Positions 1 to 50,298 of a DNA stretch of 50,298 nt are shown in pieces. The DNA is taken from positions 1-50,298 of the forward strand of contig CAZAMC010000004.1 in assembly GCA_964486505.1 (NCBI GenBank), written 5' to 3'. This DNA comes from an uncultured Gammaproteobacteria bacterium (GTDB lineage Bacteria; Patescibacteriota; Patescibacteriia; PEXW01). Under the pieces are notes generated by a model. It saw only the letters and a program-made list of their open reading frames with translations, was not told the DNA's origin and did not search any database. Both the position numbers and the translations under genes were made by a program. Positions within the stretch are counted from its first letter, which is position 1. Each line of letters begins with the position of its first letter.

Positions 1-245
1 GGGCTACCAAGTTGGCCGACACCACACTCGTGGTGGCGGACAATTTCTGTACTCGGGGAATCGAAGGGCAGCAGCGAACGACGAGTGCAACGAGGAAGTG
101 AGCGCCGACAGACGCGAGTGAGCGCAGCGTCTGGCGCTGTCCAGGACCCGATTCCCCGTGGGGCTACCACTACCAAACTCCTAGTTTAACTTGTAGAAAC
201 AGGTGCCCTTTTAAAATTACCATAACACCTAAACCGGCTGATTTC

Positions 246-254
246 TGGTATACT
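246..254 (+). promoter_or_regulatory. extended -10-like element TGgTATACT upstream of the zinc-ribbon micro-ORF
   Basis: Sequence tggtatact at 246-254 in an AT-rich stretch. No convincing -35. The ORF ATG lies at 298. Confidence 0.25.
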
Positions 255-297
255 CCGTGCACGATGAAAAGGTAACATCTACATTAAAGACATACCT

Positions 298-450
298 ATG
301 TTCTGCATTCATTGTAGTAAGACAATTAGGGATGGTTCGCGCATGTGCAAGCATTGCGGTAAATCACAATTGCGGAATCAAAATAGGATCATGCGCGTGT
401 TTCGAGAAAGGCGTAAGTCGAAAAAGAAGGAATCAACAAGCTCCTTCTAG
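298..450 (+). CDS. zinc-ribbon micro-protein (50 aa): MFCIHCSKTIRDGSRMCKHCGKSQLRNQNRIMRVFRERRKSKKKESTSSF
   Basis: Hand-translated ORF below the 60-aa cutoff of the supplied track. It has two CxxC pairs (CIHC, CKHC) about 10 residues apart and a basic tail, typical of zinc-ribbon domains. No clear SD. It is in a different frame from the listed 257..475 ORF. Confidence 0.45.
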   Translation: MFCIHCSKTIRDGSRMCKHCGKSQLRNQNRIMRVFRERRKSKKKESTSSF

Positions 451-538
451 TGAGCTAAGAGGGGTTTGTAAATAACTGACGTGCTCCACAATCTGATTCT
501 ACCGTTCTCTCACGAGCGCTACCAAGTACTCAGTAATG

Positions 539-564
539 AAAACCCCACTCGTCAATGAGTGGGG
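539..564 (-). terminator. Rho-independent terminator downstream of the Nudix gene
   Basis: An 8-bp stem, CCCCACTC (543-550) with GAGTGGGG (557-564). On the minus strand it is followed by TTTT (plus-strand aaaa 539-542). It sits 11 nt after the Nudix stop codon. Confidence 0.55.
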
Positions 565-574
565 CTCCAATGTG

Positions 575-1096
575 CTACCGATGTCGCGGATTCACGTGCA
601 TGATCGAGTCAAGCTCTGCAAGCGAGAGGTGATGGATGATACGTATGGCATCGTAACTGCTATTACGCATCACGCGGCGCATGATACCAACGTGCGGACC
701 GGTGAACCAGCCAAAGCCACGATGCTCCTGACCAATGAGAACCTCCTTGATGGTCGGGGTTTCTACCAGGTAGTGGGTCACGTGGTAGAAATCATACCGC
801 TCGTCTCGATCGCCAACAGGCTCCCACTCGCGCTTCTCATTGTGCACTTCCTTAATAATCCGGGAGACACGAATGCCCGCTTCTTCCGAGCACTCACGCA
901 GCAGCGTATGAATCGCCTTCTGGTCTGCTCTCGGATCAAGCGCCCCGCCAATACACTCCCAAATATTCGGGTACCGCAATGCGCCTTTTGAACGCTGGAA
1001 GAGCAAGAACTCCTGGTCGCCATCGGGACCTGCACCCATGATAATTGCCCGGATAACCCGCTTTACTTTTGGTTTGAGTAGGTTACGGCTAGACAC
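575..1096 (-). CDS. Nudix-family hydrolase
   Basis: 173-aa ORF with a Nudix-box-like segment GGALDPRADQKAIHTLLRECSEEAGI (REcxEEaGi core). Confidence 0.85.
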   Translation of the reverse strand: MSSRNLLKPKVKRVIRAIIMGAGPDGDQEFLLFQRSKGALRYPNIWECIGGALDPRADQKAIHTLLRECSEEAGIRVSRIIKEVHNEKREWEPVGDRDERYDFYHVTHYLVETPTIKEVLIGQEHRGFGWFTGPHVGIMRRVMRNSSYDAIRIIHHLSLAELDSIMHVNPRHR

Positions 1097-1165
1097 GAAC
1101 TACATCCTCCATGTTGTAACGTTTTATGTTTCCTAACTGCAGTACGGTACAATACCCCTACCATA

Positions 1166-2191
1166 ATGTCAACGCTCCCTCGCACCATCCTCGGCATTGA
1201 AACCAGCTGCGACGACACATCGATCGCTGTGCTGGATGCTGCGCAGGGGCGCTTCCATGTCCGCAGCATGGTCACCGCCTCACAGGTGCTTGCCCACCGG
1301 AAGACGGGGGGCGTGGTACCGGAAGTGGCGGCCCGAGAACACGCCGCCACCATTATGCCCACCTTGCAGGCAGCACTGACCAAAGCGCGGTTGCGCCTAG
1401 AGAATATAGATGCAATTGCGGTGACGAGCGGGCCCGGCTTGGCAACTGCACTTCTCGTTGGCGTGGAGACTGCCCGCACCCTGGCCTACGCCACTGGCAA
1501 GCCACTCATTGGGGTAAACCACATTAGCGGCCACCTAGCGAGCTGTTGGCTGAATGCAGCTCCCCCAAAGCTGCCAGCCCTTGCGCTCATCGTCTCGGGC
1601 GGGCACACGGAGCTCCTCTGGATAGAGGAGCGAAAAATTTCTCTGATCGGCAAGACGCGCGACGACGCCGCGGGTGAGGCGTTTGATAAGACGGCGAAAC
1701 TCATGGGCTTGCCCTACCCGGGTGGCCCAGAACTCAGCGCGCTCGCCCGCAAGGGTACGCCGAGCATCCCGCTGCCTCGGCCAATGCTCATGGAGGACAA
1801 CTTTGAATTTAGCTTTGCCGGATTGAAGACCGCCGTTAGCCGCTACCTCGAGCTCCACCCTCGGCTCACGCCCCACGCCAAGGCTGACCTGGCGGCATCG
1901 GTTCAAACAGCAATTGTGGAGGTGCTCGTTGGAAAAACGCTGCGCGCGGCGCAGGTGAAAAAGCCCCGAAGTATTTTGCTCGGTGGCGGTGTGGCTGCAA
2001 ACGCCATGCTGCGGGATCGACTGGCTGCGGCGGCTCAGGCCGCTATATTTGCCTTCCACGTTGCGCCGTTGCCATACACTACCGACAATGGCGCCATGAT
2101 TGCCGTCGCCGGGGCAATGGAACTTGCCCGTGGCCATCGTACGCCCTGGCAGAAGCTCGACGTGAACCCAGTGTGGGAGCTTGGGAGGTAG
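1166..2191 (+). CDS. tsaD: tRNA N6-adenosine threonylcarbamoyltransferase TsaD (Kae1/Gcp family)
   Basis: 341 aa. N-terminal ILGIETSCDDTSIAVL, metal-binding GVNHISGHL, and ASKHA-fold layout typical of TsaD. Confidence 0.95.
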   Translation: MSTLPRTILGIETSCDDTSIAVLDAAQGRFHVRSMVTASQVLAHRKTGGVVPEVAAREHAATIMPTLQAALTKARLRLENIDAIAVTSGPGLATALLVGVETARTLAYATGKPLIGVNHISGHLASCWLNAAPPKLPALALIVSGGHTELLWIEERKISLIGKTRDDAAGEAFDKTAKLMGLPYPGGPELSALARKGTPSIPLPRPMLMEDNFEFSFAGLKTAVSRYLELHPRLTPHAKADLAASVQTAIVEVLVGKTLRAAQVKKPRSILLGGGVAANAMLRDRLAAAAQAAIFAFHVAPLPYTTDNGAMIAVAGAMELARGHRTPWQKLDVNPVWELGR

Positions 2192-2246
2192 ACAAAACGA
2201 GAAGAAAGGCTACCCTTCAATATAAGCGATACAAAAAGGGGCATAG

Positions 2247-2354
2247 ATGTTTGACATCGTAATGAAGTGTCTAGGAATTCTGTTCGGCGTCCTCATGGTC
2301 TTGGTGTGCCTACAGCTCCTGGGCCAAAACCGAAAGCGAAAAACGGGGCACTAA
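2247..2354 (+). CDS. 35-aa single-TM micro-protein (MFDIVMKCLGILFGVLMVLVCLQLLGQNRKRKTGH)
   Basis: Hand-translated. SD-like AAAGGGG at 2235-2241 lies 5 nt before the ATG. Hydrophobic core plus basic tail. It is a paralog of the next ORF, to which it is joined by a TAATG overlap. Confidence 0.4.
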   Translation: MFDIVMKCLGILFGVLMVLVCLQLLGQNRKRKTGH

Positions 2355-2461
2355 TGCAAGACATGCTCATTCGTGCAGCCGGTAGCTTTGTGGCTTTGCT
2401 CTTCGTACTCGTTGCATTCGAATTTCGATCGAAGCGTAGGCACACGAACTACCTCTCGTGA
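2354..2461 (+). CDS. 35-aa single-TM micro-protein (MQDMLIRAAGSFVALLFVLVAFEFRSKRRHTNYLS)
   Basis: ATG at 2354 overlaps the TAA of the preceding micro-ORF. Same length and architecture as that ORF. It is the C-terminal part of the listed 2267..2461 ORF, and a terminator follows. Confidence 0.4.
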   Translation: MQDMLIRAAGSFVALLFVLVAFEFRSKRRHTNYLS

Positions 2462-2466
2462 AACAG

Positions 2467-2500
2467 CCGCCAGGAACATCGTGTTTCTTGGCGGTTTTTT
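2467..2500 (+). terminator. Rho-independent terminator after the micro-ORF pair
   Basis: A 10-bp stem, CCGCCAGGAA (2467-2476) with TTCTTGGCGG (2485-2494, one G:U), followed by TTTTTT (2495-2500). Confidence 0.65.
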
Positions 2501-2604
2501 GTCACCTATACCTAAGAGGAGCGACCTCGCCTCAACCCGGTGTGGGAGTTGGGAAGATAAAGAAATGGGCTCACACATTGTGCGAGCCCATTATTCGTTT
2601 TGGG

Positions 2605-2823
2605 CTACAATTGTAACGCCGAAGGATCGAGAGGCTTCTCACCGAAGGACACTTCCTCATCGAAATCGACTTCCTGAAGCATCGTCTGCACGAAGCTTGT
2701 CGAGACTTCTGCAGCGACTACCATCTCCATCTTGTTGCGGCCACGTATTGGAACGTTCTTCCCCAACAAGTAGCGCACAACCTTGTCGTAGTCATCATAC
2801 GTGCACGCATCAATGTACATCAT
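2605..2823 (-). CDS. hypothetical small protein (72 aa, MMYIDACTYDDYDKVVRYLLGKNVPIRG...)
   Basis: Part of the listed 2605..2958 ORF. I prefer the ATGATG start at 2823 because GAGGGTG lies 5 nt upstream and it avoids overlap with valS. No family recognised. Confidence 0.5.
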   Translation of the reverse strand: MMYIDACTYDDYDKVVRYLLGKNVPIRGRNKMEMVVAAEVSTSFVQTMLQEVDFDEEVSFGEKPLDPSALQL

Positions 2824-2896
2824 GCAAACACCCTCTGTGTTTCTATTCAGTTTCATCCACCCTACTGAAAAACCCCTAGAAAAGTCAAGGCGACAC

Positions 2897-2905
2897 TGGT
2901 AGGAT
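2897..2905 (+). promoter_or_regulatory. extended -10-like element TGgTAGGAT, 9 nt upstream of the valS ATG
   Basis: Sequence tggtaggat at 2897-2905. No SD between it and the ATG at 2915, which implies a very short or absent leader. Confidence 0.3.
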
Positions 2906-2914
2906 GACTGCACT

Positions 2915-5452
2915 ATGGCCTCGGAAGCGTACAATCCACTCGGCGTTGAACAGCCCATCTACAAGCAGTGGGAGGCTTCCGGCTACTTCAATCCGGACAA
3001 ACTCCCTGGCAAACGGACAAAGGCTTTCTCCATTAGCATGCCGCCACCGAACGTCACTGGCGAGCTCCACCTGGGCCACGCCGTAGGGGTGAGCGTGCAG
3101 GACATCCTGACGCGCTTCCACCGCATGCTCGGCGAAAAGGCCTTGTGGCTCCCCGGCACAGACCACGCCGGTATTGCGACGCAAATCATGGTGGAGCGCT
3201 TGCTGCAGACGGAAGGCATAAGCCGCCACGAAATTGGCCGTCAGACGTTCCTGAAACACGTGTGGGCCTGGAAGCAGAAGTACGGCACGCGAATTACGGA
3301 CCAGGTCCGTGCGCTGGGCGCATCCTGCGATTGGTCGCGCGAGCACTTCACCATGGATCCCAACCTCACCCTGGCAGTGCAGAAGGCCTTCATCCAGTTG
3401 TTCAACGAGGGCCTTATCTACCGTGGCACGCGTCTCATCCACTGGTGCTCACGCTGCCAGACTGCACTCTCCGACCTGGAGGTAAAGCACGTGCAGGAGA
3501 CTGGCCACCTCTACTACATTACCTACGGCCCATTCACCGTGGCCACCACCCGTCCTGAAACCAAGGTGGGGGACACCGCGCTTGCCGTACACCCCGGTGA
3601 CAAACGCTACGCCAAGTACGTCGGCGAAAAAGTCACATTCGAGACCGAGTCCGGAAAACTCACGTTACCCGTCATCGAAGACAAACTCGTGGACAAAGAA
3701 TTCGGCACGGGTGTGGTGAAGGTCACGCCGGCGCACGACCCCGCCGACTGGGAAATGGGCGAGCGTCACCACCTGGCAATGAAGCAGGTGATTGGCGAGG
3801 ACAACCGCATGACCGACCTCGCCGGGAAGTACGCTGGCATGCTGGTTACCGAGGCGCGCGACCGAATTGTTGCCGACCTACAAGCCAAGGGGCTGTTGAA
3901 AAAAATTGAGCCGCACGTTTCCAACGTGCCCCACTGCGACCGCTGCAACTCCGTGGTCCAACCCTTACTTTCGAAACAATGGTTCATGACTATGAAGCCG
4001 CTCGCAAAGCCAGCGATTGCGGCCGTGAAGTCTGGCAAAATCCAGATCATCCCCAAGCGCTTTGACAAAATCTACTTCCACTGGATGACCAACATTCGCG
4101 ACTGGTGCATCTCGCGCCAGCTGTGGTGGGGCCACCAGATTCCGGTGTGGTACTGCCGCAACGAGGCCAAAAAAAAGTGCAAGCCGGTTGCCTCGGTAAC
4201 CGAGCCGAAGCAGTGCGCCACCTGCAAAGGCGTGCACTTCGTGCAGGACCAGGACACGCTGGACACCTGGTTCAGCTCGGGGTTATGGACCTTCTCCACG
4301 CTCGGCTGGCCCAAGGCGACGAAGGACCTGAAGACCTACCACCCCACCAGCGTCATGGAAACCAGCTGGGACATTTTGTTCTTCTGGGTGGCGCGCATGA
4401 TCATGTTCTCCCTGAAGTTCCGCAAGCAAGTGCCATTCAAAACCGTGTACATCCACGGCCTGGTCTTGGACAAAGACGGGAAGAAGATGAGCAAGAGCAA
4501 AGGCACGGGTATTGACCCGCTCCCTATGGCCGAGAAGTACGGCACGGACGCAATTCGCCTGTCGCTCATCCTCGGCACGACCCCAGGCCAAGATTTCCGC
4601 TTGAGCGAGGAGAAAATCGCCGGCTACCGCAACTTTATCAACAAGCTGTGGAACATTGGCAACTTCGTGGAGCGGCAGGAGAGCCTGAAGCACACGAAGG
4701 TGAAGGCTCTCTCGCTCGCCGATAAGTGGATGATAGAACGAACGAACTGGCTCGTCGCTGAAGTGACGAAGAACCTGAAGAGCAATAAGCTCTCCGAAGC
4801 TGGGCAAGCCTTGTACGACTTTGTATGGCACGAGCTCGCGGACTGGTACGTAGAAATCCAAAAAGTACAGCCAAACACCGCCCAGCTTATTGTGAGCTAC
4901 GAAACTGTACTCAAGCTTCTGCACCCGTTCGCGCCATTCATCACTGAAGCGCTGTGGGCAAAGCGCCACGGCAAAGCCAACAAGGACATGCTCATGGTAC
5001 AAGCATGGCCAAAAGCGAAAACGCAGAAGAACACTGCGACAAAGGAGTTCATGAAGCTGCAGAGCCTCATCGTGGCAGTTCGCAACGTCCGCGCCACGCA
5101 CAAAGTTGCGCCCCACGAGAGACTCACGCTCCGGGTGGCGGGCAGCGGTGCAAAACTTCTTCTTCCGCTCAAGCCGATGGTGGATGTACTTGCTCGCGTT
5201 GATGTTCAGAGCGAGAAGTCCGCCGGCAAGCCTGACGGCCACGAAGCGGGCGTAAACTTCTGGTTAGAGCTCCCCAAAACCTCGCAGCAGCACGTGAAGA
5301 AGGAGGTCGCAAACCTCCAGCAGTACATCCAGTCGATCGAGCGAAAACTTGCGAACGAGAGCTTCACGAAAAATGCTCCGGCGGCTGTGGTGGCGGGGGA
5401 GCGGAAAAAGCTCGCCGAAGCGAAAGCGAAACTCCAGCAACTTTCCGTTTAA
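2915..5452 (+). CDS. valS: valine--tRNA ligase
   Basis: 845 aa. Class I HIGH motif (PPPNVTGELHLGHA), KMSKS motif (GKKMSKSKG), an editing-domain-sized insertion and a C-terminal coiled coil, as in ValRS. Confidence 0.97.
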   Translation: MASEAYNPLGVEQPIYKQWEASGYFNPDKLPGKRTKAFSISMPPPNVTGELHLGHAVGVSVQDILTRFHRMLGEKALWLPGTDHAGIATQIMVERLLQTEGISRHEIGRQTFLKHVWAWKQKYGTRITDQVRALGASCDWSREHFTMDPNLTLAVQKAFIQLFNEGLIYRGTRLIHWCSRCQTALSDLEVKHVQETGHLYYITYGPFTVATTRPETKVGDTALAVHPGDKRYAKYVGEKVTFETESGKLTLPVIEDKLVDKEFGTGVVKVTPAHDPADWEMGERHHLAMKQVIGEDNRMTDLAGKYAGMLVTEARDRIVADLQAKGLLKKIEPHVSNVPHCDRCNSVVQPLLSKQWFMTMKPLAKPAIAAVKSGKIQIIPKRFDKIYFHWMTNIRDWCISRQLWWGHQIPVWYCRNEAKKKCKPVASVTEPKQCATCKGVHFVQDQDTLDTWFSSGLWTFSTLGWPKATKDLKTYHPTSVMETSWDILFFWVARMIMFSLKFRKQVPFKTVYIHGLVLDKDGKKMSKSKGTGIDPLPMAEKYGTDAIRLSLILGTTPGQDFRLSEEKIAGYRNFINKLWNIGNFVERQESLKHTKVKALSLADKWMIERTNWLVAEVTKNLKSNKLSEAGQALYDFVWHELADWYVEIQKVQPNTAQLIVSYETVLKLLHPFAPFITEALWAKRHGKANKDMLMVQAWPKAKTQKNTATKEFMKLQSLIVAVRNVRATHKVAPHERLTLRVAGSGAKLLLPLKPMVDVLARVDVQSEKSAGKPDGHEAGVNFWLELPKTSQQHVKKEVANLQQYIQSIERKLANESFTKNAPAAVVAGERKKLAEAKAKLQQLSV

Positions 5453-5454
5453 TC

Positions 5455-6477
5455 ATGCGCAACTACTACGGCCGAGGCAGCAACCCCGAGACTCTCTTCT
5501 TCCAGAATCGAGAGACCAGTGGCATTGAGGACTTCGATGCGCAGGTCGTGCGGAAGTACCGCAATCGGCGACCGAGTGAAGAAGCCTTCATTGGAAAATC
5601 AGGCTACACCCGGGAAGAAGTCATGGCTGACTTGGACGACATTCGCGGGAAAGAAGAAAACCTATTCTCCAAAGAAGGCGAGGGGGCAACCCAGATGTTC
5701 TACGGCACTATGGAGGGCATAGCGGCCCACGGCTGGTTGGGTGAGAATACCGACGCCCGCACTGTGGAAGTGGTGCAGACCTCCCGCTACGACGACGTGA
5801 AGAATGGCGTAGACTTCTCCGTCGTCATCCACGAGAAGGGCCGCGCCCCAATCGTGCTGGGCATTGATGCCACGAGTATGGATGACCCCTATAAGCTCGA
5901 GCAGAAGCTCCAGCGCTCATTGGATGGAGTGAAGCGGGGTCAGCTGGCACCTCTCAAGTACTACAAGTACCGCGGCGAGACGGCCCCGAAAGGCTTCACT
6001 GTCCCGCGTCTGGTGTTGGGCACAAATGCCGAGAATGCCAAACACATTGCCGAGTCTATGGTGAATGCCACGGCAAAGGAGAGCCCAGTGCAGCACGCGC
6101 TGCTGCAGGAGCTGGAGGGCCAACTACGCGCGCAACTTGCCGAAGCGATTGAAGCGTATCGCCGGCACGGGGAATCTACACAGAGCGCGGCGGCGCTGCT
6201 GCAGGAGCTGGAAACGTGGGAGAGCTCGCTGCCGGAAGATGTTGAGGATGCGGGCCTCAGTGCTGACCACGCCGCGGCATTTGCCGAACACCTTGCTGCT
6301 ATTCGCGCTACTCTCCGCGAGGGGACCAACGTGTACGGCAAAAACCTCACGCGGTTGGCGGAGGCCCTGGGGTACATTACCAGTGTGCGCACAGAAAAAA
6401 GCGCCCCGGGTAGCCAGGACGCTTTCAAAACCGATCGAACAGTGCAGACGCTCACGCATCCTCGGCGGGCGGCGTAG
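5455..6477 (+). CDS. hypothetical protein (340 aa), coupled to valS
   Basis: The ATG lies 2 nt after the valS TAA. Long uninterrupted ORF with coding-like composition. No recognisable motif. The C-terminal half is Ala/Glu/Leu-rich and helical. Confidence 0.7.
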   Translation: MRNYYGRGSNPETLFFQNRETSGIEDFDAQVVRKYRNRRPSEEAFIGKSGYTREEVMADLDDIRGKEENLFSKEGEGATQMFYGTMEGIAAHGWLGENTDARTVEVVQTSRYDDVKNGVDFSVVIHEKGRAPIVLGIDATSMDDPYKLEQKLQRSLDGVKRGQLAPLKYYKYRGETAPKGFTVPRLVLGTNAENAKHIAESMVNATAKESPVQHALLQELEGQLRAQLAEAIEAYRRHGESTQSAAALLQELETWESSLPEDVEDAGLSADHAAAFAEHLAAIRATLREGTNVYGKNLTRLAEALGYITSVRTEKSAPGSQDAFKTDRTVQTLTHPRRAA

Positions 6478-6625
6478 CCGGCCGGCGTTTCTTGCGGCGT
6501 TTCTTGCGCAAGCGAGCGGTGCTGAAAAGTTCAGCATTGCTGCCATCCGGTAAAGTTACCGGAATGGTGGATTTCTGTTTGTTCGCGGCGCCCGCATCCG
6601 TACGGGTAGTCTTCCTCTTGCTCAT
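6452..6625 (-). CDS. possible small basic protein (57 aa, MSKRKTTRTDAGAANKQKSTIPVTLPDGSNAELFSTARLRKKRRKKRRPATPPAEDA)
   Basis: Hand-translated. GAGGTG lies 4 nt upstream of the ATG (minus strand). The 3' end overlaps the convergent 5455..6477 ORF by 26 nt. The KKRRKKRR stretch is encoded by a tandem 12-mer. Confidence 0.3.
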   Translation of the reverse strand: MSKRKTTRTDAGAANKQKSTIPVTLPDGSNAELFSTARLRKKRRKKRRPATPPAEDA

Positions 6626-6703
6626 CGGGCACCTCGGAATCTAAAGGTTCATGTGGTTCGAAGCTTGCAGACCCTACCACGACTACCCCGTCCTGTCAAG
6701 ATA

Positions 6704-6732
6704 TTGACGGCCGGAGTGCACCGAGGTACATA
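6704..6732 (+). promoter_or_regulatory. candidate sigma70-like promoter (TTGACG - 17 nt - TACATA)
   Basis: TTGACG at 6704-6709, a 17-nt spacer, then TACATA at 6727-6732. It is upstream of a strong SD and the TTG-start small ORF. Confidence 0.3.
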
Positions 6733-6772
6733 CTTACCTCCCAAACCAAAAACCGTTAAGGAGGTGAGTACC

Positions 6773-6982
6773 TTGGCACACGCGATGGCGGCCCCCGGAC
6801 AAACGAACTCGCACTTCGCCACCAAGCGGAAGTTGGCCATGCAGCTATTGCGGAACGTTTCTCGCACGTCCCCCAAAGGCTTCCAGCACATAACCGCTGG
6901 AAACTACATAGGGAAAATGCAGATCCTCGAAAACGGCAATAGCCTCTGCGTCATTATTGACGTGGATCCACAGGGAGCGTGA
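6773..6982 (+). CDS. hypothetical small protein (69 aa, TTG start)
   Basis: AAGGAGG at 6758-6764, then an in-frame TTG at 6773 within the listed 6653..6982 ORF. A hairpin terminator follows. No family recognised. Confidence 0.35.
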   Translation: MAHAMAAPGQTNSHFATKRKLAMQLLRNVSRTSPKGFQHITAGNYIGKMQILENGNSLCVIIDVDPQGA

Positions 6983-7004
6983 CCTATGCTACCGCAACAC
7001 CGCT

Positions 7005-7037
7005 AGCCGATTACCACAGGATGGTGATCGGCTTTTC
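7005..7037 (+). terminator. hairpin plus T-tract after the small ORF
   Basis: A 7-bp stem, AGCCGAT (7005-7011) with ATCGGCT (7027-7033), followed by TTTCTT. It abuts the pilB stop codon. Confidence 0.5.
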
Positions 7038-8714
7038 TTACTCCGCGACTTCAAATACTTCGGCCACCGACGTAACGCCCTCTAGCGCTTTCAGCAACCC
7101 GTCTTGCACCATAGTTACCATGCCCGTCCGTTGGGCAATGGCGCGAATGTCGTACTCCGAGACTTGGGTGCTCAGGATAATTTTCTCAATCTCGCTGTTC
7201 ATGGTGAGCACTTCGTATATACCAATGCGGCCTTTGTACCCAATGTGCTGGCACGCATCGCAGCCCGTGCCCTTGAAGAACGTCAGGTGTTCCAGGTCAA
7301 CTTTCTCGCCGCTCGCCGGCGGGAGGGCTTTTAGACTGTCCAGCACACGGGTCTTCGTCTCCGCATCGAGCTCCACCGGCTGCTTACAGTCCTGGCATAT
7401 GCGGCGCACTAAGCGCTGTGCAATGAGGCAGTTTAGTGCCGGCGCCAGCAGGTACGACTTCACACCCAGGGCAAGCAAGCGGGGGATTGCCCCTGCGGCA
7501 TCGTTCGTATGCAGAGTAGAGAGCACGAGGTGCCCGGTGAGCGCTGCGTTCGTAGCAATCTCGGCAGTCTCGCCGTCACGAATTTCACCAACCATCACCA
7601 CGTCGGGGTCTTGACGGAGAATAGAGCGAAGACCTTTCGCAAAGGTGTAGTCACCCGTCTCATCAATCTGGCTCTGGTTCACGCCCGGGAGGTGGTACTC
7701 CACCGGATTTTCCAGAGTGATGATGTTCATGTCCGGGGTGTTGAGCTGCGTGAGGAAAGCATACAGCGTGGTCGTCTTGCCGGAGCCAGTGGGGCCGGTG
7801 GTGAGGATCATGCCATTCGGCCGGGCCACCTGCTTCCTGAGAATGCCCAGCGCGTGACCACGGAGGCCCAGGTCATCCAGCTTCAAGCCAACGGAGGAGG
7901 ACATGAGCAAGCGCATGACGACGCTCTCGCCGTAGGCCGTGGGCAGGGTCGAGGTGCGAACGTCGATGTTCTCTTTCTCTAAGAAAATGGTGAAGCGCCC
8001 ATCCTGCGGCTTGGCGGTGATGTTGAGCTTGAGGTGGGCCAATAGCTTGATGCGAGAAATGACCTTGCGCCAGCTGGTGACGGGCAGGCGGGCAACTTCG
8101 TGGAGCACGCCGTCAATACGGTACCGCACCTTCACATCCTGCTCCTCGGCCTCAATGTGGATGTCGGATGAACGGCTCACCACCGCCCCGGCGATGAGCA
8201 GGGTAATGATCTGCGTCAACGAAACTTTCTTCAGCTGCGCATCAATGTCTTTGAAACTCTTCAGATCTTGCTTAAAGTGCAACAAATCCTCGGCGCTCAC
8301 CTGCACGCCGGCAGAAAACTTCTTCACCTTCGGCACTGCGGCGTACAACTTAAAGGCGAGCTCAAAGCTGTGCTCGGAAATGGCGTACGGCGCCACGTTG
8401 GCCTTTAGGTCCGCCGTGAGGTTTTCCAGAAGCGCGATGACGTGCTCGCTGGTGGGGTCCACGGCCCCCACGCGCACTTGGTCGTCCTGGTGGAAGAACG
8501 CGATGGCCTGCAAATCTTGCGCTACTGCTTCGGGGATGAGGGTGAGCACTTCGGGGCCAATGGGGAAACCTTTCAGGTTAATGTACCCAATGCCCAGCTC
8601 ATCCGCGCGGCGCTGCACGGACTGCTCCTGCTCTTTGAGTTTGATTTCGGTCAGCTTCTCTCGGAACTTCTCCTGTGCCTCCTCGGGAGCGACCTGCAAG
8701 CGGTGATCTGCCAT
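7038..8714 (-). CDS. pilB: type II secretion / type IV pilus assembly ATPase (GspE/PilB family)
   Basis: 558 aa. Walker A GPTGSGKTTTLYA, Asp/His boxes, a tetracysteine zinc motif (CQDC...CDAC) and an N-terminal GSPII-like domain. Confidence 0.92.
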   Translation of the reverse strand: MADHRLQVAPEEAQEKFREKLTEIKLKEQEQSVQRRADELGIGYINLKGFPIGPEVLTLIPEAVAQDLQAIAFFHQDDQVRVGAVDPTSEHVIALLENLTADLKANVAPYAISEHSFELAFKLYAAVPKVKKFSAGVQVSAEDLLHFKQDLKSFKDIDAQLKKVSLTQIITLLIAGAVVSRSSDIHIEAEEQDVKVRYRIDGVLHEVARLPVTSWRKVISRIKLLAHLKLNITAKPQDGRFTIFLEKENIDVRTSTLPTAYGESVVMRLLMSSSVGLKLDDLGLRGHALGILRKQVARPNGMILTTGPTGSGKTTTLYAFLTQLNTPDMNIITLENPVEYHLPGVNQSQIDETGDYTFAKGLRSILRQDPDVVMVGEIRDGETAEIATNAALTGHLVLSTLHTNDAAGAIPRLLALGVKSYLLAPALNCLIAQRLVRRICQDCKQPVELDAETKTRVLDSLKALPPASGEKVDLEHLTFFKGTGCDACQHIGYKGRIGIYEVLTMNSEIEKIILSTQVSEYDIRAIAQRTGMVTMVQDGLLKALEGVTSVAEVFEVAE

Positions 8715-8721
8715 ATGAGGC

Positions 8722-8730
8722 AGTATACCA
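8722..8730 (-). promoter_or_regulatory. extended -10-like element TGGTATACT, 7 nt upstream of the pilB ATG (leaderless-type arrangement)
   Basis: The reverse complement of agtatacca (8722-8730) is TGGTATACT. Only 7 nt (gcctcat) separate it from the ATG at 8714, and there is no SD. Confidence 0.35.
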
Positions 8731-8741
8731 CCCGCCTGCGT

Positions 8742-9872
8742 TTACGTGAGTTGCTGAATGCCCACGCGGAGCTGTGCCTCGGCGTCCAGAATTGTGCCGG
8801 TGGGTAGGTGCCAGGTAAAGACGTGCGCATTGCCTTCGGGCTGGTGCGCGGCATAAAGCTTCAGCCCGTTCACGGATTGGCGGCTCTGCGCCACGATGGT
8901 GGTTCCACCAGCTGGATCTTCGTAGACCACGGCGGTCACAAAAGCATTGGGCGTGTTCACCATGAGCTCGTCAACCACGCCAGAGAGGGAGGCGGGGGTG
9001 GTGCCGGCGCGTTCAAAGTCTGCGCGGTTGAGCACGGCCCATACCAGCTTGCCATCCTCCGTAGCGCGGAGACGGGCCAGCGCCCGACCCCAGAGCTTGA
9101 GGACCGCCAACGACTTGGTTTGGAAGAGGTTGCGGATGATCTCATCACGCCGCGCCCCCGCCGCGACGAGCTCCGAGGCGGTGGTGAGGGATTTCGGCGT
9201 AACCGTGGGTGTCTGGAAACTCTTGGTCTTCGCAATCATGCCGGCCAAGAGCGCAGTGGCCACGTCGTCACGCAAGTGCTCGGGCTGGATGTGCTTCAGG
9301 AGGTCGGTGACAATTTCGGCGACCGAAGTAGCCACGAGATCGACAACGTTCACCTGGCCGAAGTGCTCATTTGCCGGGCTATGGTCGATGTTGATGATGG
9401 GTGTGGCGTAAAAAAATTCCGCGTTCTTCTCGAAGAGCGGACCAAGGTGGTCAAGGTCTTGGCAGTCGAGCGTCACCGCGCAGTCAAAGCTTGGTTCCGT
9501 GGTGCTCGTGGTAACGTCCGTGGACGTGTACGAGCCCTGCTTGGGTGTTAGGAAGATGCGCAACGCATCGTCAGCGCGGTCATAGGCGAGTTCCGCAACA
9601 GGCGCATTGCGGGTGTCTACCTGGATGACGAACCGCTTGAGGGCCGCAAGGTCAGCGGTGATGTCCTGCGACTTCGGCATGAACGCGTGTGACGGGGGCA
9701 CGGGCGGATGCGCTCCGGCAATGGTAGACTGCTTGCCTTGCTTCGCGAGCGCCAGGTGCAGCGCCACGCCAGAAGCAATGGCGTCTGTAGAAAGCGCGTG
9801 CGGCAAACAGACGAGCACGTTCTGTGCCTTCTTTAAGAGTTCGGCGGCTTGTTGGAGGGGGGTAGATTCCAT
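8742..9872 (-). CDS. DHH/DHHA1-family phosphoesterase-like protein (NrnA-like, catalytic motifs degenerate)
   Basis: The layout matches NrnA-type proteins (N-terminal ...VLVCLPHALSTDAIASG..., INIDHSPANEHFG, AGMIAKTKSF). DHH is replaced by DHS and no GGGH is seen. I prefer the start at MESTPLQQ (9872) over the upstream TTG at 9941. Confidence 0.7.
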   Translation of the reverse strand: MESTPLQQAAELLKKAQNVLVCLPHALSTDAIASGVALHLALAKQGKQSTIAGAHPPVPPSHAFMPKSQDITADLAALKRFVIQVDTRNAPVAELAYDRADDALRIFLTPKQGSYTSTDVTTSTTEPSFDCAVTLDCQDLDHLGPLFEKNAEFFYATPIINIDHSPANEHFGQVNVVDLVATSVAEIVTDLLKHIQPEHLRDDVATALLAGMIAKTKSFQTPTVTPKSLTTASELVAAGARRDEIIRNLFQTKSLAVLKLWGRALARLRATEDGKLVWAVLNRADFERAGTTPASLSGVVDELMVNTPNAFVTAVVYEDPAGGTTIVAQSRQSVNGLKLYAAHQPEGNAHVFTWHLPTGTILDAEAQLRVGIQQLT

Positions 9873-9946
9873 AGTGCGTACGCCCCCGAGGCCCTCCGCG
9901 GGGTAGTTGCTCACCATACTGTGAACGAGCACGGGCGTCAAGGCTT

Positions 9947-9955
9947 TGGTATGCT
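9947..9955 (+). promoter_or_regulatory. extended -10-like element TGgTATGCT, 6 nt upstream of the tsaE ATG
   Basis: tggtatgct at 9947-9955, then gggtgc, then the ATG at 9962. No SD. Confidence 0.35.
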
Positions 9956-9961
9956 GGGTGC

Positions 9962-10375
9962 ATGCACGTCGTTACCCTCTCGGATCTCAACCCCGTCGCC
10001 CAAAGAATCCTCCAACGTACCCCCCGCGTGGTGGCGCTCGTGGGCCCGCTGGGGGCAGGAAAAACCACGCTCACGCAAGCAATTGCCCACGTATTACACG
10101 TACCCGGGGCGGTGACTTCGCCCACGTACGTCCTCCAGCAAGTATACCCGGCCAACCACCCCGCCTACACCACGCTCGTGCATGTCGATGCCTACCGCCT
10201 CCGAGGCGAACACGAGCTGCCTGCACTGGATCTTCTCCACTGGGGCCAACAACCACACACGCTCATTGTGGTAGAGTGGGCCGACCGGATACGAAAATTC
10301 CTGGAGCCGTTCGCTCCGGTGTGGGTCACCCTGCGCCTGCGTCCCGACGGCAGCCGGGAAGTAACTGTTAGCTAA
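9962..10375 (+). CDS. tsaE: tRNA threonylcarbamoyladenosine biosynthesis ATPase TsaE
   Basis: 137 aa. P-loop GPLGAGKTTLTQAIA, followed by SPTY and HVDAYRL segments characteristic of YjeE/TsaE. Confidence 0.9.
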   Translation: MHVVTLSDLNPVAQRILQRTPRVVALVGPLGAGKTTLTQAIAHVLHVPGAVTSPTYVLQQVYPANHPAYTTLVHVDAYRLRGEHELPALDLLHWGQQPHTLIVVEWADRIRKFLEPFAPVWVTLRLRPDGSREVTVS

Positions 10376-10676
10376 CCTTCCGCGTTACCGTTAAGCCGCT
10401 GGCCGAGGGCTCGGTCGCCGGAAGTTTTTCCGCACTCGCTTCGGCGGTCGTCTTGGCCACGCTATCGTCAACGGTCATGCGCTCGGCGGTAATACCCACC
10501 ACCTGCGTAGCACTCACGAGCAGCGTGGCGCTCACTAGGGGCAGCCCCCGACGCACCTCATACTGCAGAATGGCATGCGTCTCGGGGTCAAAAACAAAAC
10601 CCGTAACCACCCCCAACGCCTGGCCGCTGCGCGTGACCACCGGAAGGTGCTTGAGTTGTTCCCAGGTCATGCGCAT
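10368..10676 (-). CDS. PRC-barrel domain protein
   Basis: 102 aa. The pattern LKHLPVVTRSGQALGVVTGFVFDPETHAILQYEV is typical of PRC-barrel proteins. It lies 6 nt downstream of yidC. Confidence 0.7.
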   Translation of the reverse strand: MRMTWEQLKHLPVVTRSGQALGVVTGFVFDPETHAILQYEVRRGLPLVSATLLVSATQVVGITAERMTVDDSVAKTTAEASAEKLPATEPSASGLTVTRKVS

Positions 10677-10682
10677 AACGCT

Positions 10683-11465
10683 CTAGAGCGCCTTCGGCAG
10701 CACCTCGGGCTGCGTGGGGTCGGTCTTCTTGGGCTTGTGCCAGCGGAAGTAGTAGTACTGCTGGAGCACTTGGAACGCCGTGCTCACCAACCAGTAGAGG
10801 GCCAGGCCCGCGGGGAACTGGTAGCCGAAGATGACGGTCATCACTGGCAGGAGGTAGGTCATTTGTCGGCTCATGATGGCGGTCGTATCCTCGTCCTTCG
10901 CGCCCGGAACCTTCGGTGGGCGCTTGCTCATCATCATCTTGGATTGCCAGAACTGCGCGCCACCGGCGAGGAGGGCCAGAATAATGTTGTGGTTCGTCGT
11001 TAGGTTCAAAAAGCCCCAGGTCGTGTCAACCGTGAGGGTCTGGAACGCCGCCTTCAGTGACGGGTACAGGTGCTGCAGCTGGTCGGCGCTGAGTAAGCCC
11101 GTGGCTTGGTCCACGCTCACGCCCGAGAAGAACACCTTATACAGCGCGATGAGGATGGGCAGCTGGAGAAGGAGCGGTAAGCACGAAGAGAAGGGGTTCA
11201 CCTTATGCTGCTTGTAGAAGGCCATGAGCTGCCGGGAGAGCTCTTCGCGGTTATCCTTATATTTCTCCTGCAGCGCCTTCATCTTCGGCTGGATCTCCTG
11301 CATCTTCTGCTGGCTATGGATTGCCGAGAGCGACGGCCAGAACAGCAACAACTTGATGAGCAGGGTCAGGAGGATAATCGCCACCCCCAAATCGTGGCCC
11401 GGGACTGCCTTGTACAAAAACATGAGGCCATTGAAGAGCGGGTTGTAGAGGATGGTTTCGAACAT
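10683..11465 (-). CDS. yidC: membrane protein insertase YidC (short Gram-positive/CPR-type)
   Basis: 260 aa. YidC/Oxa1 core (KALQEKYKDNREELSRQLMAFYKQHKVNPFSSCLPLLLQLPILIALY). It holds the conserved position downstream of rnpA-yidD. Confidence 0.93.
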   Translation of the reverse strand: MFETILYNPLFNGLMFLYKAVPGHDLGVAIILLTLLIKLLLFWPSLSAIHSQQKMQEIQPKMKALQEKYKDNREELSRQLMAFYKQHKVNPFSSCLPLLLQLPILIALYKVFFSGVSVDQATGLLSADQLQHLYPSLKAAFQTLTVDTTWGFLNLTTNHNIILALLAGGAQFWQSKMMMSKRPPKVPGAKDEDTTAIMSRQMTYLLPVMTVIFGYQFPAGLALYWLVSTAFQVLQQYYYFRWHKPKKTDPTQPEVLPKAL

Positions 11466-11474
11466 AGCAGTGGT

Positions 11475-11738
11475 CTAAGAGCGAGTCGGGGGCACGGGAT
11501 CGAACCCCGGGGCATGGAAGGGGTTGCAACGCGCGACGCGCTTGGTGGTGAGCCAGAGGCCGCGCCAGAATCCATGTTCAGTAATGGCTTGAATGCCGTA
11601 GTCGGAACAGGTGGGGTGGAAGCGGCACGTGCCCATCAGGCGCCGGGCTCGGATCCAGCTGTGGTCTGGCGAGAGGGTGAGCTGGTATACCCGCAGGATC
11701 TTAACGGCGATGCGTTGGGGGGCGGTGAGTGACGCCAT
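11475..11738 (-). CDS. yidD: membrane protein insertion efficiency factor YidD
   Basis: Internal ATG of the listed 11475..11912 ORF. The product has RVYQLTLSP...CRFHPTCSDYGIQAI..HG, the YidD signature. It overlaps the rnpA 3' end, as is common. Confidence 0.9.
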   Translation of the reverse strand: MASLTAPQRIAVKILRVYQLTLSPDHSWIRARRLMGTCRFHPTCSDYGIQAITEHGFWRGLWLTTKRVARCNPFHAPGFDPVPPTRS

Positions 11739-12063
11739 GGATTGGCCAGAGAGCGAGGAGTGAGGCGCGGAGCGCGGCGGGCTTCGCCGCTGCAGCTGGA
11801 GGAGCAAGGCGGACGAGCACGTCGGTAGCTGTAGTTGTTGCCGCAAGGAGCTTTGGAAAGAGCGCCTGTACCCGGCGCCGAAGCTGGTTCCGCTCCGTGG
11901 CCCGCTTGGCAACCTGCTTGGAGACCACGACCGTCGCGCGGCTCAACTGCGCCGGAGATGGCATGGCCACGAGCTGCATGAGGGAGTCGCGCCGTCGCGC
12001 TCCGCGCTGGAGCAGCCGACGGATGTCCCGATCGGCGTGCAAGCGACGAGTTCGCGGAAGCAT
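11701..12063 (-). CDS. rnpA: ribonuclease P protein component
   Basis: 120 aa, basic, with the RNR-type motif KRATERNQLRRRV. It lies between rpmH and yidD. Confidence 0.88.
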   Translation of the reverse strand: MLPRTRRLHADRDIRRLLQRGARRRDSLMQLVAMPSPAQLSRATVVVSKQVAKRATERNQLRRRVQALFPKLLAATTTATDVLVRLAPPAAAAKPAALRASLLALWPIHGVTHRPPTHRR

Positions 12064-12069
12064 GGCAGT

Positions 12070-12210
12070 CTACTGCACGCTCACCCGGGCACGCCCCTTG
12101 CGGCGGCGGCGGGTGAGAACCGCTCGACCACTGGGCGTGGCGCGACGAGCGCGAAAACCGTGCACGCGAGCGTGCCGCTTCTTCTTTGGTTGATACGTGC
12201 GCTTCGGCAT
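12070..12210 (-). CDS. rpmH: 50S ribosomal protein L34
   Basis: Hand-translated 46 aa: [46 protein letters not shown]. This matches the L34 consensus. It is below the ORF-track cutoff. Confidence 0.95.
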
Positions 12211-12364
12211 AGGAAAGCAGCGTCAGGAAAAAGTAGGCGTAGTGTACCAGCGCCCAGGGCCTACGTCAACAATCCATACTTCATCAACAGGTTATCCACT
12301 CCTCATGCACTTTTCTTCACTTCTTCCACACCTCGCTGTGTGCTAGTATCTGAAAACCGCTAAT
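12211..12364. other. rpmH-dnaA intergenic region: dnaA promoter plus DnaA-box-like sites (candidate left part of oriC)
   Basis: TTATCCACT at 12292-12300, one mismatch to TTATCCACA. Weaker box-like TCTTCCACA at 12322-12330. Extended -10 TGcTAGTAT at 12341-12349. Confidence 0.4.
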
Positions 12365-13747
12365 GTGAGCCAATTTTCGACCATGCCGAAATTGGAAAAT
12401 GACAAACTCTGGCAAGCAACACTCGGAGAACTCGAGCTCCATTTGAGTAAGGCAAACTTTACGACGTGGTTTAAGAGCACGTTCATCAGCGCGGTGGATG
12501 GCCACCGGGCCGTTGTTGGCGTACCCAACGCCTTCACGAAGGCCTGGCTCGAGAGCAAGTACCACCAGCACATCGTCCAAGCGCTTAAGCACCTCACCGA
12601 AGACGCCGTCCGCGAGGTTGAATACAAGGTTGAGAGCCAGCGCGCCACAGAACTGGTATCTATGCGCGTTGAGACCGAAGCACCGCCCACACCCACCGAA
12701 ACCACCTTGCCCAAGAACGGCTTGAACCCTCGGTACACCTTCGACACGTTCATTGTGGGGAAGGGGAATGAGCTTGCCCAAGCCGCCGCTATGGCCTGCG
12801 CGGAGAAGCCGGGCGAAGTGTACAACCCGCTCTTCATGTACGGCGGGGCGGGCTTAGGCAAGACGCACCTCATGCAGGCCATCGGCCACGAGCTCTTGCG
12901 CAACAATCCCAAGGCGCGCGTCCTCTACGTGAGTAGCGAGCACTTCACCAACGAATTCATCCAAGCAATCTTCAAGGGTTCCATGACGGCGTTCCGAGAC
13001 CGCTGGCGCGCCGTGGATGTCCTCCTCGTTGACGACGTGCAGTTCCTCGCGGGCAAAGAGGGCACGCAGGAAGAGTTCTTTCACACCTTTAACGCCCTCC
13101 ACCAACAGAACAAGCAGATCATCCTCTCGTCCGACCGGCCGCCCAAGGCCATTGCCGCTCTGGAAGCCCGTCTCCTCTCCCGCTTTGAGTGGGGGATGAT
13201 CGCGGATATCCAGGAACCAGACCTAGAAACCCGCATCGCCATTCTCCGCGTGAAGTGCCGAGAGCGGAAATGCCAGCTCGACGACGCTACGCTCAGCTAC
13301 GTCGCGAACATCATCCAACACAACGTCCGCGAGTTGGAAGGGGCCCTCAACCGCATCATGGCTGTCCATAACCTCAGCCGGACATCACCCACCCTAGACT
13401 CGGTAAAGGAGGTTCTGGCCACCGTGGTGCAGGCTACCCAGGCCAAGCGTGAGCACGCCGTAACCCCCAAGCAGATTATCGCCACAGTGTGCCAATACTT
13501 TGATGTAAAAGTGTCCGAGGTCATGGGCCAGAGCCGCCGCCAAGAGCTGGTGCGCCCTCGGCAGCTCATCATGTACCTCATGCGCGAAGAAATAAGCGCT
13601 TCGTTCCCAACCATTGGTGAAGAACTAGGGGGGCGGGACCACTCCACCGCCATGCACGCTGTGGAAAAGGTGGCGAAGCAGTACAAAGAGGATCCTAAAC
13701 TGCAGCAGGATGTGAAGCTCATTCGCCAGCGTCTGTATAGCGCGTAG
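12365..13747 (+). CDS. dnaA: chromosomal replication initiator protein DnaA
   Basis: 460 aa. Walker A GGAGLGKTHLMQAIG, DDVQFLAGKEGTQEEFFHTFNAL, and a C-terminal DNA-binding helix region (RDHSTAMHAVEKV). The start may be GTG 12365 or ATG 12383. Confidence 0.97.
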   Translation: MSQFSTMPKLENDKLWQATLGELELHLSKANFTTWFKSTFISAVDGHRAVVGVPNAFTKAWLESKYHQHIVQALKHLTEDAVREVEYKVESQRATELVSMRVETEAPPTPTETTLPKNGLNPRYTFDTFIVGKGNELAQAAAMACAEKPGEVYNPLFMYGGAGLGKTHLMQAIGHELLRNNPKARVLYVSSEHFTNEFIQAIFKGSMTAFRDRWRAVDVLLVDDVQFLAGKEGTQEEFFHTFNALHQQNKQIILSSDRPPKAIAALEARLLSRFEWGMIADIQEPDLETRIAILRVKCRERKCQLDDATLSYVANIIQHNVRELEGALNRIMAVHNLSRTSPTLDSVKEVLATVVQATQAKREHAVTPKQIIATVCQYFDVKVSEVMGQSRRQELVRPRQLIMYLMREEISASFPTIGEELGGRDHSTAMHAVEKVAKQYKEDPKLQQDVKLIRQRLYSA

Positions 13748-13986
13748 GATATCCTGCGCACGACCTGGTGATAGCTCCGTGGAAAAAATGCTGAACCAGT
13801 GTGCATGAAAAACAGCAAAGCGGCACGACGGTCCTCCTAAGCATTCTCTCCACACACGCACACACAAGTAGCGCACACCCCACCCCAAAGGAAAACCTAC
13901 AAATCCTTACAGAAATTCTTCCATATCCTGGTTACCCACATATCCACACTCCTTACTACTCCTTCTCCTCTTCTCTATATACATAT
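13748..13986. other. dnaA-dnaN intergenic region: candidate oriC segment with tandem DnaA-box-like 9-mers and an AT-rich stretch
   Basis: TTACCCACA (13932-13940) directly abuts aTATCCACA (13940-13948). A CA-rich tract lies at about 13850-13880. The AT-rich tctctatatacatatat (about 13971-13986) sits just before the dnaN ATG. Confidence 0.5.
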
Positions 13987-15090
13987 ATGAAATTCACTTG
14001 CACACAAGAAAATCTCGTCCGGGGCCTTGCCCAAGTTGGCCACGTTGCCGGCAAGAGCACGACCCTGCCGATTTTGAAGAATGTCCTTGTCGCCGCTTCC
14101 GCCGACGGTATTGCTTTAGCGGCAACAAACCTAGAGTTGGGGGTAACCACAGTTGTGCGCGGCAAGGTTGAACAGCCCGGGTCCTACACGGTGAGCGCGC
14201 GCGTCCTCCTGGATTACATTAGCCTCCTGGCCCCGGGAAACGTTACGCTCGAGCTCATCGGCGCAGAGTTGCACGTGACGAGCCAGGGTTCAAAGACAAC
14301 CCTCAAAGGCCTTCCCGCCGATGACTTTCCAGTTATTCCGAAAGTGACCGAGGGCGTGCGCTTTGCCATTCCCGCCGCTCAACTCAAAGCCGCTCTGAGC
14401 CAGACGGTGTTCGCCGTTGCAGCCGACGAAGCCCGGCCCGAGATCAGCGGGGTCCTCTTCCACCTTCACGGCAGCGCCCTCACCCTGGCCGCCACAGACA
14501 GCTACCGGCTTGCGGAGGTGCGCATTCCCATGACCACAGCCAAGGAAGAGCAGCGCGCAATTGTGCCCAGCCGCAGCCTGGCTGAGCTTCTCCGCCTCCT
14601 CCCCGATGAGGGCGATGTTGCCTGCACCGTTGGGGAAAACCAAGTGGGGGTAGTGGCGGACAGCGTGGAGCTCGTCACCCGGCTGATTGAGGGGCAGTTC
14701 CCGGACTACGCGCAGATCATTCCCGCCAGTTTTACCAGCACCCTCACCACCGAGACGAGCACGTTTGCAAAGATGTTGCGGCAAGTGAGCCTCTTCTGCC
14801 GGTCCGGCATCAATGACGTGACGCTTACGTACGACGCCCAGGGCGCCCGGCTCACCGCTGCAAATGCGCAGATTGGGGCGAGCGACGTGGAGCTCCCCAC
14901 CGCCCTCACGGGTACCGGGGGAAGCATCGTTTTCAACTGGCGCTTTCTCTTGGATGGTTTGGCGGTGCTCGGGGTGGAGAGCGTCGCGCTCCAACTTAAC
15001 GATGAGAAAGGCCCCGGCCTTCTGCTCCCCGTGGATCCACCTAAGGGTGCGCCAACATTCCGCTACCTCATCATGCCCATTCGTCAGTAG
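13987..15090 (+). CDS. dnaN: DNA polymerase III beta sliding clamp
   Basis: The internal ATG (MKFTCTQENLVRGLAQV...) of the listed 13801..15090 ORF gives 367 aa, the typical clamp length. It has the three-domain beta-clamp pattern and the C-terminal ...YLIMPIRQ. Confidence 0.95.
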   Translation: MKFTCTQENLVRGLAQVGHVAGKSTTLPILKNVLVAASADGIALAATNLELGVTTVVRGKVEQPGSYTVSARVLLDYISLLAPGNVTLELIGAELHVTSQGSKTTLKGLPADDFPVIPKVTEGVRFAIPAAQLKAALSQTVFAVAADEARPEISGVLFHLHGSALTLAATDSYRLAEVRIPMTTAKEEQRAIVPSRSLAELLRLLPDEGDVACTVGENQVGVVADSVELVTRLIEGQFPDYAQIIPASFTSTLTTETSTFAKMLRQVSLFCRSGINDVTLTYDAQGARLTAANAQIGASDVELPTALTGTGGSIVFNWRFLLDGLAVLGVESVALQLNDEKGPGLLLPVDPPKGAPTFRYLIMPIRQ

Positions 15091-15095
15091 AGCAG

Positions 15096-15123
15096 AAAAC
15101 CCGGACAGGAATGTCCGGGTTTT
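15096..15123. terminator. bidirectional Rho-independent terminator between convergent dnaN and the 15126..15515 gene
   Basis: AAAA, then CCCGGACA (15100-15107), GGAA loop, TGTCCGGG (15112-15119), then TTTT. Confidence 0.7.
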
Positions 15124-15125
15124 GG

Positions 15126-15515
15126 TTAGTGAACGTGCAAGACTCTGTTGAGCCCGCGTTCCAGCTGGGCTTCAGGAACGATACTGAAGGTGCGGTCGCC
15201 GCGGGGGACGAAGATGTCCGATGTGGCGTTGTTGACGACGACGATTCTCACGCGGCCATTGGTGAATGCGGCAATCTCATCGTAGCGGTTCCGCAGTAGC
15301 TGGCCTGGCGGAAGGTCGGTGATGACCGTGCGGATCTCGGTGTTGGTAATGAAGAGGCTCTGGGCCTCGATGAGGCTTGTCACACAGCGCGTGGCGGTGC
15401 TGCCGTAAGTGTTGGTGAGCCACCGCCGCAGGCGCTCGAGCAAGGCGGGGTTTTCAATGATGCCGAGGGTATGCATGCAGTCCTCCGGGGTATGTAAAAT
15501 GTTGGTGTTCATCAC
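15126..15515 (-). CDS. hypothetical protein, possibly a degenerate stand-alone receiver (CheY-like) domain
   Basis: 129 aa. The alternating beta/alpha pattern resembles receivers (TLGIIEN..., TVITDLPPGQ..., RIVVVNNATSD). The N-terminal acidic pair is EN rather than DD. Confidence 0.55.
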   Translation of the reverse strand: MMNTNILHTPEDCMHTLGIIENPALLERLRRWLTNTYGSTATRCVTSLIEAQSLFITNTEIRTVITDLPPGQLLRNRYDEIAAFTNGRVRIVVVNNATSDIFVPRGDRTFSIVPEAQLERGLNRVLHVH

Positions 15516-15547
15516 ACCCTAGGCCGTCCGCTCTCACGCGTCAAGAA

Positions 15548-18091
15548 TTACGGGAGCAGGAGATTGAAGGTGATGCTCGTCGTGCCCGTGTTCTCCACGG
15601 CGTCCGTGACGGTGGCGCCCAAGGCATGGAAGCCGCTCTCGAAGCCGGTGAGGTCCAGCGTGGCAGCAAAGTCGGCGCCCGTGGTGACGTCGGCGAGAAT
15701 TTTGTCGTCGACCGTGTACGTCACGCGGGCCGCAGGACGGGGCCCGGCCGTGGCGACGCTGACGGGCATCGCCGTTGAGGACACGGTTTGGTTTAACGTG
15801 GGTGATACTATGCTCACTGTGGGCGCCGCGCCAGGATCCCGCAGGCTGCAGTCTCCCAGCTCGGGCGCCGTGGCCGTGTAGCCTTTGGTCTTCGCCCACT
15901 TTTGTACCGGTTCTTCCCAGCGGGTGTACTGAGGGTCGCTCGCCGGGTTGGTGGGCGCCGCACCCCGGGGGTCATCCTTGTTCACGTAGAAGAGAATCTC
16001 GTGGACTTCTTTTACGGTTGTGGTTGCCACGAAGGAGGCGGGGTACGCTTCTTTGCACGTATCCGGGATGCGCTTCCCGGTCACTCGGTCGACGAGTACC
16101 GGGACATCCGCCGCCAGCGTGCCGGTGAGCACCGGCTTTTCCGCGTCGTTCGTCGGCGCCTTGGGCAAGCTCTCCCGTTTCGTGCCTTTCAGTGCTTCAC
16201 GGAGGAACTGGTTCCAGGCGGGCGCGGCGACGAAGACCCCATCGGCCCCTTTGGCCATCTTCGAGTTGTCGTTGTTGCCCGCCCACACCCCCGCGACGAG
16301 CGAGGGCGTGCCGCCCATGGTCCAGCCGTCTCGCCACTCGTTGGTGGTACCGGTTTTGCCAAAGACCGTGCGGTCCGAGAGCACTAGGGGTGAACGGGAG
16401 CCGAAGATGAAGCTCCGCGACTCGTTGTCGGAGAGAATGGAGAGGAGGCTAGCAACCACGTTCTTGTCGAGCGCCTCCGCCGTGCGATCCTTGTACTGTT
16501 CCAAGACCTTGCCATTCTTGTCCTCGACCTTGAGCACGGTGGCTATGTCGTGGTGCGTGCCGTTGGCGGCGAAGGTGGCAAAGGCATTGGTGTGCTCGAT
16601 GAGCTTCACGCCGCCGGCCCCCAAGGCGAGGGCCAGGCCGTAGCTGTCGGGGTCGGTGAGGGTGGTGTAGCCGAGCTTGCGGGCCGTGTCGATGGTCTCC
16701 GGGATGCCCGCCAGGTAGAGGGTCTTCACTGCCGGGATGTTCAGAGAGCCGGCGAGCGCCTTGCGCATGGTCACGGGCCCCCGCTCACCGCCGTCGTAGT
16801 TGTTGGGGATGTACGCGGGCCGACCGCCGAAGTTGGTTTTGAGGTCGAAGAGCATCGTTTCCGACGTGTACCCCTTAGCGAATGCGGTGGCGTACACAAT
16901 GGGTTTAAATGATGACCCTGGGTTGCGCGTGCGAATGGCAATGTTCACGTTGCCATCGTACTTCGTGTTGAAGTAGTCTCGTGAGCCCACCAGCGCCACC
17001 ACCTGGCCACTCTTGGGGTCGATGGCAACCATGCCCATGTTCGTCGCGCCGTAGCGCTTCTCGTTTTTCTGTACGTTGTCGGTCACGGCCTTCTCCGCAA
17101 TTTCTTGCATTTTCCAGTCCAGCGTTGTCGTCACCTTCAAGCCGCCGCGCTCTAGGACCTGTTCGCCGTACCGATCGGCGAGCTGCTCCTTTACCATGAG
17201 AACGAAGTGCGGGGCTTTAATTTGCTCCCGCTTTGGCTGGATGCGCTTGAGGATATCGACCGCCTTCGCGCCTTCGTACTCTTCAGTGGTGAGGTAGCCT
17301 TGCTCGCGCATTTGGAAGAGTGCGTACTGCTGGCGGGCCACGAGGTCTTCAGTGTGGTTGCCGTACGGGCTAAAGTACGTGGGGCGCTGGGGGATGGCGG
17401 CGATGAGGGCGCCCTCGGCAATACTTAGGTCACGCACTGATTTTCCGAAGAAGCTCTGGCTCGCGGCTTCTATCCCGTAGATCGTGCCGCCGTACGGGAT
17501 TTCATTGAAGTACATTTGCAGAATTTGGTCCTTGCTGAACTTCCGCTCCAGCTCGTAGGCGAGGATGATTTCTTTGAGCTTGCGCGAAACTTTCCGTTCC
17601 GACGTGAGGATGGCATTCTTGATGAACTGCTGCGTGATTGTTGACCCGCCCGTTGCTCGGCCGCGGAGTGTATCAAAAATGACGCCGCGAACGAGGTGTC
17701 GGATACTCACGCCGCCGTGCTGGTAGAATTCGCGGTCTTCCAGCGCAATCGTCGCCTGACGGACGTGCTCCGGAATGTCCTGGAGCTTCACCAGCGAGCG
17801 CCGCACGTCACCGTGGACATCGTAGAGGAGCGTCTTGCCGTCGCGCGCGTAGATCTTCGTGCTCACGGCTACTGCCCGCTCGGTAATGCGGTCGGGATCG
17901 GGCAGGTCTCGGCTCACCCAGGCAAAAGCCGCGACAACGGTAATGGTACCCGCGAGAAAACCAATGGCAATAATGATACCAATGAGTTTTAGAACACGCT
18001 TACGCGTCCAAGGCCGGCGAGGCTTTCGGTGAAGCTCGCCCCCATCGGGAACGGGGCGTCGGACGATGCGGTGGAGGTGGGGGAGGGGCAT
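15548..18091 (-). CDS. class A penicillin-binding protein (GT51 transglycosylase plus transpeptidase) with a C-terminal Ig-like extension
   Basis: 847 aa. N-terminal TM segment. GT51 motifs ALEDREFYQHGGVS and RKLKEIILAYELERKFSKDQILQMYFN. Transpeptidase motifs SSFKP (SxxK), SLN and KTGTT. The C-terminal ~100 aa is beta-rich. Confidence 0.93.
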   Translation of the reverse strand: MPLPHLHRIVRRPVPDGGELHRKPRRPWTRKRVLKLIGIIIAIGFLAGTITVVAAFAWVSRDLPDPDRITERAVAVSTKIYARDGKTLLYDVHGDVRRSLVKLQDIPEHVRQATIALEDREFYQHGGVSIRHLVRGVIFDTLRGRATGGSTITQQFIKNAILTSERKVSRKLKEIILAYELERKFSKDQILQMYFNEIPYGGTIYGIEAASQSFFGKSVRDLSIAEGALIAAIPQRPTYFSPYGNHTEDLVARQQYALFQMREQGYLTTEEYEGAKAVDILKRIQPKREQIKAPHFVLMVKEQLADRYGEQVLERGGLKVTTTLDWKMQEIAEKAVTDNVQKNEKRYGATNMGMVAIDPKSGQVVALVGSRDYFNTKYDGNVNIAIRTRNPGSSFKPIVYATAFAKGYTSETMLFDLKTNFGGRPAYIPNNYDGGERGPVTMRKALAGSLNIPAVKTLYLAGIPETIDTARKLGYTTLTDPDSYGLALALGAGGVKLIEHTNAFATFAANGTHHDIATVLKVEDKNGKVLEQYKDRTAEALDKNVVASLLSILSDNESRSFIFGSRSPLVLSDRTVFGKTGTTNEWRDGWTMGGTPSLVAGVWAGNNDNSKMAKGADGVFVAAPAWNQFLREALKGTKRESLPKAPTNDAEKPVLTGTLAADVPVLVDRVTGKRIPDTCKEAYPASFVATTTVKEVHEILFYVNKDDPRGAAPTNPASDPQYTRWEEPVQKWAKTKGYTATAPELGDCSLRDPGAAPTVSIVSPTLNQTVSSTAMPVSVATAGPRPAARVTYTVDDKILADVTTGADFAATLDLTGFESGFHALGATVTDAVENTGTTSITFNLLLP

Positions 18092-18130
18092 GCGAGCGTC
18101 TATTCTAGCGGATTATTGGCACTCTGCAAC

Positions 18131-19999
18131 CTAGAGGGGGCGGGGTGTCCGTGAGAGCTTGGCGTACTCGCGGAAGATCCGTCGAGCGCCCACGGCTGAC
18201 CAGAGCTGGACCTTGCTCATGCGCTCGCCCACCGCTTGCTGGTCGGTGAAGAGGTGGGGCGTGCCGTGGTCATCGTAGTGGAGCTCGGGGATGGCCTTCA
18301 GCTTGGCGAACGCGTGGACCATGGTGCGGCACAGGTCGCGGGCAGTAGTGTGGAGGAGCGCGCTTGTACTGGGCGCCCAGTGTCGCGCTGCAGCCCGATC
18401 GAGGTGTCGGGTGAGCCCCATGACGGTGAAGGCCACTTGCTTGGTCCACACCACGAGGCCGTGGTACTCCTGCGACGTGTACCCCAGCCCGTTGTTGGCC
18501 GCAATAAGCGTGGGGCCTGACCCCGTCCAGAAGTAGTGCGGGTCCTGCAGCCGTTTGCAGAAGCTCACGAGTTCCGCCTCGGTCCCTTCGCCGAGCGCGT
18601 ACCGGTAGCATTCGTCGAGGTGGTTTACTTTTAGGAGTGGTAACTTGAGTTTGCTGGTGGGCGTCCGCAGGTCTTGCTTGAAGTTGTAAATCGCCAGGGC
18701 GTAGGCGGGCAAGCGGTCGCCATTCGTGAAGGCGAAGAGGCTCGCTTTGGTAGACCAGCGTTTCACGAGGGTGGCCAGACCCGGCACCTGGAGCTTCAGC
18801 TTCCGTTGGAGCAGGGCAATTTCCCGCAGGGCCTCGGGGTAGAGCACGCCGCTCACATCAAAGGGCGCAACGTGTGGGTGAACCTTCTTGTACGCCCACG
18901 TACTATCGCGCCAGTTGCCCACAAGGTAGTACGGCTCGCCGGGCATCTGGGCTGAGCGGGGCCGGCGCTTGAAGGCTATGAGGAGTTTTCGGCGGGCATG
19001 TGCGACCACGTAGGTGGCAACCTTGCGGAGCTTGGCTACGGCGTCGCGGTTAGCCCAAAGGTTGGGCGATGCGTAGCGCAAGGCGAGGAGGACGAGCGGC
19101 TCAATATCCACCATCTTGCGGTCAAAGAGGTCGCGCCCCGCCAACTGGTGGCGGTAGCGGTACTCACCAACAACGTCTTCGTGCCACATCCGGCCCGTAC
19201 TATCCACGTTTGCTAGGCACCGGCAGATCATTGCATCCACGATGTCTGCGGGGATGTCGCCCGCGCCTAAGAGGATTGATTCCAGCCAGTCCCGCGGGAA
19301 GACGGTGCCGAAGCGGTCGCCCGAGGTCTTGCCCCAGGTAATGAGGTGGTCCACCTCAATTTTCGACCGCTTCCAGAAGTTCCGCACGGTGGCTGCGTCT
19401 TTCCCGTACGCACTCCAGTCCACGGCTTCGGCCGGCACCACCGAGCAGCGGTACGCTGCCTCGGTTTGATCATTGGTATCAGCGGTAATGGTGAAGGGGA
19501 TTTCCCGCTTGCCCCGCGCCTCCAGCTTGAAACCGCCGAAGGGCCGAGCAATGGCCGTGACGTTTATGGACTTTGGGAAGTGGAAGGTGGTGCCGTACCA
19601 GTGCTCACCGTAGGACCGTCGAAAAACCAGCGCCTTACCGGTGGCGCCCTGGCTTCGGTGGATCCACATGGGCACGGACTGGCTGGTCTCACGCTTGCGG
19701 AGCTCCAAGAAGGTTTTATGTTCGCCCGTTTTCTCGTCCACCACTAACCCCCGCATGGTGCGCATGTCGCCCATGACCGGGTAGTACAAGTTGAAGGTGT
19801 TCTTCAACCACCGGCCCGTGACTTCCAGCTTGCCGTCCGGTGTGGTGGCAACCGTATCTATGGCCAAACGGTGCCGCGGCGCATCAATGAGCGCACAGTA
19901 GAGGTGGTTGTTGGGGCCGAGGATGCGGAACTGATCTAGCTGGTCGAAGTCAACGTACCAGCCACCTTCAATCCAGAGGTTCGCATCGAGTTGGGGCAT
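18131..19999 (-). CDS. putative (alpha/alpha)6-barrel glycoside hydrolase, amylo-alpha-1,6-glucosidase (GDE_C)-like
   Basis: 622 aa. FGTVFPRDWLES, GNWRDSTW, EYHGLVVWTKQ and KVQLWSAVGA resemble the FGRD / YHNGxVWPW / QAWS signatures of GDE-like barrels. The N-terminal ~220 aa is beta-rich. The CDS is confident. The function is tentative. Confidence 0.6.
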   Translation of the reverse strand: MPQLDANLWIEGGWYVDFDQLDQFRILGPNNHLYCALIDAPRHRLAIDTVATTPDGKLEVTGRWLKNTFNLYYPVMGDMRTMRGLVVDEKTGEHKTFLELRKRETSQSVPMWIHRSQGATGKALVFRRSYGEHWYGTTFHFPKSINVTAIARPFGGFKLEARGKREIPFTITADTNDQTEAAYRCSVVPAEAVDWSAYGKDAATVRNFWKRSKIEVDHLITWGKTSGDRFGTVFPRDWLESILLGAGDIPADIVDAMICRCLANVDSTGRMWHEDVVGEYRYRHQLAGRDLFDRKMVDIEPLVLLALRYASPNLWANRDAVAKLRKVATYVVAHARRKLLIAFKRRPRSAQMPGEPYYLVGNWRDSTWAYKKVHPHVAPFDVSGVLYPEALREIALLQRKLKLQVPGLATLVKRWSTKASLFAFTNGDRLPAYALAIYNFKQDLRTPTSKLKLPLLKVNHLDECYRYALGEGTEAELVSFCKRLQDPHYFWTGSGPTLIAANNGLGYTSQEYHGLVVWTKQVAFTVMGLTRHLDRAAARHWAPSTSALLHTTARDLCRTMVHAFAKLKAIPELHYDDHGTPHLFTDQQAVGERMSKVQLWSAVGARRIFREYAKLSRTPRPL

Positions 20000-20059
20000 G
20001 GGTACATGATAGCACTGGGTAGCAAAAAAGCGCCTAACTATCTCATTTGGGCGACACTT

Positions 20060-20977
20060 TTACTTCCTATAGAACTTCGCCGCGTCCTCGGGCGCTACGC
20101 TGTTGATGACCAAGCGGGAGCCTACTTCCACACCGCCCCAGGTCTGCTGGCGGGGCGCAATGCGCAGGTAGAAATGTTCATCTTTCTCGCTGAGGGTCTG
20201 GTGTAGGTAGAAGTTATACGGGAGGTTTGTGCGGTTTACTTTCTGCAGGATGCTCCGCAGCGCCTTTGCGAAGGCGAGCCGTTCGGCGCGCGTCAGACGA
20301 GTGAGGTTGTCTAAGTGGCGCGTGGGGAAGAGCCAGACTTCGTACGGGTAGTGGGATACGTACGGGGCAATGGCCGTCACGTACTTGTTCGAGAGAATAC
20401 GCCGGGGCCCCCGTTTTTCTTTGGCAATCGTGTCGCAGTAGTAGCACGCGTCGTGTTCAATTTGGTAGGCGCGCACGTTCACTAGCTTCTGGGCAATGTG
20501 GGGTGGTACAAAACCCGTGGCGAAGATCTGCGAGTGTGCGTGGACCAGACTCGCCCCGGCTTTGCCGCCGTGATTCTTGAAGATGAGAATGTACTCCATC
20601 TTGGGCATGCGCGAGATGTCGCGGGTCCGGTGCTGGTAGAGGCCCAGCAGTTGGTCGAGGTGCGCCACCGAAAGCTCGGCGAGCTCGACGTTGTGCGCCG
20701 GGGTTTCCACAATGACTTCCTGGTAGCCGTAGGCTTTCGGGTTATCGCGGGCGACTGCGGGGAAGTCATTCTTGATGACGCGAATTTCGCTGGCACCGTG
20801 ACCCGAGCACACTACAACCTTCTTCTTGCGTAAGGCGTCGGGGCAGAAGGGGCAGTTGTGGGGCGCAACCGTAATTTCTTCCGGGACATCGTGCGGGCGG
20901 ACGCCGCGTTTTGGTGCCACAATGACCGAGCGGTCGTGGATGGTATCGATGCGGAGTTCAGGCTTTTTCAGCGGCAT
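20060..20977 (-). CDS. galT: GalT-type hexose-1-phosphate uridylyltransferase (HIT superfamily branch III)
   Basis: 305 aa. Zinc-knuckle CPFCPD near the N-terminus and the active-site HxHxQ motif (LVHAHSQI). It could equally be an NDP-sugar phosphorylase of the same family. Confidence 0.85.
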   Translation of the reverse strand: MPLKKPELRIDTIHDRSVIVAPKRGVRPHDVPEEITVAPHNCPFCPDALRKKKVVVCSGHGASEIRVIKNDFPAVARDNPKAYGYQEVIVETPAHNVELAELSVAHLDQLLGLYQHRTRDISRMPKMEYILIFKNHGGKAGASLVHAHSQIFATGFVPPHIAQKLVNVRAYQIEHDACYYCDTIAKEKRGPRRILSNKYVTAIAPYVSHYPYEVWLFPTRHLDNLTRLTRAERLAFAKALRSILQKVNRTNLPYNFYLHQTLSEKDEHFYLRIAPRQQTWGGVEVGSRLVINSVAPEDAAKFYRK

Positions 20978-20979
20978 AG

Positions 20980-22029
20980 TTACTTTGATAGCCTCGTGAG
21001 CAGGCGCGCGTAATCGTCCACCATGCGGTTGAGGGAGAAGCGTCGCTCGGCTTCCTGCCGGCAGGCTAGCCGCTTGATGCGGTGGATTTTCCGAACGGCC
21101 ACAATCATCTGCGGGACAGTTTTCACAATGTAGCCAGTGCGGCCATCTCGCATGAGCTCGGGGACAGAGCCGCGCCGGAAGGCCACCACGGGCGTACCGC
21201 AGGCGAGGGATTCCGGAATGACCAGGCCAAATGGTTCTTCCCAGCCGATGGGAAAGAGCGTGGCCATAGCACCGCCGAGGAAGGTTGCTTTTTGGGCGTG
21301 CGTTATTTCACCAACGTACTGAATGGATTTGTTGAGCGCGGGTTTTACGTACGTGGCGAAGTAGGTTGCGTCGGCTACGGGCCCCGCAATTTTCAACGGC
21401 ATGCGTAAGCTCTGCGCCACGGCGATGGCTTCGGCGACGCCCTTGTAGTCCCGTATTCGACCGAGGAAGGCTAAGTAGGTGCCAGGGCTGGGTTGGAAGC
21501 GCAGGCGCGCCGTGTCCACCCCGTGGTAAATGGTATCGACGAACTTTGCACTCCGGGCAAGTCGCCGCTGGGCGTTGGAGATCGAGATGTACTTTTGTCG
21601 CGGGGCGCTCGCCATGACCCGACTATCCGTATACGTGGGCGGGCTGTGGAGCAGGGCAACGGTCGGGAAGCCGGCAAACCCCGCGAAGTGCGCGCTGACC
21701 ATTGGGACGTGGGAGAGCATGACCTTGGCGCCCCAACGCTGGGCATCGCGGTAGGCATTACTCGCCTGGATCATTTCGTACGCCTTGTGGTTGGCCATGC
21801 CAATCTTGGGGTCGCGGATAGACGCCCGTGTGGTGACGCTCACTAGGCGCGCGTGCGTCTTGGCATCAGCCGCGGCGTAGAGCGTCACTGGGAAGCCACG
21901 GTGCACGAGGCCCTCGGTAATCTGCGATACGATGAGCTCCGCTGCGGCAGTGGCGCGCGGCGGGATGGTGTTCAGGTTTGAGGCGAGAATGGCGATTTTG
22001 GGTTTCTTCACGAGTGTAGTGTACGGCAA
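20980..22029 (-). CDS. GT4-family (GT-B) glycosyltransferase
   Basis: 349 aa. E-x7-E region EEPFGLVIPESLACGTPVVAFRRGSVPE. The listed start is TTG. A GTG at 22011 (MKKPKIAILASN) is an alternative. Confidence 0.88.
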   Translation of the reverse strand: MPYTTLVKKPKIAILASNLNTIPPRATAAAELIVSQITEGLVHRGFPVTLYAAADAKTHARLVSVTTRASIRDPKIGMANHKAYEMIQASNAYRDAQRWGAKVMLSHVPMVSAHFAGFAGFPTVALLHSPPTYTDSRVMASAPRQKYISISNAQRRLARSAKFVDTIYHGVDTARLRFQPSPGTYLAFLGRIRDYKGVAEAIAVAQSLRMPLKIAGPVADATYFATYVKPALNKSIQYVGEITHAQKATFLGGAMATLFPIGWEEPFGLVIPESLACGTPVVAFRRGSVPELMRDGRTGYIVKTVPQMIVAVRKIHRIKRLACRQEAERRFSLNRMVDDYARLLTRLSK

Positions 22030-22119
22030 AATGCAGAAAAAATCGACGATACAGCAATCATGATTTTTTCCGTAACGACCTGATGGCTATCAGTTGGTTG
22101 ATGGTCAATCACGGATAGA

Positions 22120-22147
22120 CCACCTTTTCTGGCGTCAGAAAAGGTGG
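22120..22147. repeat. perfect 12-bp inverted repeat (CCACCTTTTCTG gcgt CAGAAAAGGTGG) in the 255-nt gap between GT4 genes
   Basis: Read directly from the sequence. No adjacent T-tract on either strand, so it is not a canonical terminator. Confidence 0.6.
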
Positions 22148-22284
22148 CGCCAAAACCCGCCGCGCCTCGCGCGTCGAGGCGGGGACCGTTGGGGGCTCAA
22201 CATGTGGTCTCTGGGAGCAAGACAAATATCGTTTATACATGCACCACGTTTCGCCCCCAAACCCCAGTTTTCTAAAACTATAAC

Positions 22285-23343
22285 CTACTTTTTCTTCGCA
22301 ACGAGTCTTCTGTACACCGCTTCGTAGCCGGTGACCATTGCTTCTACAGAGAAGTGTTGCGCCACCCGTGCCCGGCATGCCCGACGATCAATAGTGGAGA
22401 GTTGCTTGATCGCGCGCACGGCGCCGGCTACGTCGTTGACCACAAAACCCGTTTTTTTATGGGCTACAATTTCTGGTACAGACCCGCGGTGCGTGGCAAT
22501 CACGGGCGTGCCGCTGGCCATGGCTTCGGTCATGAACAAGCCGAAGGGCTCTTCCCACTGGATGAGGGCGAGCAAGCCCACGGCATTTTTTAGGAGCCGA
22601 ACCTTTTCGGCGTGGTCAACTTCCCCCAAGAACTTCACCTGCTTGCCATCAATGAAAGGCTTCACCTTCTGCCTGAAGTACGCTTCATCAACCGTGTCCA
22701 CTTTAGCCGCCATAATCAAGCGCATCCCACTGCGTTTCGCTGCTTGAATAGCTTGTACCGGCCCTTTCTCTGGGCTCATCCGGCCCAGGAACGCCAGGTA
22801 GTTGCCTTTCCCGCTGCCCAGCGGGTGGCGTTGCATGCTAATGCCGTTGTAGACCGTGCGGATGAAGTTGAGGTTTGGCAGCGGTGTGCGCTGGTTGTTA
22901 GAAATAGAAACGAGTGGGACTTCTCGGTACGCGTTGTGCACTTTAGCCGCCTCGGTGGTGTTCAGACGACCGTGCAGGGTGAGGACCGTGGGTGTCCGTA
23001 CCAAGCGCGTGTACGGGAAGAACGTTGAGCCGATATGGAAGTGCATGATGTCGAACTGCTTCGCTCGCTCAAATGCCCACCCGAGTTCCAGGGTCTGCCA
23101 GTAGTTTGGGACCAGGTACCCCCGGGAGGCGTGCCGGGATTGTGCACGCGGGTCAGGGTGGTAGAAGGGTATCAGTTTTGCGCGCGTGTGCGAGTCGGAG
23201 CGAGCGAGGAGGGTGACCCGGTGGCCGCGCTCGACCAGACCATTTGCAAGGTTCGCGATGACGAGTTCGGTTCCGCCGTACTTCCTAGGGGGCACACGTT
23301 CGGCGAGCGGCGCAATGAGGGCAATGCGGAGTTTTTTTGGCAT
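22285..23343 (-). CDS. GT4-family glycosyltransferase (paralog of 24323..25378)
   Basis: 352 aa. N-terminal KLRIALIAPLAERVPPRKYGGTELV and WEEPFGLFMTEAMASGTPVIATHRGSVPE. Its ATG overlaps the upstream kinase TAA (TAATG). Confidence 0.9.
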   Translation of the reverse strand: MPKKLRIALIAPLAERVPPRKYGGTELVIANLANGLVERGHRVTLLARSDSHTRAKLIPFYHPDPRAQSRHASRGYLVPNYWQTLELGWAFERAKQFDIMHFHIGSTFFPYTRLVRTPTVLTLHGRLNTTEAAKVHNAYREVPLVSISNNQRTPLPNLNFIRTVYNGISMQRHPLGSGKGNYLAFLGRMSPEKGPVQAIQAAKRSGMRLIMAAKVDTVDEAYFRQKVKPFIDGKQVKFLGEVDHAEKVRLLKNAVGLLALIQWEEPFGLFMTEAMASGTPVIATHRGSVPEIVAHKKTGFVVNDVAGAVRAIKQLSTIDRRACRARVAQHFSVEAMVTGYEAVYRRLVAKKK

Positions 23344-24326
23344 TAGGATTTGAGGAGTGAGGGGAAGCCACGGAGCGCTGCTCGAAAGGTGCGGGCGTAG
23401 TACTGCAAGAGCTTGCGAATAACCGCTCGGTTCTTTTCATGGTGTAAGCGGTGGAGGATGCGGTCGTGGAGGAGGAGGTCCCGCAAGCAGAACAGCAGGA
23501 CTTCAATGCTGAAGAGGGTACCAAAGGATTCGGGGTGTGGGTGGAGTCCGGCCACCCGGAGCGCCAACCGATTCCGCCAGGGCGCGCGGGAGAACTCTTT
23601 CACCCACAGCTCCGCCACGTCGTAGGCGGGGGAGGCAATTTGCACGTGCTCCCAGTCCAGGATGCTAAAGTGGTCGGCGTTGACGATGAGGTTGTTCGTG
23701 CTGAGGTCGCCGTGGCTGACGCCGAGGTCTCGGGGCAACCGCTTTTCGGTTTTGTGGAAGGCAATGATGCGCGCCGCCGCCTCCAGTTCAGTTTCGGTAA
23801 GGTACTGCAGGATGGTCCGCCGGTTCTTCCCGCGGGTGTAGAGCGTGAAGCGCTTGCCGAAGTCACTTGCTCGATGCGCTTGTAAGTGGAGGAGCCGACG
23901 CGTGGCCGTGGGAATGTGGAGTTGACCGTAGCGCGTCAACGCCTGCGCAAGGGCGGTGATGAGGCGCGGGGCCAAATGGCGACCGTTCCGCTTCAGGTGA
24001 CTGGTGAAGAGAGCTCCAGGAATGTAGTGGTACAGAATCCAGGGGTGCTCGCGGTTGCGGTCGCCCGCAACCCACCGCGGGAACTCTACCAAGTGCGCAC
24101 GGGCCGCGTAGTGGTAGAAGGCAATTTCGTGTTGGAAGTCGTGGCGGATGGTGGGCACGCGAAGCAGGTACACCTTGAAGGTGAACTCGTTGCCTTTCGC
24201 ATCCACGCAGCGCGTACGGAAGAAACGGCGCTGGTGGCTGAGGATTTCTTTTACGTCGCCGTCAGGCGTCAACCCACGCTTTGCGAGCAAATGGCGGACG
24301 TGGCTGAGCAGCTGACGGCGGGTCAT
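23343..24326 (-). CDS. APH-fold (aminoglycoside phosphotransferase / choline kinase family) kinase, substrate unknown
   Basis: The internal ATG (MTRRQLLSHV...) of the listed 23343..24602 ORF gives 327 aa. Catalytic loop HGDLSTNNLIV and metal-binding ILDWEH. There is an ATGA overlap with the upstream GT4. Confidence 0.8.
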   Translation of the reverse strand: MTRRQLLSHVRHLLAKRGLTPDGDVKEILSHQRRFFRTRCVDAKGNEFTFKVYLLRVPTIRHDFQHEIAFYHYAARAHLVEFPRWVAGDRNREHPWILYHYIPGALFTSHLKRNGRHLAPRLITALAQALTRYGQLHIPTATRRLLHLQAHRASDFGKRFTLYTRGKNRRTILQYLTETELEAAARIIAFHKTEKRLPRDLGVSHGDLSTNNLIVNADHFSILDWEHVQIASPAYDVAELWVKEFSRAPWRNRLALRVAGLHPHPESFGTLFSIEVLLFCLRDLLLHDRILHRLHHEKNRAVIRKLLQYYARTFRAALRGFPSLLKS

Positions 24327-25378
24327 CGGTGTTTCCAACCACGTATGAGTTTCTCGTACACCTTCAGGTACCCAGTCACCATGGCATCCACGGAGAAGTG
24401 CGCTTGCGCGCGTGCCCGGCAGTCTTTGGGCTTGATGAGCCCAAGCTTGGGGACCATGCGTGCGGCTTCTTCCACGGTGTGCACGAGGTACCCGGTTTTC
24501 TTGTGCGCAATGACTTCTGGCGCCGCGCCGCGGGCAATGGCAATCACCGGCGTGCCGCAGGCGTTCGCTTCCGCCATGAACAAGCCAAAGGGCTCTTCCC
24601 ACTGGATGAGAGCGAGCAAGCCAGCGGCGCGGGAGAGGAGCTTCGACTTGCCGGCGTGGTCAACTTCCCCCAAGAACTTTATTTGCTTGCCATCGATGAG
24701 TGGTTTCACTTTTTCGTTGAAGTACTTCACGTCAACCTGGTCGACCTTCGCCGCCATAATCAGCCGCCGCTTGGTTCTCTTCGCCACTTGGATAGCTTGC
24801 ACGGGGCCCTTCTCCGGGCTCATCCGGCCGAGGAACGCCAGGTAATCATCTTTCTTCTCCAGGTAGGGGAACGTGTCGACGCGGATGCCGTTGTATACCG
24901 TGGCCGCGTAGTTGAGCTTGAGGGGCTTGCGCTGGTTGTTGGAGATAGAGACGAAGTGGCAGTGGCTATACGGTTTGTACACGAGTCGCTGATAGCCGAT
25001 GTCCAGCGGACCGTGCAAGGTGGTGACAATGGGATGGGGGATGATGTTGGTGAACGGTAACACGCGCCAGCCAATGTGGTTGTGTACGATGTCGAACTTG
25101 CCCTGGACCACCGCGGTGAGGACCTTGCCCACCCCCATGAACTTCAACGATTCCCGAGCCTTTATTTCGGAGCCGGTGTGGGCGCGCAAGGGGCCAGGGA
25201 AGACTTTTACCAACTTGGCCTTGGTTTTGCTCCCACCCACGGAGAAGAGGGTTACGTCGTGACCACGCTGCACCAAGCCGTCAGACAGGTTTGAGGCAAC
25301 GAGTTCCGTGCCCCCGTACTTGGTGGGCGGGACGGTCTCTTCGAAGGGGACCAGCTGGGCAATGCGGAGCTTGCGCAT
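24323..25378 (-). CDS. GT4-family glycosyltransferase (paralog of 22285..23343)
   Basis: The internal ATG (MRKLRIAQLVPFEETVPPTKYGGTELV) of the listed 24323..25705 ORF gives 351 aa. It has WEEPFGLFMAEANACGTPVIAIARGAAPE. Confidence 0.9.
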   Translation of the reverse strand: MRKLRIAQLVPFEETVPPTKYGGTELVASNLSDGLVQRGHDVTLFSVGGSKTKAKLVKVFPGPLRAHTGSEIKARESLKFMGVGKVLTAVVQGKFDIVHNHIGWRVLPFTNIIPHPIVTTLHGPLDIGYQRLVYKPYSHCHFVSISNNQRKPLKLNYAATVYNGIRVDTFPYLEKKDDYLAFLGRMSPEKGPVQAIQVAKRTKRRLIMAAKVDQVDVKYFNEKVKPLIDGKQIKFLGEVDHAGKSKLLSRAAGLLALIQWEEPFGLFMAEANACGTPVIAIARGAAPEVIAHKKTGYLVHTVEEAARMVPKLGLIKPKDCRARAQAHFSVDAMVTGYLKVYEKLIRGWKHR

Positions 25379-25435
25379 ACGTATAAGGTGAGGTGAAAGG
25401 TACACGTAGTATACTGTAGATAACCCACAGCGACT

Positions 25436-26539
25436 ATGTCCGAACAGCCAAGAGGTATTATCCCCGAAGCCGCCCGCGAGTTTGCGCCAGGTAACGTGTA
25501 TGAAAATTCGCCGTACGCCCGCCTGCGCGCCGAGCAAGCCGAGCGGGACGAGCCCTTTACTGTGGCTTTCTCTGACGTCGACAACACCTTTCATCGTAAA
25601 GATCGGCTGGAAGAATCGCGGGCGCTTTACGCCGCCGCCGTTGAAAAGGATTATCCTATCGTGGCAGTGACCGGGAATGACCTGGCGGGCATCGAGAAGC
25701 GCCAAGCAACGAATGAGCTACCCAAGTTTCCAGTGCTCATTGGCTCGGTCGGTACGGAAATTCACGTCCTGCAACCAGACGGCACCTACAAACGGGACGA
25801 GGAATTTCGGGAGATGCTGCTTACAGACAAGCACTTCGATCGCCCAGTGATTGCGAAGTCCGCTGCCGAGATGATTGCTGATTTGGCCAAGCGCATACCC
25901 GAGGCCGAGCTCAACTACCAGGGCACAGAGCAGTCGCCCTATCGGCAGGCCGAAGAGGCGTACGTCAAAGATCCGGAAGCCAACCGAGAAAACGTGCAGG
26001 AGTTCAAAGTGAGCTTTCACTTTTTTGCCGATTCGCCCGAAGCGGTAGAGGCCATTGCCGCGGAAGCTGAACAACGTTTTCCCGGCCAGGAACTGGTTAT
26101 TTGCGAGGAGATTAACTACAACAACCAGCTGCCACCCGAAGAACTGCGGAAGAAGTACTGCCTCGACGTTGTGCCAATTACCAAAGCCGGAGCAGTAGAG
26201 TACGTTACTAAAAAGACCGGCGTCGAGAAGGGCATTGTTGCGGGGGATAGTGGGAATGATGCTGACATGCTCATGAAATCTGGGAAGCTCCAGGCCATTG
26301 TTGTGGGTGGTGCGAAGTCAGAGCTCCTCGTTGTAGCGGACAAGGTCACCGCAGAGAAGCCGGGCAAGAGTAGCTTCCGTCGTGTGCTGGGGCCCGATGG
26401 CGCACTGAAGGCCATGTACGTTGAGCGCGGTGAGCGGAAAGGCCCCGAGAGCATCCAGTATGCTGGTGAAGTGCTACAGCGGGCGGAGAATATCCAAAAG
26501 ATTCGGGCCGAGCGTGATAGCACCCCTGCAGGGCAATAA
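25436..26539 (+). CDS. HAD-IIB hydrolase of the sucrose-6F-phosphate phosphohydrolase (SPP/S6PP)-like family, with an extended cap
   Basis: 367 aa. Motif I FSDVDNTFH, AVTGND, IGSVGTEIHV, and motif IV AGDSGNDADML. Confidence 0.85.
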   Translation: MSEQPRGIIPEAAREFAPGNVYENSPYARLRAEQAERDEPFTVAFSDVDNTFHRKDRLEESRALYAAAVEKDYPIVAVTGNDLAGIEKRQATNELPKFPVLIGSVGTEIHVLQPDGTYKRDEEFREMLLTDKHFDRPVIAKSAAEMIADLAKRIPEAELNYQGTEQSPYRQAEEAYVKDPEANRENVQEFKVSFHFFADSPEAVEAIAAEAEQRFPGQELVICEEINYNNQLPPEELRKKYCLDVVPITKAGAVEYVTKKTGVEKGIVAGDSGNDADMLMKSGKLQAIVVGGAKSELLVVADKVTAEKPGKSSFRRVLGPDGALKAMYVERGERKGPESIQYAGEVLQRAENIQKIRAERDSTPAGQ

Positions 26540-26547
26540 GCACATGC

Positions 26548-27444
26548 ATGTCCGTTGAAGCCGGCATCATCGCTGCGTTCCTCGCCTTCCTGGCCTGGGG
26601 GTTTGGCGACTTCGCCATTCAGCGCTCGGTGCGACGCGTGGGCGCGGTACCGGCGCTCTTCTTCATTGGCATCTTTGGGCTCGTTGGTCTGCTGCCGTTC
26701 GTCTGGAACGACATACCGCTCTTCTTCCAACAGGAGAACCTGCTCACGCTCCTCATCGTAACGGGCGTCATTACTTTTACGTATGCGGTTTTCTTCTTCC
26801 AGTCGCTCGGCACGGGCAAGATATCCATTATTGAGCCGGTGATGAGTTTTGAGCTCCCACTCACCATCGCCATTGGTGTGCTGGTAGTAGGCGAGCGCTT
26901 GAGTGCTCTGCAATTTGTTCTCTCCCTGGCGGTGTTTGCCGGGCTTGTCCTCACTGTTGTCCATCGTGAGCCGCGGCACTGGTGGAACGTGCTCTTCCGT
27001 AAACGTTCGCATTTGGAACGGGGCGTACTCCTGGCTATCGTCGCCGTTGTTCTCTCTGCGGGGGCCAACGTTTTTACCGGCGTGCTCAGCCAAGATTCGA
27101 AGCCTCTCCTGGCAATTTGGGGCGTGAATGGGGTGTACAGCATTCTCTGCTTGGTATGGATGGTCAGCAGGAAAGAGGTCGTGGCGTCGTTCCAACACGC
27201 GCGTACCTACTGGCGCCCGATATTTCTTCAAGGGGTACTCGATAATATCGCCTGGGTAGGTTTCGCGCTCGCCGTGCAGGTGATTCCTATTTCCATAACC
27301 ATAGCCATTACCGAGAGCTACATAGCCCTCGCCGCACTCCTGGGCATACTTATAAATAAAGAGCGCCTCCAGCGCCACCAGTACATTGGCATTGTCATTA
27401 CGCTTCTCGCAGCGATTGTATTGGCGACAGTGAGCGAGCGGTAG
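26548..27444 (+). CDS. EamA/DMT-superfamily transporter
   Basis: 298 aa, about 10 hydrophobic segments arranged as two EamA-like halves (FLAWGFGDFAIQRS...). Confidence 0.85.
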   Translation: MSVEAGIIAAFLAFLAWGFGDFAIQRSVRRVGAVPALFFIGIFGLVGLLPFVWNDIPLFFQQENLLTLLIVTGVITFTYAVFFFQSLGTGKISIIEPVMSFELPLTIAIGVLVVGERLSALQFVLSLAVFAGLVLTVVHREPRHWWNVLFRKRSHLERGVLLAIVAVVLSAGANVFTGVLSQDSKPLLAIWGVNGVYSILCLVWMVSRKEVVASFQHARTYWRPIFLQGVLDNIAWVGFALAVQVIPISITIAITESYIALAALLGILINKERLQRHQYIGIVITLLAAIVLATVSER

Positions 27445-27464
27445 TGGTGTAGGAAAAAAGACGA

Positions 27465-27493
27465 TTGACAGTAGTTTACGCTAGACGTAGGGT
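27465..27493 (+). promoter_or_regulatory. candidate promoter (TTGACA - 17 nt - TAGGGT) upstream of 27536..28375
   Basis: TTGACA at 27465-27470 and TAGGGT at 27488-27493. GGAG at 27525-27528 lies 7 nt before the ATG. Confidence 0.3.
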
Positions 27494-27535
27494 TTTGCTG
27501 CACATACGTATAACACAGAAACACGGAGTAAAGAC

Positions 27536-28375
27536 ATGAGTCATCCAAACCTCAGTCCCTCGCTCTCACGGATCGTTGAAAACCAGCACATGTACCGCGA
27601 CATGCATCCGGGTGAGGAGATCGAAATCATTGCCCTTGATGCGGTCACGAAGCAGCCGAATCGTTGCCGCATTCGGGTGGTATCCATCCGGCCGGCGGCC
27701 GAGAAAGACAGCCCGCCTGATGTAACCTTCGAATACCTCGGGGATACCTTCAACTTTTTTGCCTGGGAAGGTCGTGGACAGGTCATGCTTCCCCCGGGTG
27801 CACTTATGGAAGCCGGAATCAGCGCCACGCTCATTCCCCAGTACATTCAGCGCCTCGTGGGCTTTGGAGGAATCGGCGTGGGCCGTGACTACTGCTTCCA
27901 GCATGCGGGCGGTGAGTTCGGACGCTTTGCAGTTCTCCACAGCATTAGCGCGTTGGGCTCGAAGTACGACGCGAGTATCCCATTCGTTGCTCCGGACGTG
28001 GAGGCGCATCTGGCGAAAATCGCAGCTGGGCAAGCGGCGGATGAGCAAAAGCTCGTTGACGAACTACCCGAGGAGATTGTCATTCCAGATGCACACCGCC
28101 ACCGGCAGCTCGAAGTGAAACTCGAAGAGTACCGCGGTCGCATCGACAGGTACAAACACCCGCAGCTGCAGGCAACGACGCGCGCAAAGATTGCTGTGCT
28201 CGAGCGGCTCCTGGAACACGGCGTATTCCGACCCAAGGATGAACGCCCGACGTTTGCGACAGCGCCGTGGTTCACGAGTGAAGCGTACTTCACTGCCTGC
28301 GACGTAGTGAATGAGTACTGCATCAACGGCGGTATTCACCTGCACGGCGGTACTGGCCTCCCTGACATTCCATGA
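27536..28375 (+). CDS. hypothetical protein (279 aa)
   Basis: Long ORF with an SD and a downstream terminator. No recognisable motif. Confidence 0.7.
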   Translation: MSHPNLSPSLSRIVENQHMYRDMHPGEEIEIIALDAVTKQPNRCRIRVVSIRPAAEKDSPPDVTFEYLGDTFNFFAWEGRGQVMLPPGALMEAGISATLIPQYIQRLVGFGGIGVGRDYCFQHAGGEFGRFAVLHSISALGSKYDASIPFVAPDVEAHLAKIAAGQAADEQKLVDELPEEIVIPDAHRHRQLEVKLEEYRGRIDRYKHPQLQATTRAKIAVLERLLEHGVFRPKDERPTFATAPWFTSEAYFTACDVVNEYCINGGIHLHGGTGLPDIP

Positions 28376-28389
28376 TTGCACATCGAAAA

Positions 28390-28416
28390 AGCACCCGACG
28401 ACCTCTGGGTGCTTTT
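28390..28416. terminator. bidirectional hairpin terminator between convergent genes
   Basis: AAAA, then AGCACCC (28390-28396), a 10-nt loop, GGGTGCT (28407-28413), then TTTAT. Confidence 0.6.
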
Positions 28417-28421
28417 ATCAT

Positions 28422-29699
28422 TTACTTCTTGCCACCCGCCTTCTCAACCGTGCGTGCGTACGCGTGGGCGACTTGCTTGGCGATGATCTTCCAGGAGAAG
28501 GAGGTCTTCACCAGGTCCCGTCCCCCACGGATGAGCTTTTCGCTCAACTCTTTATCCGTGAGTACGCGTTCGAGCTGGTGCGCAATTGCACCCGGGTTAC
28601 GAACCGGCACCAGTATCCCGCTCTTCCCATCCCGCACGCTATAGGGAAGGCCGCCCGTATCGCTGGCAATCACTGGAGATTTTGCGGCCATGGCCTCGAG
28701 TGGCACCATGCCAAAGGGTTCGTAGTAGCTCGGGATGACCGTAACGTTGGCCGCGGAGTAGTAGAAGTGGAGCTTCTCTTGCTGCACTGCGCCCGTAAAG
28801 ATCGTGCGGTCGCGGATACCGTACTCTCGGCAGACGTCTTTGAGACGCTTGATCTCCTCGCGCACTTCGGGCTCGGCGCGGCGGCCCAGATTGCCGCCCA
28901 CAATGTAGAACCAGGCTTTTTTGCGGAGTTCAGGATGGTGCTTGAAAAGTTTGGCTACGGCAATGGCGAGCGTGCCTATACCTTTCCGCCATTCCACACG
29001 GCCGGTATAGAGAATAATCTTGTCCTCCGGTGGGGCACCAATCTTCTTGCGGGCCAGGTTTCGGTCTACGGGATGGAAGCGGATGAGGTCCACCCCGCAC
29101 GGCACGACGCGCACCTTGTCCATTCTGGCGTTGTAGTGCTTTTCTAGGTACTCCTTTTCGTACGGGCTGGTGCTAATAATGCAGTCGGCCTTTTGCGTAA
29201 TGTCGCGTTCAATGGCGATGCGGTGCTTAATTTCTTTGGTGTTCAGGCTCTGCTCGCGGAAACCTTTGAGCGCGTTGTAGCGCATGATGCCCAAGCTGTG
29301 GTAGGTGTGGGCTTGCGGCACTTTCAGGATGTACTTCAGCTGCATGGTTACCCAGCCTGCCTCCCAGTAGTGTGAGTGCAACAAATCGTACTCAGCTTTT
29401 TCCTGCTTCTGCCACGCTAAGAAATTGCTAATGAATTCCGGGAGCAACGGCCCGAGCTTATTTTTGGGGATGAATTGCCGGTGCCCGGCACGCAGACGGA
29501 TAAACTGCACGTGCTTGCTTACACGGACGCGCTCTTTCTTGGCGCGGTTGTTCCAGCGCGAAAAGACATCCACGGTGTAGCCCAGCTTGCCGAGCGCTTT
29601 CGCGAGGTGGTAGACGTACACGTTTTGTCCACCCGCCTCAGCCGAGCCGAGTTTTTCCAGGGGATCGCAGTGGACGTTGACGAGGGCGATGCGTTTCAT
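28422..29699 (-). CDS. GT4 glycosyltransferase of the sucrose-phosphate-synthase / MshA-like subgroup
   Basis: The internal ATG (MKRIALVNVHCDPLEKLGSAEAGGQNVYVYHLAKALGKLGY) of the listed 28422..29861 ORF gives 425 aa. It has YEPFGMVPLEAMAAKSPVIASDTGG. There is an ATGA-type 4-nt overlap with the ruvC end. Confidence 0.85.
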   Translation of the reverse strand: MKRIALVNVHCDPLEKLGSAEAGGQNVYVYHLAKALGKLGYTVDVFSRWNNRAKKERVRVSKHVQFIRLRAGHRQFIPKNKLGPLLPEFISNFLAWQKQEKAEYDLLHSHYWEAGWVTMQLKYILKVPQAHTYHSLGIMRYNALKGFREQSLNTKEIKHRIAIERDITQKADCIISTSPYEKEYLEKHYNARMDKVRVVPCGVDLIRFHPVDRNLARKKIGAPPEDKIILYTGRVEWRKGIGTLAIAVAKLFKHHPELRKKAWFYIVGGNLGRRAEPEVREEIKRLKDVCREYGIRDRTIFTGAVQQEKLHFYYSAANVTVIPSYYEPFGMVPLEAMAAKSPVIASDTGGLPYSVRDGKSGILVPVRNPGAIAHQLERVLTDKELSEKLIRGGRDLVKTSFSWKIIAKQVAHAYARTVEKAGGKK

Positions 29700-30193
29700 A
29701 TGCTGGTGGCCGCGGTAACGGCTATCGCGAGCGCGTCGGCGGCGTCGTCGGGCTTGGGGATGCTCGGAAGGTGGAGGAGGACTTTCACCATACGTTGGAC
29801 TTGAGCTTTGTCGGCACGGCCGTAGCTGGAGAGAGCTTGCTTCACGGCTTGGGGGGTACACTCGTGCACCGGAATGTTCGCGTGCGCCAGGGCGAGGAGG
29901 ATAACGCCGCGCGCTTCGCTCACCTGCATGGCCGTGGTGGTGTTGCGGGCAAAGAAGAGGCGCTCCACCCCGCTCGCCTGGGGCTTGTACGTGCGGGCAA
30001 GGTCAGTAATTTTTGCGAAGATGAGTTGCAGGCGCTTGGCAAAAGGAGTGCCGGCCGGCGTTTCGATGACGCCGTAGTCCACAGCAGTGAGCCGATTGCC
30101 CGCCTGCCGCACCACGCCCCAGCCAACTCGGCCAAAGCCAGGGTCAATCCCCAGAATTACCTTAGGCAGCGTTCGTCCAGACCGCGGAGACAT
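29696..30193 (-). CDS. ruvC: crossover junction endodeoxyribonuclease RuvC
   Basis: 165 aa. It has ILGIDPGFGRVGWGVV and the conserved acidic residues of RuvC. It overlaps the yebC 3' end by 32 nt. Confidence 0.93.
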   Translation of the reverse strand: MSPRSGRTLPKVILGIDPGFGRVGWGVVRQAGNRLTAVDYGVIETPAGTPFAKRLQLIFAKITDLARTYKPQASGVERLFFARNTTTAMQVSEARGVILLALAHANIPVHECTPQAVKQALSSYGRADKAQVQRMVKVLLHLPSIPKPDDAADALAIAVTAATSI

Positions 30194-30884
30194 CGTCGTG
30201 TTCTTCTAAGGCCTCAACGACGCGTTGGAGTTTGGCGTCATCTTCCGGCGAAAGGGCGAGGGGAGTATTGGGAATGAGTTCAATGTCGGCAGAGGCACTC
30301 TGCAAACCCTGGTCGTGGACGAATGCTTGCAAGGCCTGGAGGTTGGGTGGAGGGCAGAGAATCGTCAAACCTTCCGGATCATCCTGGACATCATCGGCGC
30401 CGGCATCCACGCAGCCAAGTTCGAGCGCGTCCTTGTCTTTGTCCCGCAACTGATCTGCCGGAATGCGAATGACGCCTTTGCTCGTGAACTGCCAGGCAAC
30501 GCTGTTCTCGTTGCCGAGGTTGCCGCCGAGCTTGGTGATAATATTGCGAATTTCCGAGACCGTTCGGTTGCGGTTGTCGGTCATGGCTTGAATGACCAGG
30601 GCAGTGCCACCGGGCCCAAAGCCTTCGTAGGTCACTTCTTCAATTTGCTGGCCACCCGTGCCCGCCCCTTTGGCAATGGCGCGGTCAATGTTGTCTTTGG
30701 GCAAGCTCGCGGCTTTGGCTTTTTCAATAGCCAAGCGCAAGCGGAAGTTCATTGCCGGGTCTGCGCCGCCGAGCCGCGCCGCGACGGCGATGGCGTGTCC
30801 GAGTTTCGTAAAAACCTGGCTCCGGCGCGCGTCCGCAATCCCTTTTTGCCGTTTGATCGTAGACCACTTTGAGTGTCCGGACAT
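30162..30884 (-). CDS. yebC: YebC/PmpR-family DNA-binding transcriptional regulator
   Basis: 240 aa. It has the invariant N-terminus MSGHSKWSTIKRQKG. Confidence 0.95.
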   Translation of the reverse strand: MSGHSKWSTIKRQKGIADARRSQVFTKLGHAIAVAARLGGADPAMNFRLRLAIEKAKAASLPKDNIDRAIAKGAGTGGQQIEEVTYEGFGPGGTALVIQAMTDNRNRTVSEIRNIITKLGGNLGNENSVAWQFTSKGVIRIPADQLRDKDKDALELGCVDAGADDVQDDPEGLTILCPPPNLQALQAFVHDQGLQSASADIELIPNTPLALSPEDDAKLQRVVEALEEHDDVSAVWTNAA

Positions 30885-31047
30885 ACCCGTACCGGCAATG
30901 CGAAATCTCCCTCCAGAGTGGAAAGATTATACGACAACTGGAGGTTCTCGTCAATGCATTTTTTGCAACTCGGCGGCCGCTTGCGCGTTTCTAACGCCCG
31001 CGTTAGGGTTGGATGAATAGAAAAACCTTGAAAAGTAGGAGTATGGA

Positions 31048-32160
31048 ATGAGCAAAGACTTGACGTACGCGGGCGTCGGCGTTGATTACGACGCGATGGA
31101 TCCGTTCAAGCGAATCGCGCAGCGGGCCGGCAGAGAAACGGCCGCAAACATCACGCGTTTGAACGGCGGTGAATTCCAGGAGTTCGAAGCGAGTCGGGGC
31201 GAGAGCTGTTACCTCATCGAAGCAGCGCGGAGCTACTTCGCCCATGTCGAGGAGGGGCTGGGGACGAAGAACCTGGTCGCCGATGCGATGTACGGCCTCA
31301 CTGGCAAGACCTTCTATGACGCTGTTGCCCAGGACACGGTGGCGATGATCGTCAATGATATGGTAACGCTCGGCGCGTTGCCGCTGTCGGTGGCGATGCA
31401 CCTGGCGGTCGGCGAATCGAGCTGGTTTCAGGATGAGCAGCGGTGCCGGGATCTGGTGGAGGGCTGGCAGCACGCCTGCAACCTGTCGCGTTGCGTTTGG
31501 GGCGGCGGCGAGACGCCCACTCTCAAGGGCGTTGTGGTCCCGGGGACCGTCGTGCTCTCCGGTTCAGCCATCGGTTTGATTAAACCGAAAGAGCGTCTCA
31601 TCAAAGGCGATGTTCAGGACGGTGATCAGATCGTGCTCATCGACAGTTCCGGCATTCACGCCAACGGCCTCACTCTTGCTCGGGAGATTGCGACGAAGGT
31701 GCCTCAGGGATACCTGGCGCCGCTCACGGGCGAGACGACGTATGGAGCAGCGCTCTTGCAGCCGACCATTATTTACGCCCCGCTGGTGGAGGACTGCCTC
31801 AACGCGGGGGTCAACATCCACTACGCCGTGAATGTCACGGGTCATGGCTGGCGCAAACTCATGCGCCTGGCAAAACCGTTCACCTACGTGATTGACGAGA
31901 TCCCAAAGCCGCAGCCGGTGTTTGACTTCATGCAGCAGCATGGGCCGATTACGGATGAGGAAGCCTACGGCAACCTCAACATGGGCGCCGGTTTCGCGCT
32001 GTACGTGCCGGCACCCGATGTCCCAACCGTGCTCAACTGCGCCCGGGCACTCGGTATGGTTGGCCGCCGCGCTGGTCACATTGAGGTCTCGGAGACCAAG
32101 CGCGTTGTCATCACGCCCAAGAAGCTGGAGTACCTTGGTTCGACCCTCCAGGTTCGCTAA
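31048..32160 (+). CDS. purM: AIR-synthase (PurM)-family protein, likely phosphoribosylformylglycinamidine cyclo-ligase
   Basis: 370 aa. It has YAGVGVDYDAMDPFKR, GLGTKNLVA, IVNDMVTLGALPL, WGGGETPTL and SSGIHANGLTLAR, which parallel PurM motifs. AGGAG lies 6 nt before the ATG. Confidence 0.65.
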   Translation: MSKDLTYAGVGVDYDAMDPFKRIAQRAGRETAANITRLNGGEFQEFEASRGESCYLIEAARSYFAHVEEGLGTKNLVADAMYGLTGKTFYDAVAQDTVAMIVNDMVTLGALPLSVAMHLAVGESSWFQDEQRCRDLVEGWQHACNLSRCVWGGGETPTLKGVVVPGTVVLSGSAIGLIKPKERLIKGDVQDGDQIVLIDSSGIHANGLTLAREIATKVPQGYLAPLTGETTYGAALLQPTIIYAPLVEDCLNAGVNIHYAVNVTGHGWRKLMRLAKPFTYVIDEIPKPQPVFDFMQQHGPITDEEAYGNLNMGAGFALYVPAPDVPTVLNCARALGMVGRRAGHIEVSETKRVVITPKKLEYLGSTLQVR

Positions 32161-32173
32161 GCACCTTTGAAGA

Positions 32174-32204
32174 ATACGACGGTCCTCGCGATCGTCGTAT
32201 TTTT
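32174..32204 (+). terminator. Rho-independent terminator after the purM-like gene
   Basis: An 8-bp stem, ATACGACG (32174-32181) with CGTCGTAT (32193-32200), followed by TTTT. Confidence 0.6.
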
Positions 32205-32260
32205 GTACTTGCGCGTTTTTTCGGCCCGCGCTAGGGTGATCGCAGACAAAAGCTTTCCAC

Positions 32261-33322
32261 ATGCCTACACCTTTCCCCGCGCTCCTCAAACGGCTCGACC
32301 CGCAAGATGTGTTCGGGTCTGTCCAGCGCTTTGCTCGCCAGGGCCATCAGGCCGTGTCGGATTTGCGTTCGGTGAAGTTCCCCAAACTGCGCGGGAAGGT
32401 AGACGCGGTAGTCCTGGCTGGGATGGGTGGGAGCGCACTGGGCGCCCACATTATCCAGGCCGCCTGTAGCCAAGAGCTTCGCGTGCCGTTAATCATCATC
32501 AACGACTACCGTCTTCCGGCTTGGGTGGGCCGCCGCACGCTCGTTATTTTGGCCAGCTACTCGGGCACAACCGAAGAGACCATTGCTGCCTGGAGCGCCG
32601 TGAAGAAGGCCGGGGCGAAGGTCGCGGTGATTGCCGCGGGCGGGAACCTCGGCCGTATTGCCCGCAGCAACAAGCTGCCAGCGTACATCTTTACACCGGT
32701 AGAAAATCCATCAAAGCAGCCGCGGCTCGGCTTGGGCTATGCGGTGTTTGGGTTGATTGGCATGCTCCGGAAAATGGGCCTGCTTGACGTCACGCCGGAT
32801 GCAATAGCAGAAGCGCTCGACATTGCGTCCCGCACTGTCCGCCGCACCGACTTGCGCTCACACACGAGCCCGCTGGTGAAGTTGACGGCCGCACTCGTTG
32901 GTCGGGCCGTGTACGTCGTTGCCGCTGAGCACCTGGTGGGCGCTGCCCACGCAGTGTCGAACCAACTCAACGAGACCGCCAAGACGGTGGCGACGTACTT
33001 TGCCATCCCGGAACTCAACCACCACCTCATGGAAGGCTTGGGTAACCCCAAGCAGAACGTTCGCCGGACAACCTTTCTCATGCTGCAGTCCAGTTTGTAT
33101 AGCCCCCGCATCCAGAAGCGCTTCCGTCTCACTGCTGATGTTGTACAGAAGAACGGCGCCCGAGTTCTTCCCCTTCGTCTTACTGCTCGCACGCGCCTGG
33201 CGCAAGCCATTGAAGCCCTCGTCATCGGGGGCAGTCTCACCCTCGGGCTCGGCCTTCGGTACCACGTGAACCCCGCCGAGATCCGCTGGGTGAATTACTT
33301 CAAGAACAAACTCGGGAAATAG
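32261..33322 (+). CDS. bifunctional phosphoglucose/phosphomannose isomerase-family (SIS domain) protein
   Basis: 353 aa. SIS motifs GMGGSALGAHI and ASYSGTTEET. The length and C-terminal domain are typical of the archaeal/bacterial PGI/PMI family. Confidence 0.82.
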   Translation: MPTPFPALLKRLDPQDVFGSVQRFARQGHQAVSDLRSVKFPKLRGKVDAVVLAGMGGSALGAHIIQAACSQELRVPLIIINDYRLPAWVGRRTLVILASYSGTTEETIAAWSAVKKAGAKVAVIAAGGNLGRIARSNKLPAYIFTPVENPSKQPRLGLGYAVFGLIGMLRKMGLLDVTPDAIAEALDIASRTVRRTDLRSHTSPLVKLTAALVGRAVYVVAAEHLVGAAHAVSNQLNETAKTVATYFAIPELNHHLMEGLGNPKQNVRRTTFLMLQSSLYSPRIQKRFRLTADVVQKNGARVLPLRLTARTRLAQAIEALVIGGSLTLGLGLRYHVNPAEIRWVNYFKNKLGK

Positions 33323-33344
33323 AAAGGGGTAACCCCACGAAATC

Positions 33345-33375
33345 CTCCGGACATCCATGCTTGGTCCGGAGTTTT
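33345..33375 (+). terminator. Rho-independent terminator after the PGI/PMI gene
   Basis: An 8-bp stem, CTCCGGAC (33345-33352) with GTCCGGAG (33364-33371), followed by TTTTCGTT. Confidence 0.65.
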
Positions 33376-33457
33376 CGTTAGCTCGTTTCGTGTTACGCCC
33401 TCCGTGAGCGCGCCGTATGGCTTGCTCACTCCGGGCTCCACACGAAGCCTCGCTTGA

Positions 33458-33508
33458 CCCCACGAACGCGTGCTCCTCGCTTCGCTCGTCCGCTACTCGT
33501 TCGTGGGG
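33458..33508. repeat. 11-bp inverted repeat CCCCACGAACG ... CGTTCGTGGGG (29-nt spacer) upstream of the GT-C operon
   Basis: Read directly (33458-33468 and 33498-33508). A third direct copy of CCCCACGAA lies at 33333-33341. Confidence 0.6.
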
Positions 33509-33535
33509 ACCCCGGGGAGACGCTATACTACACAC

Positions 33536-35131
33536 ATGACCAATTCCTGGCGGGCGCACGCCCCCATCCTGACGCTGTTCGGTGTGTTCATTCTCTCGTT
33601 TGGCATCTTCCTTGCACTCCAAGCGCATCCAATTTTTGCCGATCCCGATTCGTTCTACCACGCGCGGATTGGTGCGCTCACGGCGGAGCAGGGCGCCGTG
33701 CGGGACTTCCCGTGGCTACCCTTCACCACGCTCGGCGAACACTACATTGATCAGCACTGGTTGTACCACGTGCTCTTGGTCCCGTTTGTGAAACTCATGG
33801 ATCCGCTGGCGGGGATTAAGTTGGCCACGGTATTCTTCGCGGCACTCCTCATAACCACGTCCGTCTGGTTTTTGATGCGTCAGGGCGTGCGTCAGGCCTG
33901 GATCTGGGGGGCGGTGCTCCTGGCGGCAACGCCCTTTACCTTCCGCATGAGCCTAGCCAAAGCGCCGAGCCTGTCTTTGGCGACACTCATCATCGGCATT
34001 GCCCTACTCTTCGCCGGCAAGCGATGGGGGAGCTTCTTCCTCGCCTGGTTCTTCGTGCTCCTGTACGGCGGATTCTTTGTCCTCCTCGCTGCGGCCGGCA
34101 TCTACCTGGCGGTCTCAATGGCGTTCGATGTCGTGCAGCGCTGGAGCTGGCGTGGGCGCTTGCGCGAGGTCGTGCACAAACCTTGGTGGACGCTCGCGGG
34201 CCTACGTCGCTTTCGGCCACTCCAGGTTTTTGGATGTACAGTCGCCGGCGCGGCGCTGGGCACAGTGGCGAACCCATTCTTCCCGAACACGTTTCACTTC
34301 TTGTGGGAGCAAGCCATTCAAATTGGTGTCGTGAACTACCGCAACGTCATTGGCGTGGGCGGGGAGTGGTACCCGTACGGCTTTACGTCATTCATCGGGA
34401 ACAATGTGGTGGTGGTTGTGCCATTCATCGTCGCCCTCCTTTTAGCCTTCGTGTACCTGCGTCGTACAACGACCCGCAGTTGGACGCTCATTATCCTGGC
34501 GCTCTTCTTCACGCTGTTTACCCTTAAGTCCCGTCGGTACGTTGAGTACGCCGTGCCCTTTCTGGCGCTCGCCGCCGCCGTGACCATTGGCGACGTGCTC
34601 CGACAGGCAGATTGGCAAGCGGTGCGTCGCGTCGTGGCGGAGAGTTGGCAGAAACGCCGAATTGTTACCGGGCTCTTGGCGCTCTACATTGCGGTGAGCG
34701 TGCCGTACGTTATCGCTCGGGATCAGCGCACGAACTACAACAACCTAACGAGCGGCATTAACGCGACGCACTTCAAGGCTTCTGCCACGTGGCTAGCTGA
34801 GCACTCGCAGCCTGGCGAGGTGGTATTCCACAGCGACTGGGACGACTTCCCAGTGCTCTTCTACTACGACACGGTGAACGCGTACATCGCCGGGCTCGAC
34901 CCCACCTTTCTCTACCGTCAGGATCAAACGCGCTACTGGGCGTGGGCCAAGACCACCCTGGGAGAACGGCGCGAAAATTTGGGCCCGGTGTTCGACATGT
35001 TCCGGACGAGGTGGATTTTCGTTGAGAAGGACCACACTGCCATGAACGACAACGTGCGCGTCACGCCGGGCGTAACTCTGGCGTACGAGGACCGGGAAGT
35101 ATGGATTTACGCGTGGGAAGGGACGCCATAA
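33536..35131 (+). CDS. polytopic GT-C-fold membrane glycosyltransferase with STT3/AglB-like motifs
   Basis: ATG at 33536 within the listed 33470..35131 ORF (531 aa), with TATACT 6 nt upstream. It has many hydrophobic segments, a first-loop DPDSFYHAR, and a post-TM ...HSDWDDFPVLFYY resembling a degenerate WWDYG region. Confidence 0.7.
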   Translation: MTNSWRAHAPILTLFGVFILSFGIFLALQAHPIFADPDSFYHARIGALTAEQGAVRDFPWLPFTTLGEHYIDQHWLYHVLLVPFVKLMDPLAGIKLATVFFAALLITTSVWFLMRQGVRQAWIWGAVLLAATPFTFRMSLAKAPSLSLATLIIGIALLFAGKRWGSFFLAWFFVLLYGGFFVLLAAAGIYLAVSMAFDVVQRWSWRGRLREVVHKPWWTLAGLRRFRPLQVFGCTVAGAALGTVANPFFPNTFHFLWEQAIQIGVVNYRNVIGVGGEWYPYGFTSFIGNNVVVVVPFIVALLLAFVYLRRTTTRSWTLIILALFFTLFTLKSRRYVEYAVPFLALAAAVTIGDVLRQADWQAVRRVVAESWQKRRIVTGLLALYIAVSVPYVIARDQRTNYNNLTSGINATHFKASATWLAEHSQPGEVVFHSDWDDFPVLFYYDTVNAYIAGLDPTFLYRQDQTRYWAWAKTTLGERRENLGPVFDMFRTRWIFVEKDHTAMNDNVRVTPGVTLAYEDREVWIYAWEGTP

Positions 35132-36409
35132 ATGCGCCCGATCCTTTCCCATATTCGTTGGCACACCGCAGGTGCCTTCCCGCTCACGCCCGTGGGGCTG
35201 CTGCTCGCCCTTCTCGCCGCGTGCGCACTAGCCATAGGGAGCAGTTTTAGCCCCGCGTACTTTCGCATTCCAGACGCGTGGGTCTTCGTGCTGCGGATTG
35301 TGGGGTGGTCGCTCACCGCGCTGCTCTACTTTCTCTTGCTGCGTCGTGTCCGGGCGGGGGCAGTGCTGCAGACCCGCACAGTCCTTGGGGTTGCCGCAGT
35401 GCTCGCTGCGCCCTTCCTGCTCGCCTTTCCGGTGTTCGCCGGGGACATCTTTGCCTACGTGGCCACCGCCAAGGTAGCAATCCTGGGGAACCCCTACGTG
35501 CTCACCCCCAGCGTGCTGGGGGACGACGCCATTCTCCACGGCGTCTTCGGCATGTGGCAGGGTTGGCCCCTCACGTACGGGCCGCTGTGGGCGGGGTTTG
35601 TGAAAGTCCTCAGCTGGATGACGCATGACAATGCGGCGCTCTTTATGCTTTTTCGGATGACGTCACTGGCAGCGGTGCTCGGCATGGGGGCGGTGCTCTG
35701 CCGGGTGGCGTCACCCGCCCGCGCTGCGCTTCTCCTGTGGAGCCCCATCGTCCTCGTCGATGCGGTTGCTGATGCACACAACGACATTTTCGTCGGGCTA
35801 GCGATTCTCGGGGCGGTGCTCCTCATACATCGTCCGTGGCGATCGGGATTTGCCCTCGCCATTAGCGTTGCCCTCAAGTACACAACGCTGCCTCTCCTGC
35901 CGCTGTTCGTCGCCGCGCAACCCGGCCGTCGGGTCTGGTTGCACCGGACGCTGGCGTACGGTGGCGCCACGGTTTTGACACTATTCCTCTTGTTCCTGCC
36001 CTGGTGGTCCGGTTCCAGCACGTTCCTTGGTGTGCGCAATCAGTCCACGCTGTTCGTGCCGCCCCCAATCACGGCGCAGTACCCATTGTTCTTCACCGCG
36101 TTTTCGGTGGGCGTGCCCGTCCATCCCGAAGTATTTGCGCGTGCCCTTGGCGCTGCCCTCTTCGTGCTCACCCTGGTGTACCTCACCTGGCGTTTGGCAA
36201 CGCGGCGGAGTGCGGTGGTGCCCACCATCGCCTTGGGCATTGGGGCGTACCTTTTCTTCGGTGCCTCGTACGTGCAAGCGTGGTACCTGCTGTGGCTCCT
36301 GCCCCTCCTGCCGCTGCTCGGCCGGCGTGACGCAACCCGGTGGTTTGGCGCGCTGACCGTTGTGTGGGCGTTCTTGCAAGTGTACCCGTACTACTTCTGG
36401 ACCATATGA
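35132..36409 (+). CDS. GT87/DUF2029-like GT-C membrane glycosyltransferase
   Basis: 425 aa, polytopic. Loop motif FAGDIFAYVATAKVAILGNPY ... LTYGPLW. The start abuts the upstream TAA (TAAATG). Confidence 0.7.
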   Translation: MRPILSHIRWHTAGAFPLTPVGLLLALLAACALAIGSSFSPAYFRIPDAWVFVLRIVGWSLTALLYFLLLRRVRAGAVLQTRTVLGVAAVLAAPFLLAFPVFAGDIFAYVATAKVAILGNPYVLTPSVLGDDAILHGVFGMWQGWPLTYGPLWAGFVKVLSWMTHDNAALFMLFRMTSLAAVLGMGAVLCRVASPARAALLLWSPIVLVDAVADAHNDIFVGLAILGAVLLIHRPWRSGFALAISVALKYTTLPLLPLFVAAQPGRRVWLHRTLAYGGATVLTLFLLFLPWWSGSSTFLGVRNQSTLFVPPPITAQYPLFFTAFSVGVPVHPEVFARALGAALFVLTLVYLTWRLATRRSAVVPTIALGIGAYLFFGASYVQAWYLLWLLPLLPLLGRRDATRWFGALTVVWAFLQVYPYYFWTI

Positions 36410-38034
36410 GCGCTCTGGGCATTCGCGGTTTCGTGGCCAAGCACTGGGCATGGCTCGCGCTGCTCGCCGTGCTCGTGGTCACGTCAGCGGTCCGCGTTCG
36501 CCTCCTCGATGTGCCGCTGGAGCGGGATGAAGGCGAGTACGCGTACACCGCGCAACTGCTGCTGGATGGTCACGCGCCATTCGAAGGGGCATACAGCCTC
36601 AAGCTCCCTGGGGCGGCGTACATGTACGCGGCGAGCTTCTTGGTTTTTAGTGAATCGGTCATGGCTATTCGTTTGGGGCTACTCGTGGTTAGTGTCGCAA
36701 CGGCGCTTCTGCTCTTTGGTATTGGCAAACGCCTCGGTGGTGGACTCGTCGGTTTCTCGGCTGCGGCGACCTATAGCCTCGTCGCCCTGCTGCCGTCCGT
36801 CTTGGGATTTACGGCAAATACCGAAGCGTACGCCGTGCTCTTCATTGCCCTTGCGGTGTATGGACTTTTGCGGTTCCACGTAGCTCCACATCTTGGCTTC
36901 CTCATCGTAACCGGTTTATCTTTGGGCGTAGCCATTACCATGAAGCAGCAGGCGCTCCTTTTCTTGCTCTGGGCGTTCGGCTGGGCCAGTGCTCTGGTTT
37001 GGAAGCGGACGCACGCGTGGTTCCACCTGGGCACGCTCGTCCTCTGTGCCCTCATCCCCACCGCGCTCATTGTGGTGTTGTCCTGGGCTTCCGGCACGTT
37101 GCAGACATTGAATTTTTGGATTCTCCAGTACGCCCGAGCCTACACGGGCGAAGTGTCTGGGCTTGAAGCACTTCAGAATTTTTTCCTCACCGGTGGTCCA
37201 ATTCTCCAGCAGACCCTCTTGTTCTTTGCCCTCGCATGTATTGGAGTGGTTTTCTTGATCCGCCAGCCCCGGCGCACACCCTATGGGTGGCCGATACTTA
37301 CCTTTACCGTTACCGCGTGCATTGTGGTGAGCTTGGGCGGGTACTTCCGTGCACACTACTTCATCTTTGCGCTGCCCGCGTACGCGGTGCTCGTTGCATT
37401 CGGAGTCCAGACTTTGCATGCGCGGCTGACCCGCGCACACCCGGCAAGCTTTGCGCAGGCAGTCACGGCTCTGCTTCTGGCAGCGAGCCTTGCATTCCCT
37501 TTCCTCTACCAACGGGCGTACTTCTTCGCCGATAGCCCCGTTGGCGCTGCCCAACGTGCATACAGTACGAATCACTTTGCGGAGTACCGGGAATTTGCCC
37601 GTCAACTTCGGGAGCGTTTTCCCACTTTTCAAACCGTAGTGGTGCTGGGCTCCGAACCCGAGTTCCCGTTCTACCTTCGGGCTCGGCAAGTGACTGGCTA
37701 CCTGTACACGTACCCGTTTTTCGAAACGCAGCCGTACGGAGAACGCATGCTCGACGAATACATCCGGGAAGTTGAAGCCGGACAGCCGGAGGTCATCCTT
37801 GCTGTCGGTTCTTTCGAGTCGTGGTCGGCGCATGTGTGGCAAACCGACAACCGGCTGCGGGCATGGTTTGCGGATTTTCGCCACGGCTACCGCGCCGTTG
37901 GGCTGCTGGCAGTGCAGGGTGGGGCAGTGCAGTACTCGTGGGGTGACGTCGCAGAACCAGATGCGCAGGCTTCTGACTGGGTGGTAGCCTATCAACGGAT
38001 TAACTATGCCAACGACACCCTCCCCACTCCGTAG
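36406..38034 (+). CDS. ArnT/PMT_2-like GT-C membrane glycosyltransferase
   Basis: The ATG at 36406 overlaps the upstream TGA (ATGA). 542 aa. It has LERDEGEYAYTAQLLLDG...LKLPGAAYMY, typical of the ArnT/PMT_2 first loop. Confidence 0.78.
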   Translation: MSALGIRGFVAKHWAWLALLAVLVVTSAVRVRLLDVPLERDEGEYAYTAQLLLDGHAPFEGAYSLKLPGAAYMYAASFLVFSESVMAIRLGLLVVSVATALLLFGIGKRLGGGLVGFSAAATYSLVALLPSVLGFTANTEAYAVLFIALAVYGLLRFHVAPHLGFLIVTGLSLGVAITMKQQALLFLLWAFGWASALVWKRTHAWFHLGTLVLCALIPTALIVVLSWASGTLQTLNFWILQYARAYTGEVSGLEALQNFFLTGGPILQQTLLFFALACIGVVFLIRQPRRTPYGWPILTFTVTACIVVSLGGYFRAHYFIFALPAYAVLVAFGVQTLHARLTRAHPASFAQAVTALLLAASLAFPFLYQRAYFFADSPVGAAQRAYSTNHFAEYREFARQLRERFPTFQTVVVLGSEPEFPFYLRARQVTGYLYTYPFFETQPYGERMLDEYIREVEAGQPEVILAVGSFESWSAHVWQTDNRLRAWFADFRHGYRAVGLLAVQGGAVQYSWGDVAEPDAQASDWVVAYQRINYANDTLPTP

Positions 38035-39157
38035 CTTCCTGCACCCGTGGCAGCACGGGACGCAACCACGTTCGGTGTTTCTGTGGATTGTACTCATTGT
38101 CCTCCTGGGCGTTGCCGCGCGTTTTGCCGTTTCCACCCTTGGGTACAATTACGATTTTGAGTCGTACCAGATTGTCGCTCGCATCATGGCGAACGGCGGC
38201 AACGTGTACCAGGAAACATTCCGCTACAACTACGGCCCGGCGTGGTTTAACCTGCTCCACCTCTTTCAGTCTCTGGCTTCTCATCCCGAGCACTTTCGAC
38301 TCTGCATCATCGGGTTCCTCACACTCGTTGACCTAGCCATTGCCGGCCTTATCGCCCGGCGGTACTCCGTGTTCTTGGGTAGCATCTTTTTTCTCAACCC
38401 TATCTCAATCATCATCACCGGCTTCCACAATCAGTTCGATAACCTTGCGATTGCCCTTGCCCTGGCGGCGGTGTTGGTCTACGAGGCCGGCGATTCTCAG
38501 AAAGGAGCTCGGTCCACCATCTGGGCCGCGGGGCTTTTGGGTGTCTCCCTCATTGTGAAACATATCTTCTTCCTCTTCCCGCTGTGGTTGTTCCTGCGTC
38601 CCGGACCCCGGCAGCGACGCTTGACGATCCTCTTCCTGCCCTACGGAATTTTTCTCGTGTCTTTCTTGCCATACATTGCCCACGGGTACGCTGGAATTAT
38701 TAAGAACGTCATTGCCTACGTTTCCTCGCACAACGCCCCTCTCCTCACCGCTGTCACCGCCGGCCATCTTTCTCCCGCTGTCGCCGGGTACCTTTTTATA
38801 ATGGCTATGCTCGCTGCGGGTATCTGGTTTCGGCGTCTTGCCAGCCTGCACCTCTTCGTCCTCTACCTCGGCACGCTTGTAGCATTCTCTCCCGCCATCG
38901 CAAACCAGTACTACGTCATCCCAGTGCTCTTCATCCTCGCTTTTCCGAATTTCTGGAGTATACTCGCGGGGAGTATTGCCGCCCTTGTTCTCGTTGCGCA
39001 CCCGCAGGGGCTAGATGCAGCCCAGCGGTTCGATAGCTCGGTATTCGCTTTCGTCGTGAGCTACGGGATGTACGCGTACGTCTGCGTACTCTTCGTAAGT
39101 GTTCTCCTCACAGCGCTGAAACTTCGCCGACAACCCCCCGCGTCCAGTTTTTGGTAA
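38006..39157 (+). CDS. GT87/DUF2029-like GT-C membrane glycosyltransferase
   Basis: 383 aa, polytopic. It has YNYDFESYQIVARIMANGGNVYQETFRYNYGPAWF. It overlaps the upstream gene by 29 nt. Confidence 0.68.
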   Translation: MPTTPSPLRSFLHPWQHGTQPRSVFLWIVLIVLLGVAARFAVSTLGYNYDFESYQIVARIMANGGNVYQETFRYNYGPAWFNLLHLFQSLASHPEHFRLCIIGFLTLVDLAIAGLIARRYSVFLGSIFFLNPISIIITGFHNQFDNLAIALALAAVLVYEAGDSQKGARSTIWAAGLLGVSLIVKHIFFLFPLWLFLRPGPRQRRLTILFLPYGIFLVSFLPYIAHGYAGIIKNVIAYVSSHNAPLLTAVTAGHLSPAVAGYLFIMAMLAAGIWFRRLASLHLFVLYLGTLVAFSPAIANQYYVIPVLFILAFPNFWSILAGSIAALVLVAHPQGLDAAQRFDSSVFAFVVSYGMYAYVCVLFVSVLLTALKLRRQPPASSFW

Positions 39158-39166
39158 TCCCTCCAT

Positions 39167-40492
39167 ATGCCCAAACGCGTTGCCATTATTGGTGGAGGGT
39201 ATACCGGGTTGACCGCGGCGTTGCGCCTGGCCCAAGCGGGTATGCAGGTTGAGGTGCTCGAGAAGGGCTTGCACCTTGGGGGTCTGGCATACGGCTTTCC
39301 TCTCCTGGGCACGCACATCGAAGCCGCTTACCATCACCTCTTTCAGAGTGACACCGACATCATTGCGCTCGCGAAGGAGCTGGGTGTAGCGTCCGCCCTT
39401 GAGGCCCATGATAGCTCGGTTGCAATTATCTACCAGAACCACCTGTTTCCGTTTGCTACCCCGTTAGACCTTCTGCGCTTCACGCCCCTCTCATTTTTTT
39501 CGCGCGTGCGCTTGGGTGCTGTGCTCTGGTACCTGCAGCACCGGAAGCAGAGTAGGGCATTTGATGGCATAGCCGCGGCACAGTGGCTTCGACGAGCATG
39601 CGGGGAGGCTGCGTACCGCATCGTGTGGGAGCCGCTCCTGGTGGGGAAGTTCCACACGTTTGCCAACGACGTCTCTATGGCCTGGCTCTGGGCGCGCATT
39701 CACACTCGCGCTACCTCCCGCAGCCGGGGCGGACAGCGGGAGAAGCTTGTGTACGTTCGGGGTGGCTTCCACGTCCTTACCCAGGCGCTTGCCCAGGCCC
39801 TAGAACGCGCCGGCGTTCAGACTCGGTTCCACGTGACGGTCGAGTCTATACATTCAGCACCCAGTGGGGCGGTTGAAGTAATGGTGGATGGCGTAAAGCA
39901 TGCGTACGATGCGGTTGTTTGCACCACGCCCTCGCATATTTTTCGGCGACTCATTGCTCAGGATACGCAGGCAACGCCGGCGTACTTGGAACAGCTTCAG
40001 TCCATGCAGTACCTCGGTGCCCTCTGCGCCGTGTTCTCGTCAACGCAGTCGCTCAGCCCGTACTACTGGCACAACATCCATGATACCCACGCGCCCTTCC
40101 TTGTCTTCCTCCAGCATACCAACCTGGTGTCGCCCGCAGCCTACCAGAACCAGCACGTGTACTACCTGGGCACGTACCTCCCGCACGATCATGTGCTCTT
40201 CACCACGCCCGAGGCACAGGTCCAGGAACAGTTCTTCCGGTACTTGCAGCGTTGCTTTTCAGACTTTGATGCGTCTCAGGTAACGTCTTTTCACCTTTCA
40301 CATTTCCCGAACGCGCAGCACGTTGTGGATACCCGGTACCGCCGTATTCGGCCCGACGTCCAAACGCCGCTCCGAAACGTCTTCCTCTCCAACTTCTCAC
40401 AAATTTTCCCCGAAGACCGCGGCACCAATTTTGCCGTTCGCGCTGGCGAAGACGTTGCCCGCCTTGTTACCCAAGCGCTGCGCACCCCCTAG
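39167..40492 (+). CDS. FAD/NAD(P)-dependent oxidoreductase (amine oxidase / phytoene desaturase / protoporphyrinogen oxidase-like superfamily)
   Basis: 441 aa. N-terminal Rossmann dinucleotide motif VAIIGGGYTGLTAALRLAQAGMQVEVLEK, with GG following (LHLGGLA). No TM segments are apparent. Confidence 0.85.
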   Translation: MPKRVAIIGGGYTGLTAALRLAQAGMQVEVLEKGLHLGGLAYGFPLLGTHIEAAYHHLFQSDTDIIALAKELGVASALEAHDSSVAIIYQNHLFPFATPLDLLRFTPLSFFSRVRLGAVLWYLQHRKQSRAFDGIAAAQWLRRACGEAAYRIVWEPLLVGKFHTFANDVSMAWLWARIHTRATSRSRGGQREKLVYVRGGFHVLTQALAQALERAGVQTRFHVTVESIHSAPSGAVEVMVDGVKHAYDAVVCTTPSHIFRRLIAQDTQATPAYLEQLQSMQYLGALCAVFSSTQSLSPYYWHNIHDTHAPFLVFLQHTNLVSPAAYQNQHVYYLGTYLPHDHVLFTTPEAQVQEQFFRYLQRCFSDFDASQVTSFHLSHFPNAQHVVDTRYRRIRPDVQTPLRNVFLSNFSQIFPEDRGTNFAVRAGEDVARLVTQALRTP

Positions 40493-40512
40493 GGGAGCGC
40501 CGCCGTCACACT

Positions 40513-42144
40513 ATGCCACCGCCCTTCTTCCCATTGCTGCGTCGTAACCTCCCGGACATCCTCACTATTGGGGTGGCCCTGGGCGTTCTTGCATTTGCGA
40601 GTACGGTGCAGTTCTACTCTGCGAATGATCAGATTGAGAACATCTACGGCGGCATGCTCATAACGCGCGGCATTTTTCCGTACAGCGACTTCTTCAGCCA
40701 GCACCTGCCGCTGCCGCATCTCCTGAGCGCTGCGCTCGCATTCTGGAGTCACGGGGTGTTGTGGGTGTACCAGGCGCTCTTCACCACCCTCCTGGGTATC
40801 TGGGCAGGCGGGCTGTACATCTTTTTCAAGAAGCACGCGGGGGCGCTGACGGCGCGGACCTTCCTCGCGCTCATTGTTGCCGGCACGGTGCTGGTGCGGA
40901 GTAATCACTTCTTAGCCGAGACACTCATCGCGTACGCGAGCATCACCCTGCTCCTCCTTTTCCTGTACCGGTACTGCATTGCCGCCCCGCGTTTCACCGG
41001 GCTGGATGTTCTGGCGGTTTCGCTGCTCACGTTTCTCATTGCGGGCTCGTCCTTGCTGTACGCTGCTTTTGCAGCGGCGGCTGTAGTCACCTTTGGGGTG
41101 CTATACCTTCGTGCCAGTGGCCGTCGCTGGCCGGCGGTCGGGGGACTGGTGAGTGCCTTCCTCATCCCGTACGTGCTCCTCGGCCTCTTCTTGCTTGCGA
41201 CCCATGGCCTGTCGCAGTTTATCTTTGATGCCTACACGTTCAATCGTGAGTTCTACGCGCAGTTTGCGCCGTACCCCCATACGCTCTGGCAGTGGGGCGT
41301 AAATTTCCTCGTGAATTTCCCTCGCCACATTGCCGACGTCATCACCGACGGTGCGTACTTTCTGCGGCTGCCAGACCTGGCTCTCACTCTGGGGGCTGTC
41401 GGTACCATCGTGCTGTTCTGGCGGACGCGCGCATACGCAAAGGCCGCGCTCATCGCGGGCGCGCTTTTTCTTCTGGTGCCCCGCAATGATTTTGCCCTGG
41501 CCCTGAACACCACCACCGAGGTGTTCCATGGCGCGCCATACGCCTTTGTTGCGGCCGGTGCCGTAGCGCTGCTCACCGGTTGGCTCTGGCAGCAGTGGGG
41601 CCGGCGTGCGTGGCGTGGCACCATTGCTATGTGGCACGTTCTCATCCTCCTCGTCATCCTACTGCTCGTGACCTGGACGTGGGACGCCTTCCAGTTTTCC
41701 CGTGACTACCCCGACCGCCGCATCCGGCCAACATTCAGCGCTGTCGTGAATGAGCTGCTGACGCCGGAGGAGTACTTCTGGTCGGGACCGGCGCTGTACC
41801 CGGATGTTCTCACCACCCAGGCTCGGTTTGGTAGCCGGTACCTCCACTTCTTCCCCTGGCAAGGCGCCTGCGCGACGTGCATGCGCGAGCTCCTCGATGA
41901 CTTGCAGCGCTCGCAGCCGAAGGTGGTGATATTTGAAACGCGCGGCCTCATTTGGCAGACGCTCCGACCCGGCGACTACGTAGTGCCCCTCCTTGGATAT
42001 TTGCACGATCAGTACTACCAGCTACCCGGCCGTTACAACCCCTACGGCTACTTCTACTTCCGCCGCGACGTTGACGCCGCGCAGGCCGCTCGCGCAATGG
42101 AAGAAGCCGCGGCGCAGCTGCCTGCCGACACCATTTTTGACTAG
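40513..42144 (+). CDS. GT-C-like polytopic membrane protein with a C-terminal soluble domain
   Basis: 543 aa. First loop SANDQIENIYGGMLITRGIFPYSDFFSQHLPLPHLL. It has about 11-13 hydrophobic segments and then a ~150-aa soluble tail. Confidence 0.65.
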   Translation: MPPPFFPLLRRNLPDILTIGVALGVLAFASTVQFYSANDQIENIYGGMLITRGIFPYSDFFSQHLPLPHLLSAALAFWSHGVLWVYQALFTTLLGIWAGGLYIFFKKHAGALTARTFLALIVAGTVLVRSNHFLAETLIAYASITLLLLFLYRYCIAAPRFTGLDVLAVSLLTFLIAGSSLLYAAFAAAAVVTFGVLYLRASGRRWPAVGGLVSAFLIPYVLLGLFLLATHGLSQFIFDAYTFNREFYAQFAPYPHTLWQWGVNFLVNFPRHIADVITDGAYFLRLPDLALTLGAVGTIVLFWRTRAYAKAALIAGALFLLVPRNDFALALNTTTEVFHGAPYAFVAAGAVALLTGWLWQQWGRRAWRGTIAMWHVLILLVILLLVTWTWDAFQFSRDYPDRRIRPTFSAVVNELLTPEEYFWSGPALYPDVLTTQARFGSRYLHFFPWQGACATCMRELLDDLQRSQPKVVIFETRGLIWQTLRPGDYVVPLLGYLHDQYYQLPGRYNPYGYFYFRRDVDAAQAARAMEEAAAQLPADTIFD

Positions 42145-42176
42145 ATATTTTCCACCTGCACAGGTAGTATACGGGT

Positions 42177-42959
42177 ATGTGGAATCTCCAAGATGTTCGG
42201 AAAAAGCACCGGATTGTTGCTGTGCTCCCTGCGTACGAAGCTGAGCACACCTTGGCGCGCACGCTCAACGACATCCCCAGTGACTGGGTCGATGAAATTA
42301 TTCTCGTCGATGACGCTAGCCCGGATGGGACCGTTGTGGAAGCGCGGCGCCTGGGCCTTACGCCCATTGTCCACGAACACAACACGGGGTACGGCGGGAA
42401 CCAGAAGACCTGCTACGCCGAAGCCCTCCGCCGGGGGGCAGACGTGGTCATCATGATCCACCCCGACCACCAGTACGACCCCGTCTTGGTGCCGGAGATG
42501 GTGTTGCCAATCCTGCGCGGCGAAGCCGATGTGGTGTTTGGTTCCCGGATGCTCTGGCGCGGCGGCGCCCGGCGCGGTGGGATGCCGTGGTGGAAGCGCA
42601 TTGCGAACGTTGGCCTGACCGCCCTTGAGAACGCCGTCCTCGGCTTGCACTTGAGTGAGTACCACTCGGGCTTTCGAGCGTACAGTCGCAAGGTGCTCGA
42701 GACGCTCCCATTCCAGCAGAACAGTAACAACTTCGTCTTCGATACGGAGTTCATCATCCAGCTCAAAGTGCACGGCTTCCGCATTCGGGAGATTCCTATT
42801 CCCACGCGGTACTTCAAGGACGCGCACACGGTTGGGTTCCGGGCCGGCGTGCGGTATGGACTGGGCATCCTCCGCGCGCTCAGCGAGTACCTCGTCGGCC
42901 GCTCCGGACGTTTTGCGAGCAAGAAATTCCGCCGACTCCCGACTCCCAGCGACGTATGA
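42177..42959 (+). CDS. GT2 polyprenyl-phosphate sugar synthase (DPM1/GtrB/ArnC-like)
   Basis: 260 aa. It has VAVLPAYEAEHTLARTL, ILVDDASPDGT and a DxD-like region IMIHPDHQYD. TAGTAT lies 6 nt upstream of the ATG. Confidence 0.88.
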   Translation: MWNLQDVRKKHRIVAVLPAYEAEHTLARTLNDIPSDWVDEIILVDDASPDGTVVEARRLGLTPIVHEHNTGYGGNQKTCYAEALRRGADVVIMIHPDHQYDPVLVPEMVLPILRGEADVVFGSRMLWRGGARRGGMPWWKRIANVGLTALENAVLGLHLSEYHSGFRAYSRKVLETLPFQQNSNNFVFDTEFIIQLKVHGFRIREIPIPTRYFKDAHTVGFRAGVRYGLGILRALSEYLVGRSGRFASKKFRRLPTPSDV

Positions 42960-44509
42960 CGAAACTGCAGCGCTGGGCATTCGTGAGCGTGGTTGTTCTC
43001 GCCGCGCTACTTCGCTTTGTAGCGCTTGAGCGCGTACCGTACGGCGTGAATCAGGATGAAGCGAGCCGCGCGTACGACGCTTATAGCCTCCTCGAAACTG
43101 GCCATGACCAGCATGGCAATCCCTGGCCGCTCACGCTGGAGTCGTTCAGTCGTTTTCGCGACAATGCCTCAGCTATTGCCGTGTACGCGGCCATCCCGAC
43201 GACCGCCGTGCTTGGTCCCGGTGTCCTGGCGGTGCGCATTCCCTCGGCCGTTGCGGGCGTGCTGGCCGTGCTCGCTGTTGGGTACGTCGGCTTCGCGCTC
43301 AGTCGTCGGTGGGAAGTTGGAATTTTGGCTTCGTTCCTCTTGGCTGTCTCACCCTGGCACCTGACGCTGAGCCGAACGGGACACGAGGCGATTTGGGCCT
43401 CGACGTTGTTCATCCTGGGCCTGGCCGCGCTGTTGCATGGCCTTCGCCGCCCGCCGTTCATTCTCCTCGCGGCCACAGCCTGGGCGGCGGCGCTCTACGG
43501 CTACCCCATAGCCAAGCTCTTCGTACCGCTCGCGGGCCTGACCTTCGCCATCGTGTACTGGCCCCAGCTTCGTCCCCACTGGCGGTGGGTCACTGGTGGA
43601 GCTCTGCTAGGCCTCATCCTGCTGCTACCCGCGCTCGCCCACCAAGGTACGCTGCCGGATGCGGGCCGCTTGGATGAAATTCTCATTTTCACTGGCGACA
43701 AACCCGCCTGGCTGCCGGTTTTTGCTCTCAACCTCTTGCGCTACATTGATCCGTCCGGCTGGCTGCAAGCTGACCTTACCGCCGGCCCCCTCGATTGGCT
43801 CGCGGCGCTCTTCGGCATTGTACTTTTCTGGTTGCTGGGCAGGTCGCCGGTCTCCCGTCGGGTACGTGTGCTGGGGTTGCTGTGCGTGTTCCTGAGCATT
43901 CTCCCTGCCGCAGTGACGGACTCTAACCCCAGCCAAATTCGCGCCAGCTACTTAGTCCTCTGGGTAGCCATCTTTGGCGGCTGGGGTTTGTGGATGGCGT
44001 ACGAACAGCTGGCGAAGAGTCTACAGGCGCGTAAGTTTTTGCAGGTGGGGGCGCTGGTCATCTTGTCTATCGGGGCAGGGCTGGGAATTTTTTGGATCGC
44101 TCGTCCGGCGTATGCGCTGCGGCAAGGGTATGCGCGGTCGTACATGCCGTACACGCCCATGGCCAAAGACATTGTGCACTTGCTAGAAACGAAGTACGCA
44201 AACGTGCCGAACGTGTACGTGGTGAGTGATAACTTGAATCAGATTCAGGTGTTCTTCCAGACGCTACGACCCTGGCCCCCGCAAGCCTTGGGTGACGACA
44301 TTCACATCAGTCTGCAGAGTGACTTCTGGTATTACACCGACAAGCTGGGGCGCTACTCATTCTGCAAGCTTCGCTCCTGCCCCGTCGCCGGCGAATCGGG
44401 CATCTACGTGCAACTCGCTACCCAGCCAGCACTCGGCAAAAACACGCTTGATCGGCTCGTCTTGCCAAAGCCAGTGGCGAACTACGCCTGGTACGTAACC
44501 CATGACTGA
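42956..44509 (+). CDS. ArnT/PMT_2-like GT-C membrane glycosyltransferase
   Basis: ATGA overlap with the GT2 gene. 517 aa. The first loop is VNQDEASRAYDAYSLLETGHDQHGNPWPL. Confidence 0.78.
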   Translation: MTKLQRWAFVSVVVLAALLRFVALERVPYGVNQDEASRAYDAYSLLETGHDQHGNPWPLTLESFSRFRDNASAIAVYAAIPTTAVLGPGVLAVRIPSAVAGVLAVLAVGYVGFALSRRWEVGILASFLLAVSPWHLTLSRTGHEAIWASTLFILGLAALLHGLRRPPFILLAATAWAAALYGYPIAKLFVPLAGLTFAIVYWPQLRPHWRWVTGGALLGLILLLPALAHQGTLPDAGRLDEILIFTGDKPAWLPVFALNLLRYIDPSGWLQADLTAGPLDWLAALFGIVLFWLLGRSPVSRRVRVLGLLCVFLSILPAAVTDSNPSQIRASYLVLWVAIFGGWGLWMAYEQLAKSLQARKFLQVGALVILSIGAGLGIFWIARPAYALRQGYARSYMPYTPMAKDIVHLLETKYANVPNVYVVSDNLNQIQVFFQTLRPWPPQALGDDIHISLQSDFWYYTDKLGRYSFCKLRSCPVAGESGIYVQLATQPALGKNTLDRLVLPKPVANYAWYVTHD

Positions 44510-45785
44510 CCAACTCGCCAATACGCGTACCTACCGTTGGATGCTGGGCACAATTATTGGTGCCGCGGCACTCCTACGTTTTGCCATGGCACCCAACCTG
44601 GCTTTGGAATCACGGGACGACTCACTCCTGTTTCAGCTCTGGGGGTACAGCGTTGTGGAGCACGGCATCTTGAACGTCTACAGCGCGGAAGTTAACCACC
44701 CGTGGTTTCGAGAAGTGCCGCTGCCCAACTACTTGCCGCCCTACCTTTACGTCGTGGGCGGCCTCGACGAACTTCGGCGCTGGGTAGACCCAACGGGCAA
44801 TGTCGGTACCCCCACGGCCTCGTTCATCTTGAAGTCTATACCGATACTCTTCGAGCTCGGTACCATTCTGCTGCTGGCCACCATTCTCCGCCGCCGATCA
44901 AACAATCGCCTGGCCCTCATCGGCGCCGGCGCCTACGCCTTTCACCCGGCCCTCACCTTCATCACGGCGGGCTGGGGGCAGGTGGATGCCGTCTACACTT
45001 TTGGGCTCGTGCTGTGCGTGTGGCTGCTCGAGCGGCAGAAGTACGCGAGCGCGGCGGCGGTGTGCACCGCCGCGTTCTTGGTGAAGATGCAAACCATTCT
45101 CCTCATTCCGCTCCTCCTCTACGAGATTGCCCGAACGCAACGGGGGAAAATAATGCTGCGGGCGGTGCTTGCGAGTTTCGGCACGGCGGCGGTGCTCTTG
45201 GCGCCGTTCCTCATTGCCGGGAAGGGGATTGAGGTGCTCAAGGTCATTGCGGGGGTTGCGGGTTCGTTCCCGCACCCGTCCGCGAATGCGCACAACCTCT
45301 GGTGGCTGTTCTCGGGTGGGCATTGGCAACTGCACTCCGACACCATGTCCGTACTCGGCGTGCCCATGTACGCGCTGGCAACGGTGCTGTACTTTGCGGC
45401 CGTAGGGTTTGCCCTGTGGTTTCGCCACCGCGTGCGCACGGCCGACGGCCTCTGGCTCACGGCCGCCTTCCTCGCCTTTGCGTTCTTCATGCTGCCCACA
45501 GAGATGCACGAGCGCTACCTCTTCCCATTCTTCGCCCTCTTGCTCCCGGCGTGTGCAGCGTACGTCATGGCTCGGCGCCTCTACGTTGCCGTGGCCTTTA
45601 CCTTCACCTGGAATATCCTCATCGCTTTCTTGGTCATTTCCCACGATGCGGGTTTTGACCGGTTCGAGGATTACTTGGGCAACTACTGGGGCGGTTCGCT
45701 CATCGTCGCCAGTCTCAACGTCTTGCTGTTCCTGGGCGCCGTGGTATGGTATGCCCGTCTCGCCCGCCAACCGAAGCTCGCATGA
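44502..45785 (+). CDS. GT87/DUF2029-like GT-C membrane glycosyltransferase
   Basis: 427 aa. It has ESRDDSLLFQLWGYSVVEHGILNVY...PLPNYLPPYLYVVG. It overlaps the upstream gene by 8 nt. Confidence 0.68.
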   Translation: MTDQLANTRTYRWMLGTIIGAAALLRFAMAPNLALESRDDSLLFQLWGYSVVEHGILNVYSAEVNHPWFREVPLPNYLPPYLYVVGGLDELRRWVDPTGNVGTPTASFILKSIPILFELGTILLLATILRRRSNNRLALIGAGAYAFHPALTFITAGWGQVDAVYTFGLVLCVWLLERQKYASAAAVCTAAFLVKMQTILLIPLLLYEIARTQRGKIMLRAVLASFGTAAVLLAPFLIAGKGIEVLKVIAGVAGSFPHPSANAHNLWWLFSGGHWQLHSDTMSVLGVPMYALATVLYFAAVGFALWFRHRVRTADGLWLTAAFLAFAFFMLPTEMHERYLFPFFALLLPACAAYVMARRLYVAVAFTFTWNILIAFLVISHDAGFDRFEDYLGNYWGGSLIVASLNVLLFLGAVVWYARLARQPKLA

Positions 45786-46513
45786 CGAAGCTTGCCCTCC
45801 TCCTCCCGGCGTACAACGAAGCCACCGTGCTCCCCTGGAGCATCCGGACGTTGTCGGCGTACGCGCAGCAGCACTTGGCCGACTACGACTGGCGGATTGT
45901 GGTGGTGGATAACGGTTCAACGGACAATACCCCCGCGGTTATCGCGGATGTGCAGAAGTCTACGGCCCACCTGGAGCTTCTGCGCATCGCACAGAAGGGC
46001 CGGGGGCGGGCGTTGAAAACAGCGTGGCGCGAGCTCGACTACGACGTGAGTTTGTACATGGACGTAGACCTCGCCGTGGCCTTGGAGGCCGTAAAGCCTG
46101 TGGTTGATGCCGTGGCCCGCCAGGGCGCAGACATTGCCGTGGGTTCTCGGTACGCGCCGGGGGCAAAAGTGGAGCGCTCGTTGAGCCGGAGCATTACGTC
46201 GGTGGGGTACAACGTGCTCACGAAAGCTATTGTTGGCATGCACACCCGAGATGCGCAGTGTGGGTTTAAAGCGATCCGGAAAGATGTTGCCACTCAGTTG
46301 TTGCCCGACGTGCGGGACAACGTGTGGTTCTTCGATACCGAGCTACTCATTCGGGCCGAGCGGCGCCGGCTGCGCATCGCGGAGGTGCCCGTGTCGTGGG
46401 TAGAAACCCGGCCCGCGCTCCGGAAGAGCAAAGTTAAAGTGCTGCGCACGATTGCCGACTACATTGTCCAGCTCTTACGGCTGCGCTGGGGGATTCTCCG
46501 CGGTCGGGTATGA
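45782..46513 (+). CDS. GT2 polyprenyl-phosphate sugar synthase (DPM1/GtrB-like), divergent from 42177..42959
   Basis: The ATG at 45782 (ATGA overlap) within the listed 45746..46513 ORF gives 243 aa. It has LALLLPAYNEATVL, VVVDNGSTDNT and MDVDLA. Confidence 0.88.
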   Translation: MTKLALLLPAYNEATVLPWSIRTLSAYAQQHLADYDWRIVVVDNGSTDNTPAVIADVQKSTAHLELLRIAQKGRGRALKTAWRELDYDVSLYMDVDLAVALEAVKPVVDAVARQGADIAVGSRYAPGAKVERSLSRSITSVGYNVLTKAIVGMHTRDAQCGFKAIRKDVATQLLPDVRDNVWFFDTELLIRAERRRLRIAEVPVSWVETRPALRKSKVKVLRTIADYIVQLLRLRWGILRGRV

Positions 46514-48138
46514 CGCTTGAACCCCGCGAGAAGCGGTTCCTCGCCTGGCTTGCGGTGGCGGTCGTGCTCATCACTAGCGCGCCCTACGTTTTTGGGTGGC
46601 GCGCCACGCCGACTGACCGGACGTACACCGGCATCCACCGGTTAACGCCGGGAGATGTAGCGGTGTACTACTCATTCATCGAGCAGGGCCGGCAGGGCAA
46701 AGTAGTCAGCCGCAACCTCTACTCGTCTGAGGCGCAGCCCGTGCCGGCAGTCTTTACCCCCCAGTGGTACGTCGTGGGTCAGTTTGCAAACCTCTTCCAC
46801 CTGCCCACCGTGCTCGCGTACCAGCTCACGCGGGTTGGCTTCGCTGTCCTCTTCTTGATTTTGGCGTACCGGTTCCTGGCCGGCATCATTGCCCACCCCC
46901 GCGCGAGGATGATTGCCATGTCGATAGCAACGTTTGCCACCGGCTTTGGCGCGCTCGTGCCCATCCGCGACATGGCCGCCGCCGTCCAGCGCATTGCCAT
47001 TCCCGTTGACCTTTGGGTGCCGGAATCGTTCCCGTTCATCTCGCTGTACCACAACCCACTCTTCCTCATGGGCTTGTGTGCGCTCTTGGGCGTCCTGCTC
47101 CTCACCGAACGGGCAATCGAGCTTGGCGACCGTTCGGCGGCCTGGTTGGCGAGCGGCTTGGCGCTGATCTTGGCCCTCATCCACCCGTACGACGTCTTCT
47201 TGCTCGCGGGTATTTTGGCGGCGGCCTGGATTGTGCGGGCCTCTGCTGATCGTTCGTGGCCAACCGCGGGCGCCGCTGTGTACCTGCGCACGGTGGTGCT
47301 TGTTTTGGGACCGGCGATTGTGGCGTTGGGCCTGTCCCGGCTCGTCTTTGCATTGCAGCCGGGCCTCATGGGCTGGGCGGCGCAGAACATCACCCGTTCA
47401 CCGGCGATTGTTTGGTACCTGCCTGCGTATCTCATTCCCCTCATCGTGGCGGCGCTCGGCGTTCGCGCTGCCGCCCACCTTCGCACGACGCGAAGTTTTC
47501 TGGTGCTCGGCTGGGCTATTGCCGTCCCACTCCTGTTGTACTTGCCGTACTTTCCGTACCAGCGCCGGATGATGGAGGGGTGGTTCCTAGCCCTCGTCAT
47601 TCTCGGCACGCTCGGGGTCCTGGCCGTGTGGGCGCGCCTGCGGCCCCACCTCCCGACGCTCGCGCAAACGGCCATCGTCAGCGTCGCGCTCACGTTGGGA
47701 ATTCTGCTCACCGGTATTACCAGCCTCACGCACTTGGCGAAAGACGCATTCTACGCGTCGTATGGGCGCGAGCCGGTTTCAATTCCTCGCGGGCTGACGG
47801 CGGCATTTACCTGGATTCGTGACCACACCGATGACCAGGCCGTCATTCTGGCGCGACCCTACGACGGTAACCTGCTGCCCGGCTGGGCCGGCCGGACGGT
47901 GTACTACGGGCACAGCGACCTCAGCGCCGAGAGCAGCCGGAAAGAGCGCGAACTTGAGCAGCTCTTTCGAGAAGGCACCTTTGCCGCGCAAGACTTTTTT
48001 GCGCGCGAAGGCATTACCCACCTGCTGGTACGGCAAGACGATGTGGAAGCGCGCCATGCGCTGAGCACATTTGCGATGCCCGTTGTCGCGGTGTACGAGA
48101 ACGCCGATGCGACCGTGTACCGGGTGACGGGCTCTTAA
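46510..48138 (+). CDS. GT-C-like polytopic membrane protein with a C-terminal soluble domain
   Basis: ATGA overlap with the GT2 gene. 542 aa. First loop LTPGDVAVYYSFIEQGRQG. The post-TM segment is WIRDHTDDQAVILARPYDGNLLPGWAGRTVYYGH. Confidence 0.65.
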   Translation: MTLEPREKRFLAWLAVAVVLITSAPYVFGWRATPTDRTYTGIHRLTPGDVAVYYSFIEQGRQGKVVSRNLYSSEAQPVPAVFTPQWYVVGQFANLFHLPTVLAYQLTRVGFAVLFLILAYRFLAGIIAHPRARMIAMSIATFATGFGALVPIRDMAAAVQRIAIPVDLWVPESFPFISLYHNPLFLMGLCALLGVLLLTERAIELGDRSAAWLASGLALILALIHPYDVFLLAGILAAAWIVRASADRSWPTAGAAVYLRTVVLVLGPAIVALGLSRLVFALQPGLMGWAAQNITRSPAIVWYLPAYLIPLIVAALGVRAAAHLRTTRSFLVLGWAIAVPLLLYLPYFPYQRRMMEGWFLALVILGTLGVLAVWARLRPHLPTLAQTAIVSVALTLGILLTGITSLTHLAKDAFYASYGREPVSIPRGLTAAFTWIRDHTDDQAVILARPYDGNLLPGWAGRTVYYGHSDLSAESSRKERELEQLFREGTFAAQDFFAREGITHLLVRQDDVEARHALSTFAMPVVAVYENADATVYRVTGS

Positions 48139-50042
48139 CGCTGGAGCGTGAACGCAATGGGCGTGCCCACCCGCTGGGCGTCCTTGTCAATTACCGGCAC
48201 CGCTGAGCGCCAACCATTGAGCGCCAAGTAGCCTTTGGGCACGAGGGCTTGCACCGTGCCGTGTGTGGCTTCGGACGGGATAGCGAGCGTGAAGACGGTT
48301 GTTACTGCTTCGTCTGCAACCCACGAGGTACTCGGCCATAGTCCGTAGCCGAGCGGCAAGAGTCGCGTCTCCACGGTTCGTCCACGCTCATCTTGCCAGG
48401 TGAGCTGTGCCTGCACGTTGCTGAGCGTCGGGTTACCGACTTGGCCTTCGAGCGTTACTGTGGCGAAACCATCCGGTGCCACCATCAGCGAGGAATTTGG
48501 GGTAGCGAGAGAAAATTCCACCCCGCGTAATTCGTCGCGCGTTTTCCGGGTAACCAGCGCCGGGAGAAGATCAAGGCCGGACTTCCGGAACACGAGCAGA
48601 GTATCGTGGACCTCGGTAAGCCGAAGGTCGCGGGCCGCCAGGAAGTCGCGGAAGCGCTGCGCGCCACTCGCGTACTCGGCCTTGCGACTCTCCTTCTCTT
48701 CATACTGCAGCTGGTACGTGGCAAAGTCCTGAGCATCCAGCACCGCAAGCTCCAGATTCGTCGGCACGGGGTAGGGAAGGTCGCTGAATTGCCGCTTCCC
48801 TAAGAAGGCGTAGTGACTGGCGTACACTTGGTCGCGGGCCGCCCAGTCGGTGAGCGTGCTGTAGCCCGCGAGTACCGGTTCGGCTTTCGGCGTTGCCTGG
48901 GCTAGCGTGTGACTTACTTGCGCGCGTTCACGGTCCGCAGGCGATACTGCTGACCACGCACGCACGGCCGAGACCGTTGGCCCAAACGTGAGCGTGCTGT
49001 AGGCGCTCACCGCAATGAGCGTGAGTGTCGCCAGCGGCTTTGCATGCTGGCCCAGCCGGGCAATCCAGTGCGGCGGGCGCTGCGTCAGCCGTTGCCACCC
49101 GAGCACACTTCCGCACAAGAGCCCCGGCAGGAAGAATACCGCGTAGTGCGTTTGTAAGATGAGGTCGCCCGAGCCAAAGCCCGCCAGTCCCACGCCGAGG
49201 AGCGGGAGAACAATGAGCGCGAGCCATCGCCAGGCCAGCAGGGGTAAGCCCAGGACGGGCAGGAGCAACGCAATGCCCACCAAAAGATTTGCTGGTTGGA
49301 ATGCCGCGAGCATACCCGAACCAGCGTTGCTGACGTTCTGGCCAGCGGGCTGAAGGAAGGAGAGGAACTTGTACCCCTCACCATTTATTGATCCGGCGAA
49401 CATGCCCGCGCCAATGAACCAGGCGATGGCGGCGAGCCCCGGCCACAGCCACCAGCGTAGCGGCCGGCGCTCGAGGAGGGCGAGGACAGCAAAGGCGGCT
49501 ACGAGAAGGGCCAGGTCTTCGCGGGTGATGAGCAGCAGCACGCTCCATATCCAAAACGTGTTCAGGCGTTTGTCGGCGTACGCCGTGGCAGCCAGAAACG
49601 CAAAAGGCAGACCCAAGAGCACCGCGTGGAACTCAAACGTGAGCGCATTGAGGGTGAATGGATTCAGCAAGAAGAGCGCGCTAAAGCCGAAGGCGGCCGG
49701 GATGGGGAGGACGCGGCGAGCGAAACGGAAGAGCGCGAACGCGGCGAGAACCACGGCAATGCACTGCGCGGTGATGAGCGTGAGGGCGGTTGGGAAAACC
49801 CGGAAGGGCACGGCGAGGGTCGCGAAGAGCAGCTCCACGTGATCACCAAGGTAGAGGTGGGGGTGGATGGTGAAACCGAAGAGCTGGCCATGACCTGAGA
49901 GCCAGGCTACCTGGGAGTAGATGCCCACGTCGAGGGCGTTCATGGCGCCGGCGTGCAGTTTAGCACTTGCTAGGGTCAGTACCCAAGCAGTAACCAAGGT
50001 ACCGATAGCGCCAAGCGCGAGGAGCGCGGATCGTCGTTGCAT
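48135..50042 (-). CDS. DUF2079-like polytopic membrane protein with a large C-terminal extracytoplasmic domain
   Basis: 635 aa. The N-terminal ALDVGIYSQVAW...LGDHVELL resembles the DUF2079 signature (FDLGIFDQ...HFSP). Its stop codon overlaps the stop of the convergent gene at the palindrome TTAA (48135-48138). Confidence 0.7.
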   Translation of the reverse strand: MQRRSALLALGAIGTLVTAWVLTLASAKLHAGAMNALDVGIYSQVAWLSGHGQLFGFTIHPHLYLGDHVELLFATLAVPFRVFPTALTLITAQCIAVVLAAFALFRFARRVLPIPAAFGFSALFLLNPFTLNALTFEFHAVLLGLPFAFLAATAYADKRLNTFWIWSVLLLITREDLALLVAAFAVLALLERRPLRWWLWPGLAAIAWFIGAGMFAGSINGEGYKFLSFLQPAGQNVSNAGSGMLAAFQPANLLVGIALLLPVLGLPLLAWRWLALIVLPLLGVGLAGFGSGDLILQTHYAVFFLPGLLCGSVLGWQRLTQRPPHWIARLGQHAKPLATLTLIAVSAYSTLTFGPTVSAVRAWSAVSPADRERAQVSHTLAQATPKAEPVLAGYSTLTDWAARDQVYASHYAFLGKRQFSDLPYPVPTNLELAVLDAQDFATYQLQYEEKESRKAEYASGAQRFRDFLAARDLRLTEVHDTLLVFRKSGLDLLPALVTRKTRDELRGVEFSLATPNSSLMVAPDGFATVTLEGQVGNPTLSNVQAQLTWQDERGRTVETRLLPLGYGLWPSTSWVADEAVTTVFTLAIPSEATHGTVQALVPKGYLALNGWRSAVPVIDKDAQRVGTPIAFTLQR

Positions 50043-50077
50043 GGCATCATTCTAGCACCGCTTGCGCTTGCTATCCC

Positions 50078-50105
50078 AAAACCCCCGCACCAGGAGGCGC
50101 GGGGG
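50078..50105 (-). terminator. Rho-independent terminator after the pilin-like gene
   Basis: On the minus strand: CCCCCGC, a 10-nt loop, GCGGGGG, then TTTT. On the plus strand: aaaa 50078-50081 and stems at 50082-50088 and 50099-50105. Confidence 0.65.
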
Positions 50106-50131
50106 TCTTTCGTAATCTCTAGAAAGTGTGA

Positions 50132-50298
50132 CTAGCTTGTCACGTTGATCGTGCTCTTGACCACGAAGTTGACGATTGCCCAGGACAGCAGAATAACAAT
50201 GAGACCAATGACTGCAGCCGAGATAATCTTCTTCGCAGAGCCAATCTTGTCTTCGTTGCCACCAGCGGTGAGCCAGATGAAGCCACCGTACAGGATCA
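50132..50298 (-). CDS. C-terminal fragment of a TrbC/VirB2-like (CPR-type T4SS-pilin-like) small membrane protein, truncated by the window edge
   Basis: Hand-translated: ...ILYGGFIWLTAGGNEDKIGSAKKIISAAVIGLIVILLSWAIVNFVVKSTINVTS*. The pattern (aromatic/TM, AGGNxxK, AKxxI, second TM ending SWAIVNF) matches pilin-like proteins common in Patescibacteria, as I recall them. Confidence 0.55.
   Translation of the reverse strand, partial: ILYGGFIWLTAGGNEDKIGSAKKIISAAVIGLIVILLSWAIVNFVVKSTINVTS

Follow-up and report, generated by a model that had tools for sequence, protein, structure and literature searches.

Several GT-C genes lie together with a lipid-donor synthase and a flavoenzyme in the mycobacterial arabinogalactan cluster, and in the ALG/STT3 pathway of the ER lumen two donors serve many GT-C enzymes. 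The locus described here resembles the ALG/STT3 pathway in its two-donor, many-GT-C logic, and mycobacterial LM/LAM and arabinogalactan assembly in its GT-C assembly-line logic, but holds these in one operon-like block. The block spans 16.5 kb (33536–50042) of the window, by which we mean the whole stretch of 50,298 nucleotides analysed, and encodes nine polytopic membrane proteins, two GT2 enzymes and one flavoenzyme (Table 1). Judging from sequence comparison and structure models, it probably serves a Patescibacteria (CPR) bacterium as an extracytoplasmic glycan assembly line driven by lipid donors, which would build an undescribed sugar coat on the cell exterior. Our literature search found no publication on the locus, in agreement with an earlier, sequence-only reading of this DNA, which called it a candidate undescribed glycan assembly system. 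The further claim of that reading, that the layout is not a recognised one, is too strong in view of the logic common to the systems above.

Table 1. Genes of the block (g1–g12) and the upstream context gene, with window coordinates
Feature	Position	Strand	Evidence
PGI/PMI-type sugar-phosphate isomerase, context gene	32261..33322	+	Pfam bact-PGI_C 84 bits
g1, 531 aa, GT-C with STT3/AglB-like fold	33536..35131	+	AF2 + Foldseek
g2, 425 aa, GT-C of GT87/MptA-MptB type	35132..36409	+	Pfam GT87
g3, 542 aa, GT-C of PMT_2 type (ArnT/PMT-like), variable part	36406..38034	+	Pfam PMT_2
g4, 383 aa, GT-C distantly related to g9/g2 (GT87-like), variable cassette	38006..39157	+	hhalign
g5, 441 aa soluble FAD enzyme, NF005560/PRK07233, variable cassette	39167..40492	+	Pfam Amino_oxidase, NCBIfam
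g6, 543 aa, PMT_2-related GT-C, variable cassette	40513..42144	+	family-member matches
g7, 260 aa GT2 without TM helices, candidate polyprenyl-phosphate sugar synthase A	42177..42959	+	Pfam Glycos_transf_2
g8, 517 aa, GT-C of PMT_2 type	42956..44509	+	orthologue Pfam matches, hhalign
g9, 427 aa, GT-C of GT87/ALG3-like group	44502..45785	+	Pfam matches of orthologues, iterated search
g10, 243 aa GT2 without TM helices, candidate polyprenyl-phosphate sugar synthase B	45782..46513	+	Pfam Glycos_transf_2, PDB
g11, 542 aa polytopic GT-C, STT3/AftA-like fold, C-terminal alpha/beta domain	46510..48138	+	AF2 + Foldseek
g12, 635 aa DUF2079 membrane protein, ~240-aa C-terminal soluble domain	48135..50042	-	Pfam DUF2079

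Eleven genes of the block lie on the plus strand and one is convergent to them, which makes 12 products. The sequence-only reading had counted 12 plus-strand genes and 13 products, a figure that needs correction; its breakdown into nine membrane proteins, two GT2 enzymes and one flavoenzyme stands. Every overlap and ORF coordinate that it quoted is present in the sequence, as are its six loop motifs in the translations. The g1/g2 junction is TAAATG (35129–35134), ATGA start/stop overlaps occur at 36406, 42956, 45782 and 46510, two further overlaps measure 8 nt (at 44502) and 29 nt (at 38006), and the other intergenic gaps are of 9, 20 and 32 nt. The convergent genes g11 and g12 overlap at their stop codons, in the TTAA at 48135–48138. 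By hydropathy, nine products of 383–635 aa are polytopic, and no hydrophobic stretch is found in the two GT2 enzymes or the flavoenzyme. Long antisense ORFs are also present within the block (e.g. 36916–38148 and 44898–45920, both on the minus strand) and look like by-products of a 60% GC content.

Pfam, orthologue and family matches, profile–profile comparison by hhalign, and AF2 models searched with Foldseek agree with the earlier assignment of the membrane proteins to GT-C. All nine have evidence for a GT-C fold or family, with no competing transporter or other fold, and would presumably act as glycosyltransferases. They form three distant groups: STT3-like (g1, g11), PMT_2/DUF2079-like (g3, g6, g8, g12) and GT87/ALG3-like (g2, g4, g9). 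Pairwise BLAST among the nine gave no significant match; the ‘GT-C paralogs’ of the earlier reading are not recent paralogues. The Pfam cut-off is exceeded by g2 (GT87), g3 (PMT_2) and g12 (DUF2079); five of the nine (g1, g4, g6, g8, g11) have no significant Pfam match of their own, which might suggest that the cluster is no glycan pathway and that most of its polytopic products serve as transporters, as polymerases/ligases or in membrane structure. We consider this highly improbable, since each of the five has a link to GT-C by fold search, by matches of orthologues or family members, or by controlled profile–profile comparison, in which links among the GT-C families reach 92–98% versus <1% for an unrelated polytopic control family. 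The Foldseek matches of g1 and g11 at E <1e-3 (23 and 28, respectively) are all GT-C enzymes, and transporter folds appear for these two proteins only at E >0.05 and probability ≤0.2. The transporter case, which the sequence-only reading had itself raised, is therefore largely refuted: GT-C links were found for all nine proteins instead.

The AF2 model of g1 (pLDDT 92.7, pTM 0.91) shows 13 TM helices, with an alpha/beta domain at the C-terminus. Foldseek places STT3 first (E 7e-10, TMq 0.62), followed by AglB, DPY19, PglB, AftD, ALG12 and ArnT, with E values of 7e-10 to 4e-7 for the STT3, AglB and PglB structures; the C-terminal domain alone weakly matches the globular domain of AglB-S2 (E 0.3–0.6, TMt about 0.5). 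Invariant residues of the g1 family are D36-P-D38 in loop 1, R137, E277, R334 and W435-D436. Their order and spacing are similar to those of D56, R147, E319, R375 and WWD in C. lari PglB, a similarity that serves as a lead, not a test. The family is widespread in Patescibacteria: among 505 homologues, the named ones are all Patescibacteria or unclassified ‘bacterium’. With orthologues at 78–82% identity, g1 is the best-conserved membrane protein of the locus. All this would suit a true oligosaccharyltransferase role for g1, and perhaps g11, in which the other GT-Cs assemble a glycan on polyprenyl (pyro)phosphate for en bloc transfer, as by STT3/AglB/PglB, to Asn or Ser/Thr of surface proteins. 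Such a role nevertheless seems quite unlikely. No Pfam match (STT3 included, even at E 0.1) or NCBIfam match was obtained for g1, nor did its family profile match any PDB sequence at E 1; in place of the canonical WWDYG motif stands HSDWDDFP. DPY19, AftD, ALG12 and ArnT, which use monosaccharide donors, match g1 almost equally well, and the window ORFs scanned include neither an initiating phosphoglycosyltransferase nor a Wzx-type flippase for a PP-linked oligosaccharide.

The second protein of this group, g11, gave no significant Pfam match, no NCBIfam match and no meaningful PDB sequence match. Its AF2 model (pLDDT 91.9) retrieves STT3 (E 3e-9), AglB, AftA (TMq 0.61), DPY19, AftD, PglB and ArnT, and hhalign links it to g1 at 96.5% across the C-terminal half. 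The search returned just 27 homologues, of which those with a name come from Patescibacteria, and the family is specific to the host lineage.

Among the PMT_2/DUF2079-like proteins, g3 matches PMT_2 at 39.7 bits (cut-off 26.1) and g12 matches DUF2079 at 106 bits (cut-off 28.2). The g12 family is linked by hhalign to the PMT_2-type g3 family at 93.5% over 387 columns (control <1%); its profile matched no PDB sequence, and a literature search for ‘DUF2079’ found no mention of it. For g8 the Pfam match of the protein itself is weak (PMT, 15 bits), its orthologues match PMT_2, and hhalign gives 97.9% against the g3 family. The Pfam scan of g6 itself was without a match; its family (282 representatives) has a conserved loop-1 motif, D-E-x-D-N..G-G, and 67 members scanned include 13 with an N-terminal GtrA_DPMS_TM fusion and three with a PMT_2 match. 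The family HMM also matches g3 (E 2.6e-11).

In the GT87/ALG3-like group, g2 scores 33.3 bits against GT87 (cut-off 25) and its orthologues match PF26314 (MptA_B_family). Matches of g9 to PMT_2 (25.0 bits, cut-off 26.1), GT87 (20.7) and ALG3 (18) are mirrored in its orthologues, weakly for PMT_2 and ALG3, and an iterated search seeded with g9 draws in the g2 family. No Pfam match was found for g4, whose assignment comes from profile–profile comparison only and from a three-sequence family: in local mode hhalign links it to the g9 family at 95.8% and to g2 at 92.6% (unrelated polytopic control family <1%). In the joint g9, g4 and g2 alignment, g4 shows features common to the group, an invariant Asp in loop 1 and an N-Y-x-P motif. 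Searched against the PDB, the profile of this alignment matches GPI mannosyltransferase 1 at E 7e-6 and ALG6 at E 1.6e-5.

The two GT2 enzymes share only 25% identity and score 73.9 (g7) and 86 bits (g10) against Pfam Glycos_transf_2. The solved structure closest to both is a dolichol-phosphate-mannose synthase, PfDPMS (E 2e-7 for g7; E 2e-15 over residues 3–236 for g10), as expected from their earlier description as donor synthases; next come GpgS for g7 (E 1e-4) and ArnC for g10 (E 1e-8). Under cut-off, the best NCBIfam matches of g7 are AglJ, PpgS and dolichyl-phosphate hexose transferase, and g10 matches these three and ArnC. The comparisons thus support both as candidate polyprenyl/dolichyl-phosphate sugar synthases, closest to PfDPMS, ArnC, AglJ and PpgS. 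Neither reaches a curated NCBIfam equivalog cut-off, and g7 also resembles GpgS, a soluble enzyme, so that the sugar, and strictly also the lipid acceptor, is putative for both. At 41 other, unrelated metagenome loci, PMT_2 is the commonest family flanking g7-type genes (nine of 54 ORFs; PMT two, TMEM260-like one). NCBIfam models of bifunctional phosphoglucose/phosphomannose isomerase match the PGI/PMI gene over its full length (E 1e-62), under their curated cut-offs, and in two distant clusters (L166, L168) the g1 homologue is immediately preceded by a bact-PGI gene. This isomerase is a conserved upstream neighbour and a possible source of mannose-6-phosphate.

The sequence-only reading had allowed for a small-genome, CPR-like host. 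Homologues of g1 at 69–79% identity are indeed labelled Patescibacteria, and the cluster of one relative lies on a 1.09-Mb contig; the host is a member of this group of tiny-genome bacteria. Neighbourhood comparison, proposed in the same reading, located the block at the matching chromosomal spot in related lineages. Its order recurs on independent metagenome contigs (L001 and L002, with an identical g5 protein; L083, L085, L086, L088 and L167, orthologous), so that a chance arrangement is not at issue. Eight genes (g1, g2, g7–g12) form a core that is together and in unchanged order in all close relatives, with g8 always directly 3′ of g7 and g12 matching in position and orientation in L083, L085, L086, L088, L090 and L167. 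Identity in relatives runs from 85–90% for g7, where conservation within the locus is highest, through 72–74% for g10, down to 31–41% for g6. The central slot, g3–g6, is variable: g3 occurs in the window, L086, L088 and L167 and is absent from L083 and L085, a g4 orthologue was found only in L083/L084, and L086 and L088 have other polytopic genes there, with a ‘WNDEAE’ loop motif. Distant relatives have the layout RuvC-YebC-PGI/PMI-g1-like-GT2-polytopic proteins.

Published three-component systems attach single sugars to existing targets, including pilins glycosylated by the GT-C TfpW (PMC11194591). With this precedent, the locus could be read as an island whose ‘synthase + GT-C’ modules (Gtr/Arn/YfhO three-component type) decorate independently of one another but share two lipid-linked sugars. 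Each GT-C would then place a single sugar on a different pre-existing target, for instance a type IV pilin, peptidoglycan, a wall polymer, or a protein of the S-layer or elsewhere on the surface. Its content is modular and variable (cassette swapping and, in L083, a tandem triplication of g8 and an IS element inside g6), the GT-Cs come from three distant groups without pairwise similarity, the reduced Kerfeldbacteria locus L169 has, besides its g1-like gene, just one GT2 and two polytopic proteins, and pilin genes adjoin the cluster in L167. We find this reading somewhat unlikely. The fixed order of the eight core genes is a better fit to a single pathway, nine transferases are served by only two donors, and no module encodes a flippase partner: a profile search of the window revealed no GtrA-like ORF, and the recognised flippase types (GtrA, Wzx, MATE) are all missing from the window. 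The window ORFs scanned likewise include no Wzx/Wzy, ABC exporter or initiating phosphoglycosyltransferase family, as had been noted earlier.

In the assembly line that we favour, g7 and g10, by homology, would work at the cytoplasmic face and charge polyprenyl phosphate from nucleotide sugars, each with a sugar of its own. One sugar is plausibly mannose, given the conserved isomerase upstream. Both polyprenyl-P-sugars would be flipped to the outer face, and the nine GT-Cs, each making a particular linkage, would use them to build a branched heteroglycan stepwise on a surface acceptor, perhaps one common to all nine. The core would make the conserved part of the glycan, and the central slot would act as a swappable cassette for lineage-specific decoration. 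The product of the first and best-conserved of the membrane protein genes, g1, is the best candidate for the acceptor-contacting step, the acceptor being perhaps a lipid anchor or a protein of the cell surface.

The oxidoreductase of the earlier description is present in the block as g5, but together with g4 and g6 it belongs to a variable cassette outside the conserved core. It scores 107 bits against Pfam Amino_oxidase and 431 bits (cut-off 252) against NCBIfam NF005560 (‘hypothetical protein’; PRK07233, uncharacterised); the best PDB match of its family profile is phytoene desaturase 5mog (E 9e-18, full length), and its predicted fold resembles the phytoene desaturase/PPO type. Carotenoids and porphyrinogens, rather than sugars, are the substrates of its closest solved relatives. 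Some clusters that are otherwise complete lack g5, which is therefore dispensable for the core product. It co-varies with g6, both being found in the window, L083 and L085 and missing from L086 and L088; in a proteobacterial MAG (L047) the order is GT2–ORF–g5–g6-like, a g6-family gene directly following the g5 homologue. Most likely g5 would oxidise a lipid-linked intermediate, in its sugar or polyprenyl moiety, and thereby supply a third donor to its partner g6. In other phyla, the g5 family adjoins genes for GtrB-like GT2, GtrA or MprF-type flippase-like proteins: in 80 genomes, the same-strand ORFs upstream of g5 homologues include GT2 in 25 of 69 cases, LPG_synthase_TM in 16 and GtrA in 10.

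The block comprises 11 plus-strand genes (g1 to g11) followed by one convergent gene (g12), so that the 12 plus-strand genes counted in the sequence-only reading were one too many according to ORF calls. The composition proposed there is correct as judged from translations and hydropathy: nine polytopic membrane proteins (g1, g2, g3, g4, g6, g8, g9, g11 and g12), each with 7–18 hydrophobic stretches, and two GT2 glycosyltransferases (g7, g10) and a flavoenzyme (g5), which have none. The close junctions and overlaps quoted from the sequence, and the six loop motifs quoted from the translations, were all found again; the remaining intergenic gaps are of 9, 20 and 32 nt, and the stop codons of g11 and g12 overlap within a four-nucleotide TTAA. 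The GC content is ∼60% from end to end of the window, block included, and the block is therefore not compositionally foreign. As the RuvC–YebC–PGI flank (PGI, the sugar-phosphate isomerase gene directly upstream of g1) is also retained in distant relatives, a horizontal-transfer island was ruled out. Five long antisense ORFs (267–410 aa), with Arg/Gly/Pro-rich translations, look like artefacts of the 60% GC and not like genes. A promoter and terminator scan yielded counts not above those of shuffled sequence, which speaks neither for nor against an operon, and tRNA and Rfam scans gave no matches.

Coordinates of features in the window and in the loci compared with it
Feature	Locus	Position	Strand	Remark
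Gene block g1–g12	window	33536-50042		
g1–g11	window	33536-48138	+	
g12	window	48135-50042	-	convergent
Junction TAAATG	window	35129	+	
Junctions ATGA	window	36406, 42956, 45782, 46510	+	
Overlap	window	38006	+	29 nt
Overlap	window	44502	+	8 nt
TTAA	window	48135-48138		common to stop codons of g11 and g12
Antisense ORF	window	32858-33661	-	overlaps real genes
Antisense ORF	window	36916-38148	-	overlaps real genes
Antisense ORF	window	42141-42980	-	overlaps real genes
Antisense ORF	window	44898-45920	-	overlaps real genes
Antisense ORF	window	46779-47729	-	overlaps real genes
yidC, dnaA, dnaN group	window	10683-15090		yidC on minus strand
dnaA	window	12365-13747		
dnaN	window	13801-15090		
622-aa ORF	window	18131-19999	-	adjoins class A PBP
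Second sugar-related block	window	20060-29861	mostly -	
GT4	window	20980-22029		second block
GT4	window	22285-23343		second block
GT4	window	24323-25705		second block
GT4	window	28422-29861		second block; MshA-like, 294 bits, below cut-off
EamA/DMT transporter	window	26548-27444		6 kb upstream of locus; Pfam scan
purM-like (AIR synthase family)	window	31048-32160	+	between YebC and PGI/PMI
PGI/PMI-type isomerase	window	32261-33322	+	directly upstream of g1
Interrupted g6 orthologue	L083	6710-9788		also in L084
Slot proteins	L086	5835-9960		557-576 aa with loop motif; also a 785-aa protein
Slot protein with loop motif	L088	8283-9956		557-576 aa
T4SS_pilin-family genes (three)	L167	13722-15331	-	directly beyond DUF2079 gene
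g5 homologue	L003-L082	about 10001-11300		in most loci
PRK07233, GT2 and GtrA	L017	8581-11308		

The proposal that the nine polytopic proteins are GT-C glycosyltransferases holds, since each has family, fold or profile evidence (Pfam, Foldseek, hhalign), and all nine are polytopic by hydropathy. In the family alignments an Asp/Glu of loop 1 is invariant or nearly so in g1 (D36/D38), g11 (D49), g6 (D39/E40) and g12 (D38), and D40 in loop 1 of g9 is common to g4 and g2. Pairwise BLAST among the nine gave no significant pair; they are thus not recent paralogues, and profile and structure methods were needed. Matches above the Pfam cut-offs were obtained for g2 (GT87, 33 bits versus 25), g3 (PMT_2, 39.7 versus 26.1) and g12 (DUF2079, 106 versus 28.2), DUF2079 being a family that we take to be a member of the Pfam GT-C clan. 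For g9 the PMT_2 score lies just below the cut-off (25.0 versus 26.1 bits), with weaker GT87 and ALG3 matches. Precomputed Pfam assignments of orthologues in related contigs are MptA_B_family for g2, PMT_2 for g8, and GT87, PMT_2 and ALG3 for g9. The g6 family, with 282 representatives among 1.84 billion proteins, includes an N-terminal GtrA fusion in 13 and a PMT_2 match in 3 of 67 scanned members; its HMM also picks up g3, and an iterated search started from g9 joins the g2 family.

Global-mode hhalign gave high probabilities for nearly all pairs and was set aside in favour of local mode with a control family. An unrelated 24-member polytopic control remained below 1% against every family, and local probabilities reached 97.9% for g8–g3, 96.5% for g1–g11, 95.8% for g4–g9, 93.5% for g12–g3 and 92.6% for both g9–g3 and g4–g2; links of g1 and g11 to g3 (1% and 26%) were dropped. 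A joint g9, g4 and g2 profile (A8) matched GPI mannosyltransferase 1 (E 7e-6) and ALG6 (E 1.6e-5) in the PDB. This GT87-group profile alone reached GT-C structures: PDB searches with the g1, g11, g6 and DUF2079 family profiles found nothing relevant. The nine enzymes form three distant groups, namely STT3-fold proteins (g1, g11), PMT_2/DUF2079 proteins (g3, g6, g8, g12) and GT87/ALG3-like proteins (g2, g4, g9). Evidence is thinnest for g4, whose putative assignment comes from profile–profile comparison of a three-sequence family. Family HMMs of the nine proteins detected no further GT-C in the window outside the block.

The first of these groups was recognised by structure, g1 and g11 having no Pfam or NCBIfam family match and no relevant PDB sequence match with family profiles. 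AlphaFold2 models built from their own alignments (pLDDT 92.7 for g1 and 91.9 for g11) were compared with the PDB by Foldseek, and at E <1e-3 GT-C enzymes alone were found: STT3 (E 7e-10, TMq 0.62), AglB, DPY19, PglB, AftD, ALG12 and ArnT for g1, and STT3, AglB, AftA (TMq 0.61), DPY19, AftD, PglB and ArnT for g11. Transporter folds appeared only at E >0.05 and probability ≤0.2. Modelled g1 consists of 13 long helices and an alpha/beta domain at residues 406–531, which, with the structural likeness to its top matches STT3, AglB and PglB (E 7e-10 to 4e-7), corresponds to the STT3-type layout of 13 TM segments and a C-terminal globular domain; the isolated AglB-S2 globular domain (3vu0) matched weakly (E 0.3–0.6, TMt ∼0.5). 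Both proteins resemble STT3/AglB/PglB and DPY19 in overall fold, acidic loop-1 motif and C-terminal extracytoplasmic alpha/beta domain, with query-normalised TM-scores of 0.5–0.64. Unlike those enzymes, they are ∼150–300 residues shorter and lack the canonical WWDYG; the invariant W435-D436 of g1 sits in HSDWDDFP in the family alignment.

These features raise a narrower rival explanation, in which g1 is a true oligosaccharyltransferase. The residues that never vary in its family (D-x-D, R, E, R and W-D, among them D36/D38, E277, R334 and W435-D436) follow an order and spacing similar to those of the PglB catalytic residues, a parallel taken only as a lead. However, neither g1 nor g11 matched Pfam STT3 (GT66) at E ≤0.1, so that sequence tests for STT3 membership failed, and the monosaccharide-transferring DPY19, AftD and ArnT match g1 nearly as well. 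We describe g1 and g11 as two new Pfam-less STT3-fold families of GT-C enzymes.

The two GT2 proteins were proposed to make polyprenyl-phosphate sugars, and their best matches in Pfam, the PDB and NCBIfam are indeed closest to polyprenyl/dolichyl-phosphate sugar synthases. They are 25% identical to each other and match Glycos_transf_2 with 74 (g7) and 86 bits (g10). The best solved relative of both is the Pyrococcus dolichol-phosphate-mannose synthase PfDPMS (E 2e-7 for g7, followed by GpgS at 1e-4; E 2e-15 for g10, with ArnC at 1e-8). According to hydropathy both lack TM segments, including the C-terminal TM helices of the GtrB/ArnC/PfDPMS type, an architecture which we take to be like that of the TM-less DPM1/Ppm1 type. 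The best NCBIfam matches (AglJ, PpgS, dolichyl-phosphate hexose transferase, ArnC) are all below curated cut-offs, with top scores of 66 bits for g7 against AglJ (cut-off 325) and 54 bits for g10 (cut-off 375), which places g7 and g10 outside every characterised orthologue group. They are nevertheless predicted to belong to the polyprenyl/dolichyl-phosphate sugar synthase class. Homologues of g7 with at least 54% identity occur on hundreds of metagenome contigs; at 41 such unrelated loci PMT_2 is the family most often seen beside them (9 of 54 ORFs), PMT occurring in two and a TMEM260-like protein in one, flanks that would fit a donor synthase serving GT-C enzymes. One of the donors may carry mannose, as hinted by the PGI/PMI-type gene that is conserved next to the locus.

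The flavoenzyme g5 falls within NCBIfam NF005560/PRK07233 (431 bits versus a cut-off of 252, residues 4–437 of 441), a family named just ‘hypothetical protein’, and within Pfam Amino_oxidase/NAD_binding_8. Its family profile matched phytoene desaturase best in the PDB (E 9e-18, full length), further matches being an uncharacterised Pyrococcus protein and protoporphyrinogen oxidases. A DprE1-type enzyme was ruled out, as g5 does not have the FAD_binding_4/vanillyl-alcohol-oxidase fold; because the fold differs, a DprE1-like role would be analogy, not homology. PRK07233 proteins of many CPR lineages are ∼50% identical, and further members are found under the genome labels Verrucomicrobiota (one MAG being labelled Akkermansia muciniphila), Chloroflexota, cyanobacteria and actinomycetes, Streptomyces among the last. 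A g5 protein identical to that of the window is carried by the runs SRR14932662 and SRR14932695.

This family is spread wider than the locus and has partners of its own. The full cluster was absent from the surroundings of the g5 homologue in 80 GTDB genomes compared for synteny. Among 69 same-strand ORFs just upstream of g5 homologues, 25 were GT2, 16 LPG_synthase_TM (an MprF-type flippase-like domain) and 10 GtrA. The order GT2–GtrA–g5 homologue was seen in the MAG labelled A. muciniphila, and GT2–ORF–g5–g6-like GT-C in a proteobacterial MAG. The neighbourhood looks like a widely distributed, uncharacterised lipid-linked-sugar module, and the association with GtrB/GtrA-type genes reaches Verrucomicrobiota, Chloroflexota, cyanobacteria and actinomycetes. 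In the window and in two related contigs (L083, L085) g5 and g6 are both present, and in two others (L086, L088) both are absent; g5 may alter a lipid-linked intermediate, in its sugar or its polyprenyl chain, with g6 then using the product. As separate observations, PRK07233, a ∼320-aa GtrB-like GT2 and GtrA form a conserved pair or triplet in the examined CPR and Verrucomicrobiota-type loci, L017 being an example, and in Dehalococcoidales and Chloroflexia MAGs (L040, L053) PRK07233 lies downstream of an LPG_synthase_TM protein of ∼340 aa.

The absence of Wzx/Wzy, an ABC exporter and an initiating phosphoglycosyltransferase, pointed out in the sequence-only reading, was borne out among the window ORFs scanned with Pfam, which also gave no match to MATE. 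A GtrA HMM run against all window ORFs of at least 70 aa gave nothing at E ≤10, and no dedicated flippase gene of the kinds used by three-component systems (GtrA, MATE/Wzx, ArnE/F) was found in the locus. An EamA/DMT protein is the sole membrane transporter nearby and the sole flippase candidate near the locus, a speculative one.

The locus was found on five related contigs (L083/L084, L085, L086, L088 and L167), in all of which g1, g2, g7, g8, g9, g10, g11 and the convergent g12 occur in the same order. Variation is located in the slot between g2 and g7, which contains g3-g4-g5-g6 in the window and g6-g5 in L085. In L083 it carries an extra 332-aa GT2, a DUF2142 gene, g4, an IS-split g6 and g5, in L086 and L088 g3 and then different polytopic genes whose loop motif is ‘WNDEAE’, and in L167 g3 only, a g6-like gene being located upstream of g1. 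A methyltransferase follows g1 in L083 and L085. Identity to the window is highest for g7, the best-conserved gene of the locus (85–90%), followed by g1 (78–82%), g10 (72–74%), g12 (65–69%), g5 (57–59%), g11 (52–65%), g9 (49–54%), g4 (50%), g2 (46%), g8 (43–46%) and g6 (31–41%). The cluster is under active remodelling.

Several details of these contigs were recorded separately. The insertion interrupting the g6 orthologue in L083 and L084 carries HTH_38/rve and Y1_Tnp transposase genes, and the g8 orthologue of L083 is present as three tandem copies, each 44–46% identical to window g8. In L086 and L088 the place of the window's g4-g5-g6 is taken by a polytopic protein of 557–576 aa with the loop motif ‘LMWNDEAETAMYA’ and, in L086, by a 785-aa protein as well; these are probably further GT-C types. 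Three T4SS_pilin-family genes of L167 encode possible glycosylation targets; the window stops 256 nt past g12, short of the equivalent region.

Two far more distant genomes, with g1 homologues ∼40% identical, are represented by L166 (a 1.18-Mb contig) and L168, the g1 homologue of the latter (P0149) being labelled Peregrinibacteria. Their gene order is RuvC–YebC–PGI–g1-like–methyltransferase–GT87-like–GT2, then three unknown polytopic proteins–GT2–MptA_B-like–g11-like. A reduced version in L169, whose g1 homologue is labelled Kerfeldbacteria, reads RuvC–YebC–two ORFs–g1-like–several genes–GT2–polytopic protein. The RuvC–YebC–PGI flank is common to the window and its distant relatives, which argues that the locus is ancestral for a broad section of the phylum, with elaboration to differing degrees, the window version being among the richest seen.

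Folds and families, gene packing and the conservation pattern are observations, whereas the use of lipid donors, the sequence of the enzyme steps, one acceptor common to all and the function of g5 are inferences in the model that we consider most likely. Inside the cell, g7 and g10 would make two polyprenyl-phosphate sugars, both of which would be flipped outward. Outside, the nine linkage-specific GT-Cs would extend a heteroglycan stepwise on a surface acceptor, the core genes producing its conserved part and the g3–g6 cassette a lineage-specific decoration, including a g5-modified donor taken by g6. In the main rival explanation the GT-Cs would be independent decorators of different targets.

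The proposed logic of stepwise assembly from lipid donors matches that of three known kinds of system. In mycobacteria and corynebacteria, Ppm1 together with PimE, MptA, MptB and MptC builds LM/LAM, and the arabinogalactan cluster comprises UbiA, DprE1/DprE2, Rv3789 and AftA/AftB/EmbCAB. Likenesses to this machinery include polyprenyl-phosphate sugars made at the cytoplasmic face and used by many outside GT-Cs with one linkage each (presumably so here), GT87/MptA_B-type members (g2, g9), several clustered GT-C genes with a flavoenzyme among them, and a short TM-less GT2 resembling the Ppm1 catalytic domain in its architecture. Unlike it, the present locus belongs to Patescibacteria, not Actinobacteria, has neither a PRPP-dependent UbiA-type synthase nor a GtrA-like Rv3789 homologue, contains STT3-fold and DUF2079 members, and holds all twelve genes in one overlapping block; g5 is phytoene-desaturase/PPO-like (NF005560) instead of DprE1-like (FAD_binding_4) and lacks a DprE2-like partner in the locus.

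In the eukaryotic ER lumen, DPM1 and ALG5 feed ALG3/9/12/6/8/10 and PIG-M/V/B, followed by STT3, in N-glycan and GPI assembly. Here too two lipid-phosphate sugar synthases would feed a series of distinct GT-Cs, among them ALG3/ALG6/PIG-M-like members (the A8 profile reaches GPI-MT1 and ALG6) and STT3-fold members. However, the present system is bacterial and confined to one locus, sequence identity to the eukaryotic enzymes is 10–14%, and neither a PP-linked oligosaccharide precursor nor sequon-directed transfer is in evidence.

The three-component systems (GtrABC, ArnC/ArnE-F/ArnT, CsbB/GtcA/YfhO) likewise pair a GT2-type synthase with a GT-C; the g6 family is often GtrA-fused, and the g5 family elsewhere adjoins GtrB-like GT2 and GtrA. 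By contrast, no flippase component was found within the 50-kb window, nine GT-Cs accompany two synthases instead of a 1:1 ratio, and g7 and g10 have no C-terminal TM helices, which GtrB and ArnC possess. The polyprenyl-phosphoribose system of Kelly et al. 2024 (PMC11194591) is a further example of this kind, and a 2024 commentary (PMC11194591) mentions that some clusters of Bacillus contain multiple GT-Cs together with FAD-dependent oxidoreductases. The present locus is set apart by its host phylum, three GT-C groups in combination (two Pfam-less STT3-fold families and DUF2079 among them), the TM-less synthases, a flavoenzyme of non-DprE1 fold, the lack of a recognisable flippase or primer enzyme, and one overlapping block with a swappable centre. 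A full-text literature search found no description of the locus, nor of DUF2079 or PRK07233 function.

The guess that the host is a small-genome CPR bacterium is supported, because g1 and g11 homologues carry Patescibacteria labels and one relative has the cluster on a contig of 1.09 Mb. For g1 homologues the labels are ‘Patescibacteria group bacterium’ or ‘Candidatus Parcubacteria bacterium’ at 69–79% identity and Kerfeldbacteria or Peregrinibacteria at 40–44%, and named g11 homologues are for the most part from Patescibacteria. These bacteria represent a large share of bacterial diversity with genomes of only ∼1 Mb, of which the glycan locus takes up ∼1.5%. To our knowledge, every member brought into culture lives attached to other microbes, and almost nothing is known of their surface display; recent work on pili of Saccharibacteria describes glycosylation there as ‘unexplored’ (PMC11623550). 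The locus keeps its position in distant lineages while its centre varies, the pattern expected of a surface glycan under diversifying host or phage pressure. It supplies concrete candidates (two putative donor synthases, STT3-fold g1 and g11, a DUF2079 member and the PRK07233 flavoenzyme) and matters for the study of CPR cell surfaces, its predicted product being a glycan.

A more far-reaching proposal, on balance rather unlikely, is that many Patescibacteria encode, at the fixed site RuvC–YebC–[PGI/PMI]–g1, an undescribed ER-lumen-like pathway headed by the g1 family of Pfam-less miniature STT3-fold proteins (>500 homologues), which would glycosylate surface proteins such as pilins or anchor a lipoglycan. 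Exchange of the GT-C cassette would make the glycan differ from lineage to lineage, and PRK07233 would be a new lipid-linked-sugar (or polyprenyl) oxidoreductase providing a non-standard donor. If this were true, the surface glycan would be a major determinant of host attachment by these episymbionts or of phage evasion.

The window also encodes tsaD, valS, pilB, yidC, dnaA, dnaN, a class A PBP, a galT-like gene, several GT4 genes, RuvC, YebC, a purM-like gene and the PGI/PMI-type isomerase. As yidC, dnaA and dnaN lie together, the replication origin of the chromosome is probably within the window; ∼20 kb separate dnaA from the start of the glycan locus. The second sugar-related block comprises, besides its four GT4s and the EamA/DMT transporter, a galT-like uridylyltransferase, an APH-type kinase and a sucrose-phosphate-phosphatase-like HAD hydrolase. 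Speculatively, the GT4s of this block could act on the cytoplasmic side to prime a lipid acceptor, by analogy with PimA and PimB. Between 27.5 and 30.9 kb the genes (GT4, RuvC, YebC) are on the minus strand and the plus-strand ORFs are spurious. The flank of the locus reads GT4–RuvC–YebC–purM-like–PGI/PMI–g1; the purM-like gene scores 166 bits against TIGR00878 (cut-off 236) and is not at this position in L166 and L168. The 622-aa ORF adjoining the class A PBP, with neither a Pfam or NCBIfam match nor a hydrophobic segment, is predicted to encode a soluble protein.
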